Source of the DNA: a virus
IMG/VR virus record: IMGVR_UViG_3300037348_000049
Location: 65,572 to 129,571 of that record
DNA: 64,000 nt
Direction: 5' to 3' (one strand)
The notes under the pieces: generated by a model
Databases searched by the model: none
What the model was told of the DNA's origin: nothing
Seen by the model: the letters and a program-made list of their open reading frames with translations, nothing else
Shown: positions 1 to 64,000 of the stretch, in pieces
How the letters are laid out: each line of letters starts with the position of its first letter
Numbering within the stretch: the first letter of the stretch is position 1
Position numbers and translations under genes: made by a program

Positions 1-57
1 CCTGTACTCCTTGAGGCCCTCCCTTGGATACTTCTACACGATTGCTGTACATGGCCA

Positions 58-447
58 TTATCTAGTTACCTCCGCACGTACGGTAAAATTTCCTAAAAGA
101 AGTCGTTCGACTACTCCAGTCATTGGTGCCTCTATCTCTAAATCGTAAACGTAATTACCTTCTACTACTGTTGACATATCTGTTGCTGAGACTAAAAGGT
201 CAAATCTTCCTTCAACTCCAAAAACTATAATCCGTCCATTTTCCGTAGTGAGTTCAAGAGCTACCGCGGCTGAATTGACAGCTGGCCTAACCTGCATACG
301 TGCCGTGTAGCCTGTTGTATTGTGCGGAGTGCGCTTAGCATCCTTGTACACAACCGTGTATGAGAAAGTTGCACCCTGATCGGCCACTATGTTATGTGTG
401 CCTTGATTACTGGCAAGGCCGCCATTGTAGAGATTTGTAGAAGGCAT
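58..447 (-). CDS. Putative virion structural protein, BppU-like baseplate/Ig-fold type
   Basis: QGATF..T..YKD....T.YTARMQVR and G.YVYDLEI motifs typical of phage baseplate-upper-like proteins; internal ATG (MPSTNL) preferred over the 477 start. Confidence 0.5.
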   Translation of the reverse strand: MPSTNLYNGGLASNQGTHNIVADQGATFSYTVVYKDAKRTPHNTTGYTARMQVRPAVNSAAVALELTTENGRIIVFGVEGRFDLLVSATDMSTVVEGNYVYDLEIEAPMTGVVERLLLGNFTVRAEVTR

Positions 448-540
448 TTGACTCTTTCGGCGAGAGGTTACAGTCAACTATCATTCTACAGCATTTGTAG
501 TTAGCCCATAAGGGAGATATACTTAGGCACAGGAGAATCC

Positions 541-765
541 ATGAGCTTGGTACTAAACACAGAAATACAGCAAAAAGAAGAGCAAAACGAGAATAAACTT
601 GCTCACTATGCTGAAGCGGCCTCAGTGAGTGAAGCTTACGTACTTGGAACACCAGTTAAAGCTCTCTGTGGAGAGGTTTTTATTCCTTCTCGTGACCCTG
701 AAAAATTTCCCGTATGCAGAACTTGCAAAGATATTATAAATGCACTATTGTTGGGCTCGGATTAA
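541..765 (+). CDS. DUF3039-family actinobacterial protein
   Basis: HY..A..V.EAYVLGTPVKALCGEVFIPSRDPEKFPVC..CK pattern. Confidence 0.75.
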   Translation: MSLVLNTEIQQKEEQNENKLAHYAEAASVSEAYVLGTPVKALCGEVFIPSRDPEKFPVCRTCKDIINALLLGSD

Positions 766-880
766 AAATCGACCAACAGATTTTGTCCTATACTAGAGCT
801 TCAACTCCTGACGAAATCACTTATTTTGGGATACAAACGTCAGGATTTGGCGTCTCAAACTAACGAAGGGTACACCACAC

Positions 881-1102
881 ATGACAGTCACCGTATACAC
901 GCTCCCATCCTGCGTTCAGTGCGACAGTACCAAGAGACTTTTGACTAGGAATGGAATTAAGTTTGAGATAATTGACCTCAGCACAGATGAGGCCGCCATG
1001 GCACTTGTAAAAGAGCTTGGCTACACTGCTGCACCTATTGTTGTTGTAGGTGACGACCACTGGAGTGGTTTCCGGATGGATAAAATTTCTGCACTTGTAT
1101 AA
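881..1102 (+). CDS. nrdH: Glutaredoxin-like NrdH redoxin
   Basis: YT.PSCVQC CxxC motif, APIVVV...HWSGFR; first gene of nrd operon. Confidence 0.95.
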   Translation: MTVTVYTLPSCVQCDSTKRLLTRNGIKFEIIDLSTDEAAMALVKELGYTAAPIVVVGDDHWSGFRMDKISALV

Positions 1103-1104
1103 TC

Positions 1105-1493
1105 ATGTACGACATAGTATATTTCTCTAACGTATCTAATAATACGCACAGATTCATGGAAAAGTTAGGCCTTCCGGCTCAGCGGATACCGGTCCGTTGG
1201 GACGGCGAAGAGCCTTTTATGGCGTATGGAGAGTATGTTCTTTTTCTCCCCACTTATGGTGGAGGAAATGACGAACACACTGTGCCAAAACAGGTCAAAA
1301 GTTTTTTAAACATTAAGACCAATAGAGACTTGCTTCGCGGTGTTGTCGGACTCGGCAATACTAATTTTGGTGACCACTTCTGTGGTGCAGCCGAGATGAT
1401 TTCAGCAAAAACTGGTGTACCTTTGCTGTATCGCGTAGAAATTATGGGTACACCATACGACGTAGAACAAGTAAACGAGAGGTTAAAACAACT

Positions 1494-1521
<28 letters not shown>
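1105..1521 (+). CDS. nrdI: Class Ib RNR flavodoxin-like assembly protein
   Basis: [31 protein letters not shown] motifs. Confidence 0.95.
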
Positions 1522-4588
<3,067 letters not shown>

Positions 4589-4598
4589 GGAGGCGAAA

Positions 4599-4643
4599 AT
4601 GGATTGCGACTGCGAAGGCTGCGGATGCGGTACAAGTAAGTAA
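4599..4643 (+). CDS. 14-aa Cys-rich micropeptide MDCDCEGCGCGTSK
   Basis: AAGGAGG RBS at 4587-4593, ATG 4599, TAA 4641-4643, then a terminator; not in ORF track. Confidence 0.5.
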   Translation: MDCDCEGCGCGTSK

Positions 4644-4650
4644 AAAAGAT

Positions 4651-4679
4651 AGGCCACCCTTCGGGGTGGCTTTTCTTTT
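4651..4679 (+). terminator. Intrinsic terminator of nrd operon
   Basis: GCCACCC-TTCG-GGGTGGC followed by TTTTCTTTT. Confidence 0.9.
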
Positions 4680-4692
4680 GTAGACTATATCT

Positions 4693-4872
4693 ATGCCTAC
4701 CTATTCTTATATTTGCGAAAACGGACATAAATACGAAGAAATTCGATCAATGTCTGAGAATTTGCAAAAGACGACTTGCGCAGAAACCCCTTGTGGTACT
4801 ACACTTAAGAGAGTATTCAGCGCGCCTCCAATCACCTTCAAGGGTGGTGGGTTTCATGCTAAAAGTGGTTAA
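4693..4872 (+). CDS. FmdB-family zinc-ribbon protein (59 aa)
   Basis: Manual translation MPTYSYICENGHKYEE...CAETPCG...RVFSAPPITFKGGGFH; TAGACT -10 six nt before ATG (leaderless). Confidence 0.8.
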   Translation: MPTYSYICENGHKYEEIRSMSENLQKTTCAETPCGTTLKRVFSAPPITFKGGGFHAKSG

Positions 4873-4889
4873 AAAGTAATAGGAGCCCC

Positions 4890-5207
4890 ATGAGAACCCA
4901 AAATAACGTAGACGTAGAATTTATTGGCATCAACCTACCCGAGTTTAGTAGCAGACAAAAACCCCTTTGCGCCGACGCGGATCCTGAGCTCTTCTATCCT
5001 ATAGAAGTTGAAAGCAGGCTGAGCGCCAGAGGTACTGTTGTTTCCGCTAAATACTTAGACGAAAGAGCTGCTAAGAAAATATGTAATCAGTGCCCTCTGC
5101 AAATGGCCTGTTTGAAATATGCTTTAGAAAACTCGGAGTACGGTATATGGGGTGGAACTTCTGAGACTGAAAGGGCAAACCTTCGCAGAAGGATTAGGCG
5201 TAACTAG
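4890..5207 (+). CDS. whiB: WhiB-family Fe-S transcription factor
   Basis: CADADPELFYP...AKKICNQCPLQMACLKYAL...GIWGGTSETER. Confidence 0.92.
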   Translation: MRTQNNVDVEFIGINLPEFSSRQKPLCADADPELFYPIEVESRLSARGTVVSAKYLDERAAKKICNQCPLQMACLKYALENSEYGIWGGTSETERANLRRRIRRN

Positions 5208-5280
5208 TGGACTTCAACACTTGATACAATAGAAACACCTGGGGAAGAGGCGAATTAATTAATCGACCCTAGGAGTTTAA

Positions 5281-5556
5281 ATGGGATTACTACCCGAAGT
5301 ACTAAGAAGAACCATAGCTCTAATTATTCTCCGTGTAAGTGGAGTCTTTGCTGGAGGCTCTCTTGCTGGAGTTGCACTCTGGCAATCAGCCGCGATGGCG
5401 GCATTCATCGGCCTCATGGATGTAGCGGAGAATCTATCTCGTGCCTACATGATTGATGGACATCTTGATGAAGAAGAAATAAACGCTGCTTTTGGTGGCA
5501 ATCTCGTTATGGATGAGGATGCAGAGTTAGCAAAAACTATTAAGGAAGAAAGATAA
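5281..5556 (+). CDS. Small membrane protein, possibly holin-like
   Basis: Two hydrophobic segments and an acidic C-terminal tail. Confidence 0.35.
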   Translation: MGLLPEVLRRTIALIILRVSGVFAGGSLAGVALWQSAAMAAFIGLMDVAENLSRAYMIDGHLDEEEINAAFGGNLVMDEDAELAKTIKEER

Positions 5557-5581
5557 ACCAGATAATCTTTTCTCTTTACGA

Positions 5582-5618
5582 AACCCCTTTTGACATTTTT
5601 GTCAAGAGGGGTTAGTAT
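5582..5618 (+). promoter_or_regulatory. Sigma70/HrdB-type promoter with its -35 inside a terminator-like hairpin
   Basis: TTGACA 5590-5595, 17 nt, TAGTAT 5613-5618, ATG 6 nt later; CCCCTTTTGACA/TGTCAAGAGGGG inverted repeat. Confidence 0.7.
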
Positions 5619-5624
5619 TTTCCC

Positions 5625-5858
5625 ATGAAAGATAATTTTGATAAATGGCTGCAAGTTGGAATAAAAAATAATTGGTGTGGTCCAGCCATATGCTATACGC
5701 ACGATGGGCTTCCAATTTCTGAGCGTCAGTCCCAAGAATTTGAAGAAGGTGGAGACCCTTGCCTCCATATTATTAGGCTTTATGAAGATGTTGAGACAAA
5801 ACAAGAGATAGAAGACAACCACCCACCTTCTGTTTGGAGAGCGCCACGCAATAAATAG
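5625..5858 (+). CDS. Hypothetical phage protein
   Basis: ORF with leaderless promoter; W..G...CxxHDG.P motif. Confidence 0.6.
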   Translation: MKDNFDKWLQVGIKNNWCGPAICYTHDGLPISERQSQEFEEGGDPCLHIIRLYEDVETKQEIEDNHPPSVWRAPRNK

Positions 5859-5925
5859 CAAGAGTGATCCACTCATAACTAAATATGTGTAGACTTATCA
5901 CAGATGTAACAACGAAGGAGCTAAC

Positions 5926-7236
5926 TTGTCCGAAAACTCAAACAACGAGATCACTTCAGGAGCAGTAAGGACCTTTGTACTAGATACATCTGTTCTCCTT
6001 TCTGATCCAAAGGCAATCTTTCGTTTTGCGGAACACGAAGTTGTTCTGCCCATCGTTGTGATTAATGAGCTTGAGAAAAAGCGAAACGATGGCGAGATAG
6101 GCTACCTATCACGTAAAGCGCTCCGATTATTAGATGACCTCCGCGACGAGCACGAGCGCCTAGACTTCCCTATTCCAGTCGGGGACGGTGGAACTTTAAG
6201 AGTCGAGCTTGAAAACATTGAGCCCGGCATCCTGCCAACCGGTTTTCAGCTGGGCGATAACGACTCCCGAATCTTGGCTGTAGCGGCGAATCTCAAAAGC
6301 GCAGGGTATGACGTAACCCTAGTCTCCAAAGATCTTCCTATGCGAGTAAAAGCTGCATCAATTGGGCTAAACGCTGAACAGTACCTACATGAACTTGCCA
6401 ACGAAGAGTGGCACGGAATCTCAGAGATTGCTGTTTCTGGTACAGACATAACTAATCTGTACGACAACGGTGAACTCGCACATGGATCCATCAAGGGTAT
6501 GCCCGTAAATACTGGACTAGTACTATCTTCAGAATCTGGTGGTGCACTAGGCCGGGTAACAGACAGTGGCACCATTCGTCTAGTCAAGGGTGATCGTGAA
6601 GTATTTGGACTACATGGACGCTCTGCTGAGCAGCGACTTGCTATTGATTCGTTGTTAGACCCCGGTATGGGCATCGTCTCGCTCGGTGGAAAAGCCGGAA
6701 CCGGAAAGAGCGCCTTGGCATTATGCGCTGGGCTCGAAGCGGTCTTGGAGAGGAAAGAGCACAAGAAGATTATGGTGTTCCGACCATTGCATGCAGTCGG
6801 TGGCCAGGAACTTGGATACCTCCCTGGAACCGAAGCCGAGAAAATGAATCCGTGGGCGCAGGCCGTTTTCGACACGCTCGGATCACTGGTCTCGAAAGAA
6901 GTAATTGAAGAAGTAATAGCTCGTGGCATTCTTGAGGTCCTACCACTAACCCACATTAGGGGTCGATCGCTTCACGACACCTTTGTAATCGTAGATGAAG
7001 CTCAGTCGCTAGAGAAGAATGTATTGCTGACTGTTCTATCTCGTATTGGACAAAAGTCTAGAGTAGTTCTGACACACGACGTAGCTCAGAGGGACAACCT
7101 CCGAGTGGGCCGTCATGATGGAGTTGCCTCGGTTGTTGAGAGATTAAAGGGCCAGTCTATATTTAGCCACATTACTTTGATGCGTTCCGAACGAAGCGAG
7201 ATAGCGGCTCTGGTTACAGATCTTCTAGACTACTAG
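5926..7236 (+). CDS. phoH: PIN-domain + PhoH ATPase (PhoH2 type)
   Basis: [12 protein letters not shown] motif, GKAGTGKS Walker [15 protein letters not shown]. Confidence 0.93.
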
Positions 7237-7410
7237 ATGGCCAAACGCGAAGCAAAAAACGCCACTATTGATTACAGCGGAGATAACAGAGAAAGTATCT
7301 TTGGATGGTGCTCTACTAAACAGCACTTGGATTGCATAATAAATTTCCCTGGCCACAGTTGTATATGTTGCTGTCACGATGGAGATGTGTTAGTATCTGA
7401 CGATGCATAA
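7237..7410 (+). CDS. 57-aa Cys/His-rich hypothetical protein
   Basis: Starts right after phoH stop; WC...H.DC...HSCICCCH; manual translation. Confidence 0.5.
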   Translation: MAKREAKNATIDYSGDNRESIFGWCSTKQHLDCIINFPGHSCICCCHDGDVLVSDDA

Positions 7411-7804
7411 TAATGAGAAGCAGAGTTTTACAGGTCTTATCCTGAATCTTATAAAGCAAAAGTTTTGTAAGCATTCCGATACAACTGATATATCTTGCCC
7501 GTACACCATGAGGACCTACACCGACTGCGTTGATTGCGGCCTCAGGATAAAAATAGAGCCAGCAAAAGGCTAGATCGTGATTTGGCAAGATCTTTAAGGT
7601 ACTTAATGTAGCATACTGTACCCCCCGGTTTTGTTCATTAATGTACAAAGGGTAGTGTACAAAAACTCTGTATAAACTTAAACCTAAGGTTATACAAAAA
7701 TGGCACATTGGACTAAGTCTTTTGAATCCATGTGATACTGATAGATGAGGAGTTGGGTTTTAGCTGACAAATGTTCAGCGTTTAAATTAATAGAAAGGTT
7801 TACT

Positions 7805-8977
7805 GTGTCTCAAGAAGAAACCTACAAAGTGGTTGCTGGCTTAATTGTATCTCCTACAAACAATATTATTCTGGGTTCGGGTGAGAATACGTACCTAAAC
7901 TCCATAACTCCAGATAATAAAGTTGCTACTATAAAAGATATTAATGATGCTAACACAGCGGATTTTACTTTTGAGAATGTAGATAGCAGCGAAAGCAGGG
8001 TCTATTTAAACAACAAAGACTTTACAATTGAAACAACTCGCGGTGAGCCAGTCTCATTTGAAGGTAGCATCTCACTTGCTACTGCTAACACATATTCTTT
8101 AATTGCTGGAGCAGGAATTACAAATACTGGTCCTACCGCTATTAATGGTAACATTGCCACTTCTCCGAACAATATCTTTACAGGTCGGGGGTCTGCCATT
8201 ATTGTTGGCGACGTTCATTTAAATGACCCTAAGGCTGTCCAGGCACAAATAGACTTACGCAGTGCTTATGATGAAGTTGAAGCTCTTACCCCTACTGATA
8301 CAGTAACTGCTAACTTGGGAGGCCAGACTCTCTCTCCAGGTGTCTACAACTCTGCAACTTCCATAAACTTAAGCGGTGACCTAATTCTTGACGCTGGCGG
8401 AGAAATCGATGCAGTGTTTGTTTTTCAGGCTGGGACTTCGTTTGAAGTTGTCGGAGGTAGCACCGTAACTCTGATAAATGGCGGACTAATTAGAAATGTC
8501 TACTGGCAAGTGGGCACCGCTACAAATGTCGCGGGTGGTGCTGAGCTAATTGGTCTTGTTATGTCGACTGGAACGATTGCTATGGCAGCTGGCGCTTCCA
8601 TACGTGGACGGTTGCTTTCACTAGACGGTGCCATAACTCTATCGACAAATAGTATTATTTTGCAATCGACCCCAGAGTCAGTAAATATTGATGCAGATAT
8701 AAACTTGTTTTCTGCAGACGACGTTATTATTGAAGCAAGGGGAAGTGGTGTTCAGATATCAGCAAACTCTAATGTCTTTATTACTACTAGCAAATATGAC
8801 TCTCTCAGTCAATGGACGTTTGTTGAAGATGGGTCGCTAGAGTTCCCCGACAACACCTTTCAAACTACCGCTTATACGGGAGAGGTTCCTGCTTACACAA
8901 ATACCGCAGACCTAAAGGCTCTTGTAGCATCAAGCACAGATTTTGCAGACTTTAAGAGCAGGATTGCAGCGCTGTAA
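7805..8977 (+). CDS. Ice-binding (DUF3494-like) beta-solenoid domain protein with tail-fibre-like termini
   Basis: AGAGITNTGPT..NGNI, TLSPGVY, G.LILDAGG..DAVFVFQAG, NVYWQVG, GRLLS..GAITL; GTG 7805 has an AGAAAGG RBS; C-terminal WTF..DGSL.FPD...QTTAY. Confidence 0.85.
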   Translation: MSQEETYKVVAGLIVSPTNNIILGSGENTYLNSITPDNKVATIKDINDANTADFTFENVDSSESRVYLNNKDFTIETTRGEPVSFEGSISLATANTYSLIAGAGITNTGPTAINGNIATSPNNIFTGRGSAIIVGDVHLNDPKAVQAQIDLRSAYDEVEALTPTDTVTANLGGQTLSPGVYNSATSINLSGDLILDAGGEIDAVFVFQAGTSFEVVGGSTVTLINGGLIRNVYWQVGTATNVAGGAELIGLVMSTGTIAMAAGASIRGRLLSLDGAITLSTNSIILQSTPESVNIDADINLFSADDVIIEARGSGVQISANSNVFITTSKYDSLSQWTFVEDGSLEFPDNTFQTTAYTGEVPAYTNTADLKALVASSTDFADFKSRIAAL

Positions 8978-9036
8978 GGCCTCTATATAAATTAAGCATC
9001 AAAATAACTTATTAGCATGGAAGGTAGAATAAGTAT

Positions 9037-9789
9037 ATGCATAACATGGACACCTTTTTAATACCTGAAGAACGAGATCTTGCGGACGCGCTCGCTCGAA
9101 TTGCCAGTAAGTATGGAAAACTCAATGCAGATGATACTGGCATATGGGCTGGGTACACCCCCGCCGAAGAAAACTATGAACTTGCACTCATAAATGTTAA
9201 GTGTGGAAGTTGCGTATTCTTTCAGGGACCAGGCAACTGCCAAGTTGTAGAAGCCGAGATAGAAGAAGGTGGCTTATGTCGACTTGCCATTATTCCAGAC
9301 GGTGTAGTGACTGCGGCAGCTGGGTCAAAGCCCGCTCCAAAGAAGGATCAAATAAAAGGCTCTAGCAAGAACAAGGCGGGGTCTGCTTCTTCGGGTAAGG
9401 GCGTAAACTTTTCCGCAGCCATTACTAAGTCCCTTGAGACAAAAGTAAAAGAGCATAATGAGAAAGCCGCCAACGGTCGCAAGGTGACTTTGGCTAAACT
9501 AAAAGCTGTGTATCGACGCGGTGCTGGTGCCTTCTCCGGTTCTTACCGTCCCGGTCAGAATAGAAACTCCTGGGCGATGGCTCGCGTTAACGCATTCTTG
9601 CTGTTGGTTAGAACAGGTAAGCCAAAGAACGCCAAGTACACTACGGACAATGATCTTTTACCAAGAATGCACCCGCGCAGTACTGCTTCGGTTTCTGCGT
9701 CCCCATTACTGGCATCTCTCATGCAGAGTTATGACGTAGTAGACCAAGAAGATTACCCTGACGACCTGCTAGAACCCTGGCTCTCCTAA
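9037..9789 (+). CDS. Conserved large-phage protein, possibly head-associated
   Basis: CxxC/C N-domain; KVKEHN...LKAVYRRGAGAF...R..WAMARVNAFL motif that I associate with large phages. Confidence 0.45.
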   Translation: MHNMDTFLIPEERDLADALARIASKYGKLNADDTGIWAGYTPAEENYELALINVKCGSCVFFQGPGNCQVVEAEIEEGGLCRLAIIPDGVVTAAAGSKPAPKKDQIKGSSKNKAGSASSGKGVNFSAAITKSLETKVKEHNEKAANGRKVTLAKLKAVYRRGAGAFSGSYRPGQNRNSWAMARVNAFLLLVRTGKPKNAKYTTDNDLLPRMHPRSTASVSASPLLASLMQSYDVVDQEDYPDDLLEPWLS

Positions 9790-9867
9790 TAGTTGTTTTT
9801 CTGGACGCCCCTAAATCTAAGATGTATAATTGAACTGCGGAGATAATCCGAACTGAAGGCGGTAAGA

Positions 9868-10113
9868 ATGTTGAAAACACTAACAAACTCCGAGGAGTGG
9901 ACGCTTACTGCCCTGGACAGATGTGATTTTGATTGCGCATCCCAAGCCTATGTTAGAGCTGTTGGGGATGCTGGCGAGCTACTATTCTGCTCCCACCACT
10001 ACAATAAGATTTCGAGCAACTCTAAGTCATATGAGGGCCTAATGAAGTTTGCTTATCAGATAGTTGATGAGCGCGAGCGCCTTATTGAAAACAGGCTTCA
10101 GGGCTTAAATTAG
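9868..10113 (+). CDS. Small actinobacterial zinc-finger-like protein
   Basis: LTALDRCD..C..QAYV....GELLFC.HH. Confidence 0.6.
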   Translation: MLKTLTNSEEWTLTALDRCDFDCASQAYVRAVGDAGELLFCSHHYNKISSNSKSYEGLMKFAYQIVDERERLIENRLQGLN

Positions 10114-10166
10114 ATTATAGTTAGTCAGCTCTACTAAAGTTTGCATATTTTAGATAGGCTTAGCTC

Positions 10167-10361
10167 ATGACTACTTCGATACTCGTTGTTTTTGCAATTC
10201 TACTTATACCCTCTGTAGCAGCTGCTTTTGCAGTAGGTTGTACGATTGGTATTAAGCAATCAAGTGTGCGAATTTTAAAAATAATAGACGCCGCTACTGT
10301 AGGAGTAGATCCAGACGTAAGAGACTATAAAAAAAGACTTAAGAAGATGTTAAATGAGTGA
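10167..10361 (+). CDS. Small membrane protein
   Basis: N-terminal hydrophobic helix; TAGGCT -10 six nt upstream. Confidence 0.55.
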   Translation: MTTSILVVFAILLIPSVAAAFAVGCTIGIKQSSVRILKIIDAATVGVDPDVRDYKKRLKKMLNE

Positions 10362-11019
10362 AGGCAAGGCAATACTATATGCGCGAGTCTCTACCGCGAT
10401 GCAAGTTAGTGATGGTATATCGCTAGATGTACAAGAAAGGCAGCTAATAAACGCTGCTGAGTTTCACGGCTTTGCAGAGTGGGAAGTTATTCGCGAAGAA
10501 GGCAAGTCGGGCAAGAGCGTAAAAGGACGCCCCGTTTTACAATCCGCTTTGAAACGCCTTGAGGCCAAAGAAGTAGACGCCCTTATTGTTACAAGGATAG
10601 ACAGACTGGCTAGGAGTACAACTGACTTTCTTGAGATAGTGGACAAGGCCGCCAAGCAAGGGTGGCGACTAATAATGCTAGATCTAAACCTAGATACTTC
10701 TACGTACCAAGGAAGATTTGTAACAACCGTGATGAGTGCCCTCGCCGAGATGGAGCGTGGCATTATTGCTTCCCGTCAGAAAGATGTGCACAAGGATAGA
10801 CGAGAGCGTGGCATTGTTTGGGGAAAAGACATGGGCCCAATAAATAAAACTCCGCAGATCATAAAAGATAGAATTTCTGCGGAAAGAAGTGCTGGACGGT
10901 CCTATCGTGAAATAGCTAACGGATTAAATCAGGAAAAAATAGCTACGCAGAATGGTAAAATATGGTACGCTACGACAGTAAAGAACATTTTAGATGGGAT
11001 GTCACCTAGTGAAGCGTAA
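10354..11019 (+). CDS. Serine recombinase (resolvase/invertase) with short recombinase-type DNA-binding tail
   Basis: YARVST catalytic Ser, GRPVLQ..L, TRIDRLARS, ALAEMER, SYREIA..LN. Confidence 0.9.
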   Translation: MSEGKAILYARVSTAMQVSDGISLDVQERQLINAAEFHGFAEWEVIREEGKSGKSVKGRPVLQSALKRLEAKEVDALIVTRIDRLARSTTDFLEIVDKAAKQGWRLIMLDLNLDTSTYQGRFVTTVMSALAEMERGIIASRQKDVHKDRRERGIVWGKDMGPINKTPQIIKDRISAERSAGRSYREIANGLNQEKIATQNGKIWYATTVKNILDGMSPSEA

Positions 11020-11737
11020 AAGAAAATCAATAATAAAATTCACCTCAGCAGATAACTTTACAGAGCAAAGTGCAGCATTCCCTTTGCCGGCAAAGAGATC
11101 TGTCCCAGATTGGTATAGAAAGATGCCATTACATTTTGGCGGTGAAGGCTATAAGTGGATGGGAGAAAGGGGGAATAACGGAACTTTTAAGGCCTGCATC
11201 CCCATGTTTGATGCCCTAACTTCAGGATATGTTATACCTACCCCTATTGACTTACTTGTTGAGCAAGATTATTCGGGAACCCCAAAATTTGTTTGGAGAA
11301 TGGCTGGCGATAGTGGCATGATTAGTACTCATGATCCTGGTCAAATACCAGAGGACATGGTCCCTGAGGAGTATGACAAAATGGCTTTCAAGTTCGCTAA
11401 TCAATGGATGGTATCAACGCCTCCTGGATACTCGCTGCTGTTTACTCATCCACTAAACAGGGGTGACCTGCCATTCTATAGTTTGACTGGTATTGTTGAC
11501 ACTGACAAATACACCGCTCCAGTTAACTTTCCATTTTTTATCAAAAAAGGCTTTACGGGAATGATACCAGCTGGCACTCCCATGATCCAACTCATTCCTA
11601 TTAAGAGAGAACCATGGGCAATGGAGCTAGATAAAAAGTTTGATGCTGATGCCGTTACAGTAGCTAATGGACCTCTTTACTCAAAGATGTGGAGAGGTTA
11701 TAGAGACTTCTTCTGGGATAAGAAAGAGTATGAGTAG
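11009..11737 (+). CDS. Conserved phage protein with dUTPase-like beta-clip motifs (paralog 1)
   Basis: PDWYRKMP, C.P..DALTSGY, GYSLLFTHP, TGIVDTDKY, AGTPMIQLIP; GTG 11009 preferred start. Confidence 0.6.
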   Translation: MKRKRKSIIKFTSADNFTEQSAAFPLPAKRSVPDWYRKMPLHFGGEGYKWMGERGNNGTFKACIPMFDALTSGYVIPTPIDLLVEQDYSGTPKFVWRMAGDSGMISTHDPGQIPEDMVPEEYDKMAFKFANQWMVSTPPGYSLLFTHPLNRGDLPFYSLTGIVDTDKYTAPVNFPFFIKKGFTGMIPAGTPMIQLIPIKREPWAMELDKKFDADAVTVANGPLYSKMWRGYRDFFWDKKEYE

Positions 11738-12088
11738 ATGCCTAAAAAGAAAAAAGTAAACGCACCTATTGAAACTGCTCCAGCTCCAAATAAAGACTGG
11801 GAATACGTAACGGAGTTGCGAATAAATGGTAGGAATGTTGCTGCTGGGACTGAGCTAAAAATAAAAGGTCATCGAGGCAGGTTTAGATTTGTAAAGCTTG
11901 TGCGTAATGGAGAAGTGGAATGGATTGATGTTTGGGGAGGTCCAAAGAAGTTTGAATCTATGAGAAGCTTTAGACTAGAGCAGGTTCAAAGAATTCATTA
12001 CAAGAATCAAACCGTGGGTAATTTAGCTGAAGAATATAAAGCTAAAAAAGCGATCTTAAAAGCAGAAGAAGGAAGTAACGATGTTTAA
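11738..12088 (+). CDS. Hypothetical protein (beta-rich core)
   Basis: Abuts both neighbours; GTELKIKG.RGRFRF...WIDVWGG. Confidence 0.6.
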   Translation: MPKKKKVNAPIETAPAPNKDWEYVTELRINGRNVAAGTELKIKGHRGRFRFVKLVRNGEVEWIDVWGGPKKFESMRSFRLEQVQRIHYKNQTVGNLAEEYKAKKAILKAEEGSNDV

Positions 12089-12833
12089 ATTCTCTAAAAA
12101 TAAGAAAACCCGTCCGGGTGAAAAATTAATTGAGTTTGGTAAGACTAGTCCCTTTATACCCAGCCCAGTGCCTGCGAGAAGTACAATACCTGATTGGTAC
12201 AAAAAGGCACCTAGATTTTTGAATGGAGATACCGAAATTAAGGTAGGTTCTGCCACCTCCGCTGGTAACTTAGGTGTAAAGTACTGCGTACCATACTTAG
12301 ATGCGCTAAGTTCTGGCTACACTGCAAAACTTTGGGCTGATATTCAGGTCAAACAAGGGCCTAAGGGGCCCATCTTTAACTGGTCGGTTGATCCAAAGAT
12401 AATCGAAGGCCGAACAGTAGAGGGTTTTGAAACCTTGCCTGTACCTATCGGTCACTCTGAAGAACAGTTTATATGGATACAGCCCTTCTCTGTAAGGCTC
12501 CCTAGGGGGTATAGTGCAATCTTCACACACCCATTTAATAGGTTCGATCTCCCGTTCACTACGTTGACTGGAATAATGGATTGTGATGACGTAATGCCAG
12601 AAGGTAATTTTCCATTCTATTTGCAAGAAGGTTGGGAGGGTATAATACCAGCAGGCACCCCTTTCTTTCAGATAATTCCATTTAAGAGAGAAAAATGGGT
12701 GGCTATAGACAATCACGCCGTCTGGGAGGCGGCTCAGAAAAGACTTTGGGACTCTGCCGCTGTTGTTGCGGGATTCTACAAGCGTAAGCTTTGGTCAAGA
12801 AAAGAGTACAGAACAGATTATGACAACAAATAA
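12081..12833 (+). CDS. Conserved phage protein with dUTPase-like motifs (paralog 2)
   Basis: PDWYKKAP, C.P..DALSSGY, GYSAIFTHP, TGIMDCD, AGTPFFQIIP; clearly homologous to 11009-11737. Confidence 0.6.
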   Translation: MFKFSKNKKTRPGEKLIEFGKTSPFIPSPVPARSTIPDWYKKAPRFLNGDTEIKVGSATSAGNLGVKYCVPYLDALSSGYTAKLWADIQVKQGPKGPIFNWSVDPKIIEGRTVEGFETLPVPIGHSEEQFIWIQPFSVRLPRGYSAIFTHPFNRFDLPFTTLTGIMDCDDVMPEGNFPFYLQEGWEGIIPAGTPFFQIIPFKREKWVAIDNHAVWEAAQKRLWDSAAVVAGFYKRKLWSRKEYRTDYDNK

Positions 12834-14385
12834 ACGCTCAGTTGAGAACTACGTAATTCTTGGTGGTGGAACAGCTGGGTTGCTAACAGCGCTATACGTA
12901 AGGCAAGTGCTCCCTACTAAAAACGTGATCATCGTAAAATCAGATGAGATAGGAGTAATCGGTGCTGGTGAGGGCACCACTCCTATATTTATTGATCTCT
13001 TGGATTTTCTTAATATACCCGTATCCCGATTAGTCCAAAAAACTGGCGCTACTCTAAAAAATGGTATTAACTTCAAGGGCTGGTCTAAAGACCTCCCGGA
13101 GGAAAATTACTTACATCCCTTTAATGCAGATTTCGGTGCTGGAATATCTAGCTTAGAATCATACGAACACATTAATGGAGTTCACCCAGGGTTTCTTGTA
13201 GCTCGTGATGCGGGGGATTCTCTAAGTGCCGCAGACTTAACTAGCATGTTGGTAGAAGGTCATCAAATCGCGGCGATTGACGAAGGTATCGTTATACAAA
13301 ATGCAGATCCAATCAACAATTACACTCATATGGTGCGGTTTGCACTCCACTTTGATGCTATTGCTCTAAGTAAGGAACTGCTAGCAATTGCAAAATCACG
13401 CAAAATAAAAGTAGTTGAGGGAATTGTCTCAAGTTACGAAAGAGATGACTCTGGAGATGTTAAGAAACTAATTTTAGAAGACTCTACTGAGGTCGAATCA
13501 GATTTCATCTTTGATGCAAGTGGGTTTAAGAGATTTTTTGCAAAAGAGCTAAAAAGCAAGTGGATTAGCCACAAGAAGCATCTCCCAGTAGACGCCGCTA
13601 TTCACTTCTTTCTGCCTACAACGGAAAAAATCTCCGCTGTAACTGATGCAATTGCAATGAAGTACGGTTGGATGTGTAAAATTCCTTTACAGCATAGGTA
13701 CGCATGCGGCTATGCGTTTGATTCTTCCCTAATTACGGCTCAGGAAGCTCAGTCTGAAGTTGAAGAATACTTAGGGCACGACATTGATGTAAATAGAACT
13801 CTCTCTTTTGAGCCGGGGTACTATAAGGATCCCTGGAAAAACAACGTAATATCAGTAGGACTATCTGCGGGATTTATAGAGCCATTAGAAGCAACGTCTA
13901 TAACTTCTTTAATAATGCAGCTCAGGGATGTTCTCCCTTTTACAGAAACAATGAGTAGCATGAATCCAAAAGTTGCGGAACTCTACAATAATAAGTTTGC
14001 AACCCGTAGTGAAGAAATTGCGGCTTTAGTGAATTTTCACTATTTAACTGACCGCGATGATACTGAATTCTGGAGAAAGTTCTCTAGAAAAACCGTAGTA
14101 CCATCCTTGAGCGTAAAACTTGATGTTATGGACGCCAGGGTCTTGCACTATTCAGACGTAGCCCACCCTTTTTGGTCACCAGTTAGTTGGTATTATGTAG
14201 CCTTTGGTGTTAAGTATCAGCCACTCCTCGACTCGATTGATGCAGCGCTAGACAGTGGCATCTTCACTAAGTTTCACTCTAATGAGTACAAAGAGCTTAA
14301 AGGCACTATAGAATCTTTAAAGAGTCATTGCATAGACCATCGAACGTATTTAATTGGACTAGGAGCAAAGCGTTGGACAAACTAA
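12820..14385 (+). CDS. Flavin-dependent (tryptophan-halogenase-like) protein 1
   Basis: GGGTAG, GAGEGT, ATLKNGINF (catalytic-Lys position), FIFDASGF, WMCKIP, FIEPLEATS. Confidence 0.88.
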   Translation: MTTNKRSVENYVILGGGTAGLLTALYVRQVLPTKNVIIVKSDEIGVIGAGEGTTPIFIDLLDFLNIPVSRLVQKTGATLKNGINFKGWSKDLPEENYLHPFNADFGAGISSLESYEHINGVHPGFLVARDAGDSLSAADLTSMLVEGHQIAAIDEGIVIQNADPINNYTHMVRFALHFDAIALSKELLAIAKSRKIKVVEGIVSSYERDDSGDVKKLILEDSTEVESDFIFDASGFKRFFAKELKSKWISHKKHLPVDAAIHFFLPTTEKISAVTDAIAMKYGWMCKIPLQHRYACGYAFDSSLITAQEAQSEVEEYLGHDIDVNRTLSFEPGYYKDPWKNNVISVGLSAGFIEPLEATSITSLIMQLRDVLPFTETMSSMNPKVAELYNNKFATRSEEIAALVNFHYLTDRDDTEFWRKFSRKTVVPSLSVKLDVMDARVLHYSDVAHPFWSPVSWYYVAFGVKYQPLLDSIDAALDSGIFTKFHSNEYKELKGTIESLKSHCIDHRTYLIGLGAKRWTN

Positions 14386-14663
14386 ACTGGTGGGTAGCAT
14401 TAAAAACAATGTGGGCTGGTGGGTACTGGAACAAGGCTAACACTATTGAATTCTATGCCTTCATGATTAAAATTATCATCATCGTTCCGGGTCTTCTTTT
14501 TGGGGTGTCTTGGTGGTGGTTGTATTTGCTGTCTCTTGGCACAAGTATAGCCCTGGTATGGTCTTCTACCGTCAAGACACTTCCAACAATAATCATCTTA
14601 AATATTGCATGGATTTTTATATCACTAACAGTAATAAGTAGAGAGGTCCTAACATGGATGTAG
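14328..14663 (+). CDS. Small multi-pass membrane protein between the halogenases
   Basis: About three hydrophobic segments; overlaps both halogenase genes; true start probably downstream of 14328. Confidence 0.55.
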   Translation: MHRPSNVFNWTRSKALDKLNWWVALKTMWAGGYWNKANTIEFYAFMIKIIIIVPGLLFGVSWWWLYLLSLGTSIALVWSSTVKTLPTIIILNIAWIFISLTVISREVLTWM

Positions 14664-16168
14664 TTATTGCGGGGGGAGGATCTGCGGGGTGGTCTGTTGC
14701 TTGGGCTTTTGCTAGAGGTTCTAAGGTCTCATCTATAACTGTTGTTGAGTCTTCTAGGATAGGAATAATTGGAGTTGGCGAAGCATCTAGTGGCCTGACG
14801 ACTGATCTTTTAACGGACTTTCATACTTTTTCTGACTCTAGGATTATGAATGACGAAATGCCCTTTGACTTTAAGGACTTCTACTCAACAGTGCATGCTA
14901 CCCCAAAGTTTGCGCTAATTCATAAAAATTGGAGTAAAATAAAAAATCACTCCTATGTGGCACCTACTGAGGCACCATTCACGCATACGACGGCTCCAGA
15001 TCTTGGATACTTAGCTTGCGTTGGCAAGTGGGGGGGTAGAGGTGCCCACCTATCTTCTGCACTAGGAATTGCGCAGGCTCTTGACAAATGGCCGCTTGGC
15101 GATGACCCCGGCGGGATCCAATTTGACGCCAATGAGTATAGTAAATATCTAAAGGAATTCTTGACTAAAGATCCACGAGTAAAAGTAATAGACGCAGATA
15201 TTGAAGATGCAGAACTAGACTCTCGGGGGTATATTAAAAACATTGTACTAAAAGATGGATCTCGTATAGAGGGTGACTTTTTTGTAGACTGTACTGGTTT
15301 TAAACGAGTTCTAGGAAAGAAAATTGACGTAGGTTGGAACTCCTATGCAGATGTCTTACCAGTCGACAGAGCCATGCCTTTTATTGAGGAATATAAATCT
15401 TTTGAAAAAGAAATCCCGGTTGGTACTGCAACCGGCATGAACGCTGGTTGGATGTGGCAAGCTAACTTAAATCATAGACGTGGTATGGGGTATGTGTACT
15501 CTAGTCAGTTTATTTCAGATGAAGATGCGGTTAAAGAGGTCGAGAAGCTCCGTGGACGCAAAGTAGATCCTGTAGCTTTTATGAAGTTTGATTCTGGTTC
15601 TGTTAATGATTTCTGGAAAAAGAACTGCCTTGTTGTTGGACTGGCTGCATCATTCATAGAGCCATTAGAAGCAACATCACTACACGCAACCATGATGCAG
15701 GCTATAACTTTTGTTAGAGAATACTTGGGTCCAGATGTTGAAAAGACAATAAATTCTGGTTCTATGTATTTCTACAATAAGCAAACTAAAGAAATGTATG
15801 AGCACTACAAAGACTTTGTTGTGTTCCACTATCAGGGTGGTAGAACTGACACCCCATTTTGGCAGCACATAACCAATGACAAGTTGTCAACTCCTGTCGT
15901 CGATGCTTACATTGAGAAAGTTCAAGCACGTTCACCTGGACGATACATGTTTAATGATATATGGAACGTAGATGCTCTTTGGAAATGGACCGCAACAGGC
16001 CTCGGATTTTTTACTCAAAAGCAAGCAAGAGCTGAGCTGGACTTTCTCGATCTTAAATATATAGCAAATAGGGAGTTCCACGATTTCTATGACTCAATCG
16101 AGTCCGAGCTGCTAAAAACTGATTTGAAGTTTCAATTCGCACCTAAAGGAAGAGACCTTAAAAAGTGA
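14654..16168 (+). CDS. Flavin-dependent (tryptophan-halogenase-like) protein 2
   Basis: GGGSAG, GVGEAS, ATPKF, FFVDCTGF, WMWQAN, FIEPLEATS. Confidence 0.88.
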   Translation: MDVVIAGGGSAGWSVAWAFARGSKVSSITVVESSRIGIIGVGEASSGLTTDLLTDFHTFSDSRIMNDEMPFDFKDFYSTVHATPKFALIHKNWSKIKNHSYVAPTEAPFTHTTAPDLGYLACVGKWGGRGAHLSSALGIAQALDKWPLGDDPGGIQFDANEYSKYLKEFLTKDPRVKVIDADIEDAELDSRGYIKNIVLKDGSRIEGDFFVDCTGFKRVLGKKIDVGWNSYADVLPVDRAMPFIEEYKSFEKEIPVGTATGMNAGWMWQANLNHRRGMGYVYSSQFISDEDAVKEVEKLRGRKVDPVAFMKFDSGSVNDFWKKNCLVVGLAASFIEPLEATSLHATMMQAITFVREYLGPDVEKTINSGSMYFYNKQTKEMYEHYKDFVVFHYQGGRTDTPFWQHITNDKLSTPVVDAYIEKVQARSPGRYMFNDIWNVDALWKWTATGLGFFTQKQARAELDFLDLKYIANREFHDFYDSIESELLKTDLKFQFAPKGRDLKK

Positions 16169-16419
16169 ACGATGAAGAACTGATGCAAACTGGAGCAAAG
16201 CTTGAAAGAGAGAGACTTGCTAGAATCGCTATGGGTGAAGGGCTTAGGAATGAAGACGAATCTCGTAGAGCTAGAACTTTTGCAGCAGCTGGAGAAGTCT
16301 CGGAACGTAAACGTCTATTGAGACTTTTTGAAGAGTGCAGGGAAAGAGATGACCACCCCGAATGGGCTGAGTGGGCAATCAAGATAATAACTACGCACAA
16401 AGATCACAGATACCTCTAA
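16165..16419 (+). CDS. Hypothetical helical protein
   Basis: Coupled to upstream gene (4-nt overlap); ERxR motifs. Confidence 0.55.
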   Translation: MNDEELMQTGAKLERERLARIAMGEGLRNEDESRRARTFAAAGEVSERKRLLRLFEECRERDDHPEWAEWAIKIITTHKDHRYL

Positions 16420-16460
16420 ATCTGAGCTAAAAACTATTTCAGTAATGTATAGTTAATATC

Positions 16461-17195
16461 GTGAATAATGAAATCAAGTTCAGAGACGATATGACCGTTC
16501 AGCTCGTACAGAGCATGGGAGACGACATGTCTGTTGTAAACGCTGCCCGTGTATCTACAATTGGGGACGCTGCTAGCCCCGGTGAAAATAACTACGCATC
16601 AGGTGACCTCTCCTCTAAGGATAGAGGGCTAATTAATTACCTCATGCGTGATCGTCACGGTACCCCTTTTGAGCACAACGCTTTTACGTTTTTTGTCGAG
16701 GCTCCAATCTTTGTCTTCCGTGAATTCATGAGACACCGAGTCGCAAGCTACAACGAGGAATCCGGTCGCTATAAGGAATTGGCTCCCGTGTTCTATATCC
16801 CAAACGAAGAGAGAAAGCTTGTTCAGGTTGGTAAACCTGGGGCCTACACCTTCGAAGAGGGTACTTATGATCAAAAGAAACTAGTACCAGCTGCTATGAA
16901 GCGTGCTGTAAAAGAGTCATACATTGCATATCAGGAGATGCTGGATAAAGGTGTTGCCCGTGAAGTTGCTAGAGGCGTCCTCCCAGTGAACATTTATAGC
17001 TCTATGTTTGTGACCATGAATGCCAGAGCTCTTATGAACTTCCTCTCACTACGTACTATGCGAGAAGGGACAATGTTCCCCTCTTACCCTCAGAGGGAGA
17101 TAGAAATGGTTGCAGAGATAATGGAAGACCTCTTTGCGGAGAAGATGCCAGTTACATACGAAACTTTTAACAAGAATGGTAGAGTAGCACCTTAA
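16461..17195 (+). CDS. thyX: Flavin-dependent thymidylate synthase
   Basis: HGTPFEH, RHRVASYNEESGRY signature, AR..LP, N.RAL.NF..LR. Confidence 0.96.
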   Translation: MNNEIKFRDDMTVQLVQSMGDDMSVVNAARVSTIGDAASPGENNYASGDLSSKDRGLINYLMRDRHGTPFEHNAFTFFVEAPIFVFREFMRHRVASYNEESGRYKELAPVFYIPNEERKLVQVGKPGAYTFEEGTYDQKKLVPAAMKRAVKESYIAYQEMLDKGVAREVARGVLPVNIYSSMFVTMNARALMNFLSLRTMREGTMFPSYPQREIEMVAEIMEDLFAEKMPVTYETFNKNGRVAP

Positions 17196-17207
17196 GTTAT
17201 AAGTTGC

Positions 17208-17480
17208 TTATTTTTTGGGGTACTTGCGTTCTTTATCTGTACCATCAAAGATATAGCCGTCACCGTCACCGTCGCGTGGCAAGTCTTCTTCGAGCTTCTC
17301 GTATCGGAAAGGCCAAAAGGTAATCCACCAAGCAATAAGGGTAAACATGATTAAGTTACCAGTGATTGTCTTGGCATCGCCCTCAAGGACTAGCCAACCG
17401 ATGATAAGTGCTACTAGTGTCCACGCTTGATCGATAGTGTCCTTAAGTAGTTCTTTCAGGAAGTGAAAGATAGTTTTCAT
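17208..17480 (-). CDS. Two-TM membrane protein with DGDGDG tail
   Basis: Hydrophobic helices; DxDxDG motif; downstream of the 17528-19555 gene. Confidence 0.6.
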   Translation of the reverse strand: MKTIFHFLKELLKDTIDQAWTLVALIIGWLVLEGDAKTITGNLIMFTLIAWWITFWPFRYEKLEEDLPRDGDGDGYIFDGTDKERKYPKK

Positions 17481-17527
17481 TTATAGATTACTTTCTGCTC
17501 GTTTGATTTTTAGAAGGCCGAAGTACA

Positions 17528-19555
17528 TTATTTAGATCTCTTTACTGTTCTGGATCGGGACGAAGTTCCACTGGATGAGGCAAAGGCGGAAGAGGTGGCA
17601 GCGGCGGTTGCTGCAGTCTGTGCGACTGTGCTAACTATGACTGCTGCTACAACTACTTCCTCTGACTCTTCGCGAACTTCTGGGGACATGTCTGCTCCGA
17701 GGTTTCCTATGTCGTTAAAGACTTCAAGAACTGCTGCTGTTGCTGCACCAACTAGAGGAATCGCTGCAAGCTCTTTTGGCATCTCGGGGTCGTCAGCCTC
17801 GGCAACTATCGACAGAGCTTCAAGGGCTGCTTCGTAAACTATAGATCCCTGTGGCGCAGTTTGGAAAGCCTGGAAAGCTGCTTCCTTAACTGAGGTCTGT
17901 TGCTCGTTAGTTAAAATCCGGGGATTCTTAATCTGTGCAATTTCTCTAACCGCTGCTTTAATGTTCTCTGCTGTAACTGGCTCTTTAATCTCTACAACAA
18001 CTGGCTCCTTTTTAGGCTTTGGGGTTGCAACTTTTGTCGCGGTGGGGGTAGGTTTGGCCGTAGGCGTATTAAAAATAGGGGGGACTGTATCCAGAGTGGC
18101 TATGGGTTTTGAAGTCGGGGCTGGGGTGGACTGTGGAGTCTGCTTTGTTTTTGTTGGTGTGGGTGTGGAGGTCGGAGTGGGGGTCGGAGTGGGGGTCGGC
18201 TTAACAGGATTAGAGTCAAGGATAGGGTCATTTTTCTTTACTGGCTCTTGAGTATTAGTTGGGGTCGGTGTCGGTGTCGGTGTCGGGGTTGGGGTTGGGA
18301 TTGGATCTGCGGTCTGGGTTGGAGGTTGCAACTGTGTTGGAGGTTGAGTCGGTGTGGGTGTGAGTGTTGGGGTCAATGTCGGAGTCGGGGTCGGAGTTGG
18401 CTCTTGAGTTGGCTCTTGAGTTGGGGTGGGGGCTGGCCCGGCAACTATAAAGTCTGCAGTGACAGATTGTGGAGAGTAGACAGCGAACGAATCGTTATCT
18501 CCGCGAATTTTAAATGTATAGAGAATATCTAGCCCGCCCGTGGATTCAAACAAAGACCTTGACAGAGTGAAAGTCTCCACATCACCAATGGCGGCCACTG
18601 CCCAATTGTTGAAAAATACTGCGTAGCGCTCTACTGGTGTCCAACCCGTAGCCGATCTATCCCAACTAAGAGTTACGTCTCCGCTTGTAGTATCTTGTGT
18701 CACTGCTAGATTCTGCGGTTCGGCGATTGTCCGATTAGGTAGTTCGTATAATGCGTCAGCATTAGCCTGGGTAGTTGCGTTAAGCGATATATTGAAATCT
18801 GTGGACGCTTGGTTAAAAGTTATTACTGCTTGATCTCTAACTGTTTCTAAGTTTGTTGTAGTGTCTGGGTTGGACTCGTAATCATAACTAGTAGTTGCGT
18901 CAACAAGATTAGAACCCGCGGTGTTCTTTGCATCGTTAGCTAAGATGACATCAGCGTCTAATGAATCAACGAGTGCTTGAGCAACTAAGAAAGTTTGGTA
19001 GGCAGCATCTGAGTTAGTGAAGTCTCCGGTGGACGTGTCACTATCTAACGCTGCTTGATACTCGGAGTAGGCAGTATCTCTATCTAGCTCTGCCTGCAAG
19101 TAGTCTGAGTAGAATCCATCGTAAATAACTACTGCATCATCAAAAGTTGTTTGAGCTGTATCCCGAGAACTTAATGCAGCACTTATAACGAACGGCTGAG
19201 CGTTAACCGCTAGCTCTGCAGTATCAGCTACGCTACCTGTCGAGTCGTAAGTGCTAACTGCTAAAGACAGAGAAGAGACTGCAGAAGAAAAAGATGACAC
19301 TGCGGCGGTTGCTGCGTCAAGTTCCGGTAAATCATCGGGAGTGTAAGTTTGATAGTAAGTAGCTACATCGTTCAGTGTTGACTGGTAAGTTGAGAGATCC
19401 TGCTGCTGGGCCGATAAGTTCTGCTGGGGTGTCGCACTTCCAGACGCGCTTAGTACTGGCCATAGTGCTGGAATGAAAGCAAAAGATATTGCTACATAGA
19501 TGCGTGTCGATATGGCAAACTTACTACGACCACTACTCCGGTTTTTTCTAATCAA
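17528..19555 (-). CDS. Secreted/membrane-anchored protein: signal peptide, coiled coil, Fn3-like domain, Pro/Thr linker, C-terminal anchor
   Basis: N-terminal hydrophobic signal, PQNL.V...VTLSW (Fn3-like), long PT repeats, C-terminal VVVAAVIVS. Confidence 0.7.
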   Translation of the reverse strand: MIRKNRSSGRSKFAISTRIYVAISFAFIPALWPVLSASGSATPQQNLSAQQQDLSTYQSTLNDVATYYQTYTPDDLPELDAATAAVSSFSSAVSSLSLAVSTYDSTGSVADTAELAVNAQPFVISAALSSRDTAQTTFDDAVVIYDGFYSDYLQAELDRDTAYSEYQAALDSDTSTGDFTNSDAAYQTFLVAQALVDSLDADVILANDAKNTAGSNLVDATTSYDYESNPDTTTNLETVRDQAVITFNQASTDFNISLNATTQANADALYELPNRTIAEPQNLAVTQDTTSGDVTLSWDRSATGWTPVERYAVFFNNWAVAAIGDVETFTLSRSLFESTGGLDILYTFKIRGDNDSFAVYSPQSVTADFIVAGPAPTPTQEPTQEPTPTPTPTLTPTLTPTPTQPPTQLQPPTQTADPIPTPTPTPTPTPTPTNTQEPVKKNDPILDSNPVKPTPTPTPTPTSTPTPTKTKQTPQSTPAPTSKPIATLDTVPPIFNTPTAKPTPTATKVATPKPKKEPVVVEIKEPVTAENIKAAVREIAQIKNPRILTNEQQTSVKEAAFQAFQTAPQGSIVYEAALEALSIVAEADDPEMPKELAAIPLVGAATAAVLEVFNDIGNLGADMSPEVREESEEVVVAAVIVSTVAQTAATAAATSSAFASSSGTSSRSRTVKRSK
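18040..18440 (-). repeat. Degenerate Pro-Thr tandem repeats
   Basis: Repeated GTCGG(T/A)GTCGG / GTTGGGGT hexamers encoding PTPTPT on the minus strand. Confidence 0.85.
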
Positions 19556-19724
19556 TCTGAGGCCTTGTATGCTTGGCCCTCCCCAGGGAGCTAATTAATT
19601 TTATCAGATTTACGGGTTTTCGATTAGAGCTTGAGAAGTTGCAGAGTATTGATAGACTATTTGCATCGTTAAGATAAAAAATGCAAAATTGATTGAGATT
19701 ACTTAGAGATGGTAGAGTGGCACA

Positions 19725-20045
19725 ATGAGCCTAAATGACTTTGAAAACGTAAACATACCCGAGGATAAACCTGACTCAGAGGTAATAACTATAGACACTT
19801 CTGACTATCTGGCAAAAAAAGAGCTGATGCTAACTTCCTTAGATTCTCTAGTTGACAGCTCCGCGCAAGTGGGTTTTGAAATCGGAGAATCAGCGGCCTA
19901 CGCAACAATATTCACGTTGATTGATTCTTTTACTGAGAAATTAGAATCTAGCGAAACTGATGCAATCAAGACTCTTGCTATACTCAAGGAGATGATTATC
20001 CAAGATCGTAGTCAAAATCTAGAAGAAACTGCTGAAGACGATTAA
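19725..20045 (+). CDS. Hypothetical protein
   Basis: TAGAGT -10 six nt upstream (leaderless). Confidence 0.6.
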   Translation: MSLNDFENVNIPEDKPDSEVITIDTSDYLAKKELMLTSLDSLVDSSAQVGFEIGESAAYATIFTLIDSFTEKLESSETDAIKTLAILKEMIIQDRSQNLEETAEDD

Positions 20046-20053
20046 CAAGATTT

Positions 20054-20129
20054 TCCGCCTCTAGTTCAAGGGCAGAGCAGCGTTGGAGTTATCTAGCGTG
20101 GGTTCCTGGTTCGAATCCAGGGGGGCGGA
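20054..20129 (+). tRNA. Non-canonical tRNA-like RNA (8/4 fold, enlarged anticodon arm, no encoded CCA)
   Basis: TCCGCCTC/GGGGCGGA acceptor, GTTC/GAGC D-stem, CTGG-TTCGAAT-CCAG T-arm; 20-nt anticodon arm around GTT. Confidence 0.65.
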
Positions 20130-20169
20130 CTTTAAGGTATAATTATGTGTACTGCTAATGAAAGGCTAA

Positions 20170-20415
20170 GTGTTGAGCTCTGATCTAAACGAGGGAACAG
20201 TGACTGAAGCAAACCTGTCAGGTATTATGCAGAGTAAGGTTGATGTGGAAAGGGCTCTAAGTTCTGCTTATGATGCTGCTGCGGCTATTGGTCTAGAAAT
20301 TGGAATCCATCAAGAAAGGTCCAGAGTCCTTTCGGAACTTGAATTGCTATACTCAAATGTAGAAGACACTAGTCTTCGCGAAATGATTGCCCACATAAAA
20401 ATCTTAGTAGGGTAG
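20170..20415 (+). CDS. Hypothetical protein
   Basis: ORF in co-directional run. Confidence 0.5.
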   Translation: MLSSDLNEGTVTEANLSGIMQSKVDVERALSSAYDAAAAIGLEIGIHQERSRVLSELELLYSNVEDTSLREMIAHIKILVG

Positions 20416-20432
20416 TACACTTAGGAGTAATC

Positions 20433-20747
20433 ATGATTAAACTTGAAGAAGTAAACTATAACAACCAGGTTTCTTTGCTGACATATTTACATCAGAGGGA
20501 GATTCTGGACACTCCTACGCAAGGTTTCTACGTTCCACTTTTCTCCCAGTATGGAAAAGAAATACAGCAGTGCCACCAAGTAACTTACCGACTATTGCCA
20601 AGGCCTGAGTACCACATGGGAACAGTTGAGACAGCTTATAAAGCTCTTTTGAGGTTGCACGACATGGTTTTTGATGTAGAGGCTAAGCATTATTGGGATT
20701 TAGAGCAGCTAGAGTCGGACTCCCTAGTCTACAAGGCAAATAGGTAA
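20433..20747 (+). CDS. Hypothetical protein
   Basis: AGGAG RBS; co-directional run. Confidence 0.6.
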   Translation: MIKLEEVNYNNQVSLLTYLHQREILDTPTQGFYVPLFSQYGKEIQQCHQVTYRLLPRPEYHMGTVETAYKALLRLHDMVFDVEAKHYWDLEQLESDSLVYKANR

Positions 20748-20749
20748 GC

Positions 20750-21022
20750 ATGTCTACAATGCAATGCGAGCATGGGATTGCTCACTCTGGAGAGGTGCAC
20801 GCTGGGTGTGATGGGTGCTGTGCAATATTTGAGGGTTGGATAATCTCTGAAAGACAACGCATGATGGGTCTAATTGAAGATATGGGTCTAATTCTTGCAA
20901 GACGAGACACCGGCGTAGAGGTGGGAGAAAAAATTTACGACGCTGTTTATGGTGCTCTCCAGCCCGAAGATGCGGAACAGGTCCAAACAGAATTTGATTC
21001 TGGGGAATTTGACGCTGAGTAA
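20750..21022 (+). CDS. Hypothetical Cys/His-rich protein
   Basis: CEHG..H...H..CDGCC. Confidence 0.55.
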   Translation: MSTMQCEHGIAHSGEVHAGCDGCCAIFEGWIISERQRMMGLIEDMGLILARRDTGVEVGEKIYDAVYGALQPEDAEQVQTEFDSGEFDAE

Positions 21023-21208
21023 ATAATCTGTTACTATCTATCTCACCAACACAAAAGAGAAAGAATAGACAGATGAGTGATTTTGAATATAGAGATAACC
21101 AGGTTTCCGAAATCTATGCGAAGCTAGAAGTAGCTAAAATGTTAATCAAGCTTGGCACAGAAATGGCTGAGCAGGCTACAACCGATATTCAATTTTATAG
21201 GATAACTA

Positions 21209-21448
21209 ATGACTCAAATAAATAGGACTAAGGGCCCTCTGATATCAATCAGTGATGCTGCAAAGATGGGAGATGTCAGTCAAGAAACTATAAGAAAATA
21301 CGTCAAGCAAGGCATACTGGAGACAGAATTTGACGGAGGGATGATTTACTATCGTGAACTACTTAAGGCATCCTGGGAGACGAAACAACGCCACATGATT
21401 AGTAATGCTGGTGACAATAATTACAGGAGGCAACAAAATAATGTCTGA
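21209..21448 (+). CDS. MerR/excisionase-like HTH protein
   Basis: ISISDAAKMGDVSQETIRKYVKQG; paralog of 23337-23561. Confidence 0.7.
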   Translation: MTQINRTKGPLISISDAAKMGDVSQETIRKYVKQGILETEFDGGMIYYRELLKASWETKQRHMISNAGDNNYRRQQNNV

Positions 21449-21647
21449 GTGTGATCTACACGACTGGTACTTTGATGCAGATGATGATATAGGATGCCCC
21501 GTATGTTACGGGATCTCTATAGAGCGTAAACGGATTATTGATCTAATGTATGTGAAAGCTGCTAATCGTAATATCTTTGAGGCCCTAGAGCATCCGTACT
21601 CTGCGAAAGAGCTAGAGGATATGATCAGGGAGGGACAAGATGACTGA
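21441..21647 (+). CDS. Hypothetical protein
   Basis: C..H....CPVC; overlaps neighbours. Confidence 0.55.
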   Translation: MSECDLHDWYFDADDDIGCPVCYGISIERKRIIDLMYVKAANRNIFEALEHPYSAKELEDMIREGQDD

Positions 21648-21918
21648 GCCAAACGAATACCTAGGCTCACTTGATCCGGATGAGTTCCAGGCGGAGGAAG
21701 ATTTCTTAAACAACCACTGGGCCAACGACATGCTTGACGCTCCGCACGCTTTGATTGCGGTCATAGAGACCAAGATAGCCAGAGCGGTAATTGCAGAGCG
21801 TAACGAAATATACAAAGAGATTGATAAGCACTTTCGGCTATTTGACGGAGAATCAATTTCGCACAAAATCAGCGAAGCGGAGCTTATAACGTTGATAAAT
21901 GAGGCACCACATGACTAA
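21640..21918 (+). CDS. Hypothetical protein
   Basis: GGAGGG RBS; coupled ORF. Confidence 0.55.
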   Translation: MTEPNEYLGSLDPDEFQAEEDFLNNHWANDMLDAPHALIAVIETKIARAVIAERNEIYKEIDKHFRLFDGESISHKISEAELITLINEAPHD

Positions 21919-22059
21919 GCAAGCGTTCGGAAATCCCGAACAGTTCAAGTTGTACAAGATGTACAAGTCAGCAAAATGTCACACTAAACGCCGATTTGTC
22001 CTGCATACTTTGCACCTAAATACCACTTATGTCCAAACTATAACGTTTTCGTTATCCTT

Positions 22060-22100
22060 TTGACAGTCCACTAAAGTGGAGAAACTTCCACTAAAGTGGA
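22060..22100 (+). promoter_or_regulatory. Promoter -35 followed by a tandem palindromic operator
   Basis: TTGACA 22060-22065; TCCACTAAAGTGGA at 22067-22080 and 22087-22100. Confidence 0.65.
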
Positions 22101-22122
22101 CGAACCTGGTATTAGAGAGGAG

Positions 22123-22395
22123 ATGGTAATGACTGATCAAGAGCAGAAAGATAAATCTGCATGGCACATCATCGAGCACCTACACCCCGACACTCAGGTT
22201 GCGGTTCGGTATGCGATCGAACGAGCCAAAATTGAAGAGGGTTTTCAAGTAGCTCACATGTTGCAGCAAGACTACGAGCTGGGCATCCAAGAAGAGCGTA
22301 AACGCATACTTGACATATTGATAGCAAACTGCAATACTTATCACACAGCGTTAATGGGTTGTGAGTGCTCAGTGCAGATTGAACTTATAGGCTAA
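22123..22395 (+). CDS. Hypothetical protein
   Basis: GAGAGGAG RBS before ATG 22123. Confidence 0.55.
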   Translation: MVMTDQEQKDKSAWHIIEHLHPDTQVAVRYAIERAKIEEGFQVAHMLQQDYELGIQEERKRILDILIANCNTYHTALMGCECSVQIELIG

Positions 22396-22430
22396 AACGC
22401 AAATAATCATTTTTAACTATAAGGAGAGAA

Positions 22431-23000
22431 ATGAGCTTCCTATATATAGGACTAGATGGAGAGATGTCCTCCAGTGAGCTGGCTGAAGGCGGTAAGCTGA
22501 TTCAGATTGGCCTGTTCACTCAGGACGGGTACCAACTCTCTATGAAGATAAATCCAGGTGAGTGCCAGTGGTCAGAGCGCGCCTTTGAGGTTCACGGCAT
22601 AACACTAGAGTCTCTACAAAGTGCGCCTTTGCCAGATGAGGTTGACAGTCAAGTTTACGATTGGTTGATTGCAGTAGGAGTTGATACTAACAGCAGGGGT
22701 AAAACTATCCCTGTCGGGTTTAACGTTGGCGCATTTGACATGCCCTTTGTGAAGGACTCGCTGCCCAAAAGCTATTCCCTATTCTCTAGGAGGACAGTAG
22801 ATCTAAACGCGCTATGTTTCGCGCTGGATTACAAAGAAGAAAACGGAATGCCCGTAAAAGCCGCGACTTGGAAGAAACGCGCGAAGGCTTATGCCATTGA
22901 AAAGATTGGTACAGAAAATCAGCACGATGCTGGTTGGGATGCAGAGATGCACTATTATTGCTGGGAATTTTTGAAAGGAATCATAAATAATGAACGATGA
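22431..23000 (+). CDS. DEDDh 3'-5' exonuclease (DnaQ-like)
   Basis: GLDGEMS (ExoI), GFNVGAFD (ExoII), HDAGWDA (ExoIII). Confidence 0.85.
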   Translation: MSFLYIGLDGEMSSSELAEGGKLIQIGLFTQDGYQLSMKINPGECQWSERAFEVHGITLESLQSAPLPDEVDSQVYDWLIAVGVDTNSRGKTIPVGFNVGAFDMPFVKDSLPKSYSLFSRRTVDLNALCFALDYKEENGMPVKAATWKKRAKAYAIEKIGTENQHDAGWDAEMHYYCWEFLKGIINNER

Positions 23001-23340
23001 AACAGAGACAATTGTACTTTCACTTAATCTATTGGTAGTCTCAGTGGTTACAATATTTGCACAACTAAGCGAGAAGAAAAGGCTTAAAAAAATTAATACT
23101 TGGGCTAATGATCGGATGGCAGAGATGGAGGGTCCTATGAAAATACTGGCAGCCCACGCTAAGCTAACTAAGGTCTACAAGGCACATCAGAGCGGTAGGT
23201 TAACTGAGATGATGCTTGCACTCGATATTGATGTTAACGATCCTCTCTTTAATGGGATGAGTCTCAGTGAGTTCGACGGTATAGTTGCAGTCCGTGTTGC
23301 GGATCTTAAGCGTGTAATAACGAATGAAAGTAATCAATGA
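22990..23340 (+). CDS. Hypothetical protein with N-terminal TM helix
   Basis: Hydrophobic N-terminus; coupled ORF. Confidence 0.55.
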   Translation: MNDETETIVLSLNLLVVSVVTIFAQLSEKKRLKKINTWANDRMAEMEGPMKILAAHAKLTKVYKAHQSGRLTEMMLALDIDVNDPLFNGMSLSEFDGIVAVRVADLKRVITNESNQ

Positions 23341-23561
23341 TAAATAAAACTAGCGGGCCACTACTAAGCCTGGAAGACGCCTGCAAGATGGCAAACATAA
23401 CTAAAACAAGTTTATATAGTTATGTGTCTTTGGGCTATCTGAAACTTGAGTTTGACGGGGGGATGGTCTACTATCGAGATCTCTTACGTGCCTCTTGGAT
23501 AGCAAAACAAAATCAGATTGCAAATGGTAAAAGAAGTGCCTATGGTAGGCGAGATAAATAA
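23337..23561 (+). CDS. MerR/excisionase-like HTH protein
   Basis: GPLLSLEDACKMANITKTSLYSYV..G..EFDGGM.YYR.LL.ASW; paralog of 21209-21448. Confidence 0.7.
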   Translation: MINKTSGPLLSLEDACKMANITKTSLYSYVSLGYLKLEFDGGMVYYRDLLRASWIAKQNQIANGKRSAYGRRDK

Positions 23562-23803
23562 TGCCACTACACGTTCAGATTAGACTAAACAGACAGCTGC
23601 TCAGCGAGATACATATAGCCAGAGCTGAGGGTGGAACAGATCCGGATGATATAAATACCTACATCGCTACTACTGGTGAAGAGCCTTTGTGGCTAGAGGG
23701 CTACGAAGAGCATGGTGTAAAATTTAAACATCGCTATGGTGATGGTGCAGAGGTTTGCGTTAGGAAAGCACTTGAAGCACTTGAACCATCTATAAAAACA
23801 TAA
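23561..23803 (+). CDS. Hypothetical protein
   Basis: Stop/start overlap with upstream gene. Confidence 0.6.
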   Translation: MPLHVQIRLNRQLLSEIHIARAEGGTDPDDINTYIATTGEEPLWLEGYEEHGVKFKHRYGDGAEVCVRKALEALEPSIKT

Positions 23804-23989
23804 AAGCTAGCATCCGTAAAAACATGGAAATGAGGTCAAAATGATTAAGTTTAGAAGCTACAGAGATTCTAGCTCTCTAGGTACCCACTATGTATTCGGC
23901 ATCAACTTGTACGACATGAAAACCCAGCCAACGCTAGACATTATTATTGGCAAGAGGGTGTTCGTATTCTTCTGTGACAGAAAGACCAA

Positions 23990-24253
23990 ATGATAGTCAC
24001 AACTGAGTCAGGTACGGTGTATAACTTAACTGGTGCATTCTGCGTGCGTAATGGGCAATTTGAATTTAGGATTTGGTGGATCTATTGTTTTGACTCTGAG
24101 GAAGACATGCCTATGTCCGAAGTACCTCGACCGTATGAGAGTGAAGATTCTGGAAGAAGGCTCCCGATTCAGGTTGGTAAGCGCATGTACCTAGGCGGCA
24201 AAGACGGCTGGAGGATCTCGACTAAGATAGTATCAATAGAGGAGACACAATAA
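23990..24253 (+). CDS. Hypothetical protein
   Basis: TTESGTVY N-terminus, common in actinophage small proteins. Confidence 0.55.
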   Translation: MIVTTESGTVYNLTGAFCVRNGQFEFRIWWIYCFDSEEDMPMSEVPRPYESEDSGRRLPIQVGKRMYLGGKDGWRISTKIVSIEETQ

Positions 24254-24815
24254 TGGGAGACTTTATGAGAGAACTATTTGGAAGTAGTTGGGCATACTTG
24301 CTAGCTATTGCTGGATTACTGATCTGGTGGGCCGGTCAGAGATTTTGGCGCAAGTAGTGAACAGCGGGGACGGATTCGCGGAAGTGTACCTTGACTAATA
24401 GTAGTTTTAAGTACCATCTTGAAGAGGCTAACTCTAATCTCGATAAAGCAGAGCGTTGCGATCAGAAGTCTAAGAAATATCAAGACAAAGTCGCGAGAAG
24501 AAAAAATTGGGCTACAAAACATCACGCGAGGTTCTGGGCCGCACACTGGGCTAGTGAAACAAGTAATCATCTGTCGTGGGCCAAGTACCACACTGAACAA
24601 ACTAGATACGCTGTGTGATGTACTTCCTCGTAAAAACTACCTAAGAGAAAGGCTGCTTGTGCAGGTTAAATCACTAACTAAAGAAGACGTATTGCTTCTA
24701 CTGGAGTCGTATGCCTTAGCTCGGCCGGAGCACTCAGAGGCTGTGCTTAGTGCTTCTAAGTACATGAGACTTAAGTTTATACAACATGCTGACAACATGA
24801 AGTGGGAGGTAATCC

Positions 24816-25307
24816 TTGAAAAGGAACGACGATCTGAGTCTTAAGCGCTTTGAGTACTTAGAAGGAAACATTAGGGTTGTTGATTGGGTTTGGCTCAGAG
24901 AGAATGAAGTGGCGAACTACATGTCCGGCAGGGATACAATTGGTGCGCTACTAGTTAGAAACGCTTCTGCTGATGAGGCAGAATTATATGACGAAGCCTA
25001 CAACGACGGCTACGATGTGGCCATGATTTATGAAAGTATTAATAATTCAAATGGAGTTACTTACAGAATAGAAGTTTCAGAAGATAAGATAGCAACTAAG
25101 GCGGGTGACTTTGATAGTCACAAGATGTTTGAGTGCGCAACCTGTGGGGTTAACAAAGACTTTGAATCAGACGTTGCTGTAATTGAAAGCGGTCCTTGGT
25201 TCCTAGCTACTCTAAAAGAAGATGTGCTGTGGTTTAACTGCTACAACTGTGGATCTATGGGCGCTGAGATAGCGGGGATAGAAGTTGATGGAACGCCAGA
25301 TGAGTGA
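24816..25307 (+). CDS. Hypothetical protein with two CxxC motifs
   Basis: CATC and CYNC. Confidence 0.6.
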   Translation: MKRNDDLSLKRFEYLEGNIRVVDWVWLRENEVANYMSGRDTIGALLVRNASADEAELYDEAYNDGYDVAMIYESINNSNGVTYRIEVSEDKIATKAGDFDSHKMFECATCGVNKDFESDVAVIESGPWFLATLKEDVLWFNCYNCGSMGAEIAGIEVDGTPDE

Positions 25308-25758
25308 GCTTGGGCTGGACTGGGGCAAATCCTCTGCACCACCTCCTAAGCAAAGCAAGGCTGCAAAGCTTAAAGCTGTGGTAAACGTATCTATTTTCAC
25401 TATGGATAAGCACAAATGTGAAGCTGCGCACAAGACAACGAAGACTTTTATCGAATGCGCTCTACGTGTATATAGAGAGAACATAAGCAAGAAGCTAGCA
25501 CTACCAACAATAAGTGTTAAGGGATCTGGCTCCTGGGCAACTATTCACGCCAGCGAAAGTGATAGCTACTACACACACGCAAACAATAAAGAACTAAATC
25601 ACCAGCACGAACTTCTAGAAGTGATCTTATTTGAGACTCTGGAGGAAGCAGCCGAGTGGCAAAAGTTTCAAATAAGGTTCTGTAAGAGTTCTACTGGTTG
25701 CAGTAATGATTGCAATGGCAAGGGAATGCACGGATACGTGACTAAGATAGTACTATGA
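25285..25758 (+). CDS. Hypothetical protein
   Basis: C.AAHKT..T...CA motif and Cys-rich C-terminus. Confidence 0.55.
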   Translation: MMERQMSELGLDWGKSSAPPPKQSKAAKLKAVVNVSIFTMDKHKCEAAHKTTKTFIECALRVYRENISKKLALPTISVKGSGSWATIHASESDSYYTHANNKELNHQHELLEVILFETLEEAAEWQKFQIRFCKSSTGCSNDCNGKGMHGYVTKIVL

Positions 25759-26045
25759 ACCTAGAAGAATTTAGAAAAGTATCACACGAGTTTTATGCAG
25801 AAGCAGAGAGTGTGCTTGTCAAGAAACAGAATGATTACGGACCAACAAACATTAGCAGAAGCCCTGGTGGCCCACTCAATGGACTACGAGTCAGAATGCA
25901 TGACAAGATTAGTCGTATAAATCATCTAATAGACAACGATGTGGACCCAGAGAATGAAAGCTTGAAGGATTCCTTCCTTGATCTTGCGAACTATAGCATT
26001 ATTGCGATGATGGTGTTAGATCAAAAATGGCCTGACGCGGAGTAG
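25755..26045 (+). CDS. DUF1599 / nucleotide-modification-associated (Nmad) domain protein
   Basis: KKQNDYG..NI, RMHDKISR, ES..DS..DLANYSII. Confidence 0.75.
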   Translation: MNLEEFRKVSHEFYAEAESVLVKKQNDYGPTNISRSPGGPLNGLRVRMHDKISRINHLIDNDVDPENESLKDSFLDLANYSIIAMMVLDQKWPDAE

Positions 26046-26221
26046 TATTCCATAAAAATACTAATTGAGCGCCACGTCTCACTGGTAGATTAGCGAATGA
26101 TCGCCTATTTTACTTAGTTTACCCTAGAAAAAAATAAAAATCAATAAACTACTGGTACTATCAGCTACCTAAAAGACGTGACATAATAATATAAAGTAAT
26201 CACACTAGGAAAGTTGGTCGT

Positions 26222-26515
26222 ATGCAATACTCCACTCGTCGTTTGCGAAACTTGCAAAAACATCGACACATGGGTGATATAAAAAGAATGATTTTAAACA
26301 ACAATCTTTTTAGAAACTTAGATAATAAAGACCAACGCAAGCTTGCAGAACTCATATACAAGTCAGAAATGATCGAAGTATTTGTTAGGGACAAAGAGCT
26401 CGTAAGAATAAATGAGTCCTTTGAATCTATCGTAGAAGCAGTTGCGGACATGTTGGATGAACGATTGGAAGAGGATTACCCAGAAGATGATAGTGACGAT
26501 TATCGCGAAAAGTAG
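26222..26515 (+). CDS. Hypothetical protein
   Basis: Last gene before convergent terminator. Confidence 0.5.
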   Translation: MQYSTRRLRNLQKHRHMGDIKRMILNNNLFRNLDNKDQRKLAELIYKSEMIEVFVRDKELVRINESFESIVEAVADMLDERLEEDYPEDDSDDYREK

Positions 26516-26580
26516 TAATTCTTGTGTTACAATTTAATTGATTGGAGTCTATCTTCTTTCTTGGTGTTGTGACCAGTAAC

Positions 26581-26620
26581 AGAAAACCCCCGGTTTGTGT
26601 GGCCGGGGGTTTTCTTTTTT
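26581..26620. terminator. Bidirectional terminator between convergent genes
   Basis: AGAAAACCCCCGG...CCGGGGTTTTCTTTTT. Confidence 0.8.
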
Positions 26621-26632
26621 AAAACTATATGT

Positions 26633-27628
26633 CTATAAAGGTCGCTTGCAGCACTCGCAGATTTTAACTTCTTCCTTAGCTACTGGTACTGGTTCTGCTG
26701 GAATTCGAAGAGACTGGCCAACACTAATAATGTTAATGTCTACGATTTTATTTTCCTTAGCTAATTTATTAACGTCTATATCAAACTGTTTTGCAATGCC
26801 TGACAGTGTGTCTCCAGACTTAACTGAGTACCTAACAACCTTGGGGGCTTTGATGGCTTTGGTGGCTTTGGTTTCTTTAACGGGTGCCACTACTTTTGAT
26901 TCAGCTTTTTCTGGGACAACTTTTTTAGGCTCTTCTACAAGGGGACTTATCTTCTTGGAGGAAACAAGAATGTCGTTTACCTCTACACAAATCTCGTGTG
27001 TAGTTGTCAGTGTTATCCCTTCCGCGAAAGCAACTCCAGCTTTTCTTTGAGTCTTATAGTAAACGCTAGTGCCATCTTTTCTAATGCGAACTTTAGAACC
27101 AACTGGTATTTTTGTGACTTCAACAACAACATTGGTATTCTTTGGCGTGTAGGTGACCTTCACGCCATCTGCCTGACCTTTTTTGATCTCCTCTAGGAGA
27201 AACTCTTTTAGGTCAAAGACTACTTTATTATGCTCACCGTAAAATACGCCCTTAATGGTTGTCGCAAGGGTCGCGTGCAAATGGGGCCCAGAACTTGCAG
27301 ACCCAGAATTTCCGAGAAGTCCGATCGTCTGACCTACTTCAATCTTATCTCCAACTTTTAGGGTGGGAGCCTTGGCCATATGGCAGTAGCCAACGTACCA
27401 AACTTTTTCTCTTGCCCAAACTGTCTGAACTATTACATGGCCAAGAATTGAGCTTCTACCAACATACTTAATTGTTCCGCTACTTACCGCGGGGATTGGG
27501 GTATTTAGTGGCATTGCCCAGTCGGTACCTCGGTGAGCGCCAAGTCCGTTACGGATTCTATAAGCCGAGCGCGTGTTGAACTCGCCTGTAATCCTTTTTA
27601 GTGGGAACGGAAGAATGAATTCACTCAT
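26633..27628 (-). CDS. Endolysin: M23 peptidase + LysM
   Basis: HRGTD and GPHLH M23 motifs; YSVKSGDTLSGIAKQF...I.VGQSL.IP LysM. Confidence 0.9.
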   Translation of the reverse strand: MSEFILPFPLKRITGEFNTRSAYRIRNGLGAHRGTDWAMPLNTPIPAVSSGTIKYVGRSSILGHVIVQTVWAREKVWYVGYCHMAKAPTLKVGDKIEVGQTIGLLGNSGSASSGPHLHATLATTIKGVFYGEHNKVVFDLKEFLLEEIKKGQADGVKVTYTPKNTNVVVEVTKIPVGSKVRIRKDGTSVYYKTQRKAGVAFAEGITLTTTHEICVEVNDILVSSKKISPLVEEPKKVVPEKAESKVVAPVKETKATKAIKAPKVVRYSVKSGDTLSGIAKQFDIDVNKLAKENKIVDINIISVGQSLRIPAEPVPVAKEEVKICECCKRPL

Positions 27629-27715
27629 TTAATACTCCTAACAAGATATTTTGTAGTATATTACTATTGTACCTTCTGTGTGATGTACCTATTAATATGT
27701 TAGGATTTACAAATT

Positions 27716-28180
27716 ATGTCAGGATTATTTCTTATAACTGTTAGTGCCGATGCTGCTGATAGGTCTTTGCTCCCGTCTTACGACTCTTTGTTTGACTCAG
27801 CTGCATACCTCATGTCTGCAGAGAATGTTGTAGTGCCCGCTGGTAAAAGGGTAGCTGTATCAACGGGTGTGAGAATGTCTATGCCAAATACAGAATTGTG
27901 CGGTCTTTTGAGTCCAGTAATGAACTTAAGTATTGATGGGCTCCTAATGATGGACAGTGGAAGAGTGATTGACCAGTGGGACGTATCGGAAATTAAAACT
28001 CTGCTATGGAACACCACTGACGATGATATCACTCTAGCTAAAGGGCAGAGGGTCTGCAGGTATTCTGTAATCCCGGTTGCACATGCTAGTTATGTATCAG
28101 TGCCCGCAAATGTACTAGATACAATACACCACTCGGATGAATGCGGAGCAGCAATGGACTGGAGTAGCCTTGAGCACTAA
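27716..28180 (+). CDS. Degenerate dUTPase-like protein
   Basis: Spacing fits the dUTPase fold (V.VSTG.R, GRVID, LWN, GQRV) but RSG, DxDYRG, Gln of motif IV and motif V are missing. Confidence 0.65.
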   Translation: MSGLFLITVSADAADRSLLPSYDSLFDSAAYLMSAENVVVPAGKRVAVSTGVRMSMPNTELCGLLSPVMNLSIDGLLMMDSGRVIDQWDVSEIKTLLWNTTDDDITLAKGQRVCRYSVIPVAHASYVSVPANVLDTIHHSDECGAAMDWSSLEH

Positions 28181-28691
28181 CTTAAACTTTAAGCAGCCAC
28201 CTAATACTTTAATATTTACAACGGATTATGACATCCTGACTGCTAATTACACTTCAGAAAAAGTAACCATAGACAAGAAGACCAAAAAAGTTGTCTATAA
28301 GTGCTTCTGGGTGCTAAGTGCTTGGCGTGATGGAAAAATGCTTCTATATGGCAGCCTCGAAACAGATTTAGAGGCTACTAATGATGCTGAAGCAGAAGAC
28401 AGGATTGCTGAAATATCAAACCACGTAGCTAGGTTTATTGAAACAGCTAGAGATATTGAGTCCTCTGACAATAGTGTCAATGTTCTTTCTGAACATAATG
28501 GTAGGGAAATAATTGCCGCAGTCCATGCAAGGTTTCTATCTCAGTTCTTGCACAGTACGAAGTTAGAACACAGTATTCTAGCCGTACGTGCTTTTCTTAA
28601 GACAATGAACGTTAAAAACACCAAGAAGATACTTGCTGACGTTTTTGACGCAAAGATCATTGAAGACATAAAGGATAAAGACCTAAAGTAG
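28137..28691 (+). CDS. Hypothetical protein
   Basis: 184-aa ORF following the dut-like gene. Confidence 0.55.
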   Translation: MNAEQQWTGVALSTNLNFKQPPNTLIFTTDYDILTANYTSEKVTIDKKTKKVVYKCFWVLSAWRDGKMLLYGSLETDLEATNDAEAEDRIAEISNHVARFIETARDIESSDNSVNVLSEHNGREIIAAVHARFLSQFLHSTKLEHSILAVRAFLKTMNVKNTKKILADVFDAKIIEDIKDKDLK

Positions 28692-28763
28692 GTACTACTT
28701 ACTTCTACACGCGCCACTTCCCCTGAGTTTGACATTTGTTTCTAGTTAGTGCATACTATGAAG

Positions 28764-29225
28764 ATGAATGAAGATGAAGAAACTTGGGAGCTACCTCCAG
28801 GGCCAAAACTGTATGTAGAGAAATTACGTAGCGAGGGTAATGGGGATATGGCAGATGCCTACGAGGACCTATACGAGGACCACCGGGTCGCTCGTGAGCA
28901 ATTTATTAAAGATCACCTTGGTGGAGATGTTACGACCTTCTACAAGGCTAGCAAGCAGGTTAGGGACGAGTTCCACAGCATAGCTTCCGATATTGTTGAT
29001 CTTCAAAGAATTGCTAATAAGGCAACTAACTATGGGAGAACAGCGAAGCAAGAAGCGTTGGATAACTTAGATTTTATGAACGACCCCAAGTTGGTCTACA
29101 GGCAACAAAAAGATTTACTGGCTGGCTGGTATCAGAGCCTCTCTGCTGAGTTGTTCTACTATGACGGAGTGATTTGGGACAAGATCCCTAAAGAGAGAAT
29201 TAATGAATTGGAGTACTTAGGATGA
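28764..29225 (+). CDS. Hypothetical protein, shares C-terminal domain with next gene
   Basis: TTGACA/CATACT promoter; ends WYQ...YYDG..W...LEYLG. Confidence 0.6.
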   Translation: MNEDEETWELPPGPKLYVEKLRSEGNGDMADAYEDLYEDHRVAREQFIKDHLGGDVTTFYKASKQVRDEFHSIASDIVDLQRIANKATNYGRTAKQEALDNLDFMNDPKLVYRQQKDLLAGWYQSLSAELFYYDGVIWDKIPKERINELEYLG

Positions 29226-29713
29226 TAGACGAAACGAAACTACAGTCAGTACCAGGAGGAGACGAGCGTGTTCTCTATGATGATGCTGGCAACACCTACT
29301 ACAAAGATCCTAAGAAGGGCATCATCCCTTGGGCGGAATTAGTTGAGGATAATCTAGAACACTCTGTAGGAAGTTTCCTTGATCTAGACCTTGAGGATGT
29401 TGGGAAGATTGTTTACGTTCGGGTTACTGAAACTGGCTATCAAAGAATTATTGGCTCTGAACGTTCAGGTAAGGCAGTTAGTGGCCAATCTTGGGAAGAT
29501 CTAGCTCCAGAATTATCAAAGAAGAGAGCAGCTGGTCTAGCTGCCGGAGTATCTCTAGCGCCAACCGAGATCCTTGCAGTGCAAGAACCAGAAGCAATAG
29601 AGATTGGCTGGTATCAAGATCCTGATGGTAACTTGTATCAGTACAATGGTGACAAGTGGGTTGATGGAGATGTCTCTAGCAACTTTATTAAAAAGTTAGA
29701 GTACTTAGGATAA
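29222..29713 (+). CDS. Hypothetical protein, shares C-terminal domain with previous gene
   Basis: Ends WYQDPDGNLYQYNGDKW...LEYLG. Confidence 0.6.
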   Translation: MIDETKLQSVPGGDERVLYDDAGNTYYKDPKKGIIPWAELVEDNLEHSVGSFLDLDLEDVGKIVYVRVTETGYQRIIGSERSGKAVSGQSWEDLAPELSKKRAAGLAAGVSLAPTEILAVQEPEAIEIGWYQDPDGNLYQYNGDKWVDGDVSSNFIKKLEYLG

Positions 29714-29805
29714 ACAAGCGCTGGACTTTTATTTCTACCTAAAGGTTGACTTATAAGTCTTTGCGTGTTACTGTTTATCTGCAACATCTTAATCAAGGAG
29801 AAATA

Positions 29806-29937
29806 ATGGAAATCACTTTTGTATGGAGCTGGTTCAGCTTTATAGTAGGTAGCTTGTCCTCTGTTGCTACAGGGGTAACGCTACTACTAATTGCTGCTGT
29901 AGCTAAGTGGAAAAAAACAAACCGCTATAACAAGTAA
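29806..29937 (+). CDS. Small single-TM protein
   Basis: AAGGAG RBS; hydrophobic 43 aa. Confidence 0.55.
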   Translation: MEITFVWSWFSFIVGSLSSVATGVTLLLIAAVAKWKKTNRYNK

Positions 29938-30040
29938 AGCAATCGAACAGAAGACAAGACCGCCTCGTAAGGGACGGTCTTTCTTTTTGCCCTGTGTAGT
30001 GCAAGTTGACAGGATATGGTTGTCGGGGTATACTAAAGAC

Positions 30041-30352
30041 ATGAAAAAATTAACTGCAATAGCATGGTCAATACCATTTGTGGTAACAGGATGGATCTGG
30101 TTTGGTTGGCTAATGCCGGAGCTTATGAGCTCTAATGAAAATCTAAGTTGGTGGGCCATGACTGTGGGTGGCATCATATTTACTTTTAGTGGTTGGAGTG
30201 TGATCTTCAGCTCTAAGTCAGCAGGAAGGATTCCAGGCGCCTTACCGATCGTCACTACTACAGAATATGATGCGGATTATTTAAACGCCAAAATTGAGAT
30301 GGAAGTAGACTTCAATGTGGCAGACGATATGTTTAAGCGTTACTCTTCTTGA
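30041..30352 (+). CDS. Two-TM membrane protein
   Basis: Two hydrophobic segments. Confidence 0.5.
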   Translation: MKKLTAIAWSIPFVVTGWIWFGWLMPELMSSNENLSWWAMTVGGIIFTFSGWSVIFSSKSAGRIPGALPIVTTTEYDADYLNAKIEMEVDFNVADDMFKRYSS

Positions 30353-30603
30353 TGATCTAGATCAACTTCTGTACCCCAAGCGAAAAATTTCGCGGTCCTA
30401 AGCAGGTCCATCACTTCGTAAGCCAAGTCTTCTACTGCTAGCAATAGATCGGCTTTCTCTTCTGAGTCGATAGGGTCTTCTACTTCGTAGTGTGCCTCTT
30501 GGACAGCATAACGACAGAGCATAAGACGCTGAACTGTTTTTTCAAGCGCGCTCCTATTTTGAGAGACCTTAGGAGATCTCGGGGGAATCGGTGCTGTATC
30601 CAT
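30340..30603 (-). CDS. Hypothetical protein
   Basis: Isolated minus-strand helical ORF. Confidence 0.5.
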   Translation of the reverse strand: MDTAPIPPRSPKVSQNRSALEKTVQRLMLCRYAVQEAHYEVEDPIDSEEKADLLLAVEDLAYEVMDLLRTAKFFAWGTEVDLDHQEE

Positions 30604-30883
30604 CTAATAATTGTATGCCAAAAGACTGGGTGCGTTTAGGATGGGGGTCAACAGTTGGAGCTAATAATGTAACATGATAGTATTTAAAGATAGCAGGGTC
30701 TTGCAGATAGAGACAGCAAAAAAAGGAGGATGGAGAAAATCTCTTCTAAAAACGTAAAAAATGTATTACCAAGAAAAGAGAGAACAGTAACTTCGAAACC
30801 TGATAATAAAGAAGAGCACTTATTACCAAGAAACGACAAGAGGGAATTGTTTTTTCTTGATAATAAACTAATATATCTAAAGT

Positions 30884-31049
30884 CTAAAAGATTAAGTAGA
30901 CTAATGTTTACTAATTACGCGCTTTAAAAACAACTTGACGCATCTTAGGAAAGTTTAGTTGTCTTAATCTTTTAGTTGTTTTTAGTTGTTTTAGAGTGCT
31001 TTAGAGTGTGTTAGAGTAGAGCTTGACATTTGCTATTTGACAAGTCAAA
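30884..31049. repeat. AT-rich inverted repeat, 10-bp-phased iterons and palindrome (origin-like)
   Basis: CTAAAAGATTAAG 30884-30896 / CTTAATCTTTTAG 30963-30975; TTAG units at 30971, 30981, 30991, 31001, 31011; TTTGAC-AA-GTCAAA 31036-31049. Confidence 0.6.
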
Positions 31050-31068
31050 TTAAGGACAGGGAAAAGTA

Positions 31069-31308
31069 ATGGGAATCTACGAGAGACTAACAAGAAGACC
31101 TTTTTTGTTGGGGCTTCAAAGAGGGATGAGAATGGGGCGGAAACTTGAACGCTCTGAACTTGGGATTGGATTAAAGTCCGTGAGTAAAAAAATGGCTCCG
31201 GGTAAATTTAAAGATGGGTACAAACAAGCCATCGAAGACTTGGATAAAAAGAACTTCCAGGGTGATCATGATTTTGGTGACTTTGGATCAGAAGAAGGAG
31301 AATACTAA
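31069..31308 (+). CDS. Hypothetical protein
   Basis: Follows TTGACA promoter and AGGGAAAAG leader. Confidence 0.55.
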   Translation: MGIYERLTRRPFLLGLQRGMRMGRKLERSELGIGLKSVSKKMAPGKFKDGYKQAIEDLDKKNFQGDHDFGDFGSEEGEY

Positions 31309-31309
31309 A

Positions 31310-31780
31310 ATGACAGACAATGTTTCTAATATGTTTTCATTTGACCTAGCTGAAGCAGATGAGGTTAACAACTCAATCGAAGGGCAAGGACGAATTAGGG
31401 ATGGCGGTATCTGTGTATGTGGGCACCCATCAAGCAGACACACCTGGGTCCCAGAAAGAGGCAGGTCAGTTTGCCAACCAACTAAGCTCTACTGCGCATG
31501 TATGAAGAAGGACGTTTACATAGAAGTTTCAGATACTAGATTCTTTCTTAGGAAGACTTTGGGTAATGGACCTGAGCACGCATTCAGTCGAGGAGTGGCT
31601 GCTGCGATAAAAGCTGGTGTAGATATAAAAATAATCAAGCCACCAATATGCGAGCCTTGTGGCAAAGAAGGTGTGCCTGTGACTCCAGTTCGAGTGACGG
31701 ATACAGGTCGAGTAACCGATTCAGATTCATCTGGTAGAAATGCTTTCTTATGCAGAGAGTGTCAGATTGCAAGATCGTAA
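31310..31780 (+). CDS. Cys/His-rich putative zinc-binding protein
   Basis: C.CGH...H, C....C.C, CxxC, CxxC. Confidence 0.65.
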   Translation: MTDNVSNMFSFDLAEADEVNNSIEGQGRIRDGGICVCGHPSSRHTWVPERGRSVCQPTKLYCACMKKDVYIEVSDTRFFLRKTLGNGPEHAFSRGVAAAIKAGVDIKIIKPPICEPCGKEGVPVTPVRVTDTGRVTDSDSSGRNAFLCRECQIARS

Positions 31781-31849
31781 CTTTTATGATACTGTTTTAC
31801 GGTACTCGTACAAGTGCAAGCAACATCAAAACTAACGTTAGGAAATCAA

Positions 31850-32155
31850 ATGGCAGTTCAATACAAGTGGGTCGACAATGTTCGAACCTTTTTCGGAATG
31901 ACAATTACAGACTCAACAGCACGAGCTATCCTCGCTGAGGCCGAAGCTCAAGCCGAAGCAAAGCAAGCCGAATTGGATAAGGCTTCATCGGCTGCAAAGA
32001 CTGCAAAGGCTGCAAAGCTTAAGAAGGTTGCTTTCAAGGCGGATGCTACAGATGGCGATGATGATGGTTTGGTACAGGATGGAACTATCCATGAGCGTAA
32101 GACTGCTCCGGCCAAGAAACCAGCAGCTAAGAGAGCAGCTCCTAAAAAGAAGTAA
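31850..32155 (+). CDS. Lys/Ala-rich protein with DGDDDG motif
   Basis: AKTAKAAK and PAKKPAAKRAAPKKK tail. Confidence 0.6.
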   Translation: MAVQYKWVDNVRTFFGMTITDSTARAILAEAEAQAEAKQAELDKASSAAKTAKAAKLKKVAFKADATDGDDDGLVQDGTIHERKTAPAKKPAAKRAAPKKK

Positions 32156-32252
32156 CTAAGATTCCAGCGCAAACGGGAGAGTTTGCGTATGGACTAAAAA
32201 AGTCGCCCTTCCGTGTTAAAGTGGAGGGGCGACTTACTTTTTAGGAGACTCT

Positions 32253-32504
32253 GTGCCAGAGAACATCGTTAAGATCTCAATCGTTGCAGGGGAGCTAGGA
32301 GTAACAGCTAAGACTGTTTACAACTGGGTCAGCTGGGGTAAGCTCATTATGCAAGTCCCTGGGTATGTGAACTACATCGATGCCTGGCAGGCATACCTCC
32401 AACAAAAGCAGGACAAGTCAATTTTTGCATCCACTATGGCACGTCATGGTATCACCAGAGACGCGAGTGGACGATTCTCTGCTCGCTCTAAACAAGGGGA
32501 GTAA
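32253..32504 (+). CDS. Excisionase/MerR-like HTH protein
   Basis: VAGELGVTAKTVYNWVSWGKL. Confidence 0.7.
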   Translation: MPENIVKISIVAGELGVTAKTVYNWVSWGKLIMQVPGYVNYIDAWQAYLQQKQDKSIFASTMARHGITRDASGRFSARSKQGE

Positions 32505-32698
32505 AGTGGAGCAAAGTGGAATGTTGTTAATAAAAGGAGCAAACCCCTTCGTTCTCCCTCTCTCCACGCAAAAATTCGTCCGAGAACTAATCAACAACTT
32601 TTCATGAGTGTACACTTGTTCATTAGGTGGCCCGGGATCAAGTCCTCTCCCCAGTATCTCGGGTCACCCTTAAAACAACTTGACATTACGAGGACGGC

Positions 32699-33625
32699 GT
32701 GGTAGAATCTAATCCCAGCTCCATCGAGCCATACCAGATAGAAGACCCTATCTCAATAAGGGCCGATCTATCAGAGCTCGGTATTGAAGAACTAGACAAG
32801 GGCGTTTGCGAAGACTCCTTTGACAACCGCAAGATCCTCCGCAAATCCAAACTTATCTGGGAACCTGTCTACTCAAACGCAGGTACCGCAACCGGCCTGA
32901 TAAAAGTACGTTCCGCTGAATCAACTCGCGAGCGCCGGATTCAATCCCTTGCTGAAAAGCGTCCAATACTTGTTACTACCTCAGACAACAATTCAGATTA
33001 CCTAACCGGCCTGGATCTTTTGGCCGAGGAAGCTTCCGACTGGCTAGCCCCTCCTTGGGTTGTTCACGCAACTCGCCTCTACTTAAAAGAACAAGAGGAC
33101 GGCGGCCCGAAGTCCGAAAAGCGCGCACCTCTTGCACAACCGCATCGCTGTCGACACATCAAAGATGACGGTATCCGTTGCATGCTTTGGGGGTCAGGAA
33201 GAATTAAGGACGACGGATTATGTCGCGTGCACCTGAGGTCCTTGTCTCGCAAAACATCTGATGACATCGAACGGGCCCGTGAAAAGTTAACCCAGGCTGC
33301 ACCGTATGCTGTTGACAAACTTGAAGAACTTATGATGACCGCTGAATCTGAACCGGTCCAACTTAAAGCTGCAACCGAGATCCTCGACCGAGCTGGGGTT
33401 AGGGGCGGCGTGGAAATCGAAACCACCCTTAACATTGATCTACGTCCAGCGGCTGATGTCATCCAAGAACGGTTGGCCCGTTTAACAAGCGGCGCGCTTT
33501 CCGAATCGCTGCGTCTAGCAAACCAGGGAACGGACATCATTGATGCAGAAGTTGTTGAAGAGCCAAAGAAAGAAGAAGAAGAAGAGCGGACTGCAGCAAC
33601 TATTAACGCGACGGAAGAGAAGTAA
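32699..33625 (+). CDS. Putative terminase small subunit-like protein
   Basis: C.H......C.......C.VH zinc finger, then RAREKL..AAP.AV..L..L...AESE.VQLKAATEILDRAG helical motif; start uncertain. Confidence 0.5.
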   Translation: MVESNPSSIEPYQIEDPISIRADLSELGIEELDKGVCEDSFDNRKILRKSKLIWEPVYSNAGTATGLIKVRSAESTRERRIQSLAEKRPILVTTSDNNSDYLTGLDLLAEEASDWLAPPWVVHATRLYLKEQEDGGPKSEKRAPLAQPHRCRHIKDDGIRCMLWGSGRIKDDGLCRVHLRSLSRKTSDDIERAREKLTQAAPYAVDKLEELMMTAESEPVQLKAATEILDRAGVRGGVEIETTLNIDLRPAADVIQERLARLTSGALSESLRLANQGTDIIDAEVVEEPKKEEEEERTAATINATEEK

Positions 33626-33628
33626 CGG

Positions 33629-33943
33629 ATGACCGACGGTAGAACCTTCACTGAATTAATCAAGACGGCGCGCGATCATTACGAGAGCATAAGATCTGAC
33701 GTCTCAAATGCTAAAGACCGTGTCGAGCACATTCGCTTAAGCTCCTTAGCCCAAGAGGCACAGAACTTGGTAACGGACCTGACTACCTTTGAGATAGGTC
33801 TTGTCTACTCACATACCAATAACACCGATGCGTATATTGAAGAGCGCATTGCTGCAGCAAACAATGAACTAACCGTTAACGAAGAAACCGGCGAGATTCT
33901 GGATCTACCAGAGTTTAAGTCTCCATACAATCCCCGCACCTGA
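33629..33943 (+). CDS. Hypothetical protein
   Basis: Coupled ORF. Confidence 0.6.
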   Translation: MTDGRTFTELIKTARDHYESIRSDVSNAKDRVEHIRLSSLAQEAQNLVTDLTTFEIGLVYSHTNNTDAYIEERIAAANNELTVNEETGEILDLPEFKSPYNPRT

Positions 33944-33955
33944 TATGATTACTAG

Positions 33956-34819
33956 GTGCGTTTACTAAAGAAATCTCAGACCGCGTCTGCAGCCAAGGAA
34001 CTTTTCCTGCAGACCGCGTTGTCTTACCTCGGGTACCAGCCCGAACTACTCGGCCGCAATAAGTTTGGACAGAAGGTCGGATATGATTCTGTCCCGTGGT
34101 CCGGAGCATTTGTTGACGTCTGTGCACGGGAGGCGGGGATCCCTAACTTTGCATCATTCGTAAACACCGCGGCCGGCCTGGGAGAATCTCTTCGAAACGG
34201 CCAGGACTTTCGGGTACCTGAGGTTGGGGACATAGTCGTGTTCAACTTCTCATCAAACGTTGGCTTCGCGGCGAGCCCTTTCTCAATGATGCATTGCGGG
34301 ATAGTGACCGACGTACGTGAGTTTGAGAATTCAGGTAGGTTCGTTACTGTTGAAGCAAACACTGAAGGATCTTCAGCTGCAACAAAGAGAGACGGCGTGC
34401 ATCAGAAAGTTCGTCACATGACGGACGTCTTAACTTTCTGTAGGCCCAGGTTCAGACCGGACCGTCTAACTTTTAACGGATGGTTGATGAAAACCTTCGA
34501 CGCGGCCCGTACCACTTTCACCAGGGAGGAGACCGATCTGATCGAAAGAGAAGTACTGGTTCCCAAGATCCTTAAGTTAAACGGAGAGATAAGATACGGG
34601 GATCGCAATAAGCGCGTCGAGATTATTCAACTAGCGCTAGCAATGGTGACCGACCTACGATCAGCAGAACCTGGTAGATGGGACCCAGCAACAGCAGCTG
34701 CGTGCAGTAGGTTTCAACGGAACATTGGACGAACCGGATATGGAGTGACCGGCCTGCCGGATCTCAATATGCTTAAGCGCTTATCACATGACACGGGAGT
34801 GTTTATACTTGAGTCATAG
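33956..34819 (+). CDS. CHAP-like amidase domain + peptidoglycan-binding domain (Ser at the catalytic-Cys position)
   Basis: PWSGAFV, GDIVVFNF, HCGIV, TVEANT; C-terminal IQLAL...G.WD.AT.AAC..FQ PG-binding. Confidence 0.7.
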   Translation: MRLLKKSQTASAAKELFLQTALSYLGYQPELLGRNKFGQKVGYDSVPWSGAFVDVCAREAGIPNFASFVNTAAGLGESLRNGQDFRVPEVGDIVVFNFSSNVGFAASPFSMMHCGIVTDVREFENSGRFVTVEANTEGSSAATKRDGVHQKVRHMTDVLTFCRPRFRPDRLTFNGWLMKTFDAARTTFTREETDLIEREVLVPKILKLNGEIRYGDRNKRVEIIQLALAMVTDLRSAEPGRWDPATAAACSRFQRNIGRTGYGVTGLPDLNMLKRLSHDTGVFILES

Positions 34820-34860
34820 ACTCTAGGAAACGAGACCACACATGGCCACAAAATTGCCCG

Positions 34861-35208
34861 TTGAGCGTCAAGATTACTGCCCGTACTGCGGATGGATACG
34901 CTTGGAAGATCAAGGTAATAACTCTTACCCACGCTGCTCACGGCAAGGTTGTCCAGGTGCGCACAGCAAAAAGAAAGGTAAGCCCGTCATTGAGAAGTAG
35001 CGAAGACATGTTCCTAGGAACAGTGGCCGCCAGGGATGGTTATACTTTTAACGAGGCAGCTGATGTTATAGATCTGGTAGTCCACACCAAGTCACCAGAG
35101 AAGTGGCTATTGATAGATCGAGAGACCGGCCAGACTTACCAAGGAAGCCTCTCTGGCAATTGGGATAAGATGGACCCACGAAAGAACGATAGGATGAAAG
35201 AACTATGA
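34861..35208 (+). CDS. Hypothetical protein
   Basis: ORF in co-directional run. Confidence 0.5.
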   Translation: MSVKITARTADGYAWKIKVITLTHAAHGKVVQVRTAKRKVSPSLRSSEDMFLGTVAARDGYTFNEAADVIDLVVHTKSPEKWLLIDRETGQTYQGSLSGNWDKMDPRKNDRMKEL

Positions 35209-35465
35209 AACATTACACATTTCTCAGCGGGCACGTAGACCTAGAGCGAGAGCAATTCTTAACTGTTTCGCTTTATGCAGAGTCTGCTGATGCAGCAAAA
35301 CTAACTTTGATTCAAGTTCTCATGAGTCCCGAGATCACTGACGAGGGTCCTACAGGCATGACCTTTGAGCTTGTTTCATCGCGTGAGCTCGAGGAAGACG
35401 AAAAAGTTGTTCGTTCAATCCATGGCATTGCTCCGAACGGCCACACTTGGGACCAAAGCTACTAA
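35205..35465 (+). CDS. Hypothetical protein
   Basis: 4-nt overlap with upstream ORF. Confidence 0.55.
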   Translation: MKHYTFLSGHVDLEREQFLTVSLYAESADAAKLTLIQVLMSPEITDEGPTGMTFELVSSRELEEDEKVVRSIHGIAPNGHTWDQSY

Positions 35466-35543
35466 GCGGCGAGCGCCGGTTTAATCTTCGACTAATAATT
35501 AAGTAGAGATTTTACGCCTTCTTGTGCTAGACTTTGTAAAATA

Positions 35544-35798
35544 ATGATGATGTCTCAGCAGCACTTAATAGAGATCCTCCAGGCCGATATCGAGGCACGG
35601 GGAGATCAGATGCTCTCCATTTGGATCTGGGATCGAAAAGCATTCAACGCAACACACGGCTCGGATATGATCGAAACCCAATGGACGGCCGGCCTGGTGA
35701 CAATAGATGACGTGACTCAACGTCTAATGGTTGGTGAAGATGCACGGGTACTCTACTCAGAAGCATTAGAGGAGTTGGGGTATGTCGAAGAAGAATGA
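35544..35798 (+). CDS. Hypothetical protein
   Basis: TGC-TAGACT extended -10 upstream. Confidence 0.55.
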   Translation: MMMSQQHLIEILQADIEARGDQMLSIWIWDRKAFNATHGSDMIETQWTAGLVTIDDVTQRLMVGEDARVLYSEALEELGYVEEE

Positions 35799-36522
35799 AC
35801 CGATCAAGGTTTACTGGTCGCCCACCGAGGTAGACGGGTTGAGGTGGAGCCTCTTGTATGAAGAGCCTGCTAACATACTTAAAGAAATCACGCCCCGCAA
35901 GAATCTAGATGTTAACTATGACAGCTACCTCTTCTGTCCTTCATATAAAGCAATTGCCAGTAATACTTTCTCCCTAATTGCACCGATGCGTTCTGAGTTT
36001 GTGTATCAAGAAAACTTTTCAGGCGAGCAGCCTTACTTAGAGTTCCCAGGCAGAAGCGGCTTGGGTGGGAGTATTAACAAGCAGCCAACTTTGAACGGCT
36101 CGCCTCTTATCAATGTCGCAATGAATTGGTTCTTCTTTTGCGAAGAGCCACTGGAGATGGAGATAACTCCTCCGTACTTGCACAAAACAGAAAGCAGCCA
36201 GTACGGCGCGATAGTTCCTGGGCGGGTTGACATCGGCCAGTGGTTTAGGTCCATGAACGTTGAGTTTCAATTGTGGGAAGACGAGACCGAGCTCAAGATA
36301 GAAGCTGGCCAGCCAATAGCCTACGTTCGATTTCTTACTGACCGCCCCGTAGAATTAGTTCGCTTTACGATGACGGAAAAGCTAGAAGAGTTAGCAATGG
36401 CCTGCATAACAATGCCATCGACTTTCGGATTGCTTAAAAGTCTGCAGGAACGCTACGATCGATTCAATAAAACTAAAACGGGCTCGCTTGTGATGAAGAA
36501 CATCCAAGAGAACTTGACCTAA
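35782..36522 (+). CDS. Conserved phage protein with dUTPase-like motifs (distant paralog 3)
   Basis: YLFCPSY, ITPPYLH, VPGRVDIGQWFR, AGQPIAYVRF. Confidence 0.5.
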   Translation: MSKKNEPIKVYWSPTEVDGLRWSLLYEEPANILKEITPRKNLDVNYDSYLFCPSYKAIASNTFSLIAPMRSEFVYQENFSGEQPYLEFPGRSGLGGSINKQPTLNGSPLINVAMNWFFFCEEPLEMEITPPYLHKTESSQYGAIVPGRVDIGQWFRSMNVEFQLWEDETELKIEAGQPIAYVRFLTDRPVELVRFTMTEKLEELAMACITMPSTFGLLKSLQERYDRFNKTKTGSLVMKNIQENLT

Positions 36523-36629
36523 TCATTGAGTCTCAGCAAAACCCTAAAACTTTTCACGGAGCGGCGTGCAGTTCTTGCGGCGAGCGCCGTCCAAATAACA
36601 CGGACGGCGTGCGCTGTAGAATTACTTCT

Positions 36630-36896
36630 ATGAGACACATAGAGCTGCACATAATCGAGACCGACTCCGATGTTGCGCTCGCTCTGTTCGCTGGGGTGTT
36701 GTCGACGGATCAGCTAGACATCACTGAGTGCGATGTGTGCGGAGAACCAATTGGACACTCAACCGAGACCGATAGCTTTGAGCAGTTTGTCGTCGTTCTT
36801 GAAGATGAGATCGAATACTCGATCTGCACTGATTGTGCCAGTCCGATAATTGAGACCGAAGAGTATGAGGATGACGACGAGCTAGATAGGTTCTAG
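36630..36896 (+). CDS. Acidic zinc-ribbon hypothetical protein
   Basis: CDVC and CTDC; TAGAAT -10 seven nt upstream. Confidence 0.65.
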   Translation: MRHIELHIIETDSDVALALFAGVLSTDQLDITECDVCGEPIGHSTETDSFEQFVVVLEDEIEYSICTDCASPIIETEEYEDDDELDRF

Positions 36897-36999
36897 TTCT
36901 GTATCCACTTTTTTACCAGTTTCAAATTATTTCCACAGATAGATTACTTTTTCCTTGCAAGTGTGCTACTATTGACTCAACACTAAAAAAGGAGAAAAG

Positions 37000-37293
37000 A
37001 TGACACAAAGGATTTACTGGTCAGACATTATTGAATGTGACGACCAACTGTTCGAGAACCTAGACACACTAATTGCGGTAGCAACTCAGACACCACAATG
37101 TTTCGGCTTTTGGAGTTCGGGTTCGGACTATGAAATGGTAAGCGTGGACACTAATGACGAAATGGAATTGGTAGTCACCTACACAGACATTGACAACTAT
37201 GACGACAATGGCGATGAGATTCGCAAAACTGTAGTTGAAAAACTCGACTACACCTATGGGAAAGAACTAGCAGTTCTAGTAGGGAGCGACTAA
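37000..37293 (+). CDS. Hypothetical cassette protein
   Basis: TGC-TACTAT extended -10, AAGGAG RBS. Confidence 0.7.
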   Translation: MTQRIYWSDIIECDDQLFENLDTLIAVATQTPQCFGFWSSGSDYEMVSVDTNDEMELVVTYTDIDNYDDNGDEIRKTVVEKLDYTYGKELAVLVGSD

Positions 37294-38057
37294 TGCCGAA
37301 CTGGGTATCGAACAGCGTTAGGGTTACAGGACTCGAAGCCGAGGTTCAGAGATTCATAGGGCAGGCAAAAGCTATGCCAAATACTTTTGTTGAGACAGAT
37401 GAGGACAAGTGGGATTCCGAACTCTCATTCGCCAACTTTATTGCGCCACCACAGGAAAGCATTGACTCGGGAGAATACCACGAAACTAAAGGCTGGGTTG
37501 AGGGCAAGGAGTCTGGCAGCTCAGAGAATAATTGGTATAACTTCAACAGCCGAGAGTGGAGCACCAAGTGGGACGCTGGCGAGGTTTTTCTAACAGCCGA
37601 AGCAGCAAGCGCCGACTTCGAATTTCACACAGCTTGGTCGCCACCAGAGCCAGTTTTCAGAGCTATGGTTGAGCAGTTTCCTGAGCTACAGTTCGCCATT
37701 TCATACGAGGAAGAGCAAGGCTGGGGTGGAGAGTTGGTCGGTGCAAAAGGCGAGCTGGCTATTGTCGAGGAATACGACATTCCAGATTCTCACGCCGACT
37801 ATGTTGAGCGTGACAGAGAAGATAGTTGCGCCTGTTCTTGGGCAGAGGATAAGGACGATTGGTATGACGATTGCCCGAACAAACGAGAAATCTTTGTTCA
37901 AGTTACAAAGGTGTATCGTCTCAGTTCGAGCGACGCAACAAACGCTAGAGCCGAATACTTAGAGATTGAAATGGGCGAAAAGAAATTGCCTGTTGAAGAA
38001 TCTGACTTGGGTTCGTTTGTTCTCGTAGACGAAGATGGTAAGCCTCTACAGGACTAA
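37293..38057 (+). CDS. DUF1281/YubB ferredoxin-like domain protein
   Basis: MPNWV.N...V.G, WY.F...W.TKWDA, F.TAWSPP.PVF......FP.L.F...YEE. Confidence 0.75.
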   Translation: MPNWVSNSVRVTGLEAEVQRFIGQAKAMPNTFVETDEDKWDSELSFANFIAPPQESIDSGEYHETKGWVEGKESGSSENNWYNFNSREWSTKWDAGEVFLTAEAASADFEFHTAWSPPEPVFRAMVEQFPELQFAISYEEEQGWGGELVGAKGELAIVEEYDIPDSHADYVERDREDSCACSWAEDKDDWYDDCPNKREIFVQVTKVYRLSSSDATNARAEYLEIEMGEKKLPVEESDLGSFVLVDEDGKPLQD

Positions 38058-38262
38058 TCACAGACCAACCTCTTACAAAGATTGACCTCACTTCGGTGGG
38101 GTTTTTCTTTTGTCTAAAAGCTGTATCCACTTTTTTACTAGGTTAGCGCCGTTACCAAACTGTTACCAAACTTTTCACGAAAGATTTGACATTACCTCTT
38201 TTTCGTGGTTTGATTCTCTTATCGCCAAAAGGTGAGAGACACGAAACGAAAGGGGAAGTCAA

Positions 38263-38901
38263 ATGACTTCATTATCAGCACCACTAGTAGCACCGAAAAT
38301 TATAGGCAAGGCAGTCTACCTAGAATTGGTAGTAAACCCTGCACTCACTCCTGACCAGCAGAGAACTGTTTGCGGTTGGCATGGGGCAGCAAGTAGCACG
38401 AAACAAATGATTATCTTTCCTCAGTATCAGGACGATACTGGCAAGATTATGCAGTCAGTTGTAATGACCAGAACTGTTTCAGAACACTCGCCTAGGGCGC
38501 AGTGGGATACCAGCTACACCAGAGGCTTCGCCAAGTTGGACGAACCAGAAATGGGAGTCGTTAGTGGACACCACTCCGACTACACAAATGTAGAGGACTA
38601 CTCAAAAGAGGAATTTGACGAGCTTCCAGTTCTTCAGCAAGTAGCGTCCAGACAGCGCACTTTGAGGCTAACCTTGAAGCGTGAATTACTCGGCACAGCT
38701 TATGGCGAAGTCATAAATGGTGAGCGTGAGGATTCCGTAGTCCAAGCTTGGGTAGTTCGTGACGATACTCCACTTGCCGTTGAGATTACCAACGAGGACA
38801 TGGCACTTTTGCATGACGAGAGCAAGACACCTCAAGCAGTTATTCGCCGAATAAATAAAGTTCGTGAATCAGTCTTGACATTTCCAACCAAACTGGCATA
38901 A
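38263..38901 (+). CDS. Hypothetical protein upstream of MoxR-VWA pair
   Basis: TTGACA promoter, AAAGGGG RBS. Confidence 0.7.
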   Translation: MTSLSAPLVAPKIIGKAVYLELVVNPALTPDQQRTVCGWHGAASSTKQMIIFPQYQDDTGKIMQSVVMTRTVSEHSPRAQWDTSYTRGFAKLDEPEMGVVSGHHSDYTNVEDYSKEEFDELPVLQQVASRQRTLRLTLKRELLGTAYGEVINGEREDSVVQAWVVRDDTPLAVEITNEDMALLHDESKTPQAVIRRINKVRESVLTFPTKLA

Positions 38902-38947
38902 TTAGACCAGACACAAAACGACACGAAAACTAAAGGGAGACACGAAA

Positions 38948-40024
38948 ATGTATCTAAAAAAGAGTATTTATCTAGCACCAGCACCAACGCTCAATAGCGC
39001 CTTGGACTTTGACTTCGAGAAGCTTTTGACAGAGCTATCGTCCACAGTAGCACTACCAACTTTGGGCGTGACTACCTCGGTTCTTGACAGCCTAATGCGA
39101 CCAGAGGGCAGGGCAACACTTCGCTCGAAGGCAGGGGCAAGAGCAGTCAAGCCACTTGGGATAGACTTGGGAGCAGAAACCCCAAGCCTTGCAGAGACAG
39201 TTGAGACAATGGAAACCACAGATTCGCTCGAAGGCTCGGAGAGTTATCCTCGACCAAATGGTGAGGACTACTATGCTCGACCTTGGGGCGACCACACAGA
39301 TGTCGAGGTCCTGAGAAAAGCCAGAGCCGAAGGTCATGCCATTCTACTTTATGGAGTCCCAGGAACAGGCAAGACAGCTTTAGTTGAAGCTGCTTTTCCA
39401 GAGGAACTTTATACCATTCTTGGCTCAGGCGATACTGAGGTTGCCGATTTGGTCGGTGGCTATGTCCAGACTCAGAGCGGTGGCTTCGAGTGGGTGGACG
39501 GAGTTTTGACCAGAGCTGCTTCTGAGGGCAAGGCACTTCTGATTGACGAAATTGGGTTGATTGACCCGAAGGTAATGTCAGTTGTCTATGGGCTAATGGA
39601 CGGAAGGCGTGAGCTAGTCGTAACTCAGAATCCAGAGCGTGGCACTATCAAGGCTAAAGAGGGCTTCTATGTCGTTTCAGCCACGAATCCGAATGTCGCA
39701 GGTGTTCGGTTGAGCGAGGCGCTTCTATCGAGGTTCGCTATTCACGCCGAAATGACCACAGATTGGGCGCTTGCTAAAAAGCTTGGCGTTCCCCAGAGTG
39801 CCGTAGTTGCTTCTCAGAATCTATCCAAAAAGGTAGAGAATGGTGAGACCTCATGGTCGCCACAATTCCGAGAGCTTCTAGCTTTCCGAGACTTGGCAAA
39901 GAGCTTTGGAACTAAGTGGGCAGTTCAGAATCTACTTGCCAGCGCACCAGAAATTGACAGACCAGTTGCCTCAGATGTATTTGGTCGAGTATTCGGCGAA
40001 GCGATAATGCCAGCCAAGATTTAG
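38948..40024 (+). CDS. MoxR/CbbQ-NorQ-like AAA+ ATPase
   Basis: GVPGTGKT Walker A, LLIDEI Walker B, ATNP, SEALLSRF arginine finger. Confidence 0.9.
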   Translation: MYLKKSIYLAPAPTLNSALDFDFEKLLTELSSTVALPTLGVTTSVLDSLMRPEGRATLRSKAGARAVKPLGIDLGAETPSLAETVETMETTDSLEGSESYPRPNGEDYYARPWGDHTDVEVLRKARAEGHAILLYGVPGTGKTALVEAAFPEELYTILGSGDTEVADLVGGYVQTQSGGFEWVDGVLTRAASEGKALLIDEIGLIDPKVMSVVYGLMDGRRELVVTQNPERGTIKAKEGFYVVSATNPNVAGVRLSEALLSRFAIHAEMTTDWALAKKLGVPQSAVVASQNLSKKVENGETSWSPQFRELLAFRDLAKSFGTKWAVQNLLASAPEIDRPVASDVFGRVFGEAIMPAKI

Positions 40025-40153
40025 TTGAGTATTCGTGTCCTCGACTAATGGGGAGTGTCAGGAAAGTTTTTCTGAAATGGACTTGACACTCCTACCCATT
40101 AGGGTGCATAATTAGACACAAGATAGAAACACCAGACAAAAGGGAGATTCAAA

Positions 40154-41989
40154 ATGGCACACTACAAAGTAAAGGGTTCAAGGCTTACAAGTCGAGAGAC
40201 AACAGCTAGTCCAGAGTGGCTAAAAGTTGGAAGCCAGATAAGCAAATTTGTCAATGACCTCGCACTTCGAGGCGACCTAGTTGTATTCGTGGGTGGTGAC
40301 GAAGTTGCCGAGGGCGAAGCAGTTGCGGCTTACTACGCCGACATAGCCGAGATTGAGATAAACGCTTCAAAGGCGTTCGGTGAAATTACCAAGCCAGAGT
40401 TCGTTGGAGATTTCAATGAGCGCACAGTCCAGTATGAGTTCCCAATGGCAACTGGAATCATTTTCCACGAAGCACTCCACGCCAAGCACACAGCTTGGGA
40501 CACAAACTACTTGCAGACTCAGCTAGACAACCAAGAAGGTCAAGCTTTCATGTTGCTAGAAGAATCCAGAATCGAAGCCAAGGGCGTTCTTGAGCGACCA
40601 CTAAACAGAGAATTCCTCAGAGCCTCAGCTATTGAAATGGCGCTCGAAGGCGTGGACGAAAAGCAACTGGCAACTCTCGGTAGCGACCTATGGGTCGTTG
40701 CGAATCTTGCAGGGCTATCGCTTGCTCGGTATGACGCCAGAGTTTTGGACAGGTCAGATGTCATAGACATTTACAAGATTGTTGTTTCCATTCTCGGTGA
40801 AAAGCTCTATGAAGATTTGCGCCTAGTTTGGGTTGCGTTCCAAAAGCTCACAGTTCCACAGGTCGAAGAAGCTATTACGCTCTCCAAGAAGTGGGTCGAG
40901 CTATTGCGTGAGGCAGACCCCGAAGGTGAGCCACAGGGAACAGGCTCAGCTTTTGAGTCAAGCGAAGGCGAAGGCGAAGGCGAAGGCAAGTCTCCAAGTG
41001 AAGGCGTTCAAAAGTTGCTCGATAAAATGAGCGACCAAGGAATGACCACAGAGCTTTCAGCTAACGACAAGTTGGCAGACCAAGAGACTCAAGAGAAGTG
41101 GCAGGACGAAGCCAAGGCTCGCCAAGAGGAATCCAAGTCCAAGAATCAGAAACAGGACACAGCTCGAAAAATCTTTGACAAGAGCCATAATGCAACTGGC
41201 TCAAACTCAAACTCGACAGTCAGCGAGCGCCGAGCGCCAACTGGCGGTGAGCGAGCCAGCGCAGTCAAGGTGGCGCAGATGTTAGACAAGGCAAAGTATC
41301 GTGAGCGTTCGGTTCATGTTCGCAAGACTCAAGCGCCACAGGGTCGCCTGATTGCTCGTAATGCCGTCCAGAATAAGGCAAGCGAAGCTATGGGTCGCCG
41401 AGGCGAACTACCAGCTTGGAAGTCGAAGTCTCGCAAGCACACAGACGACCCGACACTACGCCTCGGTATCATGGTGGACATTTCAGGGTCAATGGGTTCT
41501 GCTATGCAAGCTATGGCGACCACAGCGTGGGTCATGGGCGAGGCAGGTCGCCGAATCCAAGCCGAGACAGCTATGGTTTACTACGGCTCGGGTGTATTCC
41601 CTACTCTCCGCAGAGGTCAGAGGCTAGACGAAGTTTCTGTCTACACCGCACCAGACGGAACTGAAAAGTTCGGCGAAGCTTGGAGCGCACTAGACGGCGA
41701 ACTCGGACTGACTTTTGGAACAGGCGTGAGAATGGTTGTCAATGTATCGGACGGACAATACACACCTCAAGAGCGTGAGAGAGCTTTGGCTATGCTCACC
41801 GAGTGCAAGCAAAACGGCGTGGCAGTTCTTTGGATTACTCCAAGAGATTGCTACGGCATGCCAGCGAGCAACCTTATCCGACAGGCGAACTGGGGCGTGC
41901 ATTTAGACCAGCTCGACACCGCTCAGATTGCGTTGCTAGTCGGCAAGTCGGCAAGCGAAGCTTTGGGGAAGGTTGGGGCAAGCGCCTGA
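40154..41989 (+). CDS. HEXXH metallopeptidase-like + VWA domain protein (MoxR partner)
   Basis: FHEALH, LEESRIE, acidic linker, DISGSM MIDAS, T..F, VSDG. Confidence 0.85.
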   Translation: MAHYKVKGSRLTSRETTASPEWLKVGSQISKFVNDLALRGDLVVFVGGDEVAEGEAVAAYYADIAEIEINASKAFGEITKPEFVGDFNERTVQYEFPMATGIIFHEALHAKHTAWDTNYLQTQLDNQEGQAFMLLEESRIEAKGVLERPLNREFLRASAIEMALEGVDEKQLATLGSDLWVVANLAGLSLARYDARVLDRSDVIDIYKIVVSILGEKLYEDLRLVWVAFQKLTVPQVEEAITLSKKWVELLREADPEGEPQGTGSAFESSEGEGEGEGKSPSEGVQKLLDKMSDQGMTTELSANDKLADQETQEKWQDEAKARQEESKSKNQKQDTARKIFDKSHNATGSNSNSTVSERRAPTGGERASAVKVAQMLDKAKYRERSVHVRKTQAPQGRLIARNAVQNKASEAMGRRGELPAWKSKSRKHTDDPTLRLGIMVDISGSMGSAMQAMATTAWVMGEAGRRIQAETAMVYYGSGVFPTLRRGQRLDEVSVYTAPDGTEKFGEAWSALDGELGLTFGTGVRMVVNVSDGQYTPQERERALAMLTECKQNGVAVLWITPRDCYGMPASNLIRQANWGVHLDQLDTAQIALLVGKSASEALGKVGASA

Positions 41990-42078
41990 ACTAACCCATA
42001 ACGGATTGCCTATCCAGAGGTCGAGCTACCCTCAGTTACCGTTTTTCTGAGGATAAGTTCCTGACGGACAGGTAACAG

Positions 42079-42120
42079 AAACCCCAACTACCTTTACCCC
42101 CTTTTTGGTAGTTGGGGTTT
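42079..42120 (+). terminator. Terminator hairpin with C-rich loop
   Basis: AAACCCCAACTACC / GGTAGTTGGGGTTT 14-bp stem, loop TTTACCCCCTTTTT. Confidence 0.8.
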
Positions 42121-42336
42121 CGCCATACCCTGAGGTCAGCAACAGCAAAGCCCGCACTTTTGACCGCACATGAAAAGTCAAGCCCGCCGATCTCGAAACC
42201 AAATCCCGTATCCACTTTTTTACTGACTTCAAACTATTTTCAGAAAAGGCTTCCCTTTTGCTAGGTAACCCTGCTAGGATTGGAGTATCCAATTAGGGCG
42301 AAACAAAAGTAGCCCAAAAAAGAAAGGGGGGACAGA

Positions 42337-42669
42337 ATGGCAACAGCCACTTCGTCCCAGACAGCGTCAGAAGGCACTGTCAAAGTTTCACGACAAATCG
42401 TGGAACTAATCAACGAGCTTTCCGAAGTTCGTTCCACCTACAACACAGCGAAGGCTCGTGTTGAGGAACTCCGCAAGGAAGTTCTATCGCAGGTTGGCAC
42501 AGGCAACTTGACCCTTATCCACCACAACATTGAAGTGGCTCGCATTGTCGAGAGCAACCCAGCTCGTGTTGACCCTAAGTTCTTGGAAGAGAACTTCCCA
42601 GAGGCGTATGAGGCTTCCTTGAAGTCCAGCCAGCAGTTCACCATTCGTTCCGTCACACGAACGAAATAA
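42337..42669 (+). CDS. Cassette protein, paralog of 51775-52128
   Basis: Coiled coil then H..IE.AR....VD...L...FPEAYEA. Confidence 0.75.
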   Translation: MATATSSQTASEGTVKVSRQIVELINELSEVRSTYNTAKARVEELRKEVLSQVGTGNLTLIHHNIEVARIVESNPARVDPKFLEENFPEAYEASLKSSQQFTIRSVTRTK

Positions 42670-42819
42670 CCAGAAGGGGTTGGGCGAAAGCTCAGCCCTT
42701 TTCTCACCACCAGTTCCGTATCCACTTTTTTACTGGAGTTCCGTAAAAACTTCACACCAGAGTTGCAAAGTTGCATCAAGTGTGATTAGATACATACATC
42801 AAACGAAAAGGGAGACAAA

Positions 42820-43176
42820 ATGAACACACCACTAGAGCTAGAAGAAATCACAGCTTTGAGCCTGTCAATAACAGGCGTGTTAGTCGAAAATTATTTGAAG
42901 GAAAGCTACGCCGACCCAACTATGTATCGCGCATTGAGAGTCGCTTGCGGGCTTGCCGAGCAGTATAAGGAAAGGCTTGCGCTAAACGGCTCACCAGAGC
43001 AGATGATACAGGAAGTAGAAGAATTAGTGAATAACCTAAAAGTTACCGCTATGGAATGCGGCGAGATAGTCCAGAAGATTATCGAGGATAACGGCTGGGA
43101 AACCGAGGCTACTGGTTGGGACAGACCGCACAACCACGACAACTGTGACCACGGCGAGGACGGCGAGGATAACTGA
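42820..43176 (+). CDS. Hypothetical cassette protein
   Basis: AAAAGGGAG RBS. Confidence 0.7.
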   Translation: MNTPLELEEITALSLSITGVLVENYLKESYADPTMYRALRVACGLAEQYKERLALNGSPEQMIQEVEELVNNLKVTAMECGEIVQKIIEDNGWETEATGWDRPHNHDNCDHGEDGEDN

Positions 43177-43361
43177 TGCAAACCATAGTGCTACGGCTAC
43201 ACATTGACCAACCGATACCGAACGGCGAGGAAGGCGAGCGTATTATCAACGCCTACATAGACGAGCTTGCCAAAACGAACGGCACGCTTAGCTGGACTTC
43301 TGTGGACTGGGACGGCTTGGAGATTGACGAAACCGAGCATAGATTGGACGGACACTCTTGA
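43176..43361 (+). CDS. Hypothetical cassette protein
   Basis: TGATG coupling. Confidence 0.6.
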   Translation: MQTIVLRLHIDQPIPNGEEGERIINAYIDELAKTNGTLSWTSVDWDGLEIDETEHRLDGHS

Positions 43362-43675
43362 CAATGAGATTCAGGCACGCACTAGGCGAGGTAGTTCGTG
43401 AGCAACGGCTTGCTAAAAGCCTTACCCTAAGAGGCGTGTCCACTAAGGGGTTCGTGTCGATAGGACACCTGTCGGACATTGAACGGGGAGTGAAAGAAGC
43501 CTCGTCAGATACGATCGAAGCGATTGCCAACGGACTGGGTGTCCAGAGCTATTGGCTGATTATCGAAGCTGGCTATCGAATGACGGGCGAAGCCACCTTT
43601 ATTCCAGATACGCCCGAAAGTTTATTTATCCGAAATTCTCGTTGGGTCGAGCAATACTCTGACCTAGTTATCTAG
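43358..43675 (+). CDS. XRE-family HTH regulator, ClgR-like
   Basis: ALGEVVREQR....TLRGVS....VSIGHLSDIERGVKEASS..IEAI..GL. Confidence 0.8.
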   Translation: MTMRFRHALGEVVREQRLAKSLTLRGVSTKGFVSIGHLSDIERGVKEASSDTIEAIANGLGVQSYWLIIEAGYRMTGEATFIPDTPESLFIRNSRWVEQYSDLVI

Positions 43676-43824
43676 GGCAAAACCCGAAAAACCTCGACAC
43701 TTAGGTGTTGGGGTTTTTTGCATTTACTGTGGCGTATCCACTTTTTTACGAACTTCTAGACTGGATTAGGTGTTTTGCTAATTCTGTAGTAAGGTTTAGA
43801 TAACAACAACGAAAGGGGCAACAA

Positions 43825-44034
43825 ATGTACGATAATCCAGAGAGCATCTTGATAGATGCCGAAGAAGCGCAAGAGGAAGGCTTTTGCGAAATGCTCGATG
43901 AAATTTATCCAGTCGTAAAAATGGGAGAACTAACTTTCTACCCGTCACAAATTCTAAAAAGCTGCGACCCCGTTGCATACAGGATCGAGCTAGCTGATTA
44001 CCTCGACGACCTGAACGACAAAATGAATGACTAG
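43825..44034 (+). CDS. Acidic cassette protein, paralog of 45168-45374
   Basis: EMLDEIYP..KMGELTFY.SQILK.CDP.AYRIELADYL. Confidence 0.8.
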   Translation: MYDNPESILIDAEEAQEEGFCEMLDEIYPVVKMGELTFYPSQILKSCDPVAYRIELADYLDDLNDKMND

Positions 44035-44191
44035 GTTCGCAACAGCGCCGAAGCCCTTGCCGAAAGGCAGGGGTTTTTTCGTGCCGTAGGACTGTATCCA
44101 CTTTTTTACTGTCGCCGATTAGTTTGCCGACAACTTGCGGAACGCCGTAATTCGTAGTAAGGTTTAGCTATCAACGAAAAAGGGAGAGAAA

Positions 44192-44374
44192 ATGAAAACT
44201 TACAAAATCACAATGGCACGCGAAGAGACTTGGATGGTCGAAGTCGAAGCTGAGTCCGAAGTGGACGCGCTGATTGCTGGCGAGAGAGAACTAATGTCTG
44301 GCAATGGCGAATCTATTTGGAGTGAGTGGACTGCTGCGCCAGAGTCCGAAGAAGAAGAAGGGGAGGACAACTAA
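44192..44374 (+). CDS. Hypothetical acidic cassette protein
   Basis: AAAAGGGAG RBS. Confidence 0.7.
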   Translation: MKTYKITMAREETWMVEVEAESEVDALIAGERELMSGNGESIWSEWTAAPESEEEEGEDN

Positions 44375-44586
44375 TGGCTAAGCCAAGTATCACTGCGGTA
44401 AAAGAATGGGAACTCGCTTATGAGTCCGAAATGGTTCGTATCGAGTCTGGAACTGCCGTCTTCGATGAGGATTACTGGAAAGTAGTTCCTGCGGGCAAGA
44501 AGGCAACTTATTTCTATGGAGAGTCGGCGTGGAGTGACGCTCAGCGGTTTGCAAGCGACATAGACTCCAAGGCTTGGGTGAGTTGA
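44374..44586 (+). CDS. Hypothetical cassette protein
   Basis: TAATG coupling. Confidence 0.65.
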   Translation: MAKPSITAVKEWELAYESEMVRIESGTAVFDEDYWKVVPAGKKATYFYGESAWSDAQRFASDIDSKAWVS

Positions 44587-44588
44587 GA

Positions 44589-44765
44589 ATGAACACCCTA
44601 GAGGAACGCCGAGAGTTTTGGGCAGACATTGCCAAAAGAAATGGCTGGCATACAGCGCCGTTCTATGTTCAAGTCTGGCAGAATAAAGCTGGCGAGATTT
44701 GGGATAGTGTAAGCCACCAAGGAATGACCAAAGACATAATTACGATTGGAGAGAACTATGAGTAA
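44589..44765 (+). CDS. Hypothetical cassette protein
   Basis: Follows previous stop by 2 nt. Confidence 0.6.
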   Translation: MNTLEERREFWADIAKRNGWHTAPFYVQVWQNKAGEIWDSVSHQGMTKDIITIGENYE

Positions 44766-44835
44766 ATTGCTAGTGAAGCTGGGCTTGAAAAAGCCTGCGG
44801 GCAAACACGCCAAGCGAGCAAGACACGCCAAATAA
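44758..44835 (+). CDS. 25-aa highly basic peptide MSKLLVKLGLKKPAGKHAKRARHAK
   Basis: GGAGA RBS; last ORF before terminator; manual translation. Confidence 0.45.
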   Translation: MSKLLVKLGLKKPAGKHAKRARHAK

Positions 44836-45003
44836 AGTTAGCCCCCCTAACAGAAAGCCCCGTAAGACTTAGTGTCTTGCGGGGTTTTTGTCTCGGCGCT
44901 CGCCGTATCCACTTTTTTACTTGCCGTAAATAATCTTGCCGTAGTGACTTGCGCAATTAGGGGGAACTATGCGATACTTGAGTATCAACAGAAAGGGAAG
45001 ATA

Positions 45004-45168
45004 ATGAGCGAGACAGCGTATTTTTTCACCAAGGAGGAAGCCGAAGCTTTAGCCGATTTGCTAGGGCAGAAGCTTGACAGGAACCCGCTAAGTTATGCGG
45101 TGCTACAGCCAGTCTACAATAAGCTAACTAGGGGCTGGACTTGGAATACAGATGAGGAGAAAAACTAA
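45004..45168 (+). CDS. Hypothetical cassette protein
   Basis: AAAGGGAAG RBS before ATG 45004. Confidence 0.65.
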   Translation: MSETAYFFTKEEAEALADLLGQKLDRNPLSYAVLQPVYNKLTRGWTWNTDEEKN

Positions 45169-45374
45169 TGGACAGCCTATACAAAATGATGGACGACTCA
45201 GCAGAGAACTCAGCAGAGCTATTTGACGAAATGCTAGACGAGTTGTATCCAACTTTCAAAATTGGGGAGCTAACTTTTTACGCTTCACAAATCCTAAAGG
45301 CTTGCGACCCGATCGCATACAGGATTGAACTTGCCGATTACCTGAATGACTTAGGCGACCAACTCAGCGAGTAG
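45168..45374 (+). CDS. Acidic cassette protein, paralog of 43825-44034
   Basis: EMLDELYP..KIGELTFY.SQILK.CDP.AYRIELADYL. Confidence 0.8.
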   Translation: MDSLYKMMDDSAENSAELFDEMLDELYPTFKIGELTFYASQILKACDPIAYRIELADYLNDLGDQLSE

Positions 45375-45535
45375 TGTCACCAAGAACCCCGAGAGTACCC
45401 CGCCGTAAAAAGCGGGGTTTCTTTTTGCCCTGGAGCGTATCCACTTTTTTACTGAGTTTAGATAGACAGGGAGTTGGCTTGACATCTGCCGATAACTCTG
45501 AGATACTGATACTAATCAGAAAGAAGGGCAACAAA

Positions 45536-45646
45536 ATGGATACACAGTTCTGCGAAATCTGCGACAACTACACACCCGTAGTTCTCGACACAGACTCAGA
45601 TGAGGCTTGCCAGTATTGCTATGACGCATACGCAGGAGTTCTCTAA
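45536..45646 (+). CDS. 36-aa zinc-ribbon peptide
   Basis: CEIC...CQYC; AAGGGCAAC RBS. Confidence 0.6.
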   Translation: MDTQFCEICDNYTPVVLDTDSDEACQYCYDAYAGVL

Positions 45647-45864
45647 TGTTCGGGAGCATAGATGGCTCAGGTATTGGACAGGTTCAAATGGAGCGAGAGT
45701 TCACTTGCGGAGAGTGCCTTTGGACAGGTGAGGCGTTAGGTTCAAGTGACGACTTGGTTGAAATGCTTTTTGCCGTATGCCCAAACTGTAAAGAAGAGAT
45801 GACGATTGACCTAGCTCAGGAGCGAGAGTCCGAACACTGGGACGACAAGCCAGACTTCGACTGA
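45646..45864 (+). CDS. Small zinc-ribbon protein
   Basis: CGEC...CPNC. Confidence 0.65.
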   Translation: MFGSIDGSGIGQVQMEREFTCGECLWTGEALGSSDDLVEMLFAVCPNCKEEMTIDLAQERESEHWDDKPDFD

Positions 45865-46036
45865 GCCGTAAACTCACACCCCAATAAAATCCGACAGCGA
45901 GCGGAATTGGGGAGTTTTTCTTTCGCTGAGGTGTATCCACTTTTTTACTACGACTTCGCCGGCGCTCGCAGAAAGAACTTGCGCAATACCGGGCGTTCTG
46001 CTAGGTTTATACCAACAACGAAAGGGAGGAACTCAA

Positions 46037-46420
46037 ATGGGTTCAAGAACACAGTGGGTTATCAAGACTCACGCCAATGGTGACGCAATTCACCTATACA
46101 GTCACTCAGGTGGAGAGTCAAAGTTTTATGACACTCGTGCCGCTCTACTCGCAGCTCAACCTCGATGGAGCGACGTCGCTTATGGTTCACGCATCTTCAT
46201 CAGCAACATTATTGGTGACAACTGGGCCAGCGAAACTGGTTTTGGGTTACTCGGTGGCGACCACGATGAAATTCTTTTCGAAGAGTCCTACTATCCTTCG
46301 ATTATTGATTTTCCGTTGCAGCTAGTAACTATGGGCGGAATGACTTGGAGTTTTGCAGAGTTCCTTTTAGCCGAAGACATTCAAGAAATCTTAGTCGAGC
46401 AACACTGGGCGACTGCCTAA
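46037..46420 (+). CDS. Conserved phage hypothetical protein
   Basis: MG.R...I.LYSH.GG N-terminus; AAAGGGAGG RBS. Confidence 0.7.
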   Translation: MGSRTQWVIKTHANGDAIHLYSHSGGESKFYDTRAALLAAQPRWSDVAYGSRIFISNIIGDNWASETGFGLLGGDHDEILFEESYYPSIIDFPLQLVTMGGMTWSFAEFLLAEDIQEILVEQHWATA

Positions 46421-46689
46421 TGGGGAGCCTACAAGCTGCCGCAATGGCAGACACTGACTTGACACTGGAGCAGGCACTTGCTTGGCATCTACGTTCCAAC
46501 CACTATCCACCCGTGCCTGAGTCGATGGTGCCAACTTGCATAGAAGCCATCAACGCCTACTGGGAAGATGACCTAGACAAAATGGTTAGCCTGCCTGCTG
46601 GCGTAAGTTTCCGAGGAGAAATCGAAGCGCCTGCTAGGGCAATTATTATCTCTCATCACCTTGACATTTGGTGTGCCGAAGAAGAATAA
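46420..46689 (+). CDS. Hypothetical cassette protein
   Basis: TAATG coupling; L.WHL..NHYPPVP. Confidence 0.7.
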   Translation: MGSLQAAAMADTDLTLEQALAWHLRSNHYPPVPESMVPTCIEAINAYWEDDLDKMVSLPAGVSFRGEIEAPARAIIISHHLDIWCAEEE

Positions 46690-46748
46690 GCCCCCCCCCC
46701 CCTAACAACCTTAGTAAGTTGTAAAACTGCTTGCCCCCCCTATAAGAA

Positions 46749-46788
46749 GCGCGAGACAAGTTACCCCCTTTTCCTGTCTCGCGTTTTC
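46749..46788 (+). terminator. Terminator hairpin with C-rich loop
   Basis: CGCGAGACA / TGTCTCGCG stem, loop contains TTACCCCCTTTT, T-run follows. Confidence 0.8.
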
Positions 46789-46900
46789 TTTGGGCGGGAG
46801 TGTATCTACTTTTTTACTGCCGTTTCTACGCCGTTCACAAGAAGTTGCACTTTGTCTGCCGAGTGTGCTAGAGTTTGAGTAACAACAAAGGGAGAACAAA

Positions 46901-47149
46901 ATGAATTCAGAAAATCGCGAAGCCAAAATGGTTTTCGAAATGGTTATGAAGCTAGGCGGAGAGACAAACTACTCCGAGAGAACTAAAGCCGCAATCTGGG
47001 CAGAGTGCTTGAAGCCAGAATTACAAAATCAAGCCTTGCTTTATCTTTCAGGGTCAAGTGAGAGAGCGCATACAAGTCTCTACAACTTGCATACCACGAT
47101 AGTGGACAAGTTCTTTCGTGACCCAATTACCGAAGAATTGAGAGCATAA
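46901..47149 (+). CDS. Hypothetical cassette protein
   Basis: TGC-TAGAGT extended -10, AAAGGGAG RBS. Confidence 0.7.
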   Translation: MNSENREAKMVFEMVMKLGGETNYSERTKAAIWAECLKPELQNQALLYLSGSSERAHTSLYNLHTTIVDKFFRDPITEELRA

Positions 47150-47433
47150 TGAAACCAGAATGGTCTAAAGCTAGAAACAAGTTTCTCGAAACACGAAACA
47201 TAATCTGGGCGCACAAAATTCGTGAAGCCGAACTAAAGGCTAGTGTCTTTTACGGAATTGGAGTGGCTTGCGGTTTCTTTTTGCTAACCAATTTCCTAAC
47301 GCCGTTACCTGATGTTTTGAATGGCTGGCTATCACTAATAGGGGCTGGCGTAATTTTTACAGGGGCTACTATCGTAGTCAATGCCAAAGAAGTTCCACCG
47401 AGAATAAGGAGTGGCGTTGAGTATCGTCGTTAG
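47149..47433 (+). CDS. Two-TM cassette protein
   Basis: Two hydrophobic segments; TAATG coupling. Confidence 0.65.
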   Translation: MKPEWSKARNKFLETRNIIWAHKIREAELKASVFYGIGVACGFFLLTNFLTPLPDVLNGWLSLIGAGVIFTGATIVVNAKEVPPRIRSGVEYRR

Positions 47434-47586
47434 AGAGCTTACAGAGTGTTACAAGTGTGACACGCCGATAATGGCGGAAGTCGAAAGCGTTCACCCACTT
47501 TGCAAGAAGTGTGGCGAGAGTTTTGATGAGTGGTTCAACGCCGAAGTAAAAAAGATTTTGCACTAACTACCTAACCCCCTAAGAAA

Positions 47587-47630
47587 AAACCCCGTCGACC
47601 TTACCCCCTTTTGGTCGACGGGGTTTCTTT
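47587..47630 (+). terminator. Terminator hairpin with C-rich loop
   Basis: AAACCCCGTCGACC / GGTCGACGGGGTTT stem, loop TTACCCCCTTTT. Confidence 0.85.
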
Positions 47631-47783
47631 GTGCCGTTCGTAAAAAGTTACAGCAACTCCAGGCGTATCCACTTTTTTACTCGGCGCTCGCAATTCTGCC
47701 GATGGACTTGCGTTTTCGGTGTTTCTTGATAGGCTTTGATAAGTAACATAAGTTACTAAGTCGCAGAATGAAGGGGCAACAAA

Positions 47784-47984
47784 ATGGGAGTAAAGTATCC
47801 AGAGATTGAAGTTCAACTCACTGGGAATGATGGAAATGCGTATTCAATTATGGGCGCAGTTTCAAAGGCGCTAAAGCGTGCCGAAGTTCCTCAGATAGAA
47901 ATTGACCAATACATAAATCGCTCAATGAGTGGCGACTACGATAACTTGCTACAGACAGCTGCTAGTTGGGTTCAGGTTCGCTGA
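47784..47984 (+). CDS. Conserved small phage protein
   Basis: V.LTG.DGNAYSIMG.V.KAL......SGDYDNLL. Confidence 0.75.
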   Translation: MGVKYPEIEVQLTGNDGNAYSIMGAVSKALKRAEVPQIEIDQYINRSMSGDYDNLLQTAASWVQVR

Positions 47985-48328
47985 TGGCTAAGTTAGCGCT
48001 GCAAGTTGCACCTGATGGCGAGATTACTGAGCTAGACCTAGATTCGAACGCTTTGAGCGTGCTACAAGCTGCCGTTGATGGCTTGATTGAAGCCGTAGAC
48101 CTAGCCAACGATTTAACCCTATGGGTGAATGAAGAAGGGCTACTAAGGAACGACTTGAAGCTGAACCTAATCGCCCAAGCTTTTTATTCTGCGCCTATTA
48201 TGGGAACTATTGTTTTCACTGGTGGAACTGATGATGAAGGTGAGACACTAGGGCTTGATTCCACAAACGCAGCGAGTATCGAGCGAGTGTGCCAAATTTT
48301 CAGAGATGCGTTCAGTGACCTGAGCTGA
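47984..48328 (+). CDS. DUF3846-like protein
   Basis: LQAAVDGLIEAV......LWVNEEG.L...N..A...I.G.IVF.G. Confidence 0.75.
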   Translation: MAKLALQVAPDGEITELDLDSNALSVLQAAVDGLIEAVDLANDLTLWVNEEGLLRNDLKLNLIAQAFYSAPIMGTIVFTGGTDDEGETLGLDSTNAASIERVCQIFRDAFSDLS

Positions 48329-48521
48329 TGACCAAACAAACTAACCCCCGTCAAAAGTTGGCGGGGGTTTTTTTGCTGCCTTAGTTTGCAGCGGGAGCGT
48401 ATCTACTTTTTTACTAATCTATACCCCAAAAAATCGAACACTTGTTCGCTTGCATAGGTTGGGTAATCGTGCTATCTTTATCTTGTAGAAATCAGAAATC
48501 CAACAAACAAAGGGGCAACAA

Positions 48522-48863
48522 ATGAACAAGGAACTTCAAGCAGAATTAGTCTCAGACCTAATCGACGCCGCAGGCTATGGAATCAACTGGGCAGTGGAAG
48601 CTGTCCAGGACGATGCCGCCCAGACTTACACACTTACCCTAGACGACGACGCTGCCGAAGAAGCTGGCAAGCCTGAGGTTGTAGTCACATACGCTCAGAT
48701 TCGCACAGCCATTCGCAAGATTGCCAAGGGTGGAGTTTTGAATCCAGTGCTAACAAGCTCAGCTAAGGACTTCGTGTTCCGTCCTGACGAAGCAGACCTA
48801 GACAGCGATTTTGCTGATGCCGCAATTCAGATTGCAGTATTCGGGGAGGTGGTTTTTGGCTAA
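48522..48863 (+). CDS. Conserved phage hypothetical protein
   Basis: GI.WA N-terminal and D.D.AD..IQ.A.FGEV.FG C-terminal motifs. Confidence 0.7.
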   Translation: MNKELQAELVSDLIDAAGYGINWAVEAVQDDAAQTYTLTLDDDAAEEAGKPEVVVTYAQIRTAIRKIAKGGVLNPVLTSSAKDFVFRPDEADLDSDFADAAIQIAVFGEVVFG

Positions 48864-48876
48864 CCCCCTCAGGGGA

Positions 48877-48915
48877 GTTATCCACAGACTTATCCACACC
48901 CTGTGGATAACTTTT
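48877..48915. promoter_or_regulatory. Three perfect DnaA boxes forming a terminator-like hairpin
   Basis: TTATCCACA 48878-48886 and 48890-48898, TGTGGATAA 48902-48910; outer pair is an 11-bp inverted repeat followed by TTTT. Confidence 0.75.
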
Positions 48916-49050
48916 CCTGGACTCTGGTATCCACTTTTTTACCAAGGTTCCGTGTCGGCGCTCGCGATTTGCTTTTGGCAGAAAATCCTGCTAGGCTATC
49001 GGAGTAGCCAATCAGCTACATACTTGGAAACTAAATAAAGGGAGAGCAAA

Positions 49051-49596
49051 ATGACTAACATCATTACGCGTTGGGTAGGAATTGAATCCGAAGAATTGAA
49101 TCCAGAGAATTGGATCCAAGTCGGATTTAGATTTACTGACCAAGGAGGACACCGAGAGTATCGCGTGTTTGGGCAGCTCTATGGTGAGGACTTTGAAGAG
49201 ACTTATTCTTCAGACACCGACAACACTAAGTCGTTGGCATACAGTTACTTCGGAGAGCAGCTAAAGCGGATTGAAAGCGCGCAGACTTGGCTTTATGATG
49301 CTTATGAAGTCTGGGATCACGATTTTGTTGAAGTGGCTTGTGAGACTTGTGCGGTGGAGTTTGCCAAAGAACGTTCGCTTGAATGGAGCGGTGGGAAGTC
49401 TGCCGATTCATACACTGAAAATTCTGAGGAACTAAATGCAGGAGCGTCCTGTATCGCAAGCTACGCACTTGGCGATAGTGACTATCCACACACTTGTGTG
49501 TGCGGTGTTTACTTAGATACCCGATTCACCACCGAAGGTGAGGACTATCTTCGAGAGAACTTCCCGAAGGGTGTTCAAAAGCTCTACAGCTACTGA
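49051..49596 (+). CDS. Hypothetical cassette protein, Cys-containing
   Basis: CETC, C...HTCVC; AAAGGGAG RBS. Confidence 0.7.
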   Translation: MTNIITRWVGIESEELNPENWIQVGFRFTDQGGHREYRVFGQLYGEDFEETYSSDTDNTKSLAYSYFGEQLKRIESAQTWLYDAYEVWDHDFVEVACETCAVEFAKERSLEWSGGKSADSYTENSEELNAGASCIASYALGDSDYPHTCVCGVYLDTRFTTEGEDYLRENFPKGVQKLYSY

Positions 49597-49747
49597 TCCA
49601 GGATTGAACCCTAGGGCTAACGCTCTAGGGTTTTTTCTTGCCCAAAACTTTATTGCGGATTGACTTGACACTATCTAATAAAGCTAGTAACCTAGAGTTA
49701 CTAGCTAATCGGTTAGTATCCAGATTCAATTTTCAAAGGGGTATCGT

Positions 49748-49990
49748 ATGCCAACACCAACCACCGCAGGAGCTATAACCACGCGGATTTTTGAAGTTCA
49801 AGATCGTATGATCGAGATCCACGAGATACGCGACAACTTAGCCAAAGTTATTATGCAGAGCTTAGGCGATGGAACAATTCCAGGAATAAGCGTGGACAAC
49901 CTAATCAGCTTTGCCGATAAGATTATTCCACTGAACGCTGAGTTCGGAACCCTATCCGCCGAACACGCCGAACTTATGTCTGGAGACTAA
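49748..49990 (+). CDS. Hypothetical cassette protein
   Basis: AAAGGGG RBS; own terminator. Confidence 0.7.
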   Translation: MPTPTTAGAITTRIFEVQDRMIEIHEIRDNLAKVIMQSLGDGTIPGISVDNLISFADKIIPLNAEFGTLSAEHAELMSGD

Positions 49991-50132
49991 AGTTCTTCAA
50001 GCGAGAACCCTAGGGTAATTCCTAGGGTTTTTTCTTGCCCAAAACTTTATTGCCGATTGACTTGACACGATCCAATAAAGCTAGTAATCTATAGATAGAT
50101 AACCAAGGGGGTTATCGGAAAAGGGATTCAGA

Positions 50133-50255
50133 ATGACAATTATCGCAACTTATCCAGATTTCAAAACCGTCACCGTGTCGGTTGATGCTTGGAACGCGGA
50201 CGCCACCGTTGAAGCCTTTATGGAACTGGGCGCATTGTTCGTGACAACCAAGTAG
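50133..50255 (+). CDS. 40-aa cassette peptide
   Basis: Own promoter, AAAAGGG RBS and terminator; manual translation. Confidence 0.6.
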   Translation: MTIIATYPDFKTVTVSVDAWNADATVEAFMELGALFVTTK

Positions 50256-50427
50256 GGGCAACCCTATACCGATCACCCCTAGTCTCTGGCTAGGGGTTTT
50301 CTTTTTGCGAGCGCGAGTAGTCGGTATCCACTTTTTTACGCACTGCTACTTGGGCGCGGGATCGAGTTGCGGTTTGTCGCTTAGCGTGGTAGAGTTGCAC
50401 TACAACAACTAAACAAAGGGAGATAGA

Positions 50428-50598
50428 ATGCAAAAAGATACTACGCCTATTGCCGCCGACATCTACGAGAGAATCGAAATGTCAAAAAATGGTGACAAGG
50501 GAACTGTCTATGATGACTTGTCAGAGACTTTGGAATCTGGTAACTACCAAGAGTTCGAAGATTATTTCGGAGACACTGATCCTTTTGAATTCTTGTAA
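50428..50598 (+). CDS. 56-aa acidic cassette peptide
   Basis: AAAGGGAG RBS; ends DYFGDTDPFEFL; manual translation. Confidence 0.65.
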   Translation: MQKDTTPIAADIYERIEMSKNGDKGTVYDDLSETLESGNYQEFEDYFGDTDPFEFL

Positions 50599-50723
50599 TT
50601 CAAAAAAACAATTAGCCCGCTAGAGATAGCGGGTTTTTTGTTTGCCGTAGAGCTTGACAAGTGACAACTTTAGTATTAGACTTTGGGTATCAACCCAAGG
50701 GGGGTTGGTAAAAAGGAGACAAA

Positions 50724-50966
50724 ATGACTAACCAGACTTACGAGAGAATAGCCAATGTTTCATCTTGGGCGACAATGCTAAGCGGGCTTATTTTTGTAGG
50801 CACACTTGCATCGATCCTTGACCTAAGCAAGGCGGGTTCCTGGTGGCAGAATGAACAGCTAATGCCGGCACTAGCAGACTTTGGTTTAGCTAGTGGTTGG
50901 GTAATGATAATTGCGGCGGTAACTTGGTTCTTGACTTACCGCCGTTACAACTACGGACAGAAATAA
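50724..50966 (+). CDS. Two-TM cassette protein
   Basis: Hydrophobic segments; TTGACA/TAGACT promoter. Confidence 0.65.
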   Translation: MTNQTYERIANVSSWATMLSGLIFVGTLASILDLSKAGSWWQNEQLMPALADFGLASGWVMIIAAVTWFLTYRRYNYGQK

Positions 50967-50978
50967 AGGAGAGACACA

Positions 50979-51152
50979 ATGATCAGAATGGCATTGGTAA
51001 ATCGAGTAGGCGTTAGCCACACGCTTAGTATGGTTCAAGGCGAGACTACAGTTCCCACTTACTTGCTACAGGAGAGTGAGGAGTTCTTAGACTTGCTACG
51101 AACTGCCGTAGAGCTTGAAGAGCTTACCGATTGGGTGAACGAGAACTTTTAG
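50979..51152 (+). CDS. 57-aa cassette peptide
   Basis: AAAGGAG RBS; manual translation. Confidence 0.6.
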   Translation: MIRMALVNRVGVSHTLSMVQGETTVPTYLLQESEEFLDLLRTAVELEELTDWVNENF

Positions 51153-51327
51153 GTTCGAGAGAAGATGCCCCGCTTTTGCGGGGTATTTTTTTGTCTGGCG
51201 GGAGTTTGAGGTATCCACTTTTTTACGAACTGTGATCATAGAGCGCCATCGAGTTGCTCTAAGCCATAGGAGCTGCTAAGCTAATCGTAGTTAGCCCAAG
51301 GGGGCTGCAAAATCAAAGGGGCAAAAA

Positions 51328-51567
51328 ATGTCAGTAATCGCCAAAAATCCTTTCCACAACTGGATTATGGAAAATCACCCAGATTTTTCAGACTTCATCA
51401 AGTTTGCCGGCAACATCGTCAGACTAAACGCCGAGAGTCGTGGAACTCTTTTCGCCGTAGCAATCCCTGCCTACATCGCGCAGCATAACCTTGACTACGA
51501 CAACGCGCTAGACGCGTTCATCGCTTATGAAGTATTCAAGCGCGAGCTTTGGGCTTCAAGGGCTTAG
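51328..51567 (+). CDS. Hypothetical cassette protein
   Basis: AAAGGGG RBS; own terminator. Confidence 0.7.
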   Translation: MSVIAKNPFHNWIMENHPDFSDFIKFAGNIVRLNAESRGTLFAVAIPAYIAQHNLDYDNALDAFIAYEVFKRELWASRA

Positions 51568-51774
51568 AGATCACACCGCAACCCCTAGGGCTAACGCTCT
51601 AGGGGTTTTCCATTGTCTGGCGTGTCTCACGCGTTGCGCGTGTTGCGGTATCCACTTTTTTACTAATTTCTGACACGCCCCGACATCGAGTTGCGCTAAG
51701 TCCTAATCCGTAGTAAGCTAGAGTTACTAGCCAATCGGTTGGTGTTCAAGTTCCACCAAGTAAAGGGGCAAAAA

Positions 51775-52128
51775 ATGTCAGTAACCACCAAGGCGCAAGC
51801 CACCACCACCAAGACCACCAAGGCGACCAAAGTAGTTGTAGGTCAAGTTCGTGAGTTGGTTGAACTACGCGCCGAAATCACACGCCTTGAGAAACTAAAG
51901 GTTGCGATTACCGCCGAAATCGAAATCGCTTTTGGGGTGAACAAGACTTCAAAGACTTCAGAGTTCGACACGCTTACTCACCAAGGTATCGAGTTCGCTC
52001 GCTACGATTGGAGAAGCCGTAAAGGGATTGATGAAGCCAAGTTGGCGCTAGAGTTTCCCGAAGCTTATGAAGCGTGTTTCAAGGCGGACAAGACCGTATT
52101 CGGGCTAGTCGTGTCGCTGTTCAAGTAA
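51775..52128 (+). CDS. Cassette protein, paralog of 42337-42669
   Basis: H.GIEFAR....ID...L..EFPEAYEA. Confidence 0.75.
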   Translation: MSVTTKAQATTTKTTKATKVVVGQVRELVELRAEITRLEKLKVAITAEIEIAFGVNKTSKTSEFDTLTHQGIEFARYDWRSRKGIDEAKLALEFPEAYEACFKADKTVFGLVVSLFK

Positions 52129-52313
52129 CCAGAATACCGAGAGTGCCTCCCGAGAAATCGGGGGGTATTCTGCTGTCTGGATTTTTGGCGGGGCGGGGGT
52201 GTATCTACTTTTTTACTAGAGTTTTTTGCTGTGGGAAAGAACTTGACAAGTTTGCCGTGACCGTGATAGGATTGACTTATCAAGTCAAAGGGGCTTGAGG
52301 ATAAGGGGCAAAG

Positions 52314-52577
52314 ATGAGTAAGCAAAAGGCATTCGCCAAAGTAGCAGAGTTAGGCGCTGCACTCGTTGATGATGGCGGTGTGTATCAGCTCGAAGCACCC
52401 GCTGGAAAAATCTGCGGTGGTGGTGACACTCACACTAGGGCGTTCAGTTACGAGGACGGCATCAAGGACCCGTGGAGTGGCAGGACGGTGTGGCAGGATG
52501 TTCTTGAGGAACTGAAGGATGGCTTTATAGATTGCCCTTATAGGGCGTCGGGGTGTGACTACTGCGATCCCGAGTAG
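52314..52577 (+). CDS. Hypothetical cassette protein
   Basis: AAGGGG RBS; C-terminal CP....CDYCD. Confidence 0.7.
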   Translation: MSKQKAFAKVAELGAALVDDGGVYQLEAPAGKICGGGDTHTRAFSYEDGIKDPWSGRTVWQDVLEELKDGFIDCPYRASGCDYCDPE

Positions 52578-52709
52578 CCACACACTTGCACGCGAAAGAC
52601 CCCGTCCTAGTGACGGGGTTTTTTATTGCCGATTGACTTGACACACTTATGCGCCATACAGTAAGCTTTAGATAGATAGCCAAGGGGGCTATCGGATAAG
52701 GGGTTCAAG

Positions 52710-52874
52710 ATGACTAAGCCATTCGCCGTAGTGTTCGCAGGAGACTTGGGAGATTTCTTTACTCCAGAGTTTTACGCCACCGAAGCAGCTGCCACTGCAC
52801 GACTAATTGAGTGCCGTAACACTCTCAAAGACCCTAGCCAAGTCAAAGTGATGTTGCTAGTCGAGCTTGACTAG
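52710..52874 (+). CDS. 54-aa cassette peptide
   Basis: Own promoter, RBS and terminator; manual translation. Confidence 0.6.
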   Translation: MTKPFAVVFAGDLGDFFTPEFYATEAAATARLIECRNTLKDPSQVKVMLLVELD

Positions 52875-52950
52875 TCACACCAGTTCACCACGCGACCCCT
52901 ACTTTCGAGTGGGGGTTTTCGCGTTACCAAGTTGTTATCAAAAACTTCCT

Positions 52951-53383
52951 GGATTGACTTGACACGCGTGCCGTTATCCTGATAAGTTGAACTTAGTTAG
53001 CCCAAGGGGGGCTGCTAGAAGGGGTTCAAAATGACTTACTACATTCTCAGGAACACCACCACCACTGGTGAACTTGCTTACGCGCATAAAGGCGCTTACC
53101 TAACCCGCAGTGGCGCGCAGACTGCTGCCGACGGGATAAACCCCTACGGGCATCCTTTTACTTTTGCGGTTTATTCTGCCGAAGAACTCAACACCGAGTT
53201 TCTAGCTAAAGGCATAAGGGTTAGCGACTAACCACGCCACACCGCAACCCCTTAGCCATCACGGCTAGGGGGTTTTCCATTGCCCAAAAGTTTTTTATGG
53301 ATTGACTTGACACGCGTGTCGTTATCCTGATAAGCTGAACTTAGTTAGCCCAAGGGGGGCTGCTAGAAGGGGTTCGAAATGAC
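52951..53383 (+). repeat. 85-bp promoter-leader duplication (52951-53035 and 53299-53383)
   Basis: 82 of 85 positions identical by eye, from GGATTGACTTGACAC to ATGAC. Confidence 0.9.
53031..53231 (+). CDS. Hypothetical cassette protein
   Basis: Between the two 85-bp repeats. Confidence 0.7.
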   Translation: MTYYILRNTTTTGELAYAHKGAYLTRSGAQTAADGINPYGHPFTFAVYSAEELNTEFLAKGIRVSD

Positions 53384-53630
53384 AACATTCATTCTTGACC
53401 AGAGTAACACTGGTGGAGTATTCCTTGACGGGATGCCACGCATTGCGGTGCTTATCGCTGCTACCGAAGACGATGCTTATGCTCAAGCGCGTGAGCTAGG
53501 CGTAGACTTCATGGATTTCTGCGAGTGCTGCGGCACTAGGTGGAACATTGCCGCTTATGATCCAAAGTTTCACGGCGACTTGGATGAGCTGCTAGCGTCA
53601 CGCCGTGACTCCGATTCATTCAAGTGGTAA
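53379..53630 (+). CDS. Conserved phage hypothetical protein
   Basis: QSNTGG.F, A...A...GVDF..FCECCG.RW. Confidence 0.7.
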   Translation: MTTFILDQSNTGGVFLDGMPRIAVLIAATEDDAYAQARELGVDFMDFCECCGTRWNIAAYDPKFHGDLDELLASRRDSDSFKW

Positions 53631-53791
53631 CTAGCCACACTGCTTCAACCCCTAGGGCTAACGCTCTAGGGGTTTTCCATTGTCTGGCGTGTCTGGCGTG
53701 CCTAGCAAGAGCGTCAGAGCGCGTCAATGGCGCTGCCTAGGCAATCACACTAGGGCAATAGGCTAAGCCGTTAGATTCGATCCTGGAGTGT

Positions 53792-53821
53792 CTGGCGCAC
53801 TGGCGCACTGGCGCACTGGCG
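53792..53821 (+). repeat. Tandem octamer (CTGGCGCA)x3.75
   Basis: Directly 5' of the last 16-bp motif. Confidence 0.85.
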
Positions 53822-53932
53822 GGTATCCACTTTTTTACTAAGGTATTTACTACGGGTAGCAGCTTGACAAACTCTAATACCGTGATAGTCTTATTCCATA
53901 AGTAGATAGCTTATAAAAAACAAAGGGATAAA

Positions 53933-54145
53933 ATGAATGAATCATTAGTAGTAGCAGTAGTAGCATCTTCGGGATTAGAAAATCTTTATTATTTTGCACC
54001 GCAGGCAGGCAGACTAGAGCAACTGAAAGAGTTCTATGCCGAACTACTTGCAACTGGTCAGATCCTGGGCTATGAAATTAGTGACCTAAATCACGAGACT
54101 TTGAGTATTGCGGGAGAGACGCATAACCCCGTACACCGTCGCTAA
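53933..54145 (+). CDS. Hypothetical protein, last cassette
   Basis: TTGACA promoter, AAAGGG RBS, terminator near 54155-54190. Confidence 0.65.
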   Translation: MNESLVVAVVASSGLENLYYFAPQAGRLEQLKEFYAELLATGQILGYEISDLNHETLSIAGETHNPVHRR

Positions 54146-54931
54146 TCACTAACCGCAACCCCCTAGCCCCCAAAAGGTTAGGGGGTTTTCCATTGCCGTA
54201 GCCCTAGCCACTAGCAGTTAGTGACCATAGCCAGGTGCGACTTGTTGTGCCGAACACGGCTAATGTAGCGCCCCAATTGTTAGTAGCTACTTTAGGTTGA
54301 TAGATAGTTATCATCAACCATCAATAAGCCACACCCCCCTAGTGATTAGTTCCTCAGACTACCTGCCGCATCTTGTGGCAATTGCTTATGGAGTTTATTA
54401 GAGGATCTAGATAACTCGTCAAGATGCCGATAAGCACTTTTAGGGTGTCTACAGGATCGCTACTCTCACCTAATGAATCTTCTATGGACGCGCCCTAGTA
54501 AAAATCCTTGAGTGACCTTGAGAGTTTGATCCCTAGTTACTAGTCAATAGTTAGAAACTATAACTACTTGGCACTAGTGACAACTACTAGACAACACTCT
54601 CAGTTGGAGCATCATCACTACATAAATCATCTTTTATTCTTTGACGTTTTTTGCATAAATTGCAGCACTTGCTTATTACCCCTTGTCGTTATGTAAAGCT
54701 GGCAGACCCCTATGTTTTTAGGAAACGCTTGAAACGCACCCGTAGGTATACCGCTTCCGTCTCACCCGTCAAAATCAGTTCATGGCCAGTGTAGCATACC
54801 CCCCTCTAATTCCAAAACCTCGTATCGTAAACGCCCTTATTCCAATAAAAAATCCAAAAAATTTTCCAAAAAAATACGTCCAAACCTAGCCCTGTCTACT
54901 AAACTGGACATTCATCCGGTAAAATGGATGG

Positions 54932-55435
54932 ATGTCTAGAAGAACCGCACGTGGTCAGCAGCTCCCCCCTCAAGAGGTAGAGTTCCTAAATTCTCTTGGT
55001 AAAATAGATCAAGTTAAGCGCGTCCATGATTTATATCACGCAGGTTGGTCTCTAGATTCCATCGGATCCGCAATGCTGCCCAAGCGACCTAGGACAACGG
55101 TGCGCAGCTGGGTTATTCGCGAGGAAAACAATCCGCAACCGGAAACAGACGCCCCTATCCCGACCCCTGTTTACAGAACCGAGGAAGGTAGTTACGGGAA
55201 GCCAGCATTTGAGTCACCAGGCATACCTCAAGAATCTCTCTACGCAATCCAGGAGCTAGCGCCACTAGCACGTGGGTACAGATCACGGATGGCAACAACA
55301 TCTGCCGCGGCCGTGGCTAATGACCGACTCTCTGGGGTGTGTATCACTCTCTATCAAAAAGGAGTGCCCATAAGGGAGCTCGCTGAGGCGGCGGGAGTTA
55401 CTTACAGAGCTATGTACAAGAGGGTGAAATTATAG
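54932..55435 (+). CDS. Double-HTH DNA-binding protein (paralog of 56887-57486)
   Basis: GWSLDSIG...RTTVRSW; GVPIRELAEAAGVTYRAMYKR. Confidence 0.7.
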   Translation: MSRRTARGQQLPPQEVEFLNSLGKIDQVKRVHDLYHAGWSLDSIGSAMLPKRPRTTVRSWVIREENNPQPETDAPIPTPVYRTEEGSYGKPAFESPGIPQESLYAIQELAPLARGYRSRMATTSAAAVANDRLSGVCITLYQKGVPIRELAEAAGVTYRAMYKRVKL

Positions 55436-55529
55436 ATTTTTAAACCTACAACTTGACAACTTAATAAACGCCCCTATATAGTGGGCAATACGACTGAGTA
55501 CTAACGCAAGGAAAGGTAGGTCGTGAACT

Positions 55530-56189
55530 ATGAATAAAATTTCAGAAGCACTAATATTTTTAGCAGCAATAAGCATGACAGGCTCCACCGCTGGAGCAGT
55601 AGCAGAAGAGATTAAAACCGTTGAGGCCGTCAAGATTATCTATCAGACGGCATCTGTAACCGAAGACATCTCGTCACTAATGGAACAAGCCGATGAGTTC
55701 GCCAACCTAAACGGTAAAATTGGTGAGCTAGAGGGCAAGATAGAAGCTAAACAGAGTTATATCTACATAGTGAAGAAGCAGAAAGAGATCGCACTTGAGG
55801 CTCAAGAGCAGCTCTACGTTGATATAGACATAGCTCTTGCAGACCTAGCTAAATACGTTGGCGTGACTCCTTACGTTCTCGGGGCGTCTACTACTTCCGC
55901 CTGGGATTGTTCCGGTCTCACACTTTGGTTTTACGAGACCTACCGAGGAATCACCCTCCCACACTCCGCTACCTCTCAACAAAATGAAGGCACAGTTGTA
56001 GACGCGCCTATTCCAGGAGACATAGTGGCGTTTACCAATATTGGCTTCGAGAACGCGTATCACGTTGGAATCTACCTCGGTGGCGGTCTAATGATCCACG
56101 CTCTCAACCCAGATAAAGACACCCTGATTCAGAACGTAACTCAGTTTGTAGACTCCGAGAATAGCAAGGTTGCATATATCCGTTATTAG
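55530..56189 (+). CDS. Secreted NlpC/P60 peptidoglycan endopeptidase
   Basis: Signal peptide, coiled coil, PYVLG....WDCSG, PGDIVAF, HVGIYLG...IHA. Confidence 0.9.
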   Translation: MNKISEALIFLAAISMTGSTAGAVAEEIKTVEAVKIIYQTASVTEDISSLMEQADEFANLNGKIGELEGKIEAKQSYIYIVKKQKEIALEAQEQLYVDIDIALADLAKYVGVTPYVLGASTTSAWDCSGLTLWFYETYRGITLPHSATSQQNEGTVVDAPIPGDIVAFTNIGFENAYHVGIYLGGGLMIHALNPDKDTLIQNVTQFVDSENSKVAYIRY

Positions 56190-56204
56190 TGTTATGATAT
56201 TTCG

Positions 56205-56408
56205 ATGGAGACAGACATGAACATAGATACAATAGTTTCATGGGCAGCGTTTATAGCAATAATTTTTGGTATCTACGTTGTTCCTAAGTACTACACGATC
56301 CACAAGGTACGAAAACAAAAAATAAAAAATAAGACCAAGCGAAAGCTACCTCCTCCTGCACCACTCCTAGGAGTTATCTACCCCGCTAAACGACGAAAAG
56401 AGAAATAA
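56205..56408 (+). CDS. Single-TM basic protein
   Basis: TM helix, Lys-rich tail; TATGAT -10 six nt upstream. Confidence 0.6.
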   Translation: METDMNIDTIVSWAAFIAIIFGIYVVPKYYTIHKVRKQKIKNKTKRKLPPPAPLLGVIYPAKRRKEK

Positions 56409-56414
56409 CATACT

Positions 56415-56585
56415 ATGAAACTAATTAGACTCCTACGTTCCATCGAGTGGGCAGCAGTGTTTGCGGTCTTACTGTTGGTAGCGGCAATTATTAATGCCTA
56501 TATCACTAAAGATGTATCAACTACTATTGCACTCTCTGCATCTGCGCTCACACTAGCCTTTCTTGCCTCTCAGGCAAGTAGTTGA
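56415..56585 (+). CDS. 56-aa two-TM protein
   Basis: Manual translation; fills gap between neighbours. Confidence 0.55.
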   Translation: MKLIRLLRSIEWAAVFAVLLLVAAIINAYITKDVSTTIALSASALTLAFLASQASS

Positions 56586-56587
56586 AA

Positions 56588-56890
56588 ATGGGGTCAATGA
56601 CTCCTATTGCAAAGACTATAAGAGCGTCTAGTCCTCAGCATTTTCTTGACTTGCTACCCTATAGCGGTGTCTTCGAGATAGATGACTGCGTGATAGAAAT
56701 TGCGCACCCAGATTCTGCAACAACAGATGACATTGACAAAATAGTTAGGACCATGGAGTCTATGATTCACGTTGTAGATGTTAGAGTTTCCAGTACCCCC
56801 GCTCAACTTGAAGACGATTACTTCACCGTGATAGTTACTCAAGTTCTCCCAGACAGCCCGGCTTACATCAAGCAGAGAAAAAAGAAATGA
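56588..56890 (+). CDS. Hypothetical protein
   Basis: Coupled to next gene. Confidence 0.6.
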   Translation: MGSMTPIAKTIRASSPQHFLDLLPYSGVFEIDDCVIEIAHPDSATTDDIDKIVRTMESMIHVVDVRVSSTPAQLEDDYFTVIVTQVLPDSPAYIKQRKKK

Positions 56891-57486
56891 CAATAATTAT
56901 GATAGAAGCACCTAAGTACCAGAAGAAGAATCAGCAGCTCCCTAAAGAGGTGCACGAATTCTTTTCAACTCCTGGATTAACCCTTTCAAGTAGAGACGGC
57001 ATAATCCGATCCCTAGCCGACGCTGACTGGACATTCGAAGCAATAGCCGGGGCAAGTGGTATTACTAGGGAGAGGGTTCGACAGATATCCAAAACCCAGC
57101 ACATGATGTGGCCAGCTGACCCCAAACTCTCGGAACACTCACTTGACATTCCAGAGCCACCGATAAAATTCGAAAAGCCAAAGCGCGAATACATCGAGCC
57201 ATCGCCTAAGACCTTGCAACGTTTGCTAGAACTTCAGCCATACGCTCAGCAGGTTCGATCGAACGGAACTAAGTATCGCGAAGAGGCAGAAGAATATACT
57301 GCTCTTCTAAATCACGCACACACTGTAGAGGAAGTTACTCTCTATCGTTTGGCTAAGCGTCTAGGAATTACTCACGGAGCTATTCGATTCCGCTTGGTTC
57401 GTTACGGATACAAGAAGGCAATCACTGCAACATCAAAGGTGTACATGCCCATCATTCGCGACAATCGTGCGCTAGACGGTAAGTAA
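56887..57486 (+). CDS. Double-HTH DNA-binding protein (sigma region-4-like HTH)
   Basis: WTFEAIAGASGITRERVRQI; VTLYRLAKRLGITHGAIRFRL. Confidence 0.75.
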   Translation: MTIIMIEAPKYQKKNQQLPKEVHEFFSTPGLTLSSRDGIIRSLADADWTFEAIAGASGITRERVRQISKTQHMMWPADPKLSEHSLDIPEPPIKFEKPKREYIEPSPKTLQRLLELQPYAQQVRSNGTKYREEAEEYTALLNHAHTVEEVTLYRLAKRLGITHGAIRFRLVRYGYKKAITATSKVYMPIIRDNRALDGK

Positions 57487-57570
57487 CAACTAACAGTTTG
57501 TAAAAGAAAACCCCTTGTAGAGATACAGGGGGTTTTTGTTTATTTTTCTATGCGCTAGACTGGAGACCTT

Positions 57571-58992
57571 ATGGCTAAAAGTATTATGGAACTTATTGCA
57601 ATGCTCCCTCCAGAGGAGCAGGCTGCTGCACTCGAGGGGATTGATCCAGACGCTCTACTTTGGGACTGGAAAGTTTGGGCGCGCCCCGAGCAACTTCCTC
57701 CTACTGACGACTGGAATGTTTGGTTGGTTCTTGCCGGGCGTGGATTTGGAAAAACCAGAATGGCCTCCGAGTGGGTTCGCGAGACGGCAAAGTACACAAC
57801 TGAAGGTCAACGTCGGTTTGCACTTGTTGCTCGTACTGCTGCTGACGTTCGAGACGTAATCGTCGAGGGAGAATCCGGAATCATAAACATCTCCCCTCCT
57901 TCAGAGAAGCCACACTACGAGCCGTCTAAAAGGCGCCTAACTTGGCCGAACGGTAACACCGCTACATTGTTTACGGCAGATGAACCTGATGGATTGCGTG
58001 GACCACAATTTAGTCACGCATGGGGCGACGAAGTTGCCGCTTGGCGGCAGACCCCAGACGCTGCGGGCATGACTGCTTTTGACAACTTACGAGTCGGTAC
58101 TCGTCTTGGTAAGAATCCTCAGATCTTGGCCACCACCACTCCGAAGCGCACTCCGCTTCTCTACAAACTTATTGAAGAATCTCGCACAGACAAGGCGACT
58201 GCCGCAAAGGTTGTTGTCACAAAAGGTTCCACAATGGACAATGCTGGAAATCTCTCCGGCGCATATCTTGAGACTATTATGGGCGTTTACGAAGGCACGT
58301 CTCTAGCTCGACAAGAGCTCTATGGAGAGATGCTTGACGACCTAGAAGGAGCGATGTGGAATGAAGAACTGGTTGAAGCAGCTAGACATACTGATTACCC
58401 TGCGTCTACTCCGTTACGTGTTATCGGCGTCGACCCTTCAGTTGCTGAGAATCCCCGCGACGAGTGCGGTATTGTTGTCTGCGCATCGACTGCAGAACAC
58501 GACCTCTATAAGCGCAATGCTTGGGTTCTTGAGGACGCTTCAATTCATGGTTCCCCGGACACCTGGGCCCGTAAAGTTGTTGAAATGGCTCGCAAGTGGG
58601 GTTGTCCCGTTGTTGCCGAAGTTAATCAAGGTGGCGCGCTCGTACGAAATGCCATCAACTCTATTGACCCCAGCGTCACAGTCCTTGAGGTCCACTCAAA
58701 GTACGGAAAACAGCTAAGAGCAGAGCCAATTCTTCTTGCATACGAGCAAGGACGAGTTCACCACGTGAACTACCTCCCAGAACTAGAATCTCAGATGTAC
58801 TCTTGGATCCCAGGAGAGGGTAAATCCCCTGACCGCATCGATGCAATGGTTCACGCTATGACTGCTCTACTAATTAAACCACCACCGGGCTTTTCTGGTG
58901 GTAAATTACGTGCAAAAAGCCTAGCAGATCGCAAAATGGGCGTAACTAGGCCTAATACTGGTCAAGTTGGCCGCGTTTTTAGAGCTAGATAG
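57571..58992 (+). CDS. terL: Terminase large subunit
   Basis: AGRGFGKT Walker A, LRGPQF..AWGDE Walker B, GVDP and SPDRIDA nuclease motifs. Confidence 0.95.
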   Translation: MAKSIMELIAMLPPEEQAAALEGIDPDALLWDWKVWARPEQLPPTDDWNVWLVLAGRGFGKTRMASEWVRETAKYTTEGQRRFALVARTAADVRDVIVEGESGIINISPPSEKPHYEPSKRRLTWPNGNTATLFTADEPDGLRGPQFSHAWGDEVAAWRQTPDAAGMTAFDNLRVGTRLGKNPQILATTTPKRTPLLYKLIEESRTDKATAAKVVVTKGSTMDNAGNLSGAYLETIMGVYEGTSLARQELYGEMLDDLEGAMWNEELVEAARHTDYPASTPLRVIGVDPSVAENPRDECGIVVCASTAEHDLYKRNAWVLEDASIHGSPDTWARKVVEMARKWGCPVVAEVNQGGALVRNAINSIDPSVTVLEVHSKYGKQLRAEPILLAYEQGRVHHVNYLPELESQMYSWIPGEGKSPDRIDAMVHAMTALLIKPPPGFSGGKLRAKSLADRKMGVTRPNTGQVGRVFRAR

Positions 58993-58994
58993 TC

Positions 58995-59354
58995 ATGAAA
59001 ATTATTTTAGACAAGTTCCCATGCCACTTGTCTGCAGTAGCAGTAGATAGGTTAGAGGATATTTCTCAGCTAAATAGCTATCAACCTACTCATGGTGCTA
59101 ACTATATGAGCAAAACTAGAGTAATATTAACTGAAACCGAAATAGTAGTAGCAAAAGATGACCATGACGGACCTGTTGTAGTGTTTCAAGAGAAGTACGC
59201 CCAAGTATTCCTGTCACAAAAGACCGACGAGGACACAAGGGTTATAACTATTAGCGGTAAGATGCTAGCATTTAAGAAAGATACCGCCTGCGGATGTGGT
59301 TCTCGCCTTCGTGGTTGGAATCCGTATAGGACTTTAAGCTCAATTAAGGATTAA
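58995..59354 (+). CDS. Hypothetical protein
   Basis: CGCGSRL C-terminal motif; between terL and portal. Confidence 0.65.
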   Translation: MKIILDKFPCHLSAVAVDRLEDISQLNSYQPTHGANYMSKTRVILTETEIVVAKDDHDGPVVVFQEKYAQVFLSQKTDEDTRVITISGKMLAFKKDTACGCGSRLRGWNPYRTLSSIKD

Positions 59355-59355
59355 T

Positions 59356-59646
59356 ATGACTATAGATGCGTTTACTTTTGTAATTCTCGCTCTTGGAGCG
59401 TACCGTGCAACCCATTTGATCACAACCGACGCCATTGCAGACGGATTTCGCAATAAGGTTTGGTCAAAGTTCCCACCAACCACTAAAATTGGGTACTTAA
59501 TCACTTGTAACTGGTGTACAGGGTTCTGGATGGCGGGCATTTTTGTCGTCGGAGCGTCAATCCTACCTCAACTTACCTTTGTGGTATCATTAGTCTTGGC
59601 TATATCTGCCTTGATTGGAATTATTTCCGCTTGGACAGAGCGCTAA
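59356..59646 (+). CDS. DUF1360-like membrane protein
   Basis: LGAYRATHLITTD, GYLITC.WC.GFW. Confidence 0.75.
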   Translation: MTIDAFTFVILALGAYRATHLITTDAIADGFRNKVWSKFPPTTKIGYLITCNWCTGFWMAGIFVVGASILPQLTFVVSLVLAISALIGIISAWTER

Positions 59647-59664
59647 ACAGACAGGGAGCCCGTC

Positions 59665-61413
59665 TTGGGTATTTTTAAAAAAGAACCACAGCAGTTACAG
59701 GCTTCCGGCCGTAATTTACGCGCCTCCGCCCCAAAGAACACTACTAGCATTGCCCCGGGTGTCTCAGTTGACTCTTTTGGTATTATTTATGCTGAACCAC
59801 GCGCGTTCAACGCACCTAGACCAATAACTGCTGCTGCTGCTCAAGTAAAGCTAGATGATAAAACTGAAGCAGAGTACTTTAAAGCTCGCAGGAACTCCGC
59901 CGCTACCTCTTGGCAGGGCGAAGCATGGGAATACTACGACGCAATTGGTGAGATTAAATATGCCTTCAACCTAGTTGCGTCTGTTGTCTCAAGAATTCGT
60001 CTATACGCAGCAGCTATAGGCAATCCGAGTGAAGCACCTTCTCCAATTGTTTCAGTAGCTAAGGTAGAGCCCCGACTAGCACAAGCTGCTCAGCGAGCCC
60101 TCGACCGCTTGAGCTCTGCCTACGGTGGACAGCCTGGTCTTTTAAAAGACGCAGCGCTAAACTTGCAAGTTACTGGAGAGTGCTACCTAGTTCAGGTCCC
60201 AGAACGACTAGGATCGGGCTACCCCGAGACCTGGGACATCAGATCAACCGATGAGCTACAAGTTGATTCTAGGGGTAATTACATTCTTAATCCTCGCAGT
60301 GACCCAGCTGGCACCGGTGGTGTTGGAAAGGGTACTGGTGATATCATTCATCTACCAAAAACTTCATATGTTGGTCGCATTTGGCGAGCTCACCCTCGCT
60401 ATAGTCAGGAATCTGACTCTTCCCTAAGAGGTCTATTGGACCTTTGCGCTGAATTGCTACTACTGAATAGGACATTCCGTGCGACTGCAAGATCTCGCCT
60501 TAACGCTGGTGCTCTCTACCTACCTGACGGCCTATCGGTGGCTTCGACTCCGGACCCAGACTACCCGTACGACGAAGACGGTAATTACAACGAGCAATAT
60601 AATCCCGAAGAGGCCGCAGACGACTTCGAAGATCAGCTAATCGATGCAATGACCACCCCGATTAAGGACGAAGATTCTGCATCTGCAGTTGTGCCCTTAA
60701 TTATCCGTGGTCCAGCAGAGCTTGGCGACAAGATCAAGCAGTTTAAGTTCGAACGTTCCTTCGACCCAGCTCTTGGAGAGCGCTCCGACCGTGTACTAGA
60801 GCGTATCATGCAGGGCCTAGACGTCCCTAAAGACATCGTAACGGGACTTGCCAACGTTAAGTACTCTAACGCGCTACAGATCGACGAGAGCCTCTACAAG
60901 GCTCACATTGAGCCCCTGATGCTTCTGATAGTTGACGCCTTAACAGTTATGTACTTACGTCCATACCTAATTGCCAACGGTTACTCCGAGGCAGAAGTTA
61001 AAGATGTCTGCATTTGGTATGATCCTAGCCTAGTGTCTACCAGAAACGACCGCGCTACAGACGCGGACTCTGGATTTGACAAGATGGCAGTATCATTTGA
61101 CACCTGGCGTCGCGCACATGGGTTCTCCGCGGCAGACGCACCGGACGCTAAAGAGCTTGCACTTCGTTTAGTGATGCAAAAGGGCATGGTCACACCTGAA
61201 CTTACCGAGGCGATGCTACAGTCGGTGGCTCCAGAGATGATGGGTGCACTCAGGCAGCAGACCATGGAAAATAATGGTGCTGCTATTCCCCCAGAGATTG
61301 ATGAGCTTTTGACCCCAGCGGGTACTGGTGCTCCGTCAACTACAGAAGATGTTGCTGAAGAATCAACGCAAGAAGAAACAACACCGCCACCACTAGCAGA
61401 GCCAGAGGCTTAA
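59665..61413 (+). CDS. Portal protein
   Basis: Downstream of terL; WQ.EAW.YYD.IGE, V.GECYL, S.DSS.R, SA.VP.II.GP motifs of actinophage portals. Confidence 0.8.
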   Translation: MGIFKKEPQQLQASGRNLRASAPKNTTSIAPGVSVDSFGIIYAEPRAFNAPRPITAAAAQVKLDDKTEAEYFKARRNSAATSWQGEAWEYYDAIGEIKYAFNLVASVVSRIRLYAAAIGNPSEAPSPIVSVAKVEPRLAQAAQRALDRLSSAYGGQPGLLKDAALNLQVTGECYLVQVPERLGSGYPETWDIRSTDELQVDSRGNYILNPRSDPAGTGGVGKGTGDIIHLPKTSYVGRIWRAHPRYSQESDSSLRGLLDLCAELLLLNRTFRATARSRLNAGALYLPDGLSVASTPDPDYPYDEDGNYNEQYNPEEAADDFEDQLIDAMTTPIKDEDSASAVVPLIIRGPAELGDKIKQFKFERSFDPALGERSDRVLERIMQGLDVPKDIVTGLANVKYSNALQIDESLYKAHIEPLMLLIVDALTVMYLRPYLIANGYSEAEVKDVCIWYDPSLVSTRNDRATDADSGFDKMAVSFDTWRRAHGFSAADAPDAKELALRLVMQKGMVTPELTEAMLQSVAPEMMGALRQQTMENNGAAIPPEIDELLTPAGTGAPSTTEDVAEESTQEETTPPPLAEPEA

Positions 61414-61414
61414 C

Positions 61415-61873
61415 ATGCATATTGATCAAAAACCAGAACTAGTTGCAAGATTGGCAAAATTACTGGCTAATACAGTCACGGCTAAATTTATTCTCCACGG
61501 CTATCACTGGAACGTCTTAGGCCCAGACTTTGGTGAGTATCATAAATTCTTTAAGACTCTATATAAGGATGTAGACGGCTCAATAGACGAGTTGGGCGAA
61601 AATATTCTTAAAGCTGGATTCCCTGCGCCATATCTTCTAAGTGACTATATAGAGATGTCCTCTATCAAAGAAGAGCGCTTAGATGGAACTTCTCCCGTTT
61701 TCTTGCTTCAGTCTGCTAAAAGAGTTAATGATGAATTAGTTCACTCTCTATTCGACGCATTTAAGATGGCAGAAGAGTGCAATGAGCAAGGACTAATGGA
61801 TTTTCTTGCAGGCCGTATTGATACACATAAAACATTCAACTGGCAGATCAATGCATTCATAGGAGTTCGCTAA
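61415..61873 (+). CDS. dps: Dps/ferritin-like protein
   Basis: HGYHWNV.G.DF..YH.FF..LY......IDELGE; C-terminal H.T..WQ. Confidence 0.85.
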   Translation: MHIDQKPELVARLAKLLANTVTAKFILHGYHWNVLGPDFGEYHKFFKTLYKDVDGSIDELGENILKAGFPAPYLLSDYIEMSSIKEERLDGTSPVFLLQSAKRVNDELVHSLFDAFKMAEECNEQGLMDFLAGRIDTHKTFNWQINAFIGVR

Positions 61874-62602
61874 ATGTCTGAGTACTTTGATAAAGTTTTA
61901 AACGCCTCTGGAGAGTACGCTTCACCAGAACAGATTCTCGATAACGATAAGAAGGAAGCTCCCGAAGGTTATCACTATATGCCAGACGGAGAGTTAATGA
62001 AAGATTCAGCGCACGAAGCAGCGGCTCTAGAAAAAGACTCTGACGATCCTTGCTGGAAGGGATATGTCCAAGTAGGTACAAAAAAGAAGAACGGCAAAAA
62101 AGTACCAAACTGCGTCCCTTCTGCGGCATCCATAGATGAGATAGTTGCAAGTGTTAATAGTGAGTTTGGGCACTCCAGGCGAGTTCGCAAAGAAGATGCC
62201 TATCAAGTTGCTAGAAAAGCCTGCGACAAATACAGCTACCTCGGAGATACCGAAGAACTCGAGTTAGCGATTCTGTGGGAAGTATTCACATACGTAGAAT
62301 ATGCAACCGAAGGCGTCTCTGAGGATCTTGAAGATTTATCAGAATATTCTATTCTCCTGCCAGCCGGACATCCGGGAAGAGACTCTTCAATTGCAGACTC
62401 CCTCGAGTGGGTCTATGGTGCCCCTGACTTGGATGACTTTGCCAAAGAAGCACTTCTTTCTGCTTTTGATATAGGCTCTGGCGGCATAGAGGTATTGCAT
62501 GCAACTACTAGGCTGAATGTCTTAATTTCCAGTGGCGCGCTCAGTCCGGCTACCGTTTATCACGTGGAAACCTTAAAAAATAAAAAGAATCAAGTCAGTT
62601 AG
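61874..62602 (+). CDS. Head-module hypothetical protein
   Basis: APEGYHYMPDG.LM and DPCWKGYVQVG.K.K.GK.VPNCVP micro-motifs. Confidence 0.6.
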   Translation: MSEYFDKVLNASGEYASPEQILDNDKKEAPEGYHYMPDGELMKDSAHEAAALEKDSDDPCWKGYVQVGTKKKNGKKVPNCVPSAASIDEIVASVNSEFGHSRRVRKEDAYQVARKACDKYSYLGDTEELELAILWEVFTYVEYATEGVSEDLEDLSEYSILLPAGHPGRDSSIADSLEWVYGAPDLDDFAKEALLSAFDIGSGGIEVLHATTRLNVLISSGALSPATVYHVETLKNKKNQVS

Positions 62603-62657
62603 ATTTTATTAGGGTAAAATTTAGAGTAGCTTTCTATCTATATAAAGGATTAAATTT

Positions 62658-64000
62658 ATGTCCGACTCCCTTAAGTCAATAATTGCAGTGGGTGGAAACT
62701 CTAGTGCTTCAAAAAGCCTGAGGGCCAGGAAGCAGCCTCGTGATAAAAAAGGCCGTTGGGTAACAACAGGCGCAGCCATGTTTGCAAGCGTCTCACTCAG
62801 TAATGGCAAAATATTAAAAGTAAAAGGTAAAGCTGTTGGAGGCACTGCAACTAAAAAGGGTGAAAAAAATGATATTCGCATGCTCGTTGACAAGGGCTAC
62901 GGAGCTTCGGGAATTCCAGAAAATACGGTACTTGAAGTAGACTCTAAAAATGGTGAGCTAGAGTCCAAGATTCAGATAAATCGCGACTTCTTGAAGAAGA
63001 AGGGTATTGACCCCGATCTGCAGCATGACCTTCCTAAGTCAATAGCTGATATGCCTCAGAAGCTAGAGAACATGAACGCTCAGCCGGGCGATGAGCTAGA
63101 TATTGAACTTGCCACCAATGGACTGACTGATGAGGAAGATAAAGAATTCCGCGCAGAGCGCGACAAGGAGCCTCTAGCAAAACTTCCACCAGCACTTGCA
63201 GAGCAAGCTGTTGAAGGCGAAGACGTTAACAAACTTCTAGACGAAGCGGGCAAGGCAGACTCTCCTTTTATTGATCTCATACCAAAGTCTGCACTCGAGG
63301 TCATAAAGCTACGTGACGCGGGTCTTATAGACTCTACAGGAGGCATTCAACCTGGTGCCAGGTTTGTACCAGGAACACGGATGTATGGCGGAACGTGGGA
63401 CACTAATGACTATTGGTATAACCCAGATGGAAGTGTTGTTAGGATTCGCAATGAGAAGGTAGGTAGCAAATCTACACTTCCTACCGGGGTGATTGATCCT
63501 GATATGTTACGCGACATGTGGACCCCAGCTGACGTAGAAAACCGAAACCCCGCTAAAGTCGCAGACAATGCAATTGCAAATATTATGGCTGAAGTCAGTC
63601 TGCATGGAGATACCGAGGTAAAATTCGAGGCTCTGGACGAGCTGTTTAGTGAAAAAAGCAGCCTCAAGCCAACGGCTCCTATGAATCTAAATGTTGGAGA
63701 CGTAGTTCGCTCGAAGGCAGGTAAAGATTCCGTCATTGTTGACTTGAAATTGGATCCCAGCAGTGGCGGTAGATCATTCATGAAACTACAGAATGAGGAT
63801 GGCACCGTAGCAGAGGTTCCTATAGATCTGACCAGGAAACTTAACGTTGTGCAAGGCAGAAAAGCTACTATCTCTGAACCAACTGAACCAACTGAACCAA
63901 CTGAACCAACTGAACCAACTGAACCAACCGCGAAAGCTAAGCCCGCTAAGCCCGCTAAGCCCGCTAAGCCCGTTCCAAAAACGGTAGATGATACCAGAGA
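62658..64000 (+). CDS. Start of a very large ORF (truncated by window), probably capsid-maturation/head-associated
   Basis: AAAGGA RBS, ATG 62658, open to window end by manual translation; RARKQPRDKKGRW motif. Confidence 0.7.
   Translation, partial: MSDSLKSIIAVGGNSSASKSLRARKQPRDKKGRWVTTGAAMFASVSLSNGKILKVKGKAVGGTATKKGEKNDIRMLVDKGYGASGIPENTVLEVDSKNGELESKIQINRDFLKKKGIDPDLQHDLPKSIADMPQKLENMNAQPGDELDIELATNGLTDEEDKEFRAERDKEPLAKLPPALAEQAVEGEDVNKLLDEAGKADSPFIDLIPKSALEVIKLRDAGLIDSTGGIQPGARFVPGTRMYGGTWDTNDYWYNPDGSVVRIRNEKVGSKSTLPTGVIDPDMLRDMWTPADVENRNPAKVADNAIANIMAEVSLHGDTEVKFEALDELFSEKSSLKPTAPMNLNVGDVVRSKAGKDSVIVDLKLDPSSGGRSFMKLQNEDGTVAEVPIDLTRKLNVVQGRKATISEPTEPTEPTEPTEPTEPTAKAKPAKPAKPAKPVPKTVDDTR
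63874..63971 (+). repeat. In-frame 9-bp tandem repeats (CTGAACCAA)x6 and (GCTAAGCCC)x4
   Basis: 63874-63927 encodes EPT repeats; 63936-63971 encodes AKP repeats. Confidence 0.95.

Follow-up and report, generated by a model that had tools for sequence, protein, structure and literature searches.

A lineage-private 16-bp word ahead of the predicted promoters of a small-gene array in an uncultured lake phage

Upstream activator sites, whose bound activator contacts RNA polymerase, are centred near -61, -71 or -82 at a fixed phase to the core promoter. Those of class I CRP, the MarA/SoxS marboxes and phi29 p4 share with the predicted promoters of the locus described here a centre near -70, a fixed orientation and spacing to the core promoter, and weak -35 boxes. 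The p4 sites use T/A tracts, CTTTTT-N15-AAAATG (PMC3100819), and our 16-mer has a T-tract. A second likeness, in the organization of genes, is to the PeSL elements in the hyperplastic regions of T4-type phages: there too each self-contained terminator/promoter unit holds small accessory or early genes, and indels and shuffling between relatives take place at an intergenic repeat (PMC4122927). The stoperators of Cluster A actinophages (L5 gp71) are asymmetric sites of 13-16 bp that recur many times, always in the direction of transcription, and are spelled differently from lineage to lineage, as is our word (PMC6550527, PMC9283540); monomeric two-domain repressors that read asymmetric sites exist (PMC9283540). 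Short asymmetric motifs, oriented with the genes and placed in small intergenic gaps, are also found as the 18-bp motif of Cluster EC Microbacterium phages and the SAS/ESAS of Clusters K/EF (PMC7302621).

An array of small-gene cassettes

The array belongs to an uncultured lake phage whose host is among the Actinobacteria. Its 16-mer, GTATCYACTTTTTTAC, which we call the word, has 18 exact matches in the window (the whole 64-kb stretch that we analysed), all on the + strand between 36901 and 53838 and all intergenic (18/18); in 100 shuffled sequences none is expected. Allowing up to three mismatches brings in just three additional matches across the window, a number at chance level. A preliminary description of this DNA had reported the 18 co-oriented, intergenic copies and had seen none outside 36.9-53.9 kb. 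Both observations hold. Across the whole 129,571-bp record there are no further copies with up to two mismatches, and no match on the reverse strand with either none or up to two; 17 kb of 129.6 kb contains every copy. The flanks have almost no column conservation, the conserved part being the 16-mer alone, which agrees with the earlier picture of a near-invariant motif amid diverging surroundings. The site is asymmetric, not a dyad.

Every unit that carries the word is built in the same order (18/18, as first described): word, sigmaA-like promoter, AAAGGG(G) ribosome-binding site and one to four small ORFs. A strong hairpin, with dG of -13 to -26, ends 9-40 nt upstream of 15 of the 18 copies. 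At the copies at 42208 and 53823 the terminator lies about 100-170 nt upstream, and the copy at 36901, which directly follows the stop codon of ORF 36609-36896, has none, so the claim that a terminator precedes all but the first copy is upheld. Seven more units lack the word; five have exact occurrences of GATTGACTTGACAC as their promoter boxes and two have further TTGACA promoters (40083 and 50654). Added to the 18, these give about 25 cassettes in all (Table 1). The array first described is thus real, its counts of about 24 cassettes and about six word-less units becoming about 25 and seven.

Palindromes of 4 and 6 bp are scarce in the array (6-mer observed/expected 0.32) but not in its flanks, and the borders of the depletion are those of the array. 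Such palindrome poverty fits early-acting DNA. The earlier proposal of an early gene library gains indirect support from it as regards early action; the timing itself we infer. There are no Rfam matches within 30-58 kb, and this is not an integron attC array, in which an integrase accompanies promoterless cassettes separated by imperfect inverted repeats: here a promoter and a terminator belong to every cassette, and the word has no dyad symmetry.

Table 1. Positions of the array, of the 18 copies of the word with their predicted promoter elements, and of the word-less promoters
Feature	Position	Strand	Predicted -35	Predicted -10	Basis or remark
Array of terminator-bounded small-gene cassettes	36901..54190	+			motif, promoter and hairpin scans; palindrome-poor block with same borders
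Copy 1 (GTATCCAC...)	36901..36916	+	36944-36949	36967-36972	
Copy 2	38123..38138	+	TTGACA 38186-38191	38209-38214	spacing 70; rewritten in L128
Copy 3	42208..42223	+		42275-42280	rewritten in L128
Copy 4	42718..42733	+	42763-42768	42786-42791	drives operon 42820-43675, including XRE gene
Copy 5	43734..43749	+		43790-43795	spacing 40
Copy 6	44094..44109	+	44135-44140	44158-44163	
Copy 7	44905..44920	+	44949-44954	44973-44978	
Copy 8	45437..45452	+	TTGACA 45479-45484	45502-45507	
Copy 9	45933..45948	+	45979-45984	46002-46007	
Copy 10, GTATCTAC variant	46802..46817	+	46845-46850	46869-46874	
Copy 11	47665..47680	+	47708-47713	47730-47735	
Copy 12, GTATCTAC variant	48399..48414	+		48473-48478	spacing 58; left edge of cassette missing from L129
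Copy 13	48927..48942	+	48969-48974	48992-48997	right edge of L129 indel begun at copy 12
Copy 14	50324..50339	+	50367-50372	50390-50395	
Copy 15	51211..51226	+	51254-51259	51277-51282	left edge of second cassette missing from L129
Copy 16	51648..51663	+	51691-51696	51714-51719	evidence includes L129 indel comparison
Copy 17, GTATCTAC variant	52201..52216	+	TTGACA 52243-52248	52267-52272	
Copy 18	53823..53838	+	TTGACA 53864-53869	53886-53891	
Word-less consensus promoter of CobT-like VWA gene	40083..40112	+			promoter scan
Word-less box GATTGACTTGACAC	49658..49671	+			exact match
Word-less box GATTGACTTGACAC	50055..50068	+			exact match
Word-less TTGACA promoter	50654..50682	+			promoter scan
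Word-less box GATTGACTTGACAC	52631..52644	+			exact match
Word-less box GATTGACTTGACAC	52952..52965	+			exact match
Word-less box GATTGACTTGACAC	53300..53313	+			exact match

Coupling of the word to predicted promoters

Our promoters are predictions from simple in-house scoring of the sequence. The end of the word lies 47-53 nt from the predicted -10 in 15 of the 18 units (the odd spacings are 40, 58 and 70), while the distances from terminator to word (9-40 nt) and from -10 to ATG (25-56 nt) are looser. The word goes with the promoter rather than with the terminator. This spacing places it at about -78 to -63, with a predicted centre at about -70.5 in 15/18 units, a second mode about 10 nt closer, and the T-tract at about -70 to -65; start codons follow 85-125 nt downstream. 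Over 81 copies from five lineages the distance from word to -10 has its main mode at 49-52 nt and a second near 40. Beyond the main mode, that set shows no significant helical periodicity.

The core promoters themselves differ with the presence of the word. Fourteen of the 18 word-bearing promoters have TGn preceding the -10, and their -35 boxes are mostly weak TTGCNN. A perfect TTGACA is found in 4/18 of them versus 7/7 of the word-less promoters (hypergeometric p about 7e-4, calculated by hand), a contrast that rests on fewer independent cases because several word-less promoters are recent duplicates of each other. The record contains no match to single-subunit RNA polymerase (PF00940, for which control genomes likewise gave no signal) or to sigma region 2 (PF04542), and so, a very divergent phage factor aside, it must be the host polymerase that reads the promoters of the array.

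Spelling and rewriting among relatives

Relatives were gathered from IMG/VR through protein-seeded searches. Among the matches listed, the exact 16-mer gave single chance matches only. Dozens of the relatives have the same architecture. Of 66 related loci, 21 carry a word, in at least seven spellings that all keep the T-tract; they include GTATTTAT, TAGTTAT, GTATTCGT and GTATTCAT plus T5-6. Each is nearly invariant inside its own genome. All lineages share the T5-6 tract, and the 8-base head differs, being GTATCCAC in the window phage. The motif scan suggested in the preliminary description thus finds a word confined to the array in its own record and lineage-specific spellings in relatives. 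No high-copy word of this kind occurs in A3Wally or GodonK, which are cultured relatives.

One distant phage, L128 (37-88% amino acid identity), shares with the window a single block of 93-98% identity. At two orthologous sites in this block (copies 2 and 3) a 30-45-nt patch around the word alone has changed; terminator, -35, -10 and leader are all intact. L128 has imported the cassette block and rewritten the patch. Given the different spellings among relatives and the rewriting on imported genes, a lineage-specific regulator probably lands on the word, and the sequence-specific protein proposed at the outset is what the lineage spellings and the L128 rewriting best suggest.

The word is also a place where cassettes come and go. 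Two cassettes in the window are missing from another genome, L129, with junctions inside the 16-mer and outer flanks that are 100% identical, and cassette order differs among relatives. Alignment breakpoints in close pairs fall at the word in 24 of 139 cases versus 7 expected, an excess confounded by the word's intergenic position. The idea of a crossover site for cassette gain and loss is therefore strengthened, both by the two exact junctions and by a comparison in which order proved not to be identical. Since it is the sole sequence common to all units, the word would serve as microhomology for deletion, insertion and reordering of cassettes.

A model for the word

The reading we favour, with a confidence about evenly balanced between belief and doubt, is that the 16-mer is a lineage-private upstream control element coupled to the promoter. 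It would probably activate, and would at the same time be a seam for recombination. Eighteen host-sigmaA-type promoters bearing the word would drive small early genes. At about -78 to -63, some seven helical turns before the start site, the word would keep to one face of the DNA, where a putative sequence-specific protein would read it and set all 18 promoters together. Since every lineage has a spelling of its own, this reader is probably phage-encoded. Lineage specificity would reside in the 8-base head, GTATCCAC in this phage, and the T5-6 tract would be general. Activation of promoters with weak -35 boxes seems the likelier sign of regulation than repression, perhaps through a phi29-p4-like or class-I-like contact with RNA polymerase.

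A more ambitious version, which we offer tentatively and suspect is somewhat likelier to be wrong than right, treats the word as a private, quickly rewritable address code for each lineage. A putative phage factor would read the word at -70 and license about 20 early promoters, and imports would be re-addressed by a change of word alone before they could work. If so, there would be transcriptional specificity groups comparable to immunity groups. Should a lineage-private factor indeed read the 16-mer, one protein, one 16-mer and the host polymerase would make up a portable switch, in control of the whole host-takeover gene library in abundant freshwater actinophages, and nature would already supply, in the many spellings, a collection of orthogonal pairs. 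The array also shows how phages may keep a large set of accessory genes co-regulated and freely exchangeable at once, and in the rewriting of the word on imported cassettes one can see directly, as is seldom possible, how regulation re-adapts after horizontal transfer.

The search for a reader

The preliminary description had named several proteins of the phage as candidates, and none of them fits. The XRE protein (43358) is conserved in 79 loci, many without the word, and its recognition helix is the same across spellings. In the 54932-type double-HTH proteins that we compared, neither HTH helix varies between types A, B and C of the word; phages that spell it differently therefore share identical DNA-reading helices. 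The paralogue of 54932 at 56887, a second, sigma-region-4-like type of double-HTH protein, is found mostly in phages without the word. Against solved repressors, those of stoperators included, the double-HTH proteins show no sequence similarity. As for the serine recombinase, a recombinase is also annotated in the word-less phage DSL-LC01.

Further candidates fared no better. The helix-flanking residues of an HTH_17-like protein (32253) show no grouping by spelling, TP for example being found with GTATCCAC as well as with GTATTTAT, and none of the zinc-ribbon proteins 47417, 45646 and 36609 covaries with it. A 118-aa protein (42820) is present in 17/21 word-bearing versus 2/45 other loci, but it is acidic, is missing from four word-bearing loci and probably follows phylogeny; a search of the protein Atlas with it gave nothing. 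Identity tables (around the XRE/CobT genes; window 15-43 kb) contain no protein that breaks the phylogenetic trend, and no conserved protein within about 10 kb covaries with spelling. There was no match to a DnaA domain.

Other readings of the word

Could the word be the operator of a negative regulator? Such a regulator might be the immunity repressor of a prophage, might shut off early expression, or might form a read-through roadblock that insulates cassettes, in the manner of stoperators or of phi29 p4 at promoter A2c. A site that is asymmetric, co-oriented, lineage-specific and rewritten in a recipient genome is what immunity groups would lead one to expect, the serine recombinase makes a temperate lifestyle possible, the word sits just downstream of terminators, and monomeric repressors of asymmetric sites offer a precedent (PMC9283540). 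We nevertheless think it unlikely, in that a protein bound at -70 would leave the promoter free, the word-bearing promoters are the weaker ones, the word is missing from the rest of the genome, and no repressor-like protein tracks the spelling, the double-HTH proteins having no sequence similarity to the solved repressors.

The L129 junctions, the enrichment of breakpoints in close pairs and the shuffled order among relatives, with PeSL elements as precedent (PMC4122927), would all suit a word that is chiefly a recombination site, used as microhomology or by a dedicated recombinase or endonuclease, kept uniform by recombination and with no part in transcription. Such a site does not predict the 47-53-nt spacing to the -10, the -35 contrast or patch-wise rewriting with intact flanks; it should have the dyad expected for a serine recombinase, which the asymmetric 16-mer lacks, and word-less DSL-LC01 has its annotated recombinase too. 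We regard this as quite unlikely.

It is improbable, we believe, that no phage factor is involved and that the word is instead recognized by some component of the host or works purely in cis, whether as a far-upstream alpha-CTD/A-tract bend element or as a set of weak DnaA boxes. The T-tract is conserved in all lineages, the type-A head matches the DnaA box TTATCCACA (core TATCCAC) at 7/9 positions, the array contains three perfect DnaA boxes at 48878-48910, and the proteins compared with spelling yielded no phage reader. Those three are the only true boxes, however, and the spellings GTATTTAT, TAGTTAT and GTATTCGT break the core positions. Sixteen invariant bases, with degenerate copies nowhere in the record, are more than a structural element would require, and the rewriting on an imported block points to a genome-specific reader. 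UP elements, which are A/T-rich, lie at -40 to -60, and the word is upstream of them at about -78 to -63.

That an unrecognised phage-specific polymerase or sigma-like factor uses the word as its own promoter or as a sequence-specific stop signal, the cassettes then having tandem promoters, strikes us as highly improbable: its size and strict invariance do resemble phage-polymerase promoters, and the sigma-encoding Cluster EC Microbacterium phages have a comparable asymmetric 18-bp intergenic motif (PMC7302621), but neither PF00940 (silent in the controls too) nor PF04542 finds a match in the record, the leader would reach 85-125 nt, and the fixed spacing to a good sigmaA-type promoter is left unexplained. 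T5-like nick, Chi-like, homing-endonuclease and RNA-level readings do not account for that spacing either.

Comparison with known systems

An upstream control element that doubles as a recombination seam, the reading we prefer, touches several known systems. With PeSL elements the array shares its terminator/promoter units and exchange at the repeat. The conserved repeat of PeSL, however, is the promoter and stem-loop, whereas here it is a separate 16-mer at about -70 with a lineage-private spelling (PMC4122927). Excised circular cassettes also belong to the PeSL picture. The analogy drawn in the preliminary description holds for the function, cassette shuffling, and fails on anatomy because promoters and terminators are themselves diverse here. 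Its other analogy, to the stoperators of L5, gives way on position and distribution. The word is an asymmetric multi-copy site in one orientation (18/18 on the + strand), but stoperators lie genome-wide in transcribed regions and block elongation, and the word is confined to one 17-kb array (PMC6550527, PMC9283540). It stands at a fixed distance upstream of each promoter. Stoperators have a cognate repressor whose specificity co-evolves with them; the word too is spelled by lineage, but none of the proteins compared with spelling tracks it, and no cognate repressor was found.

The upstream activator sites resemble the word in its predicted position and in the poor core elements that accompany them, as the scarcity of TTGACA in word-bearing promoters illustrates. 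They differ in that ours is a single asymmetric word rather than a dyad, in 18 copies in one array, with a spelling that turns over fast between lineages. The Cluster EC motif and SAS/ESAS lie 21-30 bp before start codons or at the ribosome-binding site, whereas the word is followed by an entire sigmaA-type promoter and is 85-125 nt away from the start codon (PMC7302621). The nearest named relative, Actinomycetia phage DSL-LC01 (OQ999401; TerL 72.6%), has a syntenic small-gene array between the AAA/CobT-like genes and the terminase. Its repeat, however, is 23 copies of ATTCTAAAG[AT]TGTTATA[AG]T, an invariant block that abuts the extended -10, with no word at -70.

The word and its promoters

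The 16-mer GTATCYACTTTTTTAC, which we call the word, recurs 18 times along the array of about 25 small-gene cassettes, where chance predicts none. The preliminary description had the copies co-oriented and intergenic, and so they are: 18 of 18 on the plus strand, 18 of 18 between genes. It had also seen none outside the array, and the whole record, searched on both strands, holds no extra copy even at two mismatches. The word is thus all-or-none: all 18 copies are perfect and none has decayed. At 15 copies a strong hairpin with a T-rich tail ends 9–40 nt upstream; at two the terminator lies 100–170 nt upstream, and the first copy directly follows a stop codon. The estimate of about six more units with other promoters was close: seven terminator-bounded units lack the word, five with GATTGACTTGACAC and two with TTGACA promoters.

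We scored the 95 nt past each word for the pattern TTGNNN-N16-19-(TGn)TANNNT. The predicted -10 hexamer falls 47–53 nt from the end of the word in 15 of the 18 units (40, 58 and 70 nt in the other three), a spacing far tighter than that from terminator to word or from -10 to ATG (25–56 nt). If the -10 is placed at -12 to -7, the word would reach from about -78 to -63, with the T-tract occupying about -70 to -65; the sites of phi29 p4 are positioned at -71 and -82. The distances in 81 copies, taken from five lineages, have their main mode at 49–52 nt, with a second cluster at 38–43 nt, about one helical turn nearer; periodicity outside the main mode was not significant in that set. Word-bearing promoters have mainly TTGCNN as their -35, with TTGACA in 4 of 18, and TGn ahead of the -10 in 14 of 18, whereas a perfect TTGACA is found in every one of the seven word-less units. 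Calculated by hand, the hypergeometric p for this -35 contrast is ~7e-4, though several word-less units are recent duplicates of one another. A second recurrent word, which often immediately precedes a TTGACA box, may be what one of the conserved HTH proteins binds; it recurs in L228, L229, L244, L245 and L208, and relatives spell it AACTTTTAACGAA.

Coordinates of features in the window and in related loci
Feature	Location	Description
Word GTATCYACTTTTTTAC	36901-53838	18 copies
TTGACA promoters of word-less units	40083, 50654	
Second recurrent word, AAACTTTT[CT]ACG[AG]A	32597-47648	7 copies, both orientations, within and just before the array
Cassettes additional to L129	48399-48926, 51211-51647	
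Block shared with L128/L226 contig	36929-43086	93.4% nt, 93-98% aa identity
DnaA boxes TTATCCACA	48878-48910	three perfect, two direct and one inverted; no others in window
Leader hairpins	49700-53370	several cassettes; loop AAGGGG(G), upstream of real ribosome-binding site
Serine recombinase	10354-11737	Resolvase and start of Recombinase domain, 221 aa; overlaps next ORF (247 aa)
tRNA-like gene (ARAGORN)	20055-20130	unassigned four-base anticodon (gtta)
Region without convincing ORF	54146-54931	786 bp, between last cassette and first double-HTH gene, upstream of terminase; no Rfam match
DSL-LC01 repeat (L009)	23592-43305	23 co-oriented copies, syntenic array
Tandem word pairs, array's first unit	L130 4718/4735; L134 7310/7328	17-18 nt apart
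A3Wally CGACACGCCCGGGAT (L140)	6249-13790	five copies, ~18 nt upstream of sigmaA-like promoters

The phage and its array

The window makes up the right half of an IMG/VR virus record of 129,571 bp. Its large terminase is closest, among named relatives, to that of Actinomycetia phage DSL-LC01 (72.6% identity), whose 129.5-kb genome was assembled from Dishui Lake (PMC10611076); those of large Microbacterium phages stand at ~62%. Two WhiB genes and DUF3039 fit an actinobacterial host. The array, whose proteins are mostly small and very acidic, lies between an endolysin-like region and, on the other side, two double-HTH genes, an NlpC/P60 gene and the terminase. The ORF-poor stretch on that side may hold a packaging site or an origin. 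Elsewhere, the recombinase and its overlapping ORF may together represent one large serine integrase that has been split or frameshifted.

Within the array (36.9–54.2 kb) 6-bp palindromes occur at an observed/expected ratio of 0.32 (77 seen, 240 expected) and 4-bp palindromes at 0.58, against 0.88–1.15 and 0.92–1.04 in both flanks and the rest of the genome. Per 3 kb, the 6-mer ratio is 0.22–0.45 over 36001-54000 and 0.8–1.5 outside, drop and recovery coinciding with the array borders. The depletion fits, indirectly, with array DNA being needed before the phage can counter restriction.

Spellings, exchange and rewriting

Searches seeded with CobT-like, XRE and HTH_17 proteins gathered about 100 related IMG/VR loci. 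Of 66 loci surrounding the XRE gene, 21 have the same architecture, the word being nearly invariant inside each genome and spelled, by genome, GTATCCAC, GTATTTAT, TAGTTAT, GTATTCGT or GTATTCAT, then T5-6 and a lineage-specific tail; another phage with this kind of system spells it GTATCCACTTTTT. Other relatives have quite different repeats. That of DSL-LC01, ATTCTAAAG[AT]TGTTATA[AG]T, is an extended -10 promoter whose spacer block, adjoining the -10, is invariant. Its genome paper does not mention the 23-copy repeat, and our literature search found no mention of these words. The box in Microbacterium phage A3Wally, a cultured, growable relative, is possibly an analogous upstream element.

Cassette order was to be compared among relatives, and orthologous cassettes do stand in differing orders. 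Two cassettes of the window are missing from L129, which is 97% identical to it. At the first junction L129 has a single word, its left flank 100% identical to that of 48399 and its right flank to that of 48927. The second junction has a left flank 100% identical to that of 51211; on its right, resemblance to the flank of 51648 is lost after the start (40% identity over 60 nt). Alignments end at words in 24 of 139 cases (7.0 expected from array length), but only the exact junctions are firm, because alignment ends prefer intergenic DNA regardless. The word does have a role in recombination, and I think it a secondary one. The DnaA boxes make up the terminator-like hairpin of a cassette missing from L129, and similar pairs occur in L130 (~17.1 and 18.0 kb) and A3Wally (~13.75 kb); the cluster may serve as a replication origin or to titrate DnaA.

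The contig behind L128 and L226 belongs to a distant relative (37–88% aa identity across window 24–37 kb) that shares one block with ours. In the block's second and third units the terminator, -35, -10 and leader are almost unchanged, and a 30–45-nt patch beginning a few bases ahead of the word has been replaced, spelling GTATTCATTTTTTCTTGCA in both; the fourth unit retains GTATCCACTTTTTTAT. Such patch-only rewriting argues that the word has to match a product which the resident genome would encode outside the block. On this evidence the specificity is not set by ORF 37293, ORF 38263, the AAA ATPase, the CobT-like protein or ORF 42337.

The putative reader of the word

The record's detectable DNA binders are XRE 43358, the double-HTH paralogues 54932 and 56887 (the latter with a sigma-region-4-like helix), three HTH_17-like proteins and two WhiB proteins; no single-subunit polymerase, sigma region 2 or DnaA domain IV was detectable. 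The XRE and 54932-type proteins had been put forward as binders of the word. That proposal is not borne out, their recognition helices (both of them in the double-HTH protein) staying the same across differing spellings and occurring also in word-less phages; HTH_17 protein 32253 goes the same way. Among the conserved proteins of the compared loci, phyletic and trend-breaking tests singled out no candidate. The putative reader may be a small protein that went unrecognised, may have its gene elsewhere, or may enter with the virion.

The distance to the core promoter is fixed, the -35 boxes are weak, the word is strictly identical within a genome, and it is selectively rewritten after transfer; together these four facts point to the word as a putative protein-read upstream element co-regulating the array. 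The main rival is an operator for negative control (immunity or shut-off). We favour activation, probably on the model of class I sites or of phi29 p4, which likewise reads T/A tracts (PMC3100819). The two systems to which the array was first likened hold in part: it resembles PeSL cassettes (PMC4122927) in its shuffling, and the word resembles stoperators (PMC6550527, PMC9283540) in its asymmetry and lineage specificity, but the array lacks defining features of both.

Follow-up and report, generated by a model that had tools for sequence, protein, structure and literature searches.

Riboregulation in Actinobacteria is Hfq-free and operates via C-rich loops. Related logic exists in the Staphylococcus aureus icaR 3′ UTR and in RNAIII, RsaE/RoxS, and FsrA, in which UCCC-type motifs pair with Shine-Dalgarno sequences. 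The icaR mRNA encodes a protein, carries its anti-Shine-Dalgarno motif in its own 3′ UTR, and is itself the transcript on which the motif acts. The 6C sRNA is named after its two loops, each with six or more conserved cytosines (PMC5014011). Via these C-rich loops, 6C binds the AGGGGGG ribosome-binding site of panD, without Hfq or ProQ; the mycobacterial 6C regulon includes dnaB and panD, and overexpression of 6C halts growth (PMC6486639). In Listeria, the CUCCC...UUUU motif of the LhrC terminator loop binds the Shine-Dalgarno region (PMC4132741, in which RNAIII, RsaE, and FsrA are also cited).

Here, we examine C-rich loops at transcript ends of a lake phage known from metagenomic DNA. The window is the whole stretch analyzed, 64,000 nucleotides of a 129,571-bp genome. 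The phage encodes two WhiB proteins, and we therefore place its host in the Actinobacteria. Its nearest named relative is phage DSL-LC01, with a 73% identical large terminase. Pfam and PHROGs provide no informative function for the small proteins flanking the elements described below. Population evidence comes from DNA contigs of salt-lake metagenomes, four of which were compared for strain variation.

The C-rich 12-mer TTACCCCCTTTT occurs in three exact copies in the whole genome, all on the + strand, at 42094-42105, 46761-46772, and 47601-47612, and each is displayed in a 12-16-nt loop. The 12-nt loop that an earlier note on this DNA had described as common to three hairpins is thus confirmed. 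The window contains no fourth copy with at most one mismatch and the genome no fourth exact copy; shuffled windows hold a mean of 0.32 matches. All three transcript-end hairpins show UUACCCCCUUUU (Table 1). Like intrinsic terminators, they have G+C-rich stems followed by U tracts: UUUUCUUU after hairpin 2, UUUCUUU after hairpin 3, and after hairpin 1 just UUUCGCC, a weak tract. Roughly 20 other terminator-like hairpins in the surrounding gene-cassette array have loops of 3-8 nt, mostly 3-5 and most often 4. Thus, the C-rich loops are not optimized for termination. Hairpin 2 has an alternative form, a 12-nt loop closed by a single isolated G-C pair.

The stems had been called unrelated, and this holds for stem 2 alone. 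Stems 1 and 3 have 10 of 14 positions in common, with four compensatory central pairs, and a covariance model of the first element (locus I; model R1) matches hairpin 3 with 27.4 bits (E 3.6e-4; model positions 81-122). Hairpins 1 and 3 resemble paralogues.

Table 1. Positions in the window of the C-rich elements and of their candidate partners
Feature	Position	Strand	Description
Locus I structured RNA, ~127 nt	42002-42128	+	Helix P1, helix P2, hairpin A, terminal hairpin B
Hairpin A of locus I	42030-42052	+	Window loop a degenerate TTACCGTTTTT (CCG)
Hairpin 1 (hairpin B of locus I)	42078-42121	+	15-bp stem, 14-nt loop, -31 kcal/mol, z -7.1
G6 Shine-Dalgarno (GAAAGGGGGGACAGA-ATG), candidate target	42326-42331	+	110-aa gene 42337-42669, first downstream of locus I
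C6 tract in 3′ UTR	44842-44847	+	Flanks GTTAG/CTAAC; ordinary terminator just downstream at 44853-44889
Locus II, 3′ UTR of 114-aa gene	46691-46787	+	C12 46691-46702, C7 46734-46740, hairpin 2 with 12-mer loop
Hairpin 2	46746-46787	+	13-bp stem, 16-nt loop, z -2.35
Locus III, after 51-aa gene	47575-47626	+	C5 tract 47575-47579, terminator hairpin 3
Hairpin 3	47587-47626	+	14-bp stem, 12-nt loop, z -4.5
Further C5 tract	48864	+	From C-run survey of array
Six 5′-leader hairpins, candidate targets	50098-50116, 50688-50710, ~51292, 52675-52693, 52998-53014, 53346-53362	+	AAGGG(G) loops; complementarity

Hairpin 1 is the last, 3′-terminal hairpin of locus I, a structured RNA that is larger and highly conserved; the earlier note had missed this context. 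Locus I begins at most about 12 nt past the stop codon of a 611-aa CobT-like gene, that is, in its 3′ UTR. Viral and metagenome contigs provide 30 distinct versions; model R1 scores 131 bits at the window locus, and each related contig holds a single full copy, scoring 89-141 bits. Across the 30 sequences, 95.9% of alignment cells are paired, 15 pairs exhibit compensatory changes, and 96 cells are doubly changed versus 27.5 in shuffles, values reached by 0 of 500 shuffles and obtained from a model-guided alignment, which leans towards the model, rather than from a plain MAFFT alignment. On the plain MAFFT alignment of the 30 sequences, RNAalifold was misled by indels in hairpin A and misfolded the 5′ domain.

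The loops of locus I preserve their cytosines. Loop A carries C5-7 in 27 of 30 versions (C6 in 23, C6 or more in 25). The window sequence has lost this run; in population contigs, the changes G>C at 42041 and T>C at 42042 and one additional C together make loop A a C-run loop. Loop B, which reads TTTACCCCCTTTTT in the window with C5, has a run of C4-9 in 29 of 30 versions (C5 in 15, C6 or more in 10). The stem beneath it exhibits compensatory changes at 9 of 15 pairs and 14 different arms among the 30 versions. The expectation of a loop that is conserved while stems diverge is thus strongly borne out in relatives, at locus I and also at locus II. The invariant core of locus I consists of GGUUGAGC, UAGUUCC, and AACGGA.

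No known family accounts for this RNA. Rfam at gathering thresholds returns nothing in the window, and relaxed thresholds return only sub-threshold, chance-level rows (rli22, sar, CopA, and others). Specifically, the rli22 model (RF01457, clan CL00114) covers hairpin 1 alone, aligning its own terminator loop UUUACUCCCUUUUU with the phage UUUACCCCCUUUUU, and reaches 26.3 bits (E 0.45), short of its gathering score of 80. Thus, the phage element is not a member of the LhrC family. The 6C model (RF01066, threshold 47 bits) finds nothing at E up to 10 anywhere in the phage genome, nothing in window positions 41900-47800, and gives no row up to E 5-10 in relatives L003, L004, L007, L050, L063, L074, and L080. 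A search of 185,579 bacterial species genomes with the locus I core pattern produced 14 matches, all attributable to chance and none continuing into the remainder of the element, so a host origin of the RNA is not apparent. A blastn search of the element against 50,697 GenBank phages gave no match. Locus I is a real structured RNA and, by these comparisons, a new family with no counterpart in Rfam or in sequenced phages. In DSL-LC01, an ordinary hairpin occupies the syntenic site, and the 20 kb examined contain no C5+ loop hairpin and no cassette motif.

The earlier note had cited S. aureus RNAIII as precedent. The closest precedent is instead the 6C sRNA (RF01066; B11 in mycobacteria), which has the host phylum in common with locus I and likewise comprises a pair of hairpins, displaying about six cytosines per loop, a count that the phage family approaches less uniformly. 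The two RNAs also differ. Locus I has no detectable homology to RF01066, measures ~127 nt with the extra helices P1 and P2 rather than ~80 nt, and belongs to the 3′ UTR of a protein-coding gene, whereas 6C is a stand-alone, promoter-driven chromosomal gene. Moreover, phage loop B is mostly C5, and the phage loop flanks are U-rich (UUACCCCCUUUU) in contrast to UCCUCCCCCCCU in 6C loop L3. The LhrC sRNAs, by comparison, are multicopy, stand-alone genes of a Firmicute chromosome with the motif UCCC rather than C5-6. The icaR, RNAIII, RsaE, and FsrA systems likewise place a C-rich, Shine-Dalgarno-complementary motif in a loop or 3′ UTR, but they are bacterial rather than phage systems.

Loci II and III are 3′ regions with simpler layouts. 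Every relative lineage in which the gene flanking locus II was identified retains the site, in the form of one or two C-loop hairpins whose stems are unrelated. In L003, L004, L005, and L007, the syntenic sites follow the homologous gene and have C5-6 loops; further lineages do as well. L009 has a similar C-loop hairpin pair located elsewhere, and in L049 the identical 14-nt loop TTTACCCCCTTTTT is carried by an unrelated stem. Locus III is found in this lineage only, and strain variant L053 has the loop TTATCCCCTTTT on an altered stem. The C6 and C12 tracts that had been reported after stop codons are present (Table 1). The GTTAG/CTAAC flanks of the C6 tract could form a 5-bp mini-hairpin, and its TTAG(T)CCCCCCTAAC motif is found again in relative G002, at 67484 and 71274. 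Across the array, C runs of at least five outside stems lie in 3′ UTRs or other non-coding DNA, on the transcribed strand, and G runs of at least five lie in 5′ leaders or Shine-Dalgarno sequences. Among relatives, 22 C-rich-loop hairpins are on the transcribed strand versus 3 on the opposite strand.

The potential for RNA-RNA pairing emerges from complementarity. The loop core CCCCCUUU and AAAGGGGG, the ribosome-binding signature of the array, are exact complements of each other. As had been claimed, this signature, which reads AAAGGG(G/A) ahead of the genes that open cassettes, is real, as are the AAGGG leader loops, and both are complementary to the C-rich loop. Most of AAAGGGGG, namely AAGGGGG, complements the CCCCCUU of the loop and is found again in six 5′-leader loops. 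The G6 Shine-Dalgarno of the 110-aa gene forms a predicted duplex of -15.7 kcal/mol with the C-rich loop, and the six leader hairpins form predicted duplexes of -12.8 to -15.0 kcal/mol; at GGGG-class sites, loop duplexes equal or exceed generic 16S anti-Shine-Dalgarno duplexes in strength. Such energies do not discriminate, given that the real loop reaches -9.0 kcal/mol versus a mean of -7.7 for shuffled C/U-rich loops, a difference of about 1.6 sd. Conservation adds to the picture. Homologues of the 110-aa gene retain a G4-6 Shine-Dalgarno in 20 of the 20 loci having the gene, at 36-95% protein identity. In L003, two G-rich loops read AAGGGGGUA, the 9-nt complement of UACCCCCUU. Shine-Dalgarno sequences of the G4+ type make up 22-59% of Shine-Dalgarno-bearing starts in this clade versus 5% in the C-loop-free DSL-LC01. 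Across lineages, C-run length and G-run length show no co-variation, and the gene after some C6-loop loci, for example in L080 and L052, has an ordinary Shine-Dalgarno. Finally, the cassettes bearing C loops themselves use AAAGGGAGA, which pairs more poorly with the loops than do the sites of other cassettes. A purely intramolecular 5′-3′ contact is thus not the best fit.

The best reading is probably anti-Shine-Dalgarno pairing of the C-rich loops with phage G-rich ribosome-binding sites. In its fuller form, for which we judge the chances about even, the loops would be the single-stranded seeds of regulatory RNA modules in which three phage transcripts end. Locus I would be the principal module, its two hairpins each normally showing some six cytosines between uridines, and loci II and III would be simpler 3′ UTRs that combine C tracts with a C-loop terminator. 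The exposed CCCCCUUU would pair with the AAAGGGG(G) of G-rich Shine-Dalgarno sequences in phage cassette genes, and its CCCCCUU portion with the AAGGGGG in their 5′-leader loops, with the 110-aa gene that directly follows locus I as the first candidate target. Such pairing would keep ribosomes from the site or alter mRNA stability. The locus RNA could function in trans, as a stable 3′ fragment or within the full mRNA, or in cis, on read-through transcripts. From motif, structure, conservation, covariation, strand specificity, and complementarity, we infer accumulation of the RNA, pairing, and a translational effect. For the earlier proposal of host translation takeover, we find no support.

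The pairing model leaves the invariant core of locus I, which is conserved beyond what scaffolding the loops requires, unexplained. Instead, the loops and core could be bound by a phage or host protein, such as a poly(C)-binding KH-type protein, a termination/antitermination factor, or a nuclease, with the C-rich display recruiting the protein to control mRNA stability, processing, or termination. P2 and the junctions are invariant in all 30 sequences, a pattern typical of protein- or ligand-contacting RNA, the UUA...UUUU flanks of the loops are conserved to the exact letter, and in Corynebacterium protein binding was raised as a possible reason for the high stability of 6C RNA (PMC5014011). 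We nonetheless consider a protein site unlikely: no candidate RNA-binding protein was identified beside the elements, where the small genes belong to no informative family, and binding by protein leaves the matching G-rich 5′-leader signatures and the conserved downstream G4-6 Shine-Dalgarno unaccounted for.

The cytosines could also serve termination, as Rho-loading (rut-like) or termination-assisting sequences at weak intrinsic terminators of an actinobacterial host. Sites of the rut type are expected to be C-rich and G-poor, degenerate, and unstructured. The roughly 55-nt C-rich, G-poor stretch directly past the stop codon at locus II has this composition, and the U tract of hairpin B is only UUUCGCC in nearly all 30 sequences. 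Yet the loop here is exact over 12-14 nt and returns on stems of unrelated sequence, locus I has extensive structure and is not poor in G, and about 20 other terminators in the array manage with no C tract, all of which makes a Rho-related role quite improbable. We regard as more improbable still a motif that functions as DNA (a DNA-binding site, a cassette recombination hotspot, or a cruciform) or a functionless, hitch-hiking remnant of a duplicated terminator module. Cassette order does vary among population contigs, with one joint at 47630, the end of hairpin 3; hairpins 1 and 3 are paralogue-like; and the loop loosely resembles an array motif (ATCCACTTTT versus ACCCCCTTTT). However, in the stretches examined, L003 and L004 keep their C loops with no TATCCAC array motif at up to two mismatches, and in every case the motif coincides exactly with the unpaired loop and is on the transcribed strand. 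The loop is also kept while stems turn over completely, the opposite of the neutral decay of a duplicate.

Beyond anti-Shine-Dalgarno pairing within the phage, a bolder notion is that locus I is a functional mimic of the host 6C sRNA, a convergent capture of a phylum-wide riboregulatory code. This proposal strikes us as improbable. If it were true, the two C6 loops would plug into the host 6C regulon, shutting down host replication and division during infection, and the locus I RNA would also time the phage's own genes with G-rich Shine-Dalgarno sequences.

To our knowledge, hardly any regulatory RNAs have been described in phages of Actinobacteria. The new locus I family, with 30 distinct sequences and strong covariation, suggests that the same C-loop logic exists inside the 3′ ends of phage mRNAs, and it comes with concrete candidate partners, the G4-6 Shine-Dalgarno of the neighboring gene and six G-loop leaders. 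If pairing is confirmed, the virus would be using or copying a code of the 6C type, either to set the timing of its early genes or to take over host translation, and terminator loops would be reusable as regulatory seeds across a gene-cassette array.

The 12-mer TTACCCCCTTTT occurs at 42094, 46761 and 47601 in the window, all on the + strand, and no further copy exists on either strand of the whole 129,571-bp phage genome. A hairpin census places every copy in the loop of a strong hairpin. The earlier note had described one 12-nt loop shared by three hairpins with different stems. The shared loop is exact. The claim of different stems stands for stem 2, which is unrelated to the others, but not for stems 1 and 3, which have in common the frame AAACCCC-N4-ACC / GGT-N4-GGGGTTT, with four central pairs that are compensatory. 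Roughly 20 other terminator-like hairpins between 38 and 54 kb have loops of 3-8 nt, mostly of four (GAAA, TTAG, TAAC and similar). Thus, three long loops of identical sequence stand out as a genuine anomaly rather than as a side effect of how terminators are built.

The genome is that of a tailed phage, with genes for a large terminase, a portal protein and a ribonucleotide reductase; it also has a CobS-like AAA ATPase gene with the gene of a 611-aa protein behind it. The nearest named phage is Actinomycetia phage DSL-LC01, in which the gene at the 611-aa position is annotated as a cobalamin biosynthesis protein. WhiB-family proteins are a hallmark of Actinobacteria and their phages; because this phage encodes two of them, its host is actinobacterial. 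The public sequencing runs containing this DNA are salt-lake metagenomes, and none of those listed is an RNA run. An array of small-gene cassettes holds the three hairpins in its left part. Cassette order is a 16-bp motif, TATCCACTTTTTTACT (18 copies on the + strand between 36902 and 53839), a sigma-70-like -35/-10 pair, a short leader, a ribosome-binding site, one to three small genes and a terminator. The ribosome-binding site is stereotyped as AAAGGG(G/A), 6-7 nt 5' of the ATG. Cassette boundaries within 42789-47630 are joined in varying orders in other salt-lake contigs (42789>44165, 44907>45997, 47630>43808), and between strains, cassettes are shuffled, lost or duplicated. A hairpin at 48872-48916 contains three perfect copies of the 9-mer TTATCCACA, the classical DnaA-box consensus, two of them on the + strand and the third on the - strand. 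The array motif TATCCACTTTTTTACT could be a DnaA-box-like protein site, since the two have the core TATCCAC in common. Elsewhere in the window, at 20055-20130, ARAGORN predicts a tRNA-like gene whose anticodon has four bases (gtta), with no amino acid assigned.

Hairpins, C runs and G-rich leader features of the cassette array
Feature	Position	Strand	Details
Hairpin 1	42078-42121	+	15 bp stem, 14-nt loop
Hairpin 2	46746-46787	+	13 bp stem, 16-nt loop
Hairpin 3	47587-47626	+	14 bp stem, 12-nt loop
Non-stem C runs >=5	42097, 44842, 46691, 46734, 46764, 47575, 47604, 48864	+	run census
G6 Shine-Dalgarno of 110-aa gene	42326	+	
Leader G run	44960	+	
Six leader hairpins	50098-53362	+	loops AAGGG(G)

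Hairpin 1 is the terminal hairpin, B, of a conserved structured RNA that we call locus I (42002-42128), located directly behind the 611-aa gene in every case. Relatives with only 65-69% identity in the 611-aa protein conserve the ~130 nt behind its stop codon far better than the protein itself. A covariance model built on eight sequences identifies exactly one full-length copy per contig, scoring 89-141 bits, and more copies were fetched from viral and metagenome contigs by a conserved-core pattern. Across 30 distinct sequences, in an alignment that was fitted to the model and favours it somewhat, the structure, comprising helices P1 and P2, hairpin A and hairpin B, is paired in 95.9% of cells, and both-side changes occur at 15 of 34 pairs (96 cells versus 27.5 in shuffles). 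Pairing falls to 35-56% in slid controls, and counting independently of the model, on the first eight sequences, gives the same picture. Locus I matches nothing in Rfam or among GenBank phages, and a search of 185,579 bacterial genomes returned chance matches only.

The loops of locus I are rich in C. Loop A contains a C run of 5-7 in 27 of the 30 sequences (exactly C6 in 23), and loop B a C run of 4-9 in 29, while the 5' arm of stem B exists in 14 different versions. Overall, C makes up 41-47% of the two loops, U 35-40% and G 7-10%. The copy in the window is unusual in that its loop A reads TTACCGTTTTT; population contigs covering these loop A positions have C, C plus an inserted C, which restores the C run. 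Many of the same contigs, along with the related contigs L002 and L053, have TTTATCCCC in loop B. The sole copy without C runs, from a lineage that has lost both, lies on a metagenome contig (L090:2504-2633; loops TTTCCCTATCG and CTTTTTCTCGTTTCGG), and the first gene 3' of it has an apparently G-poor site, UAGAAAGUAAAUCAA-AUG. As a single anecdote, L090 may represent loop and site changing together.

Hairpin 2 lies in locus II, which follows a 114-aa gene. A C-loop site follows the homologous gene in four related contigs (L003, L004, L005 and L007), a fifth, L009, has a similar hairpin pair in a comparison of the hairpins alone, and L049 and L081 are further lineages with a site of this type. 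The site consists of one or two hairpins, often with C tracts 5' of them, and its loops (e.g., TTACCCCCCTTC, TTCCCCCCTTT, TTATCCCCCTTC, ATTCCCCC) are borne on mutually dissimilar stems. In L049, an unrelated stem bears TTTACCCCCTTTTT, the same 14-mer as in hairpin 1 of the window. Conservation of the loop despite stem divergence in relatives, the check that the earlier note had proposed, is therefore evident both from the 14 stem-B arms and from the unrelated locus II stems. Two tracts in the window, C12 (46691-46702) and C7 (46734-46740), vary between populations by 2 and 1 bases, respectively, and L002 has C5 and C6 in their place; both are homopolymers prone to slippage and lie in a non-coding 3' UTR. 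Locus III, containing hairpin 3, is present only in the window's own lineage, with a strain variant, TTATCCCCTTTT, on a changed stem. Hairpin 3 is probably a duplicated hairpin B, because the locus I model recognises it (E 3.6e-4).

Across relatives, C-run loops occur in 22 hairpins on the transcribed strand versus 3 on the other strand. In G002, a relative with a complete genome of 154 kb, a census of strong hairpins with C-run loops yielded nothing beyond locus II and a single further hairpin, described next. The locus I copy of G002, with its shorter or interrupted stems, fell outside this census and was recovered by the covariance model. A 13-bp hairpin at 32626-32668 in the window has a 17-nt loop, CAAGUCCUCUCCCCAGU, the core of which, GUCCUCUCCCCAGU, is identical in L001, L004, L005 and L007 on differing, covarying stems. 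It lacks a U tract and sits just 5' of a perfect TTGACA-17-TAGAAT promoter. Its loop resembles loop L3 of the 6C sRNA, UCCUCCCCCCCU (PMC6486639). This hairpin may also belong to the same C/U-rich loop system.

C and G runs of at least 5 outside stems occupy separate parts of the array: C runs are on the transcribed strand in 3' UTRs or other non-coding sequence, and G runs lie in 5' leaders. The census includes the C tracts that the earlier note had placed after stops near 44843 and at 46691-46702. Also upheld is the proposed complementarity of the loop to G-rich ribosome-binding sites and AAGGG leader loops: CCCCCUUU, the loop core, and AAAGGGGG are exact complements. This core differs by one U-to-C change from the generic 16S anti-Shine-Dalgarno, ACCUCCUUU; where the latter forms a G-U wobble at GGGG-type sites, the core forms a G-C pair. 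For GGGG-type sites and leader loops, duplexes computed between the 12-mer and the -30 to +3 regions have energies of -10 to -16 kcal/mol and thereby match or exceed the strength of those with the anti-Shine-Dalgarno. Shuffled loops of the same composition average -7.7 kcal/mol versus -9.0 for the real loop, a weak test.

Comparison between lineages is better evidence for partner pairing than are these duplex energies. Specifically, a homologue of the 110-aa gene (42337-42669), the first gene downstream of locus I, lies 3' of the RNA in 20 loci, mostly at +204 to +257, and with protein identities of 36-95%, every one of the 20 has G4-G6 within its Shine-Dalgarno. Of the Shine-Dalgarno-bearing starts in the clade, 22-59% have G4+ sites, versus 5% in DSL-LC01, which has no C loops. 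Two of the G-rich loops in L003 have the sequence AAGGGGGUA, which is complementary to UACCCCCUU over nine bases. Just 5' of its G-rich Shine-Dalgarno, the 110-aa gene also has two conserved small hairpins (GGATTGGAGTATCCAAT, GGGCGAAACAAAAGTAGCCC) in its leader (42270-42336), both kept in lineages with protein identities of 36-95%.

Base pairing is the simplest reading to account for all of this: the C-rich loops would act as seeds, with G-rich ribosome-binding sites or leader loops as their partners. The phage RNAs could act in trans, as processed 3' fragments or whole mRNAs, or in cis, on read-through transcripts, which is plausible because the tail of hairpin B, UUUCGCC, is weak. Host messages might also be among their targets. 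Such pairing does not explain the invariant core of locus I, which leaves room for a protein partner. Rho loading at the unstructured C tracts is a lesser rival. A role for the loop motif at the DNA level fits poorly, given conservation that is confined to the loop, strand-specific and maintained on changing stems.

Pairing of this kind has bacterial precedents. In Actinobacteria, loop L3 of 6C binds the AGGGGGG ribosome-binding site of panD with no chaperone (PMC6486639), and Listeria LhrC does likewise via a CUCCC...UUUU motif that is also present in its terminator loop (PMC4132741). If the pairing reading holds, the phage element would work like 6C and LhrC. However, it does not match their covariance models, and it is a phage 3' UTR, whereas 6C and LhrC are stand-alone genes. 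Our literature search found no paper linking 6C RNA to actinobacteriophages. What is particular here is the combination of an actinobacterial host, a 6C-like loop pair, and protein-coding cassettes whose terminators reuse the same loop.
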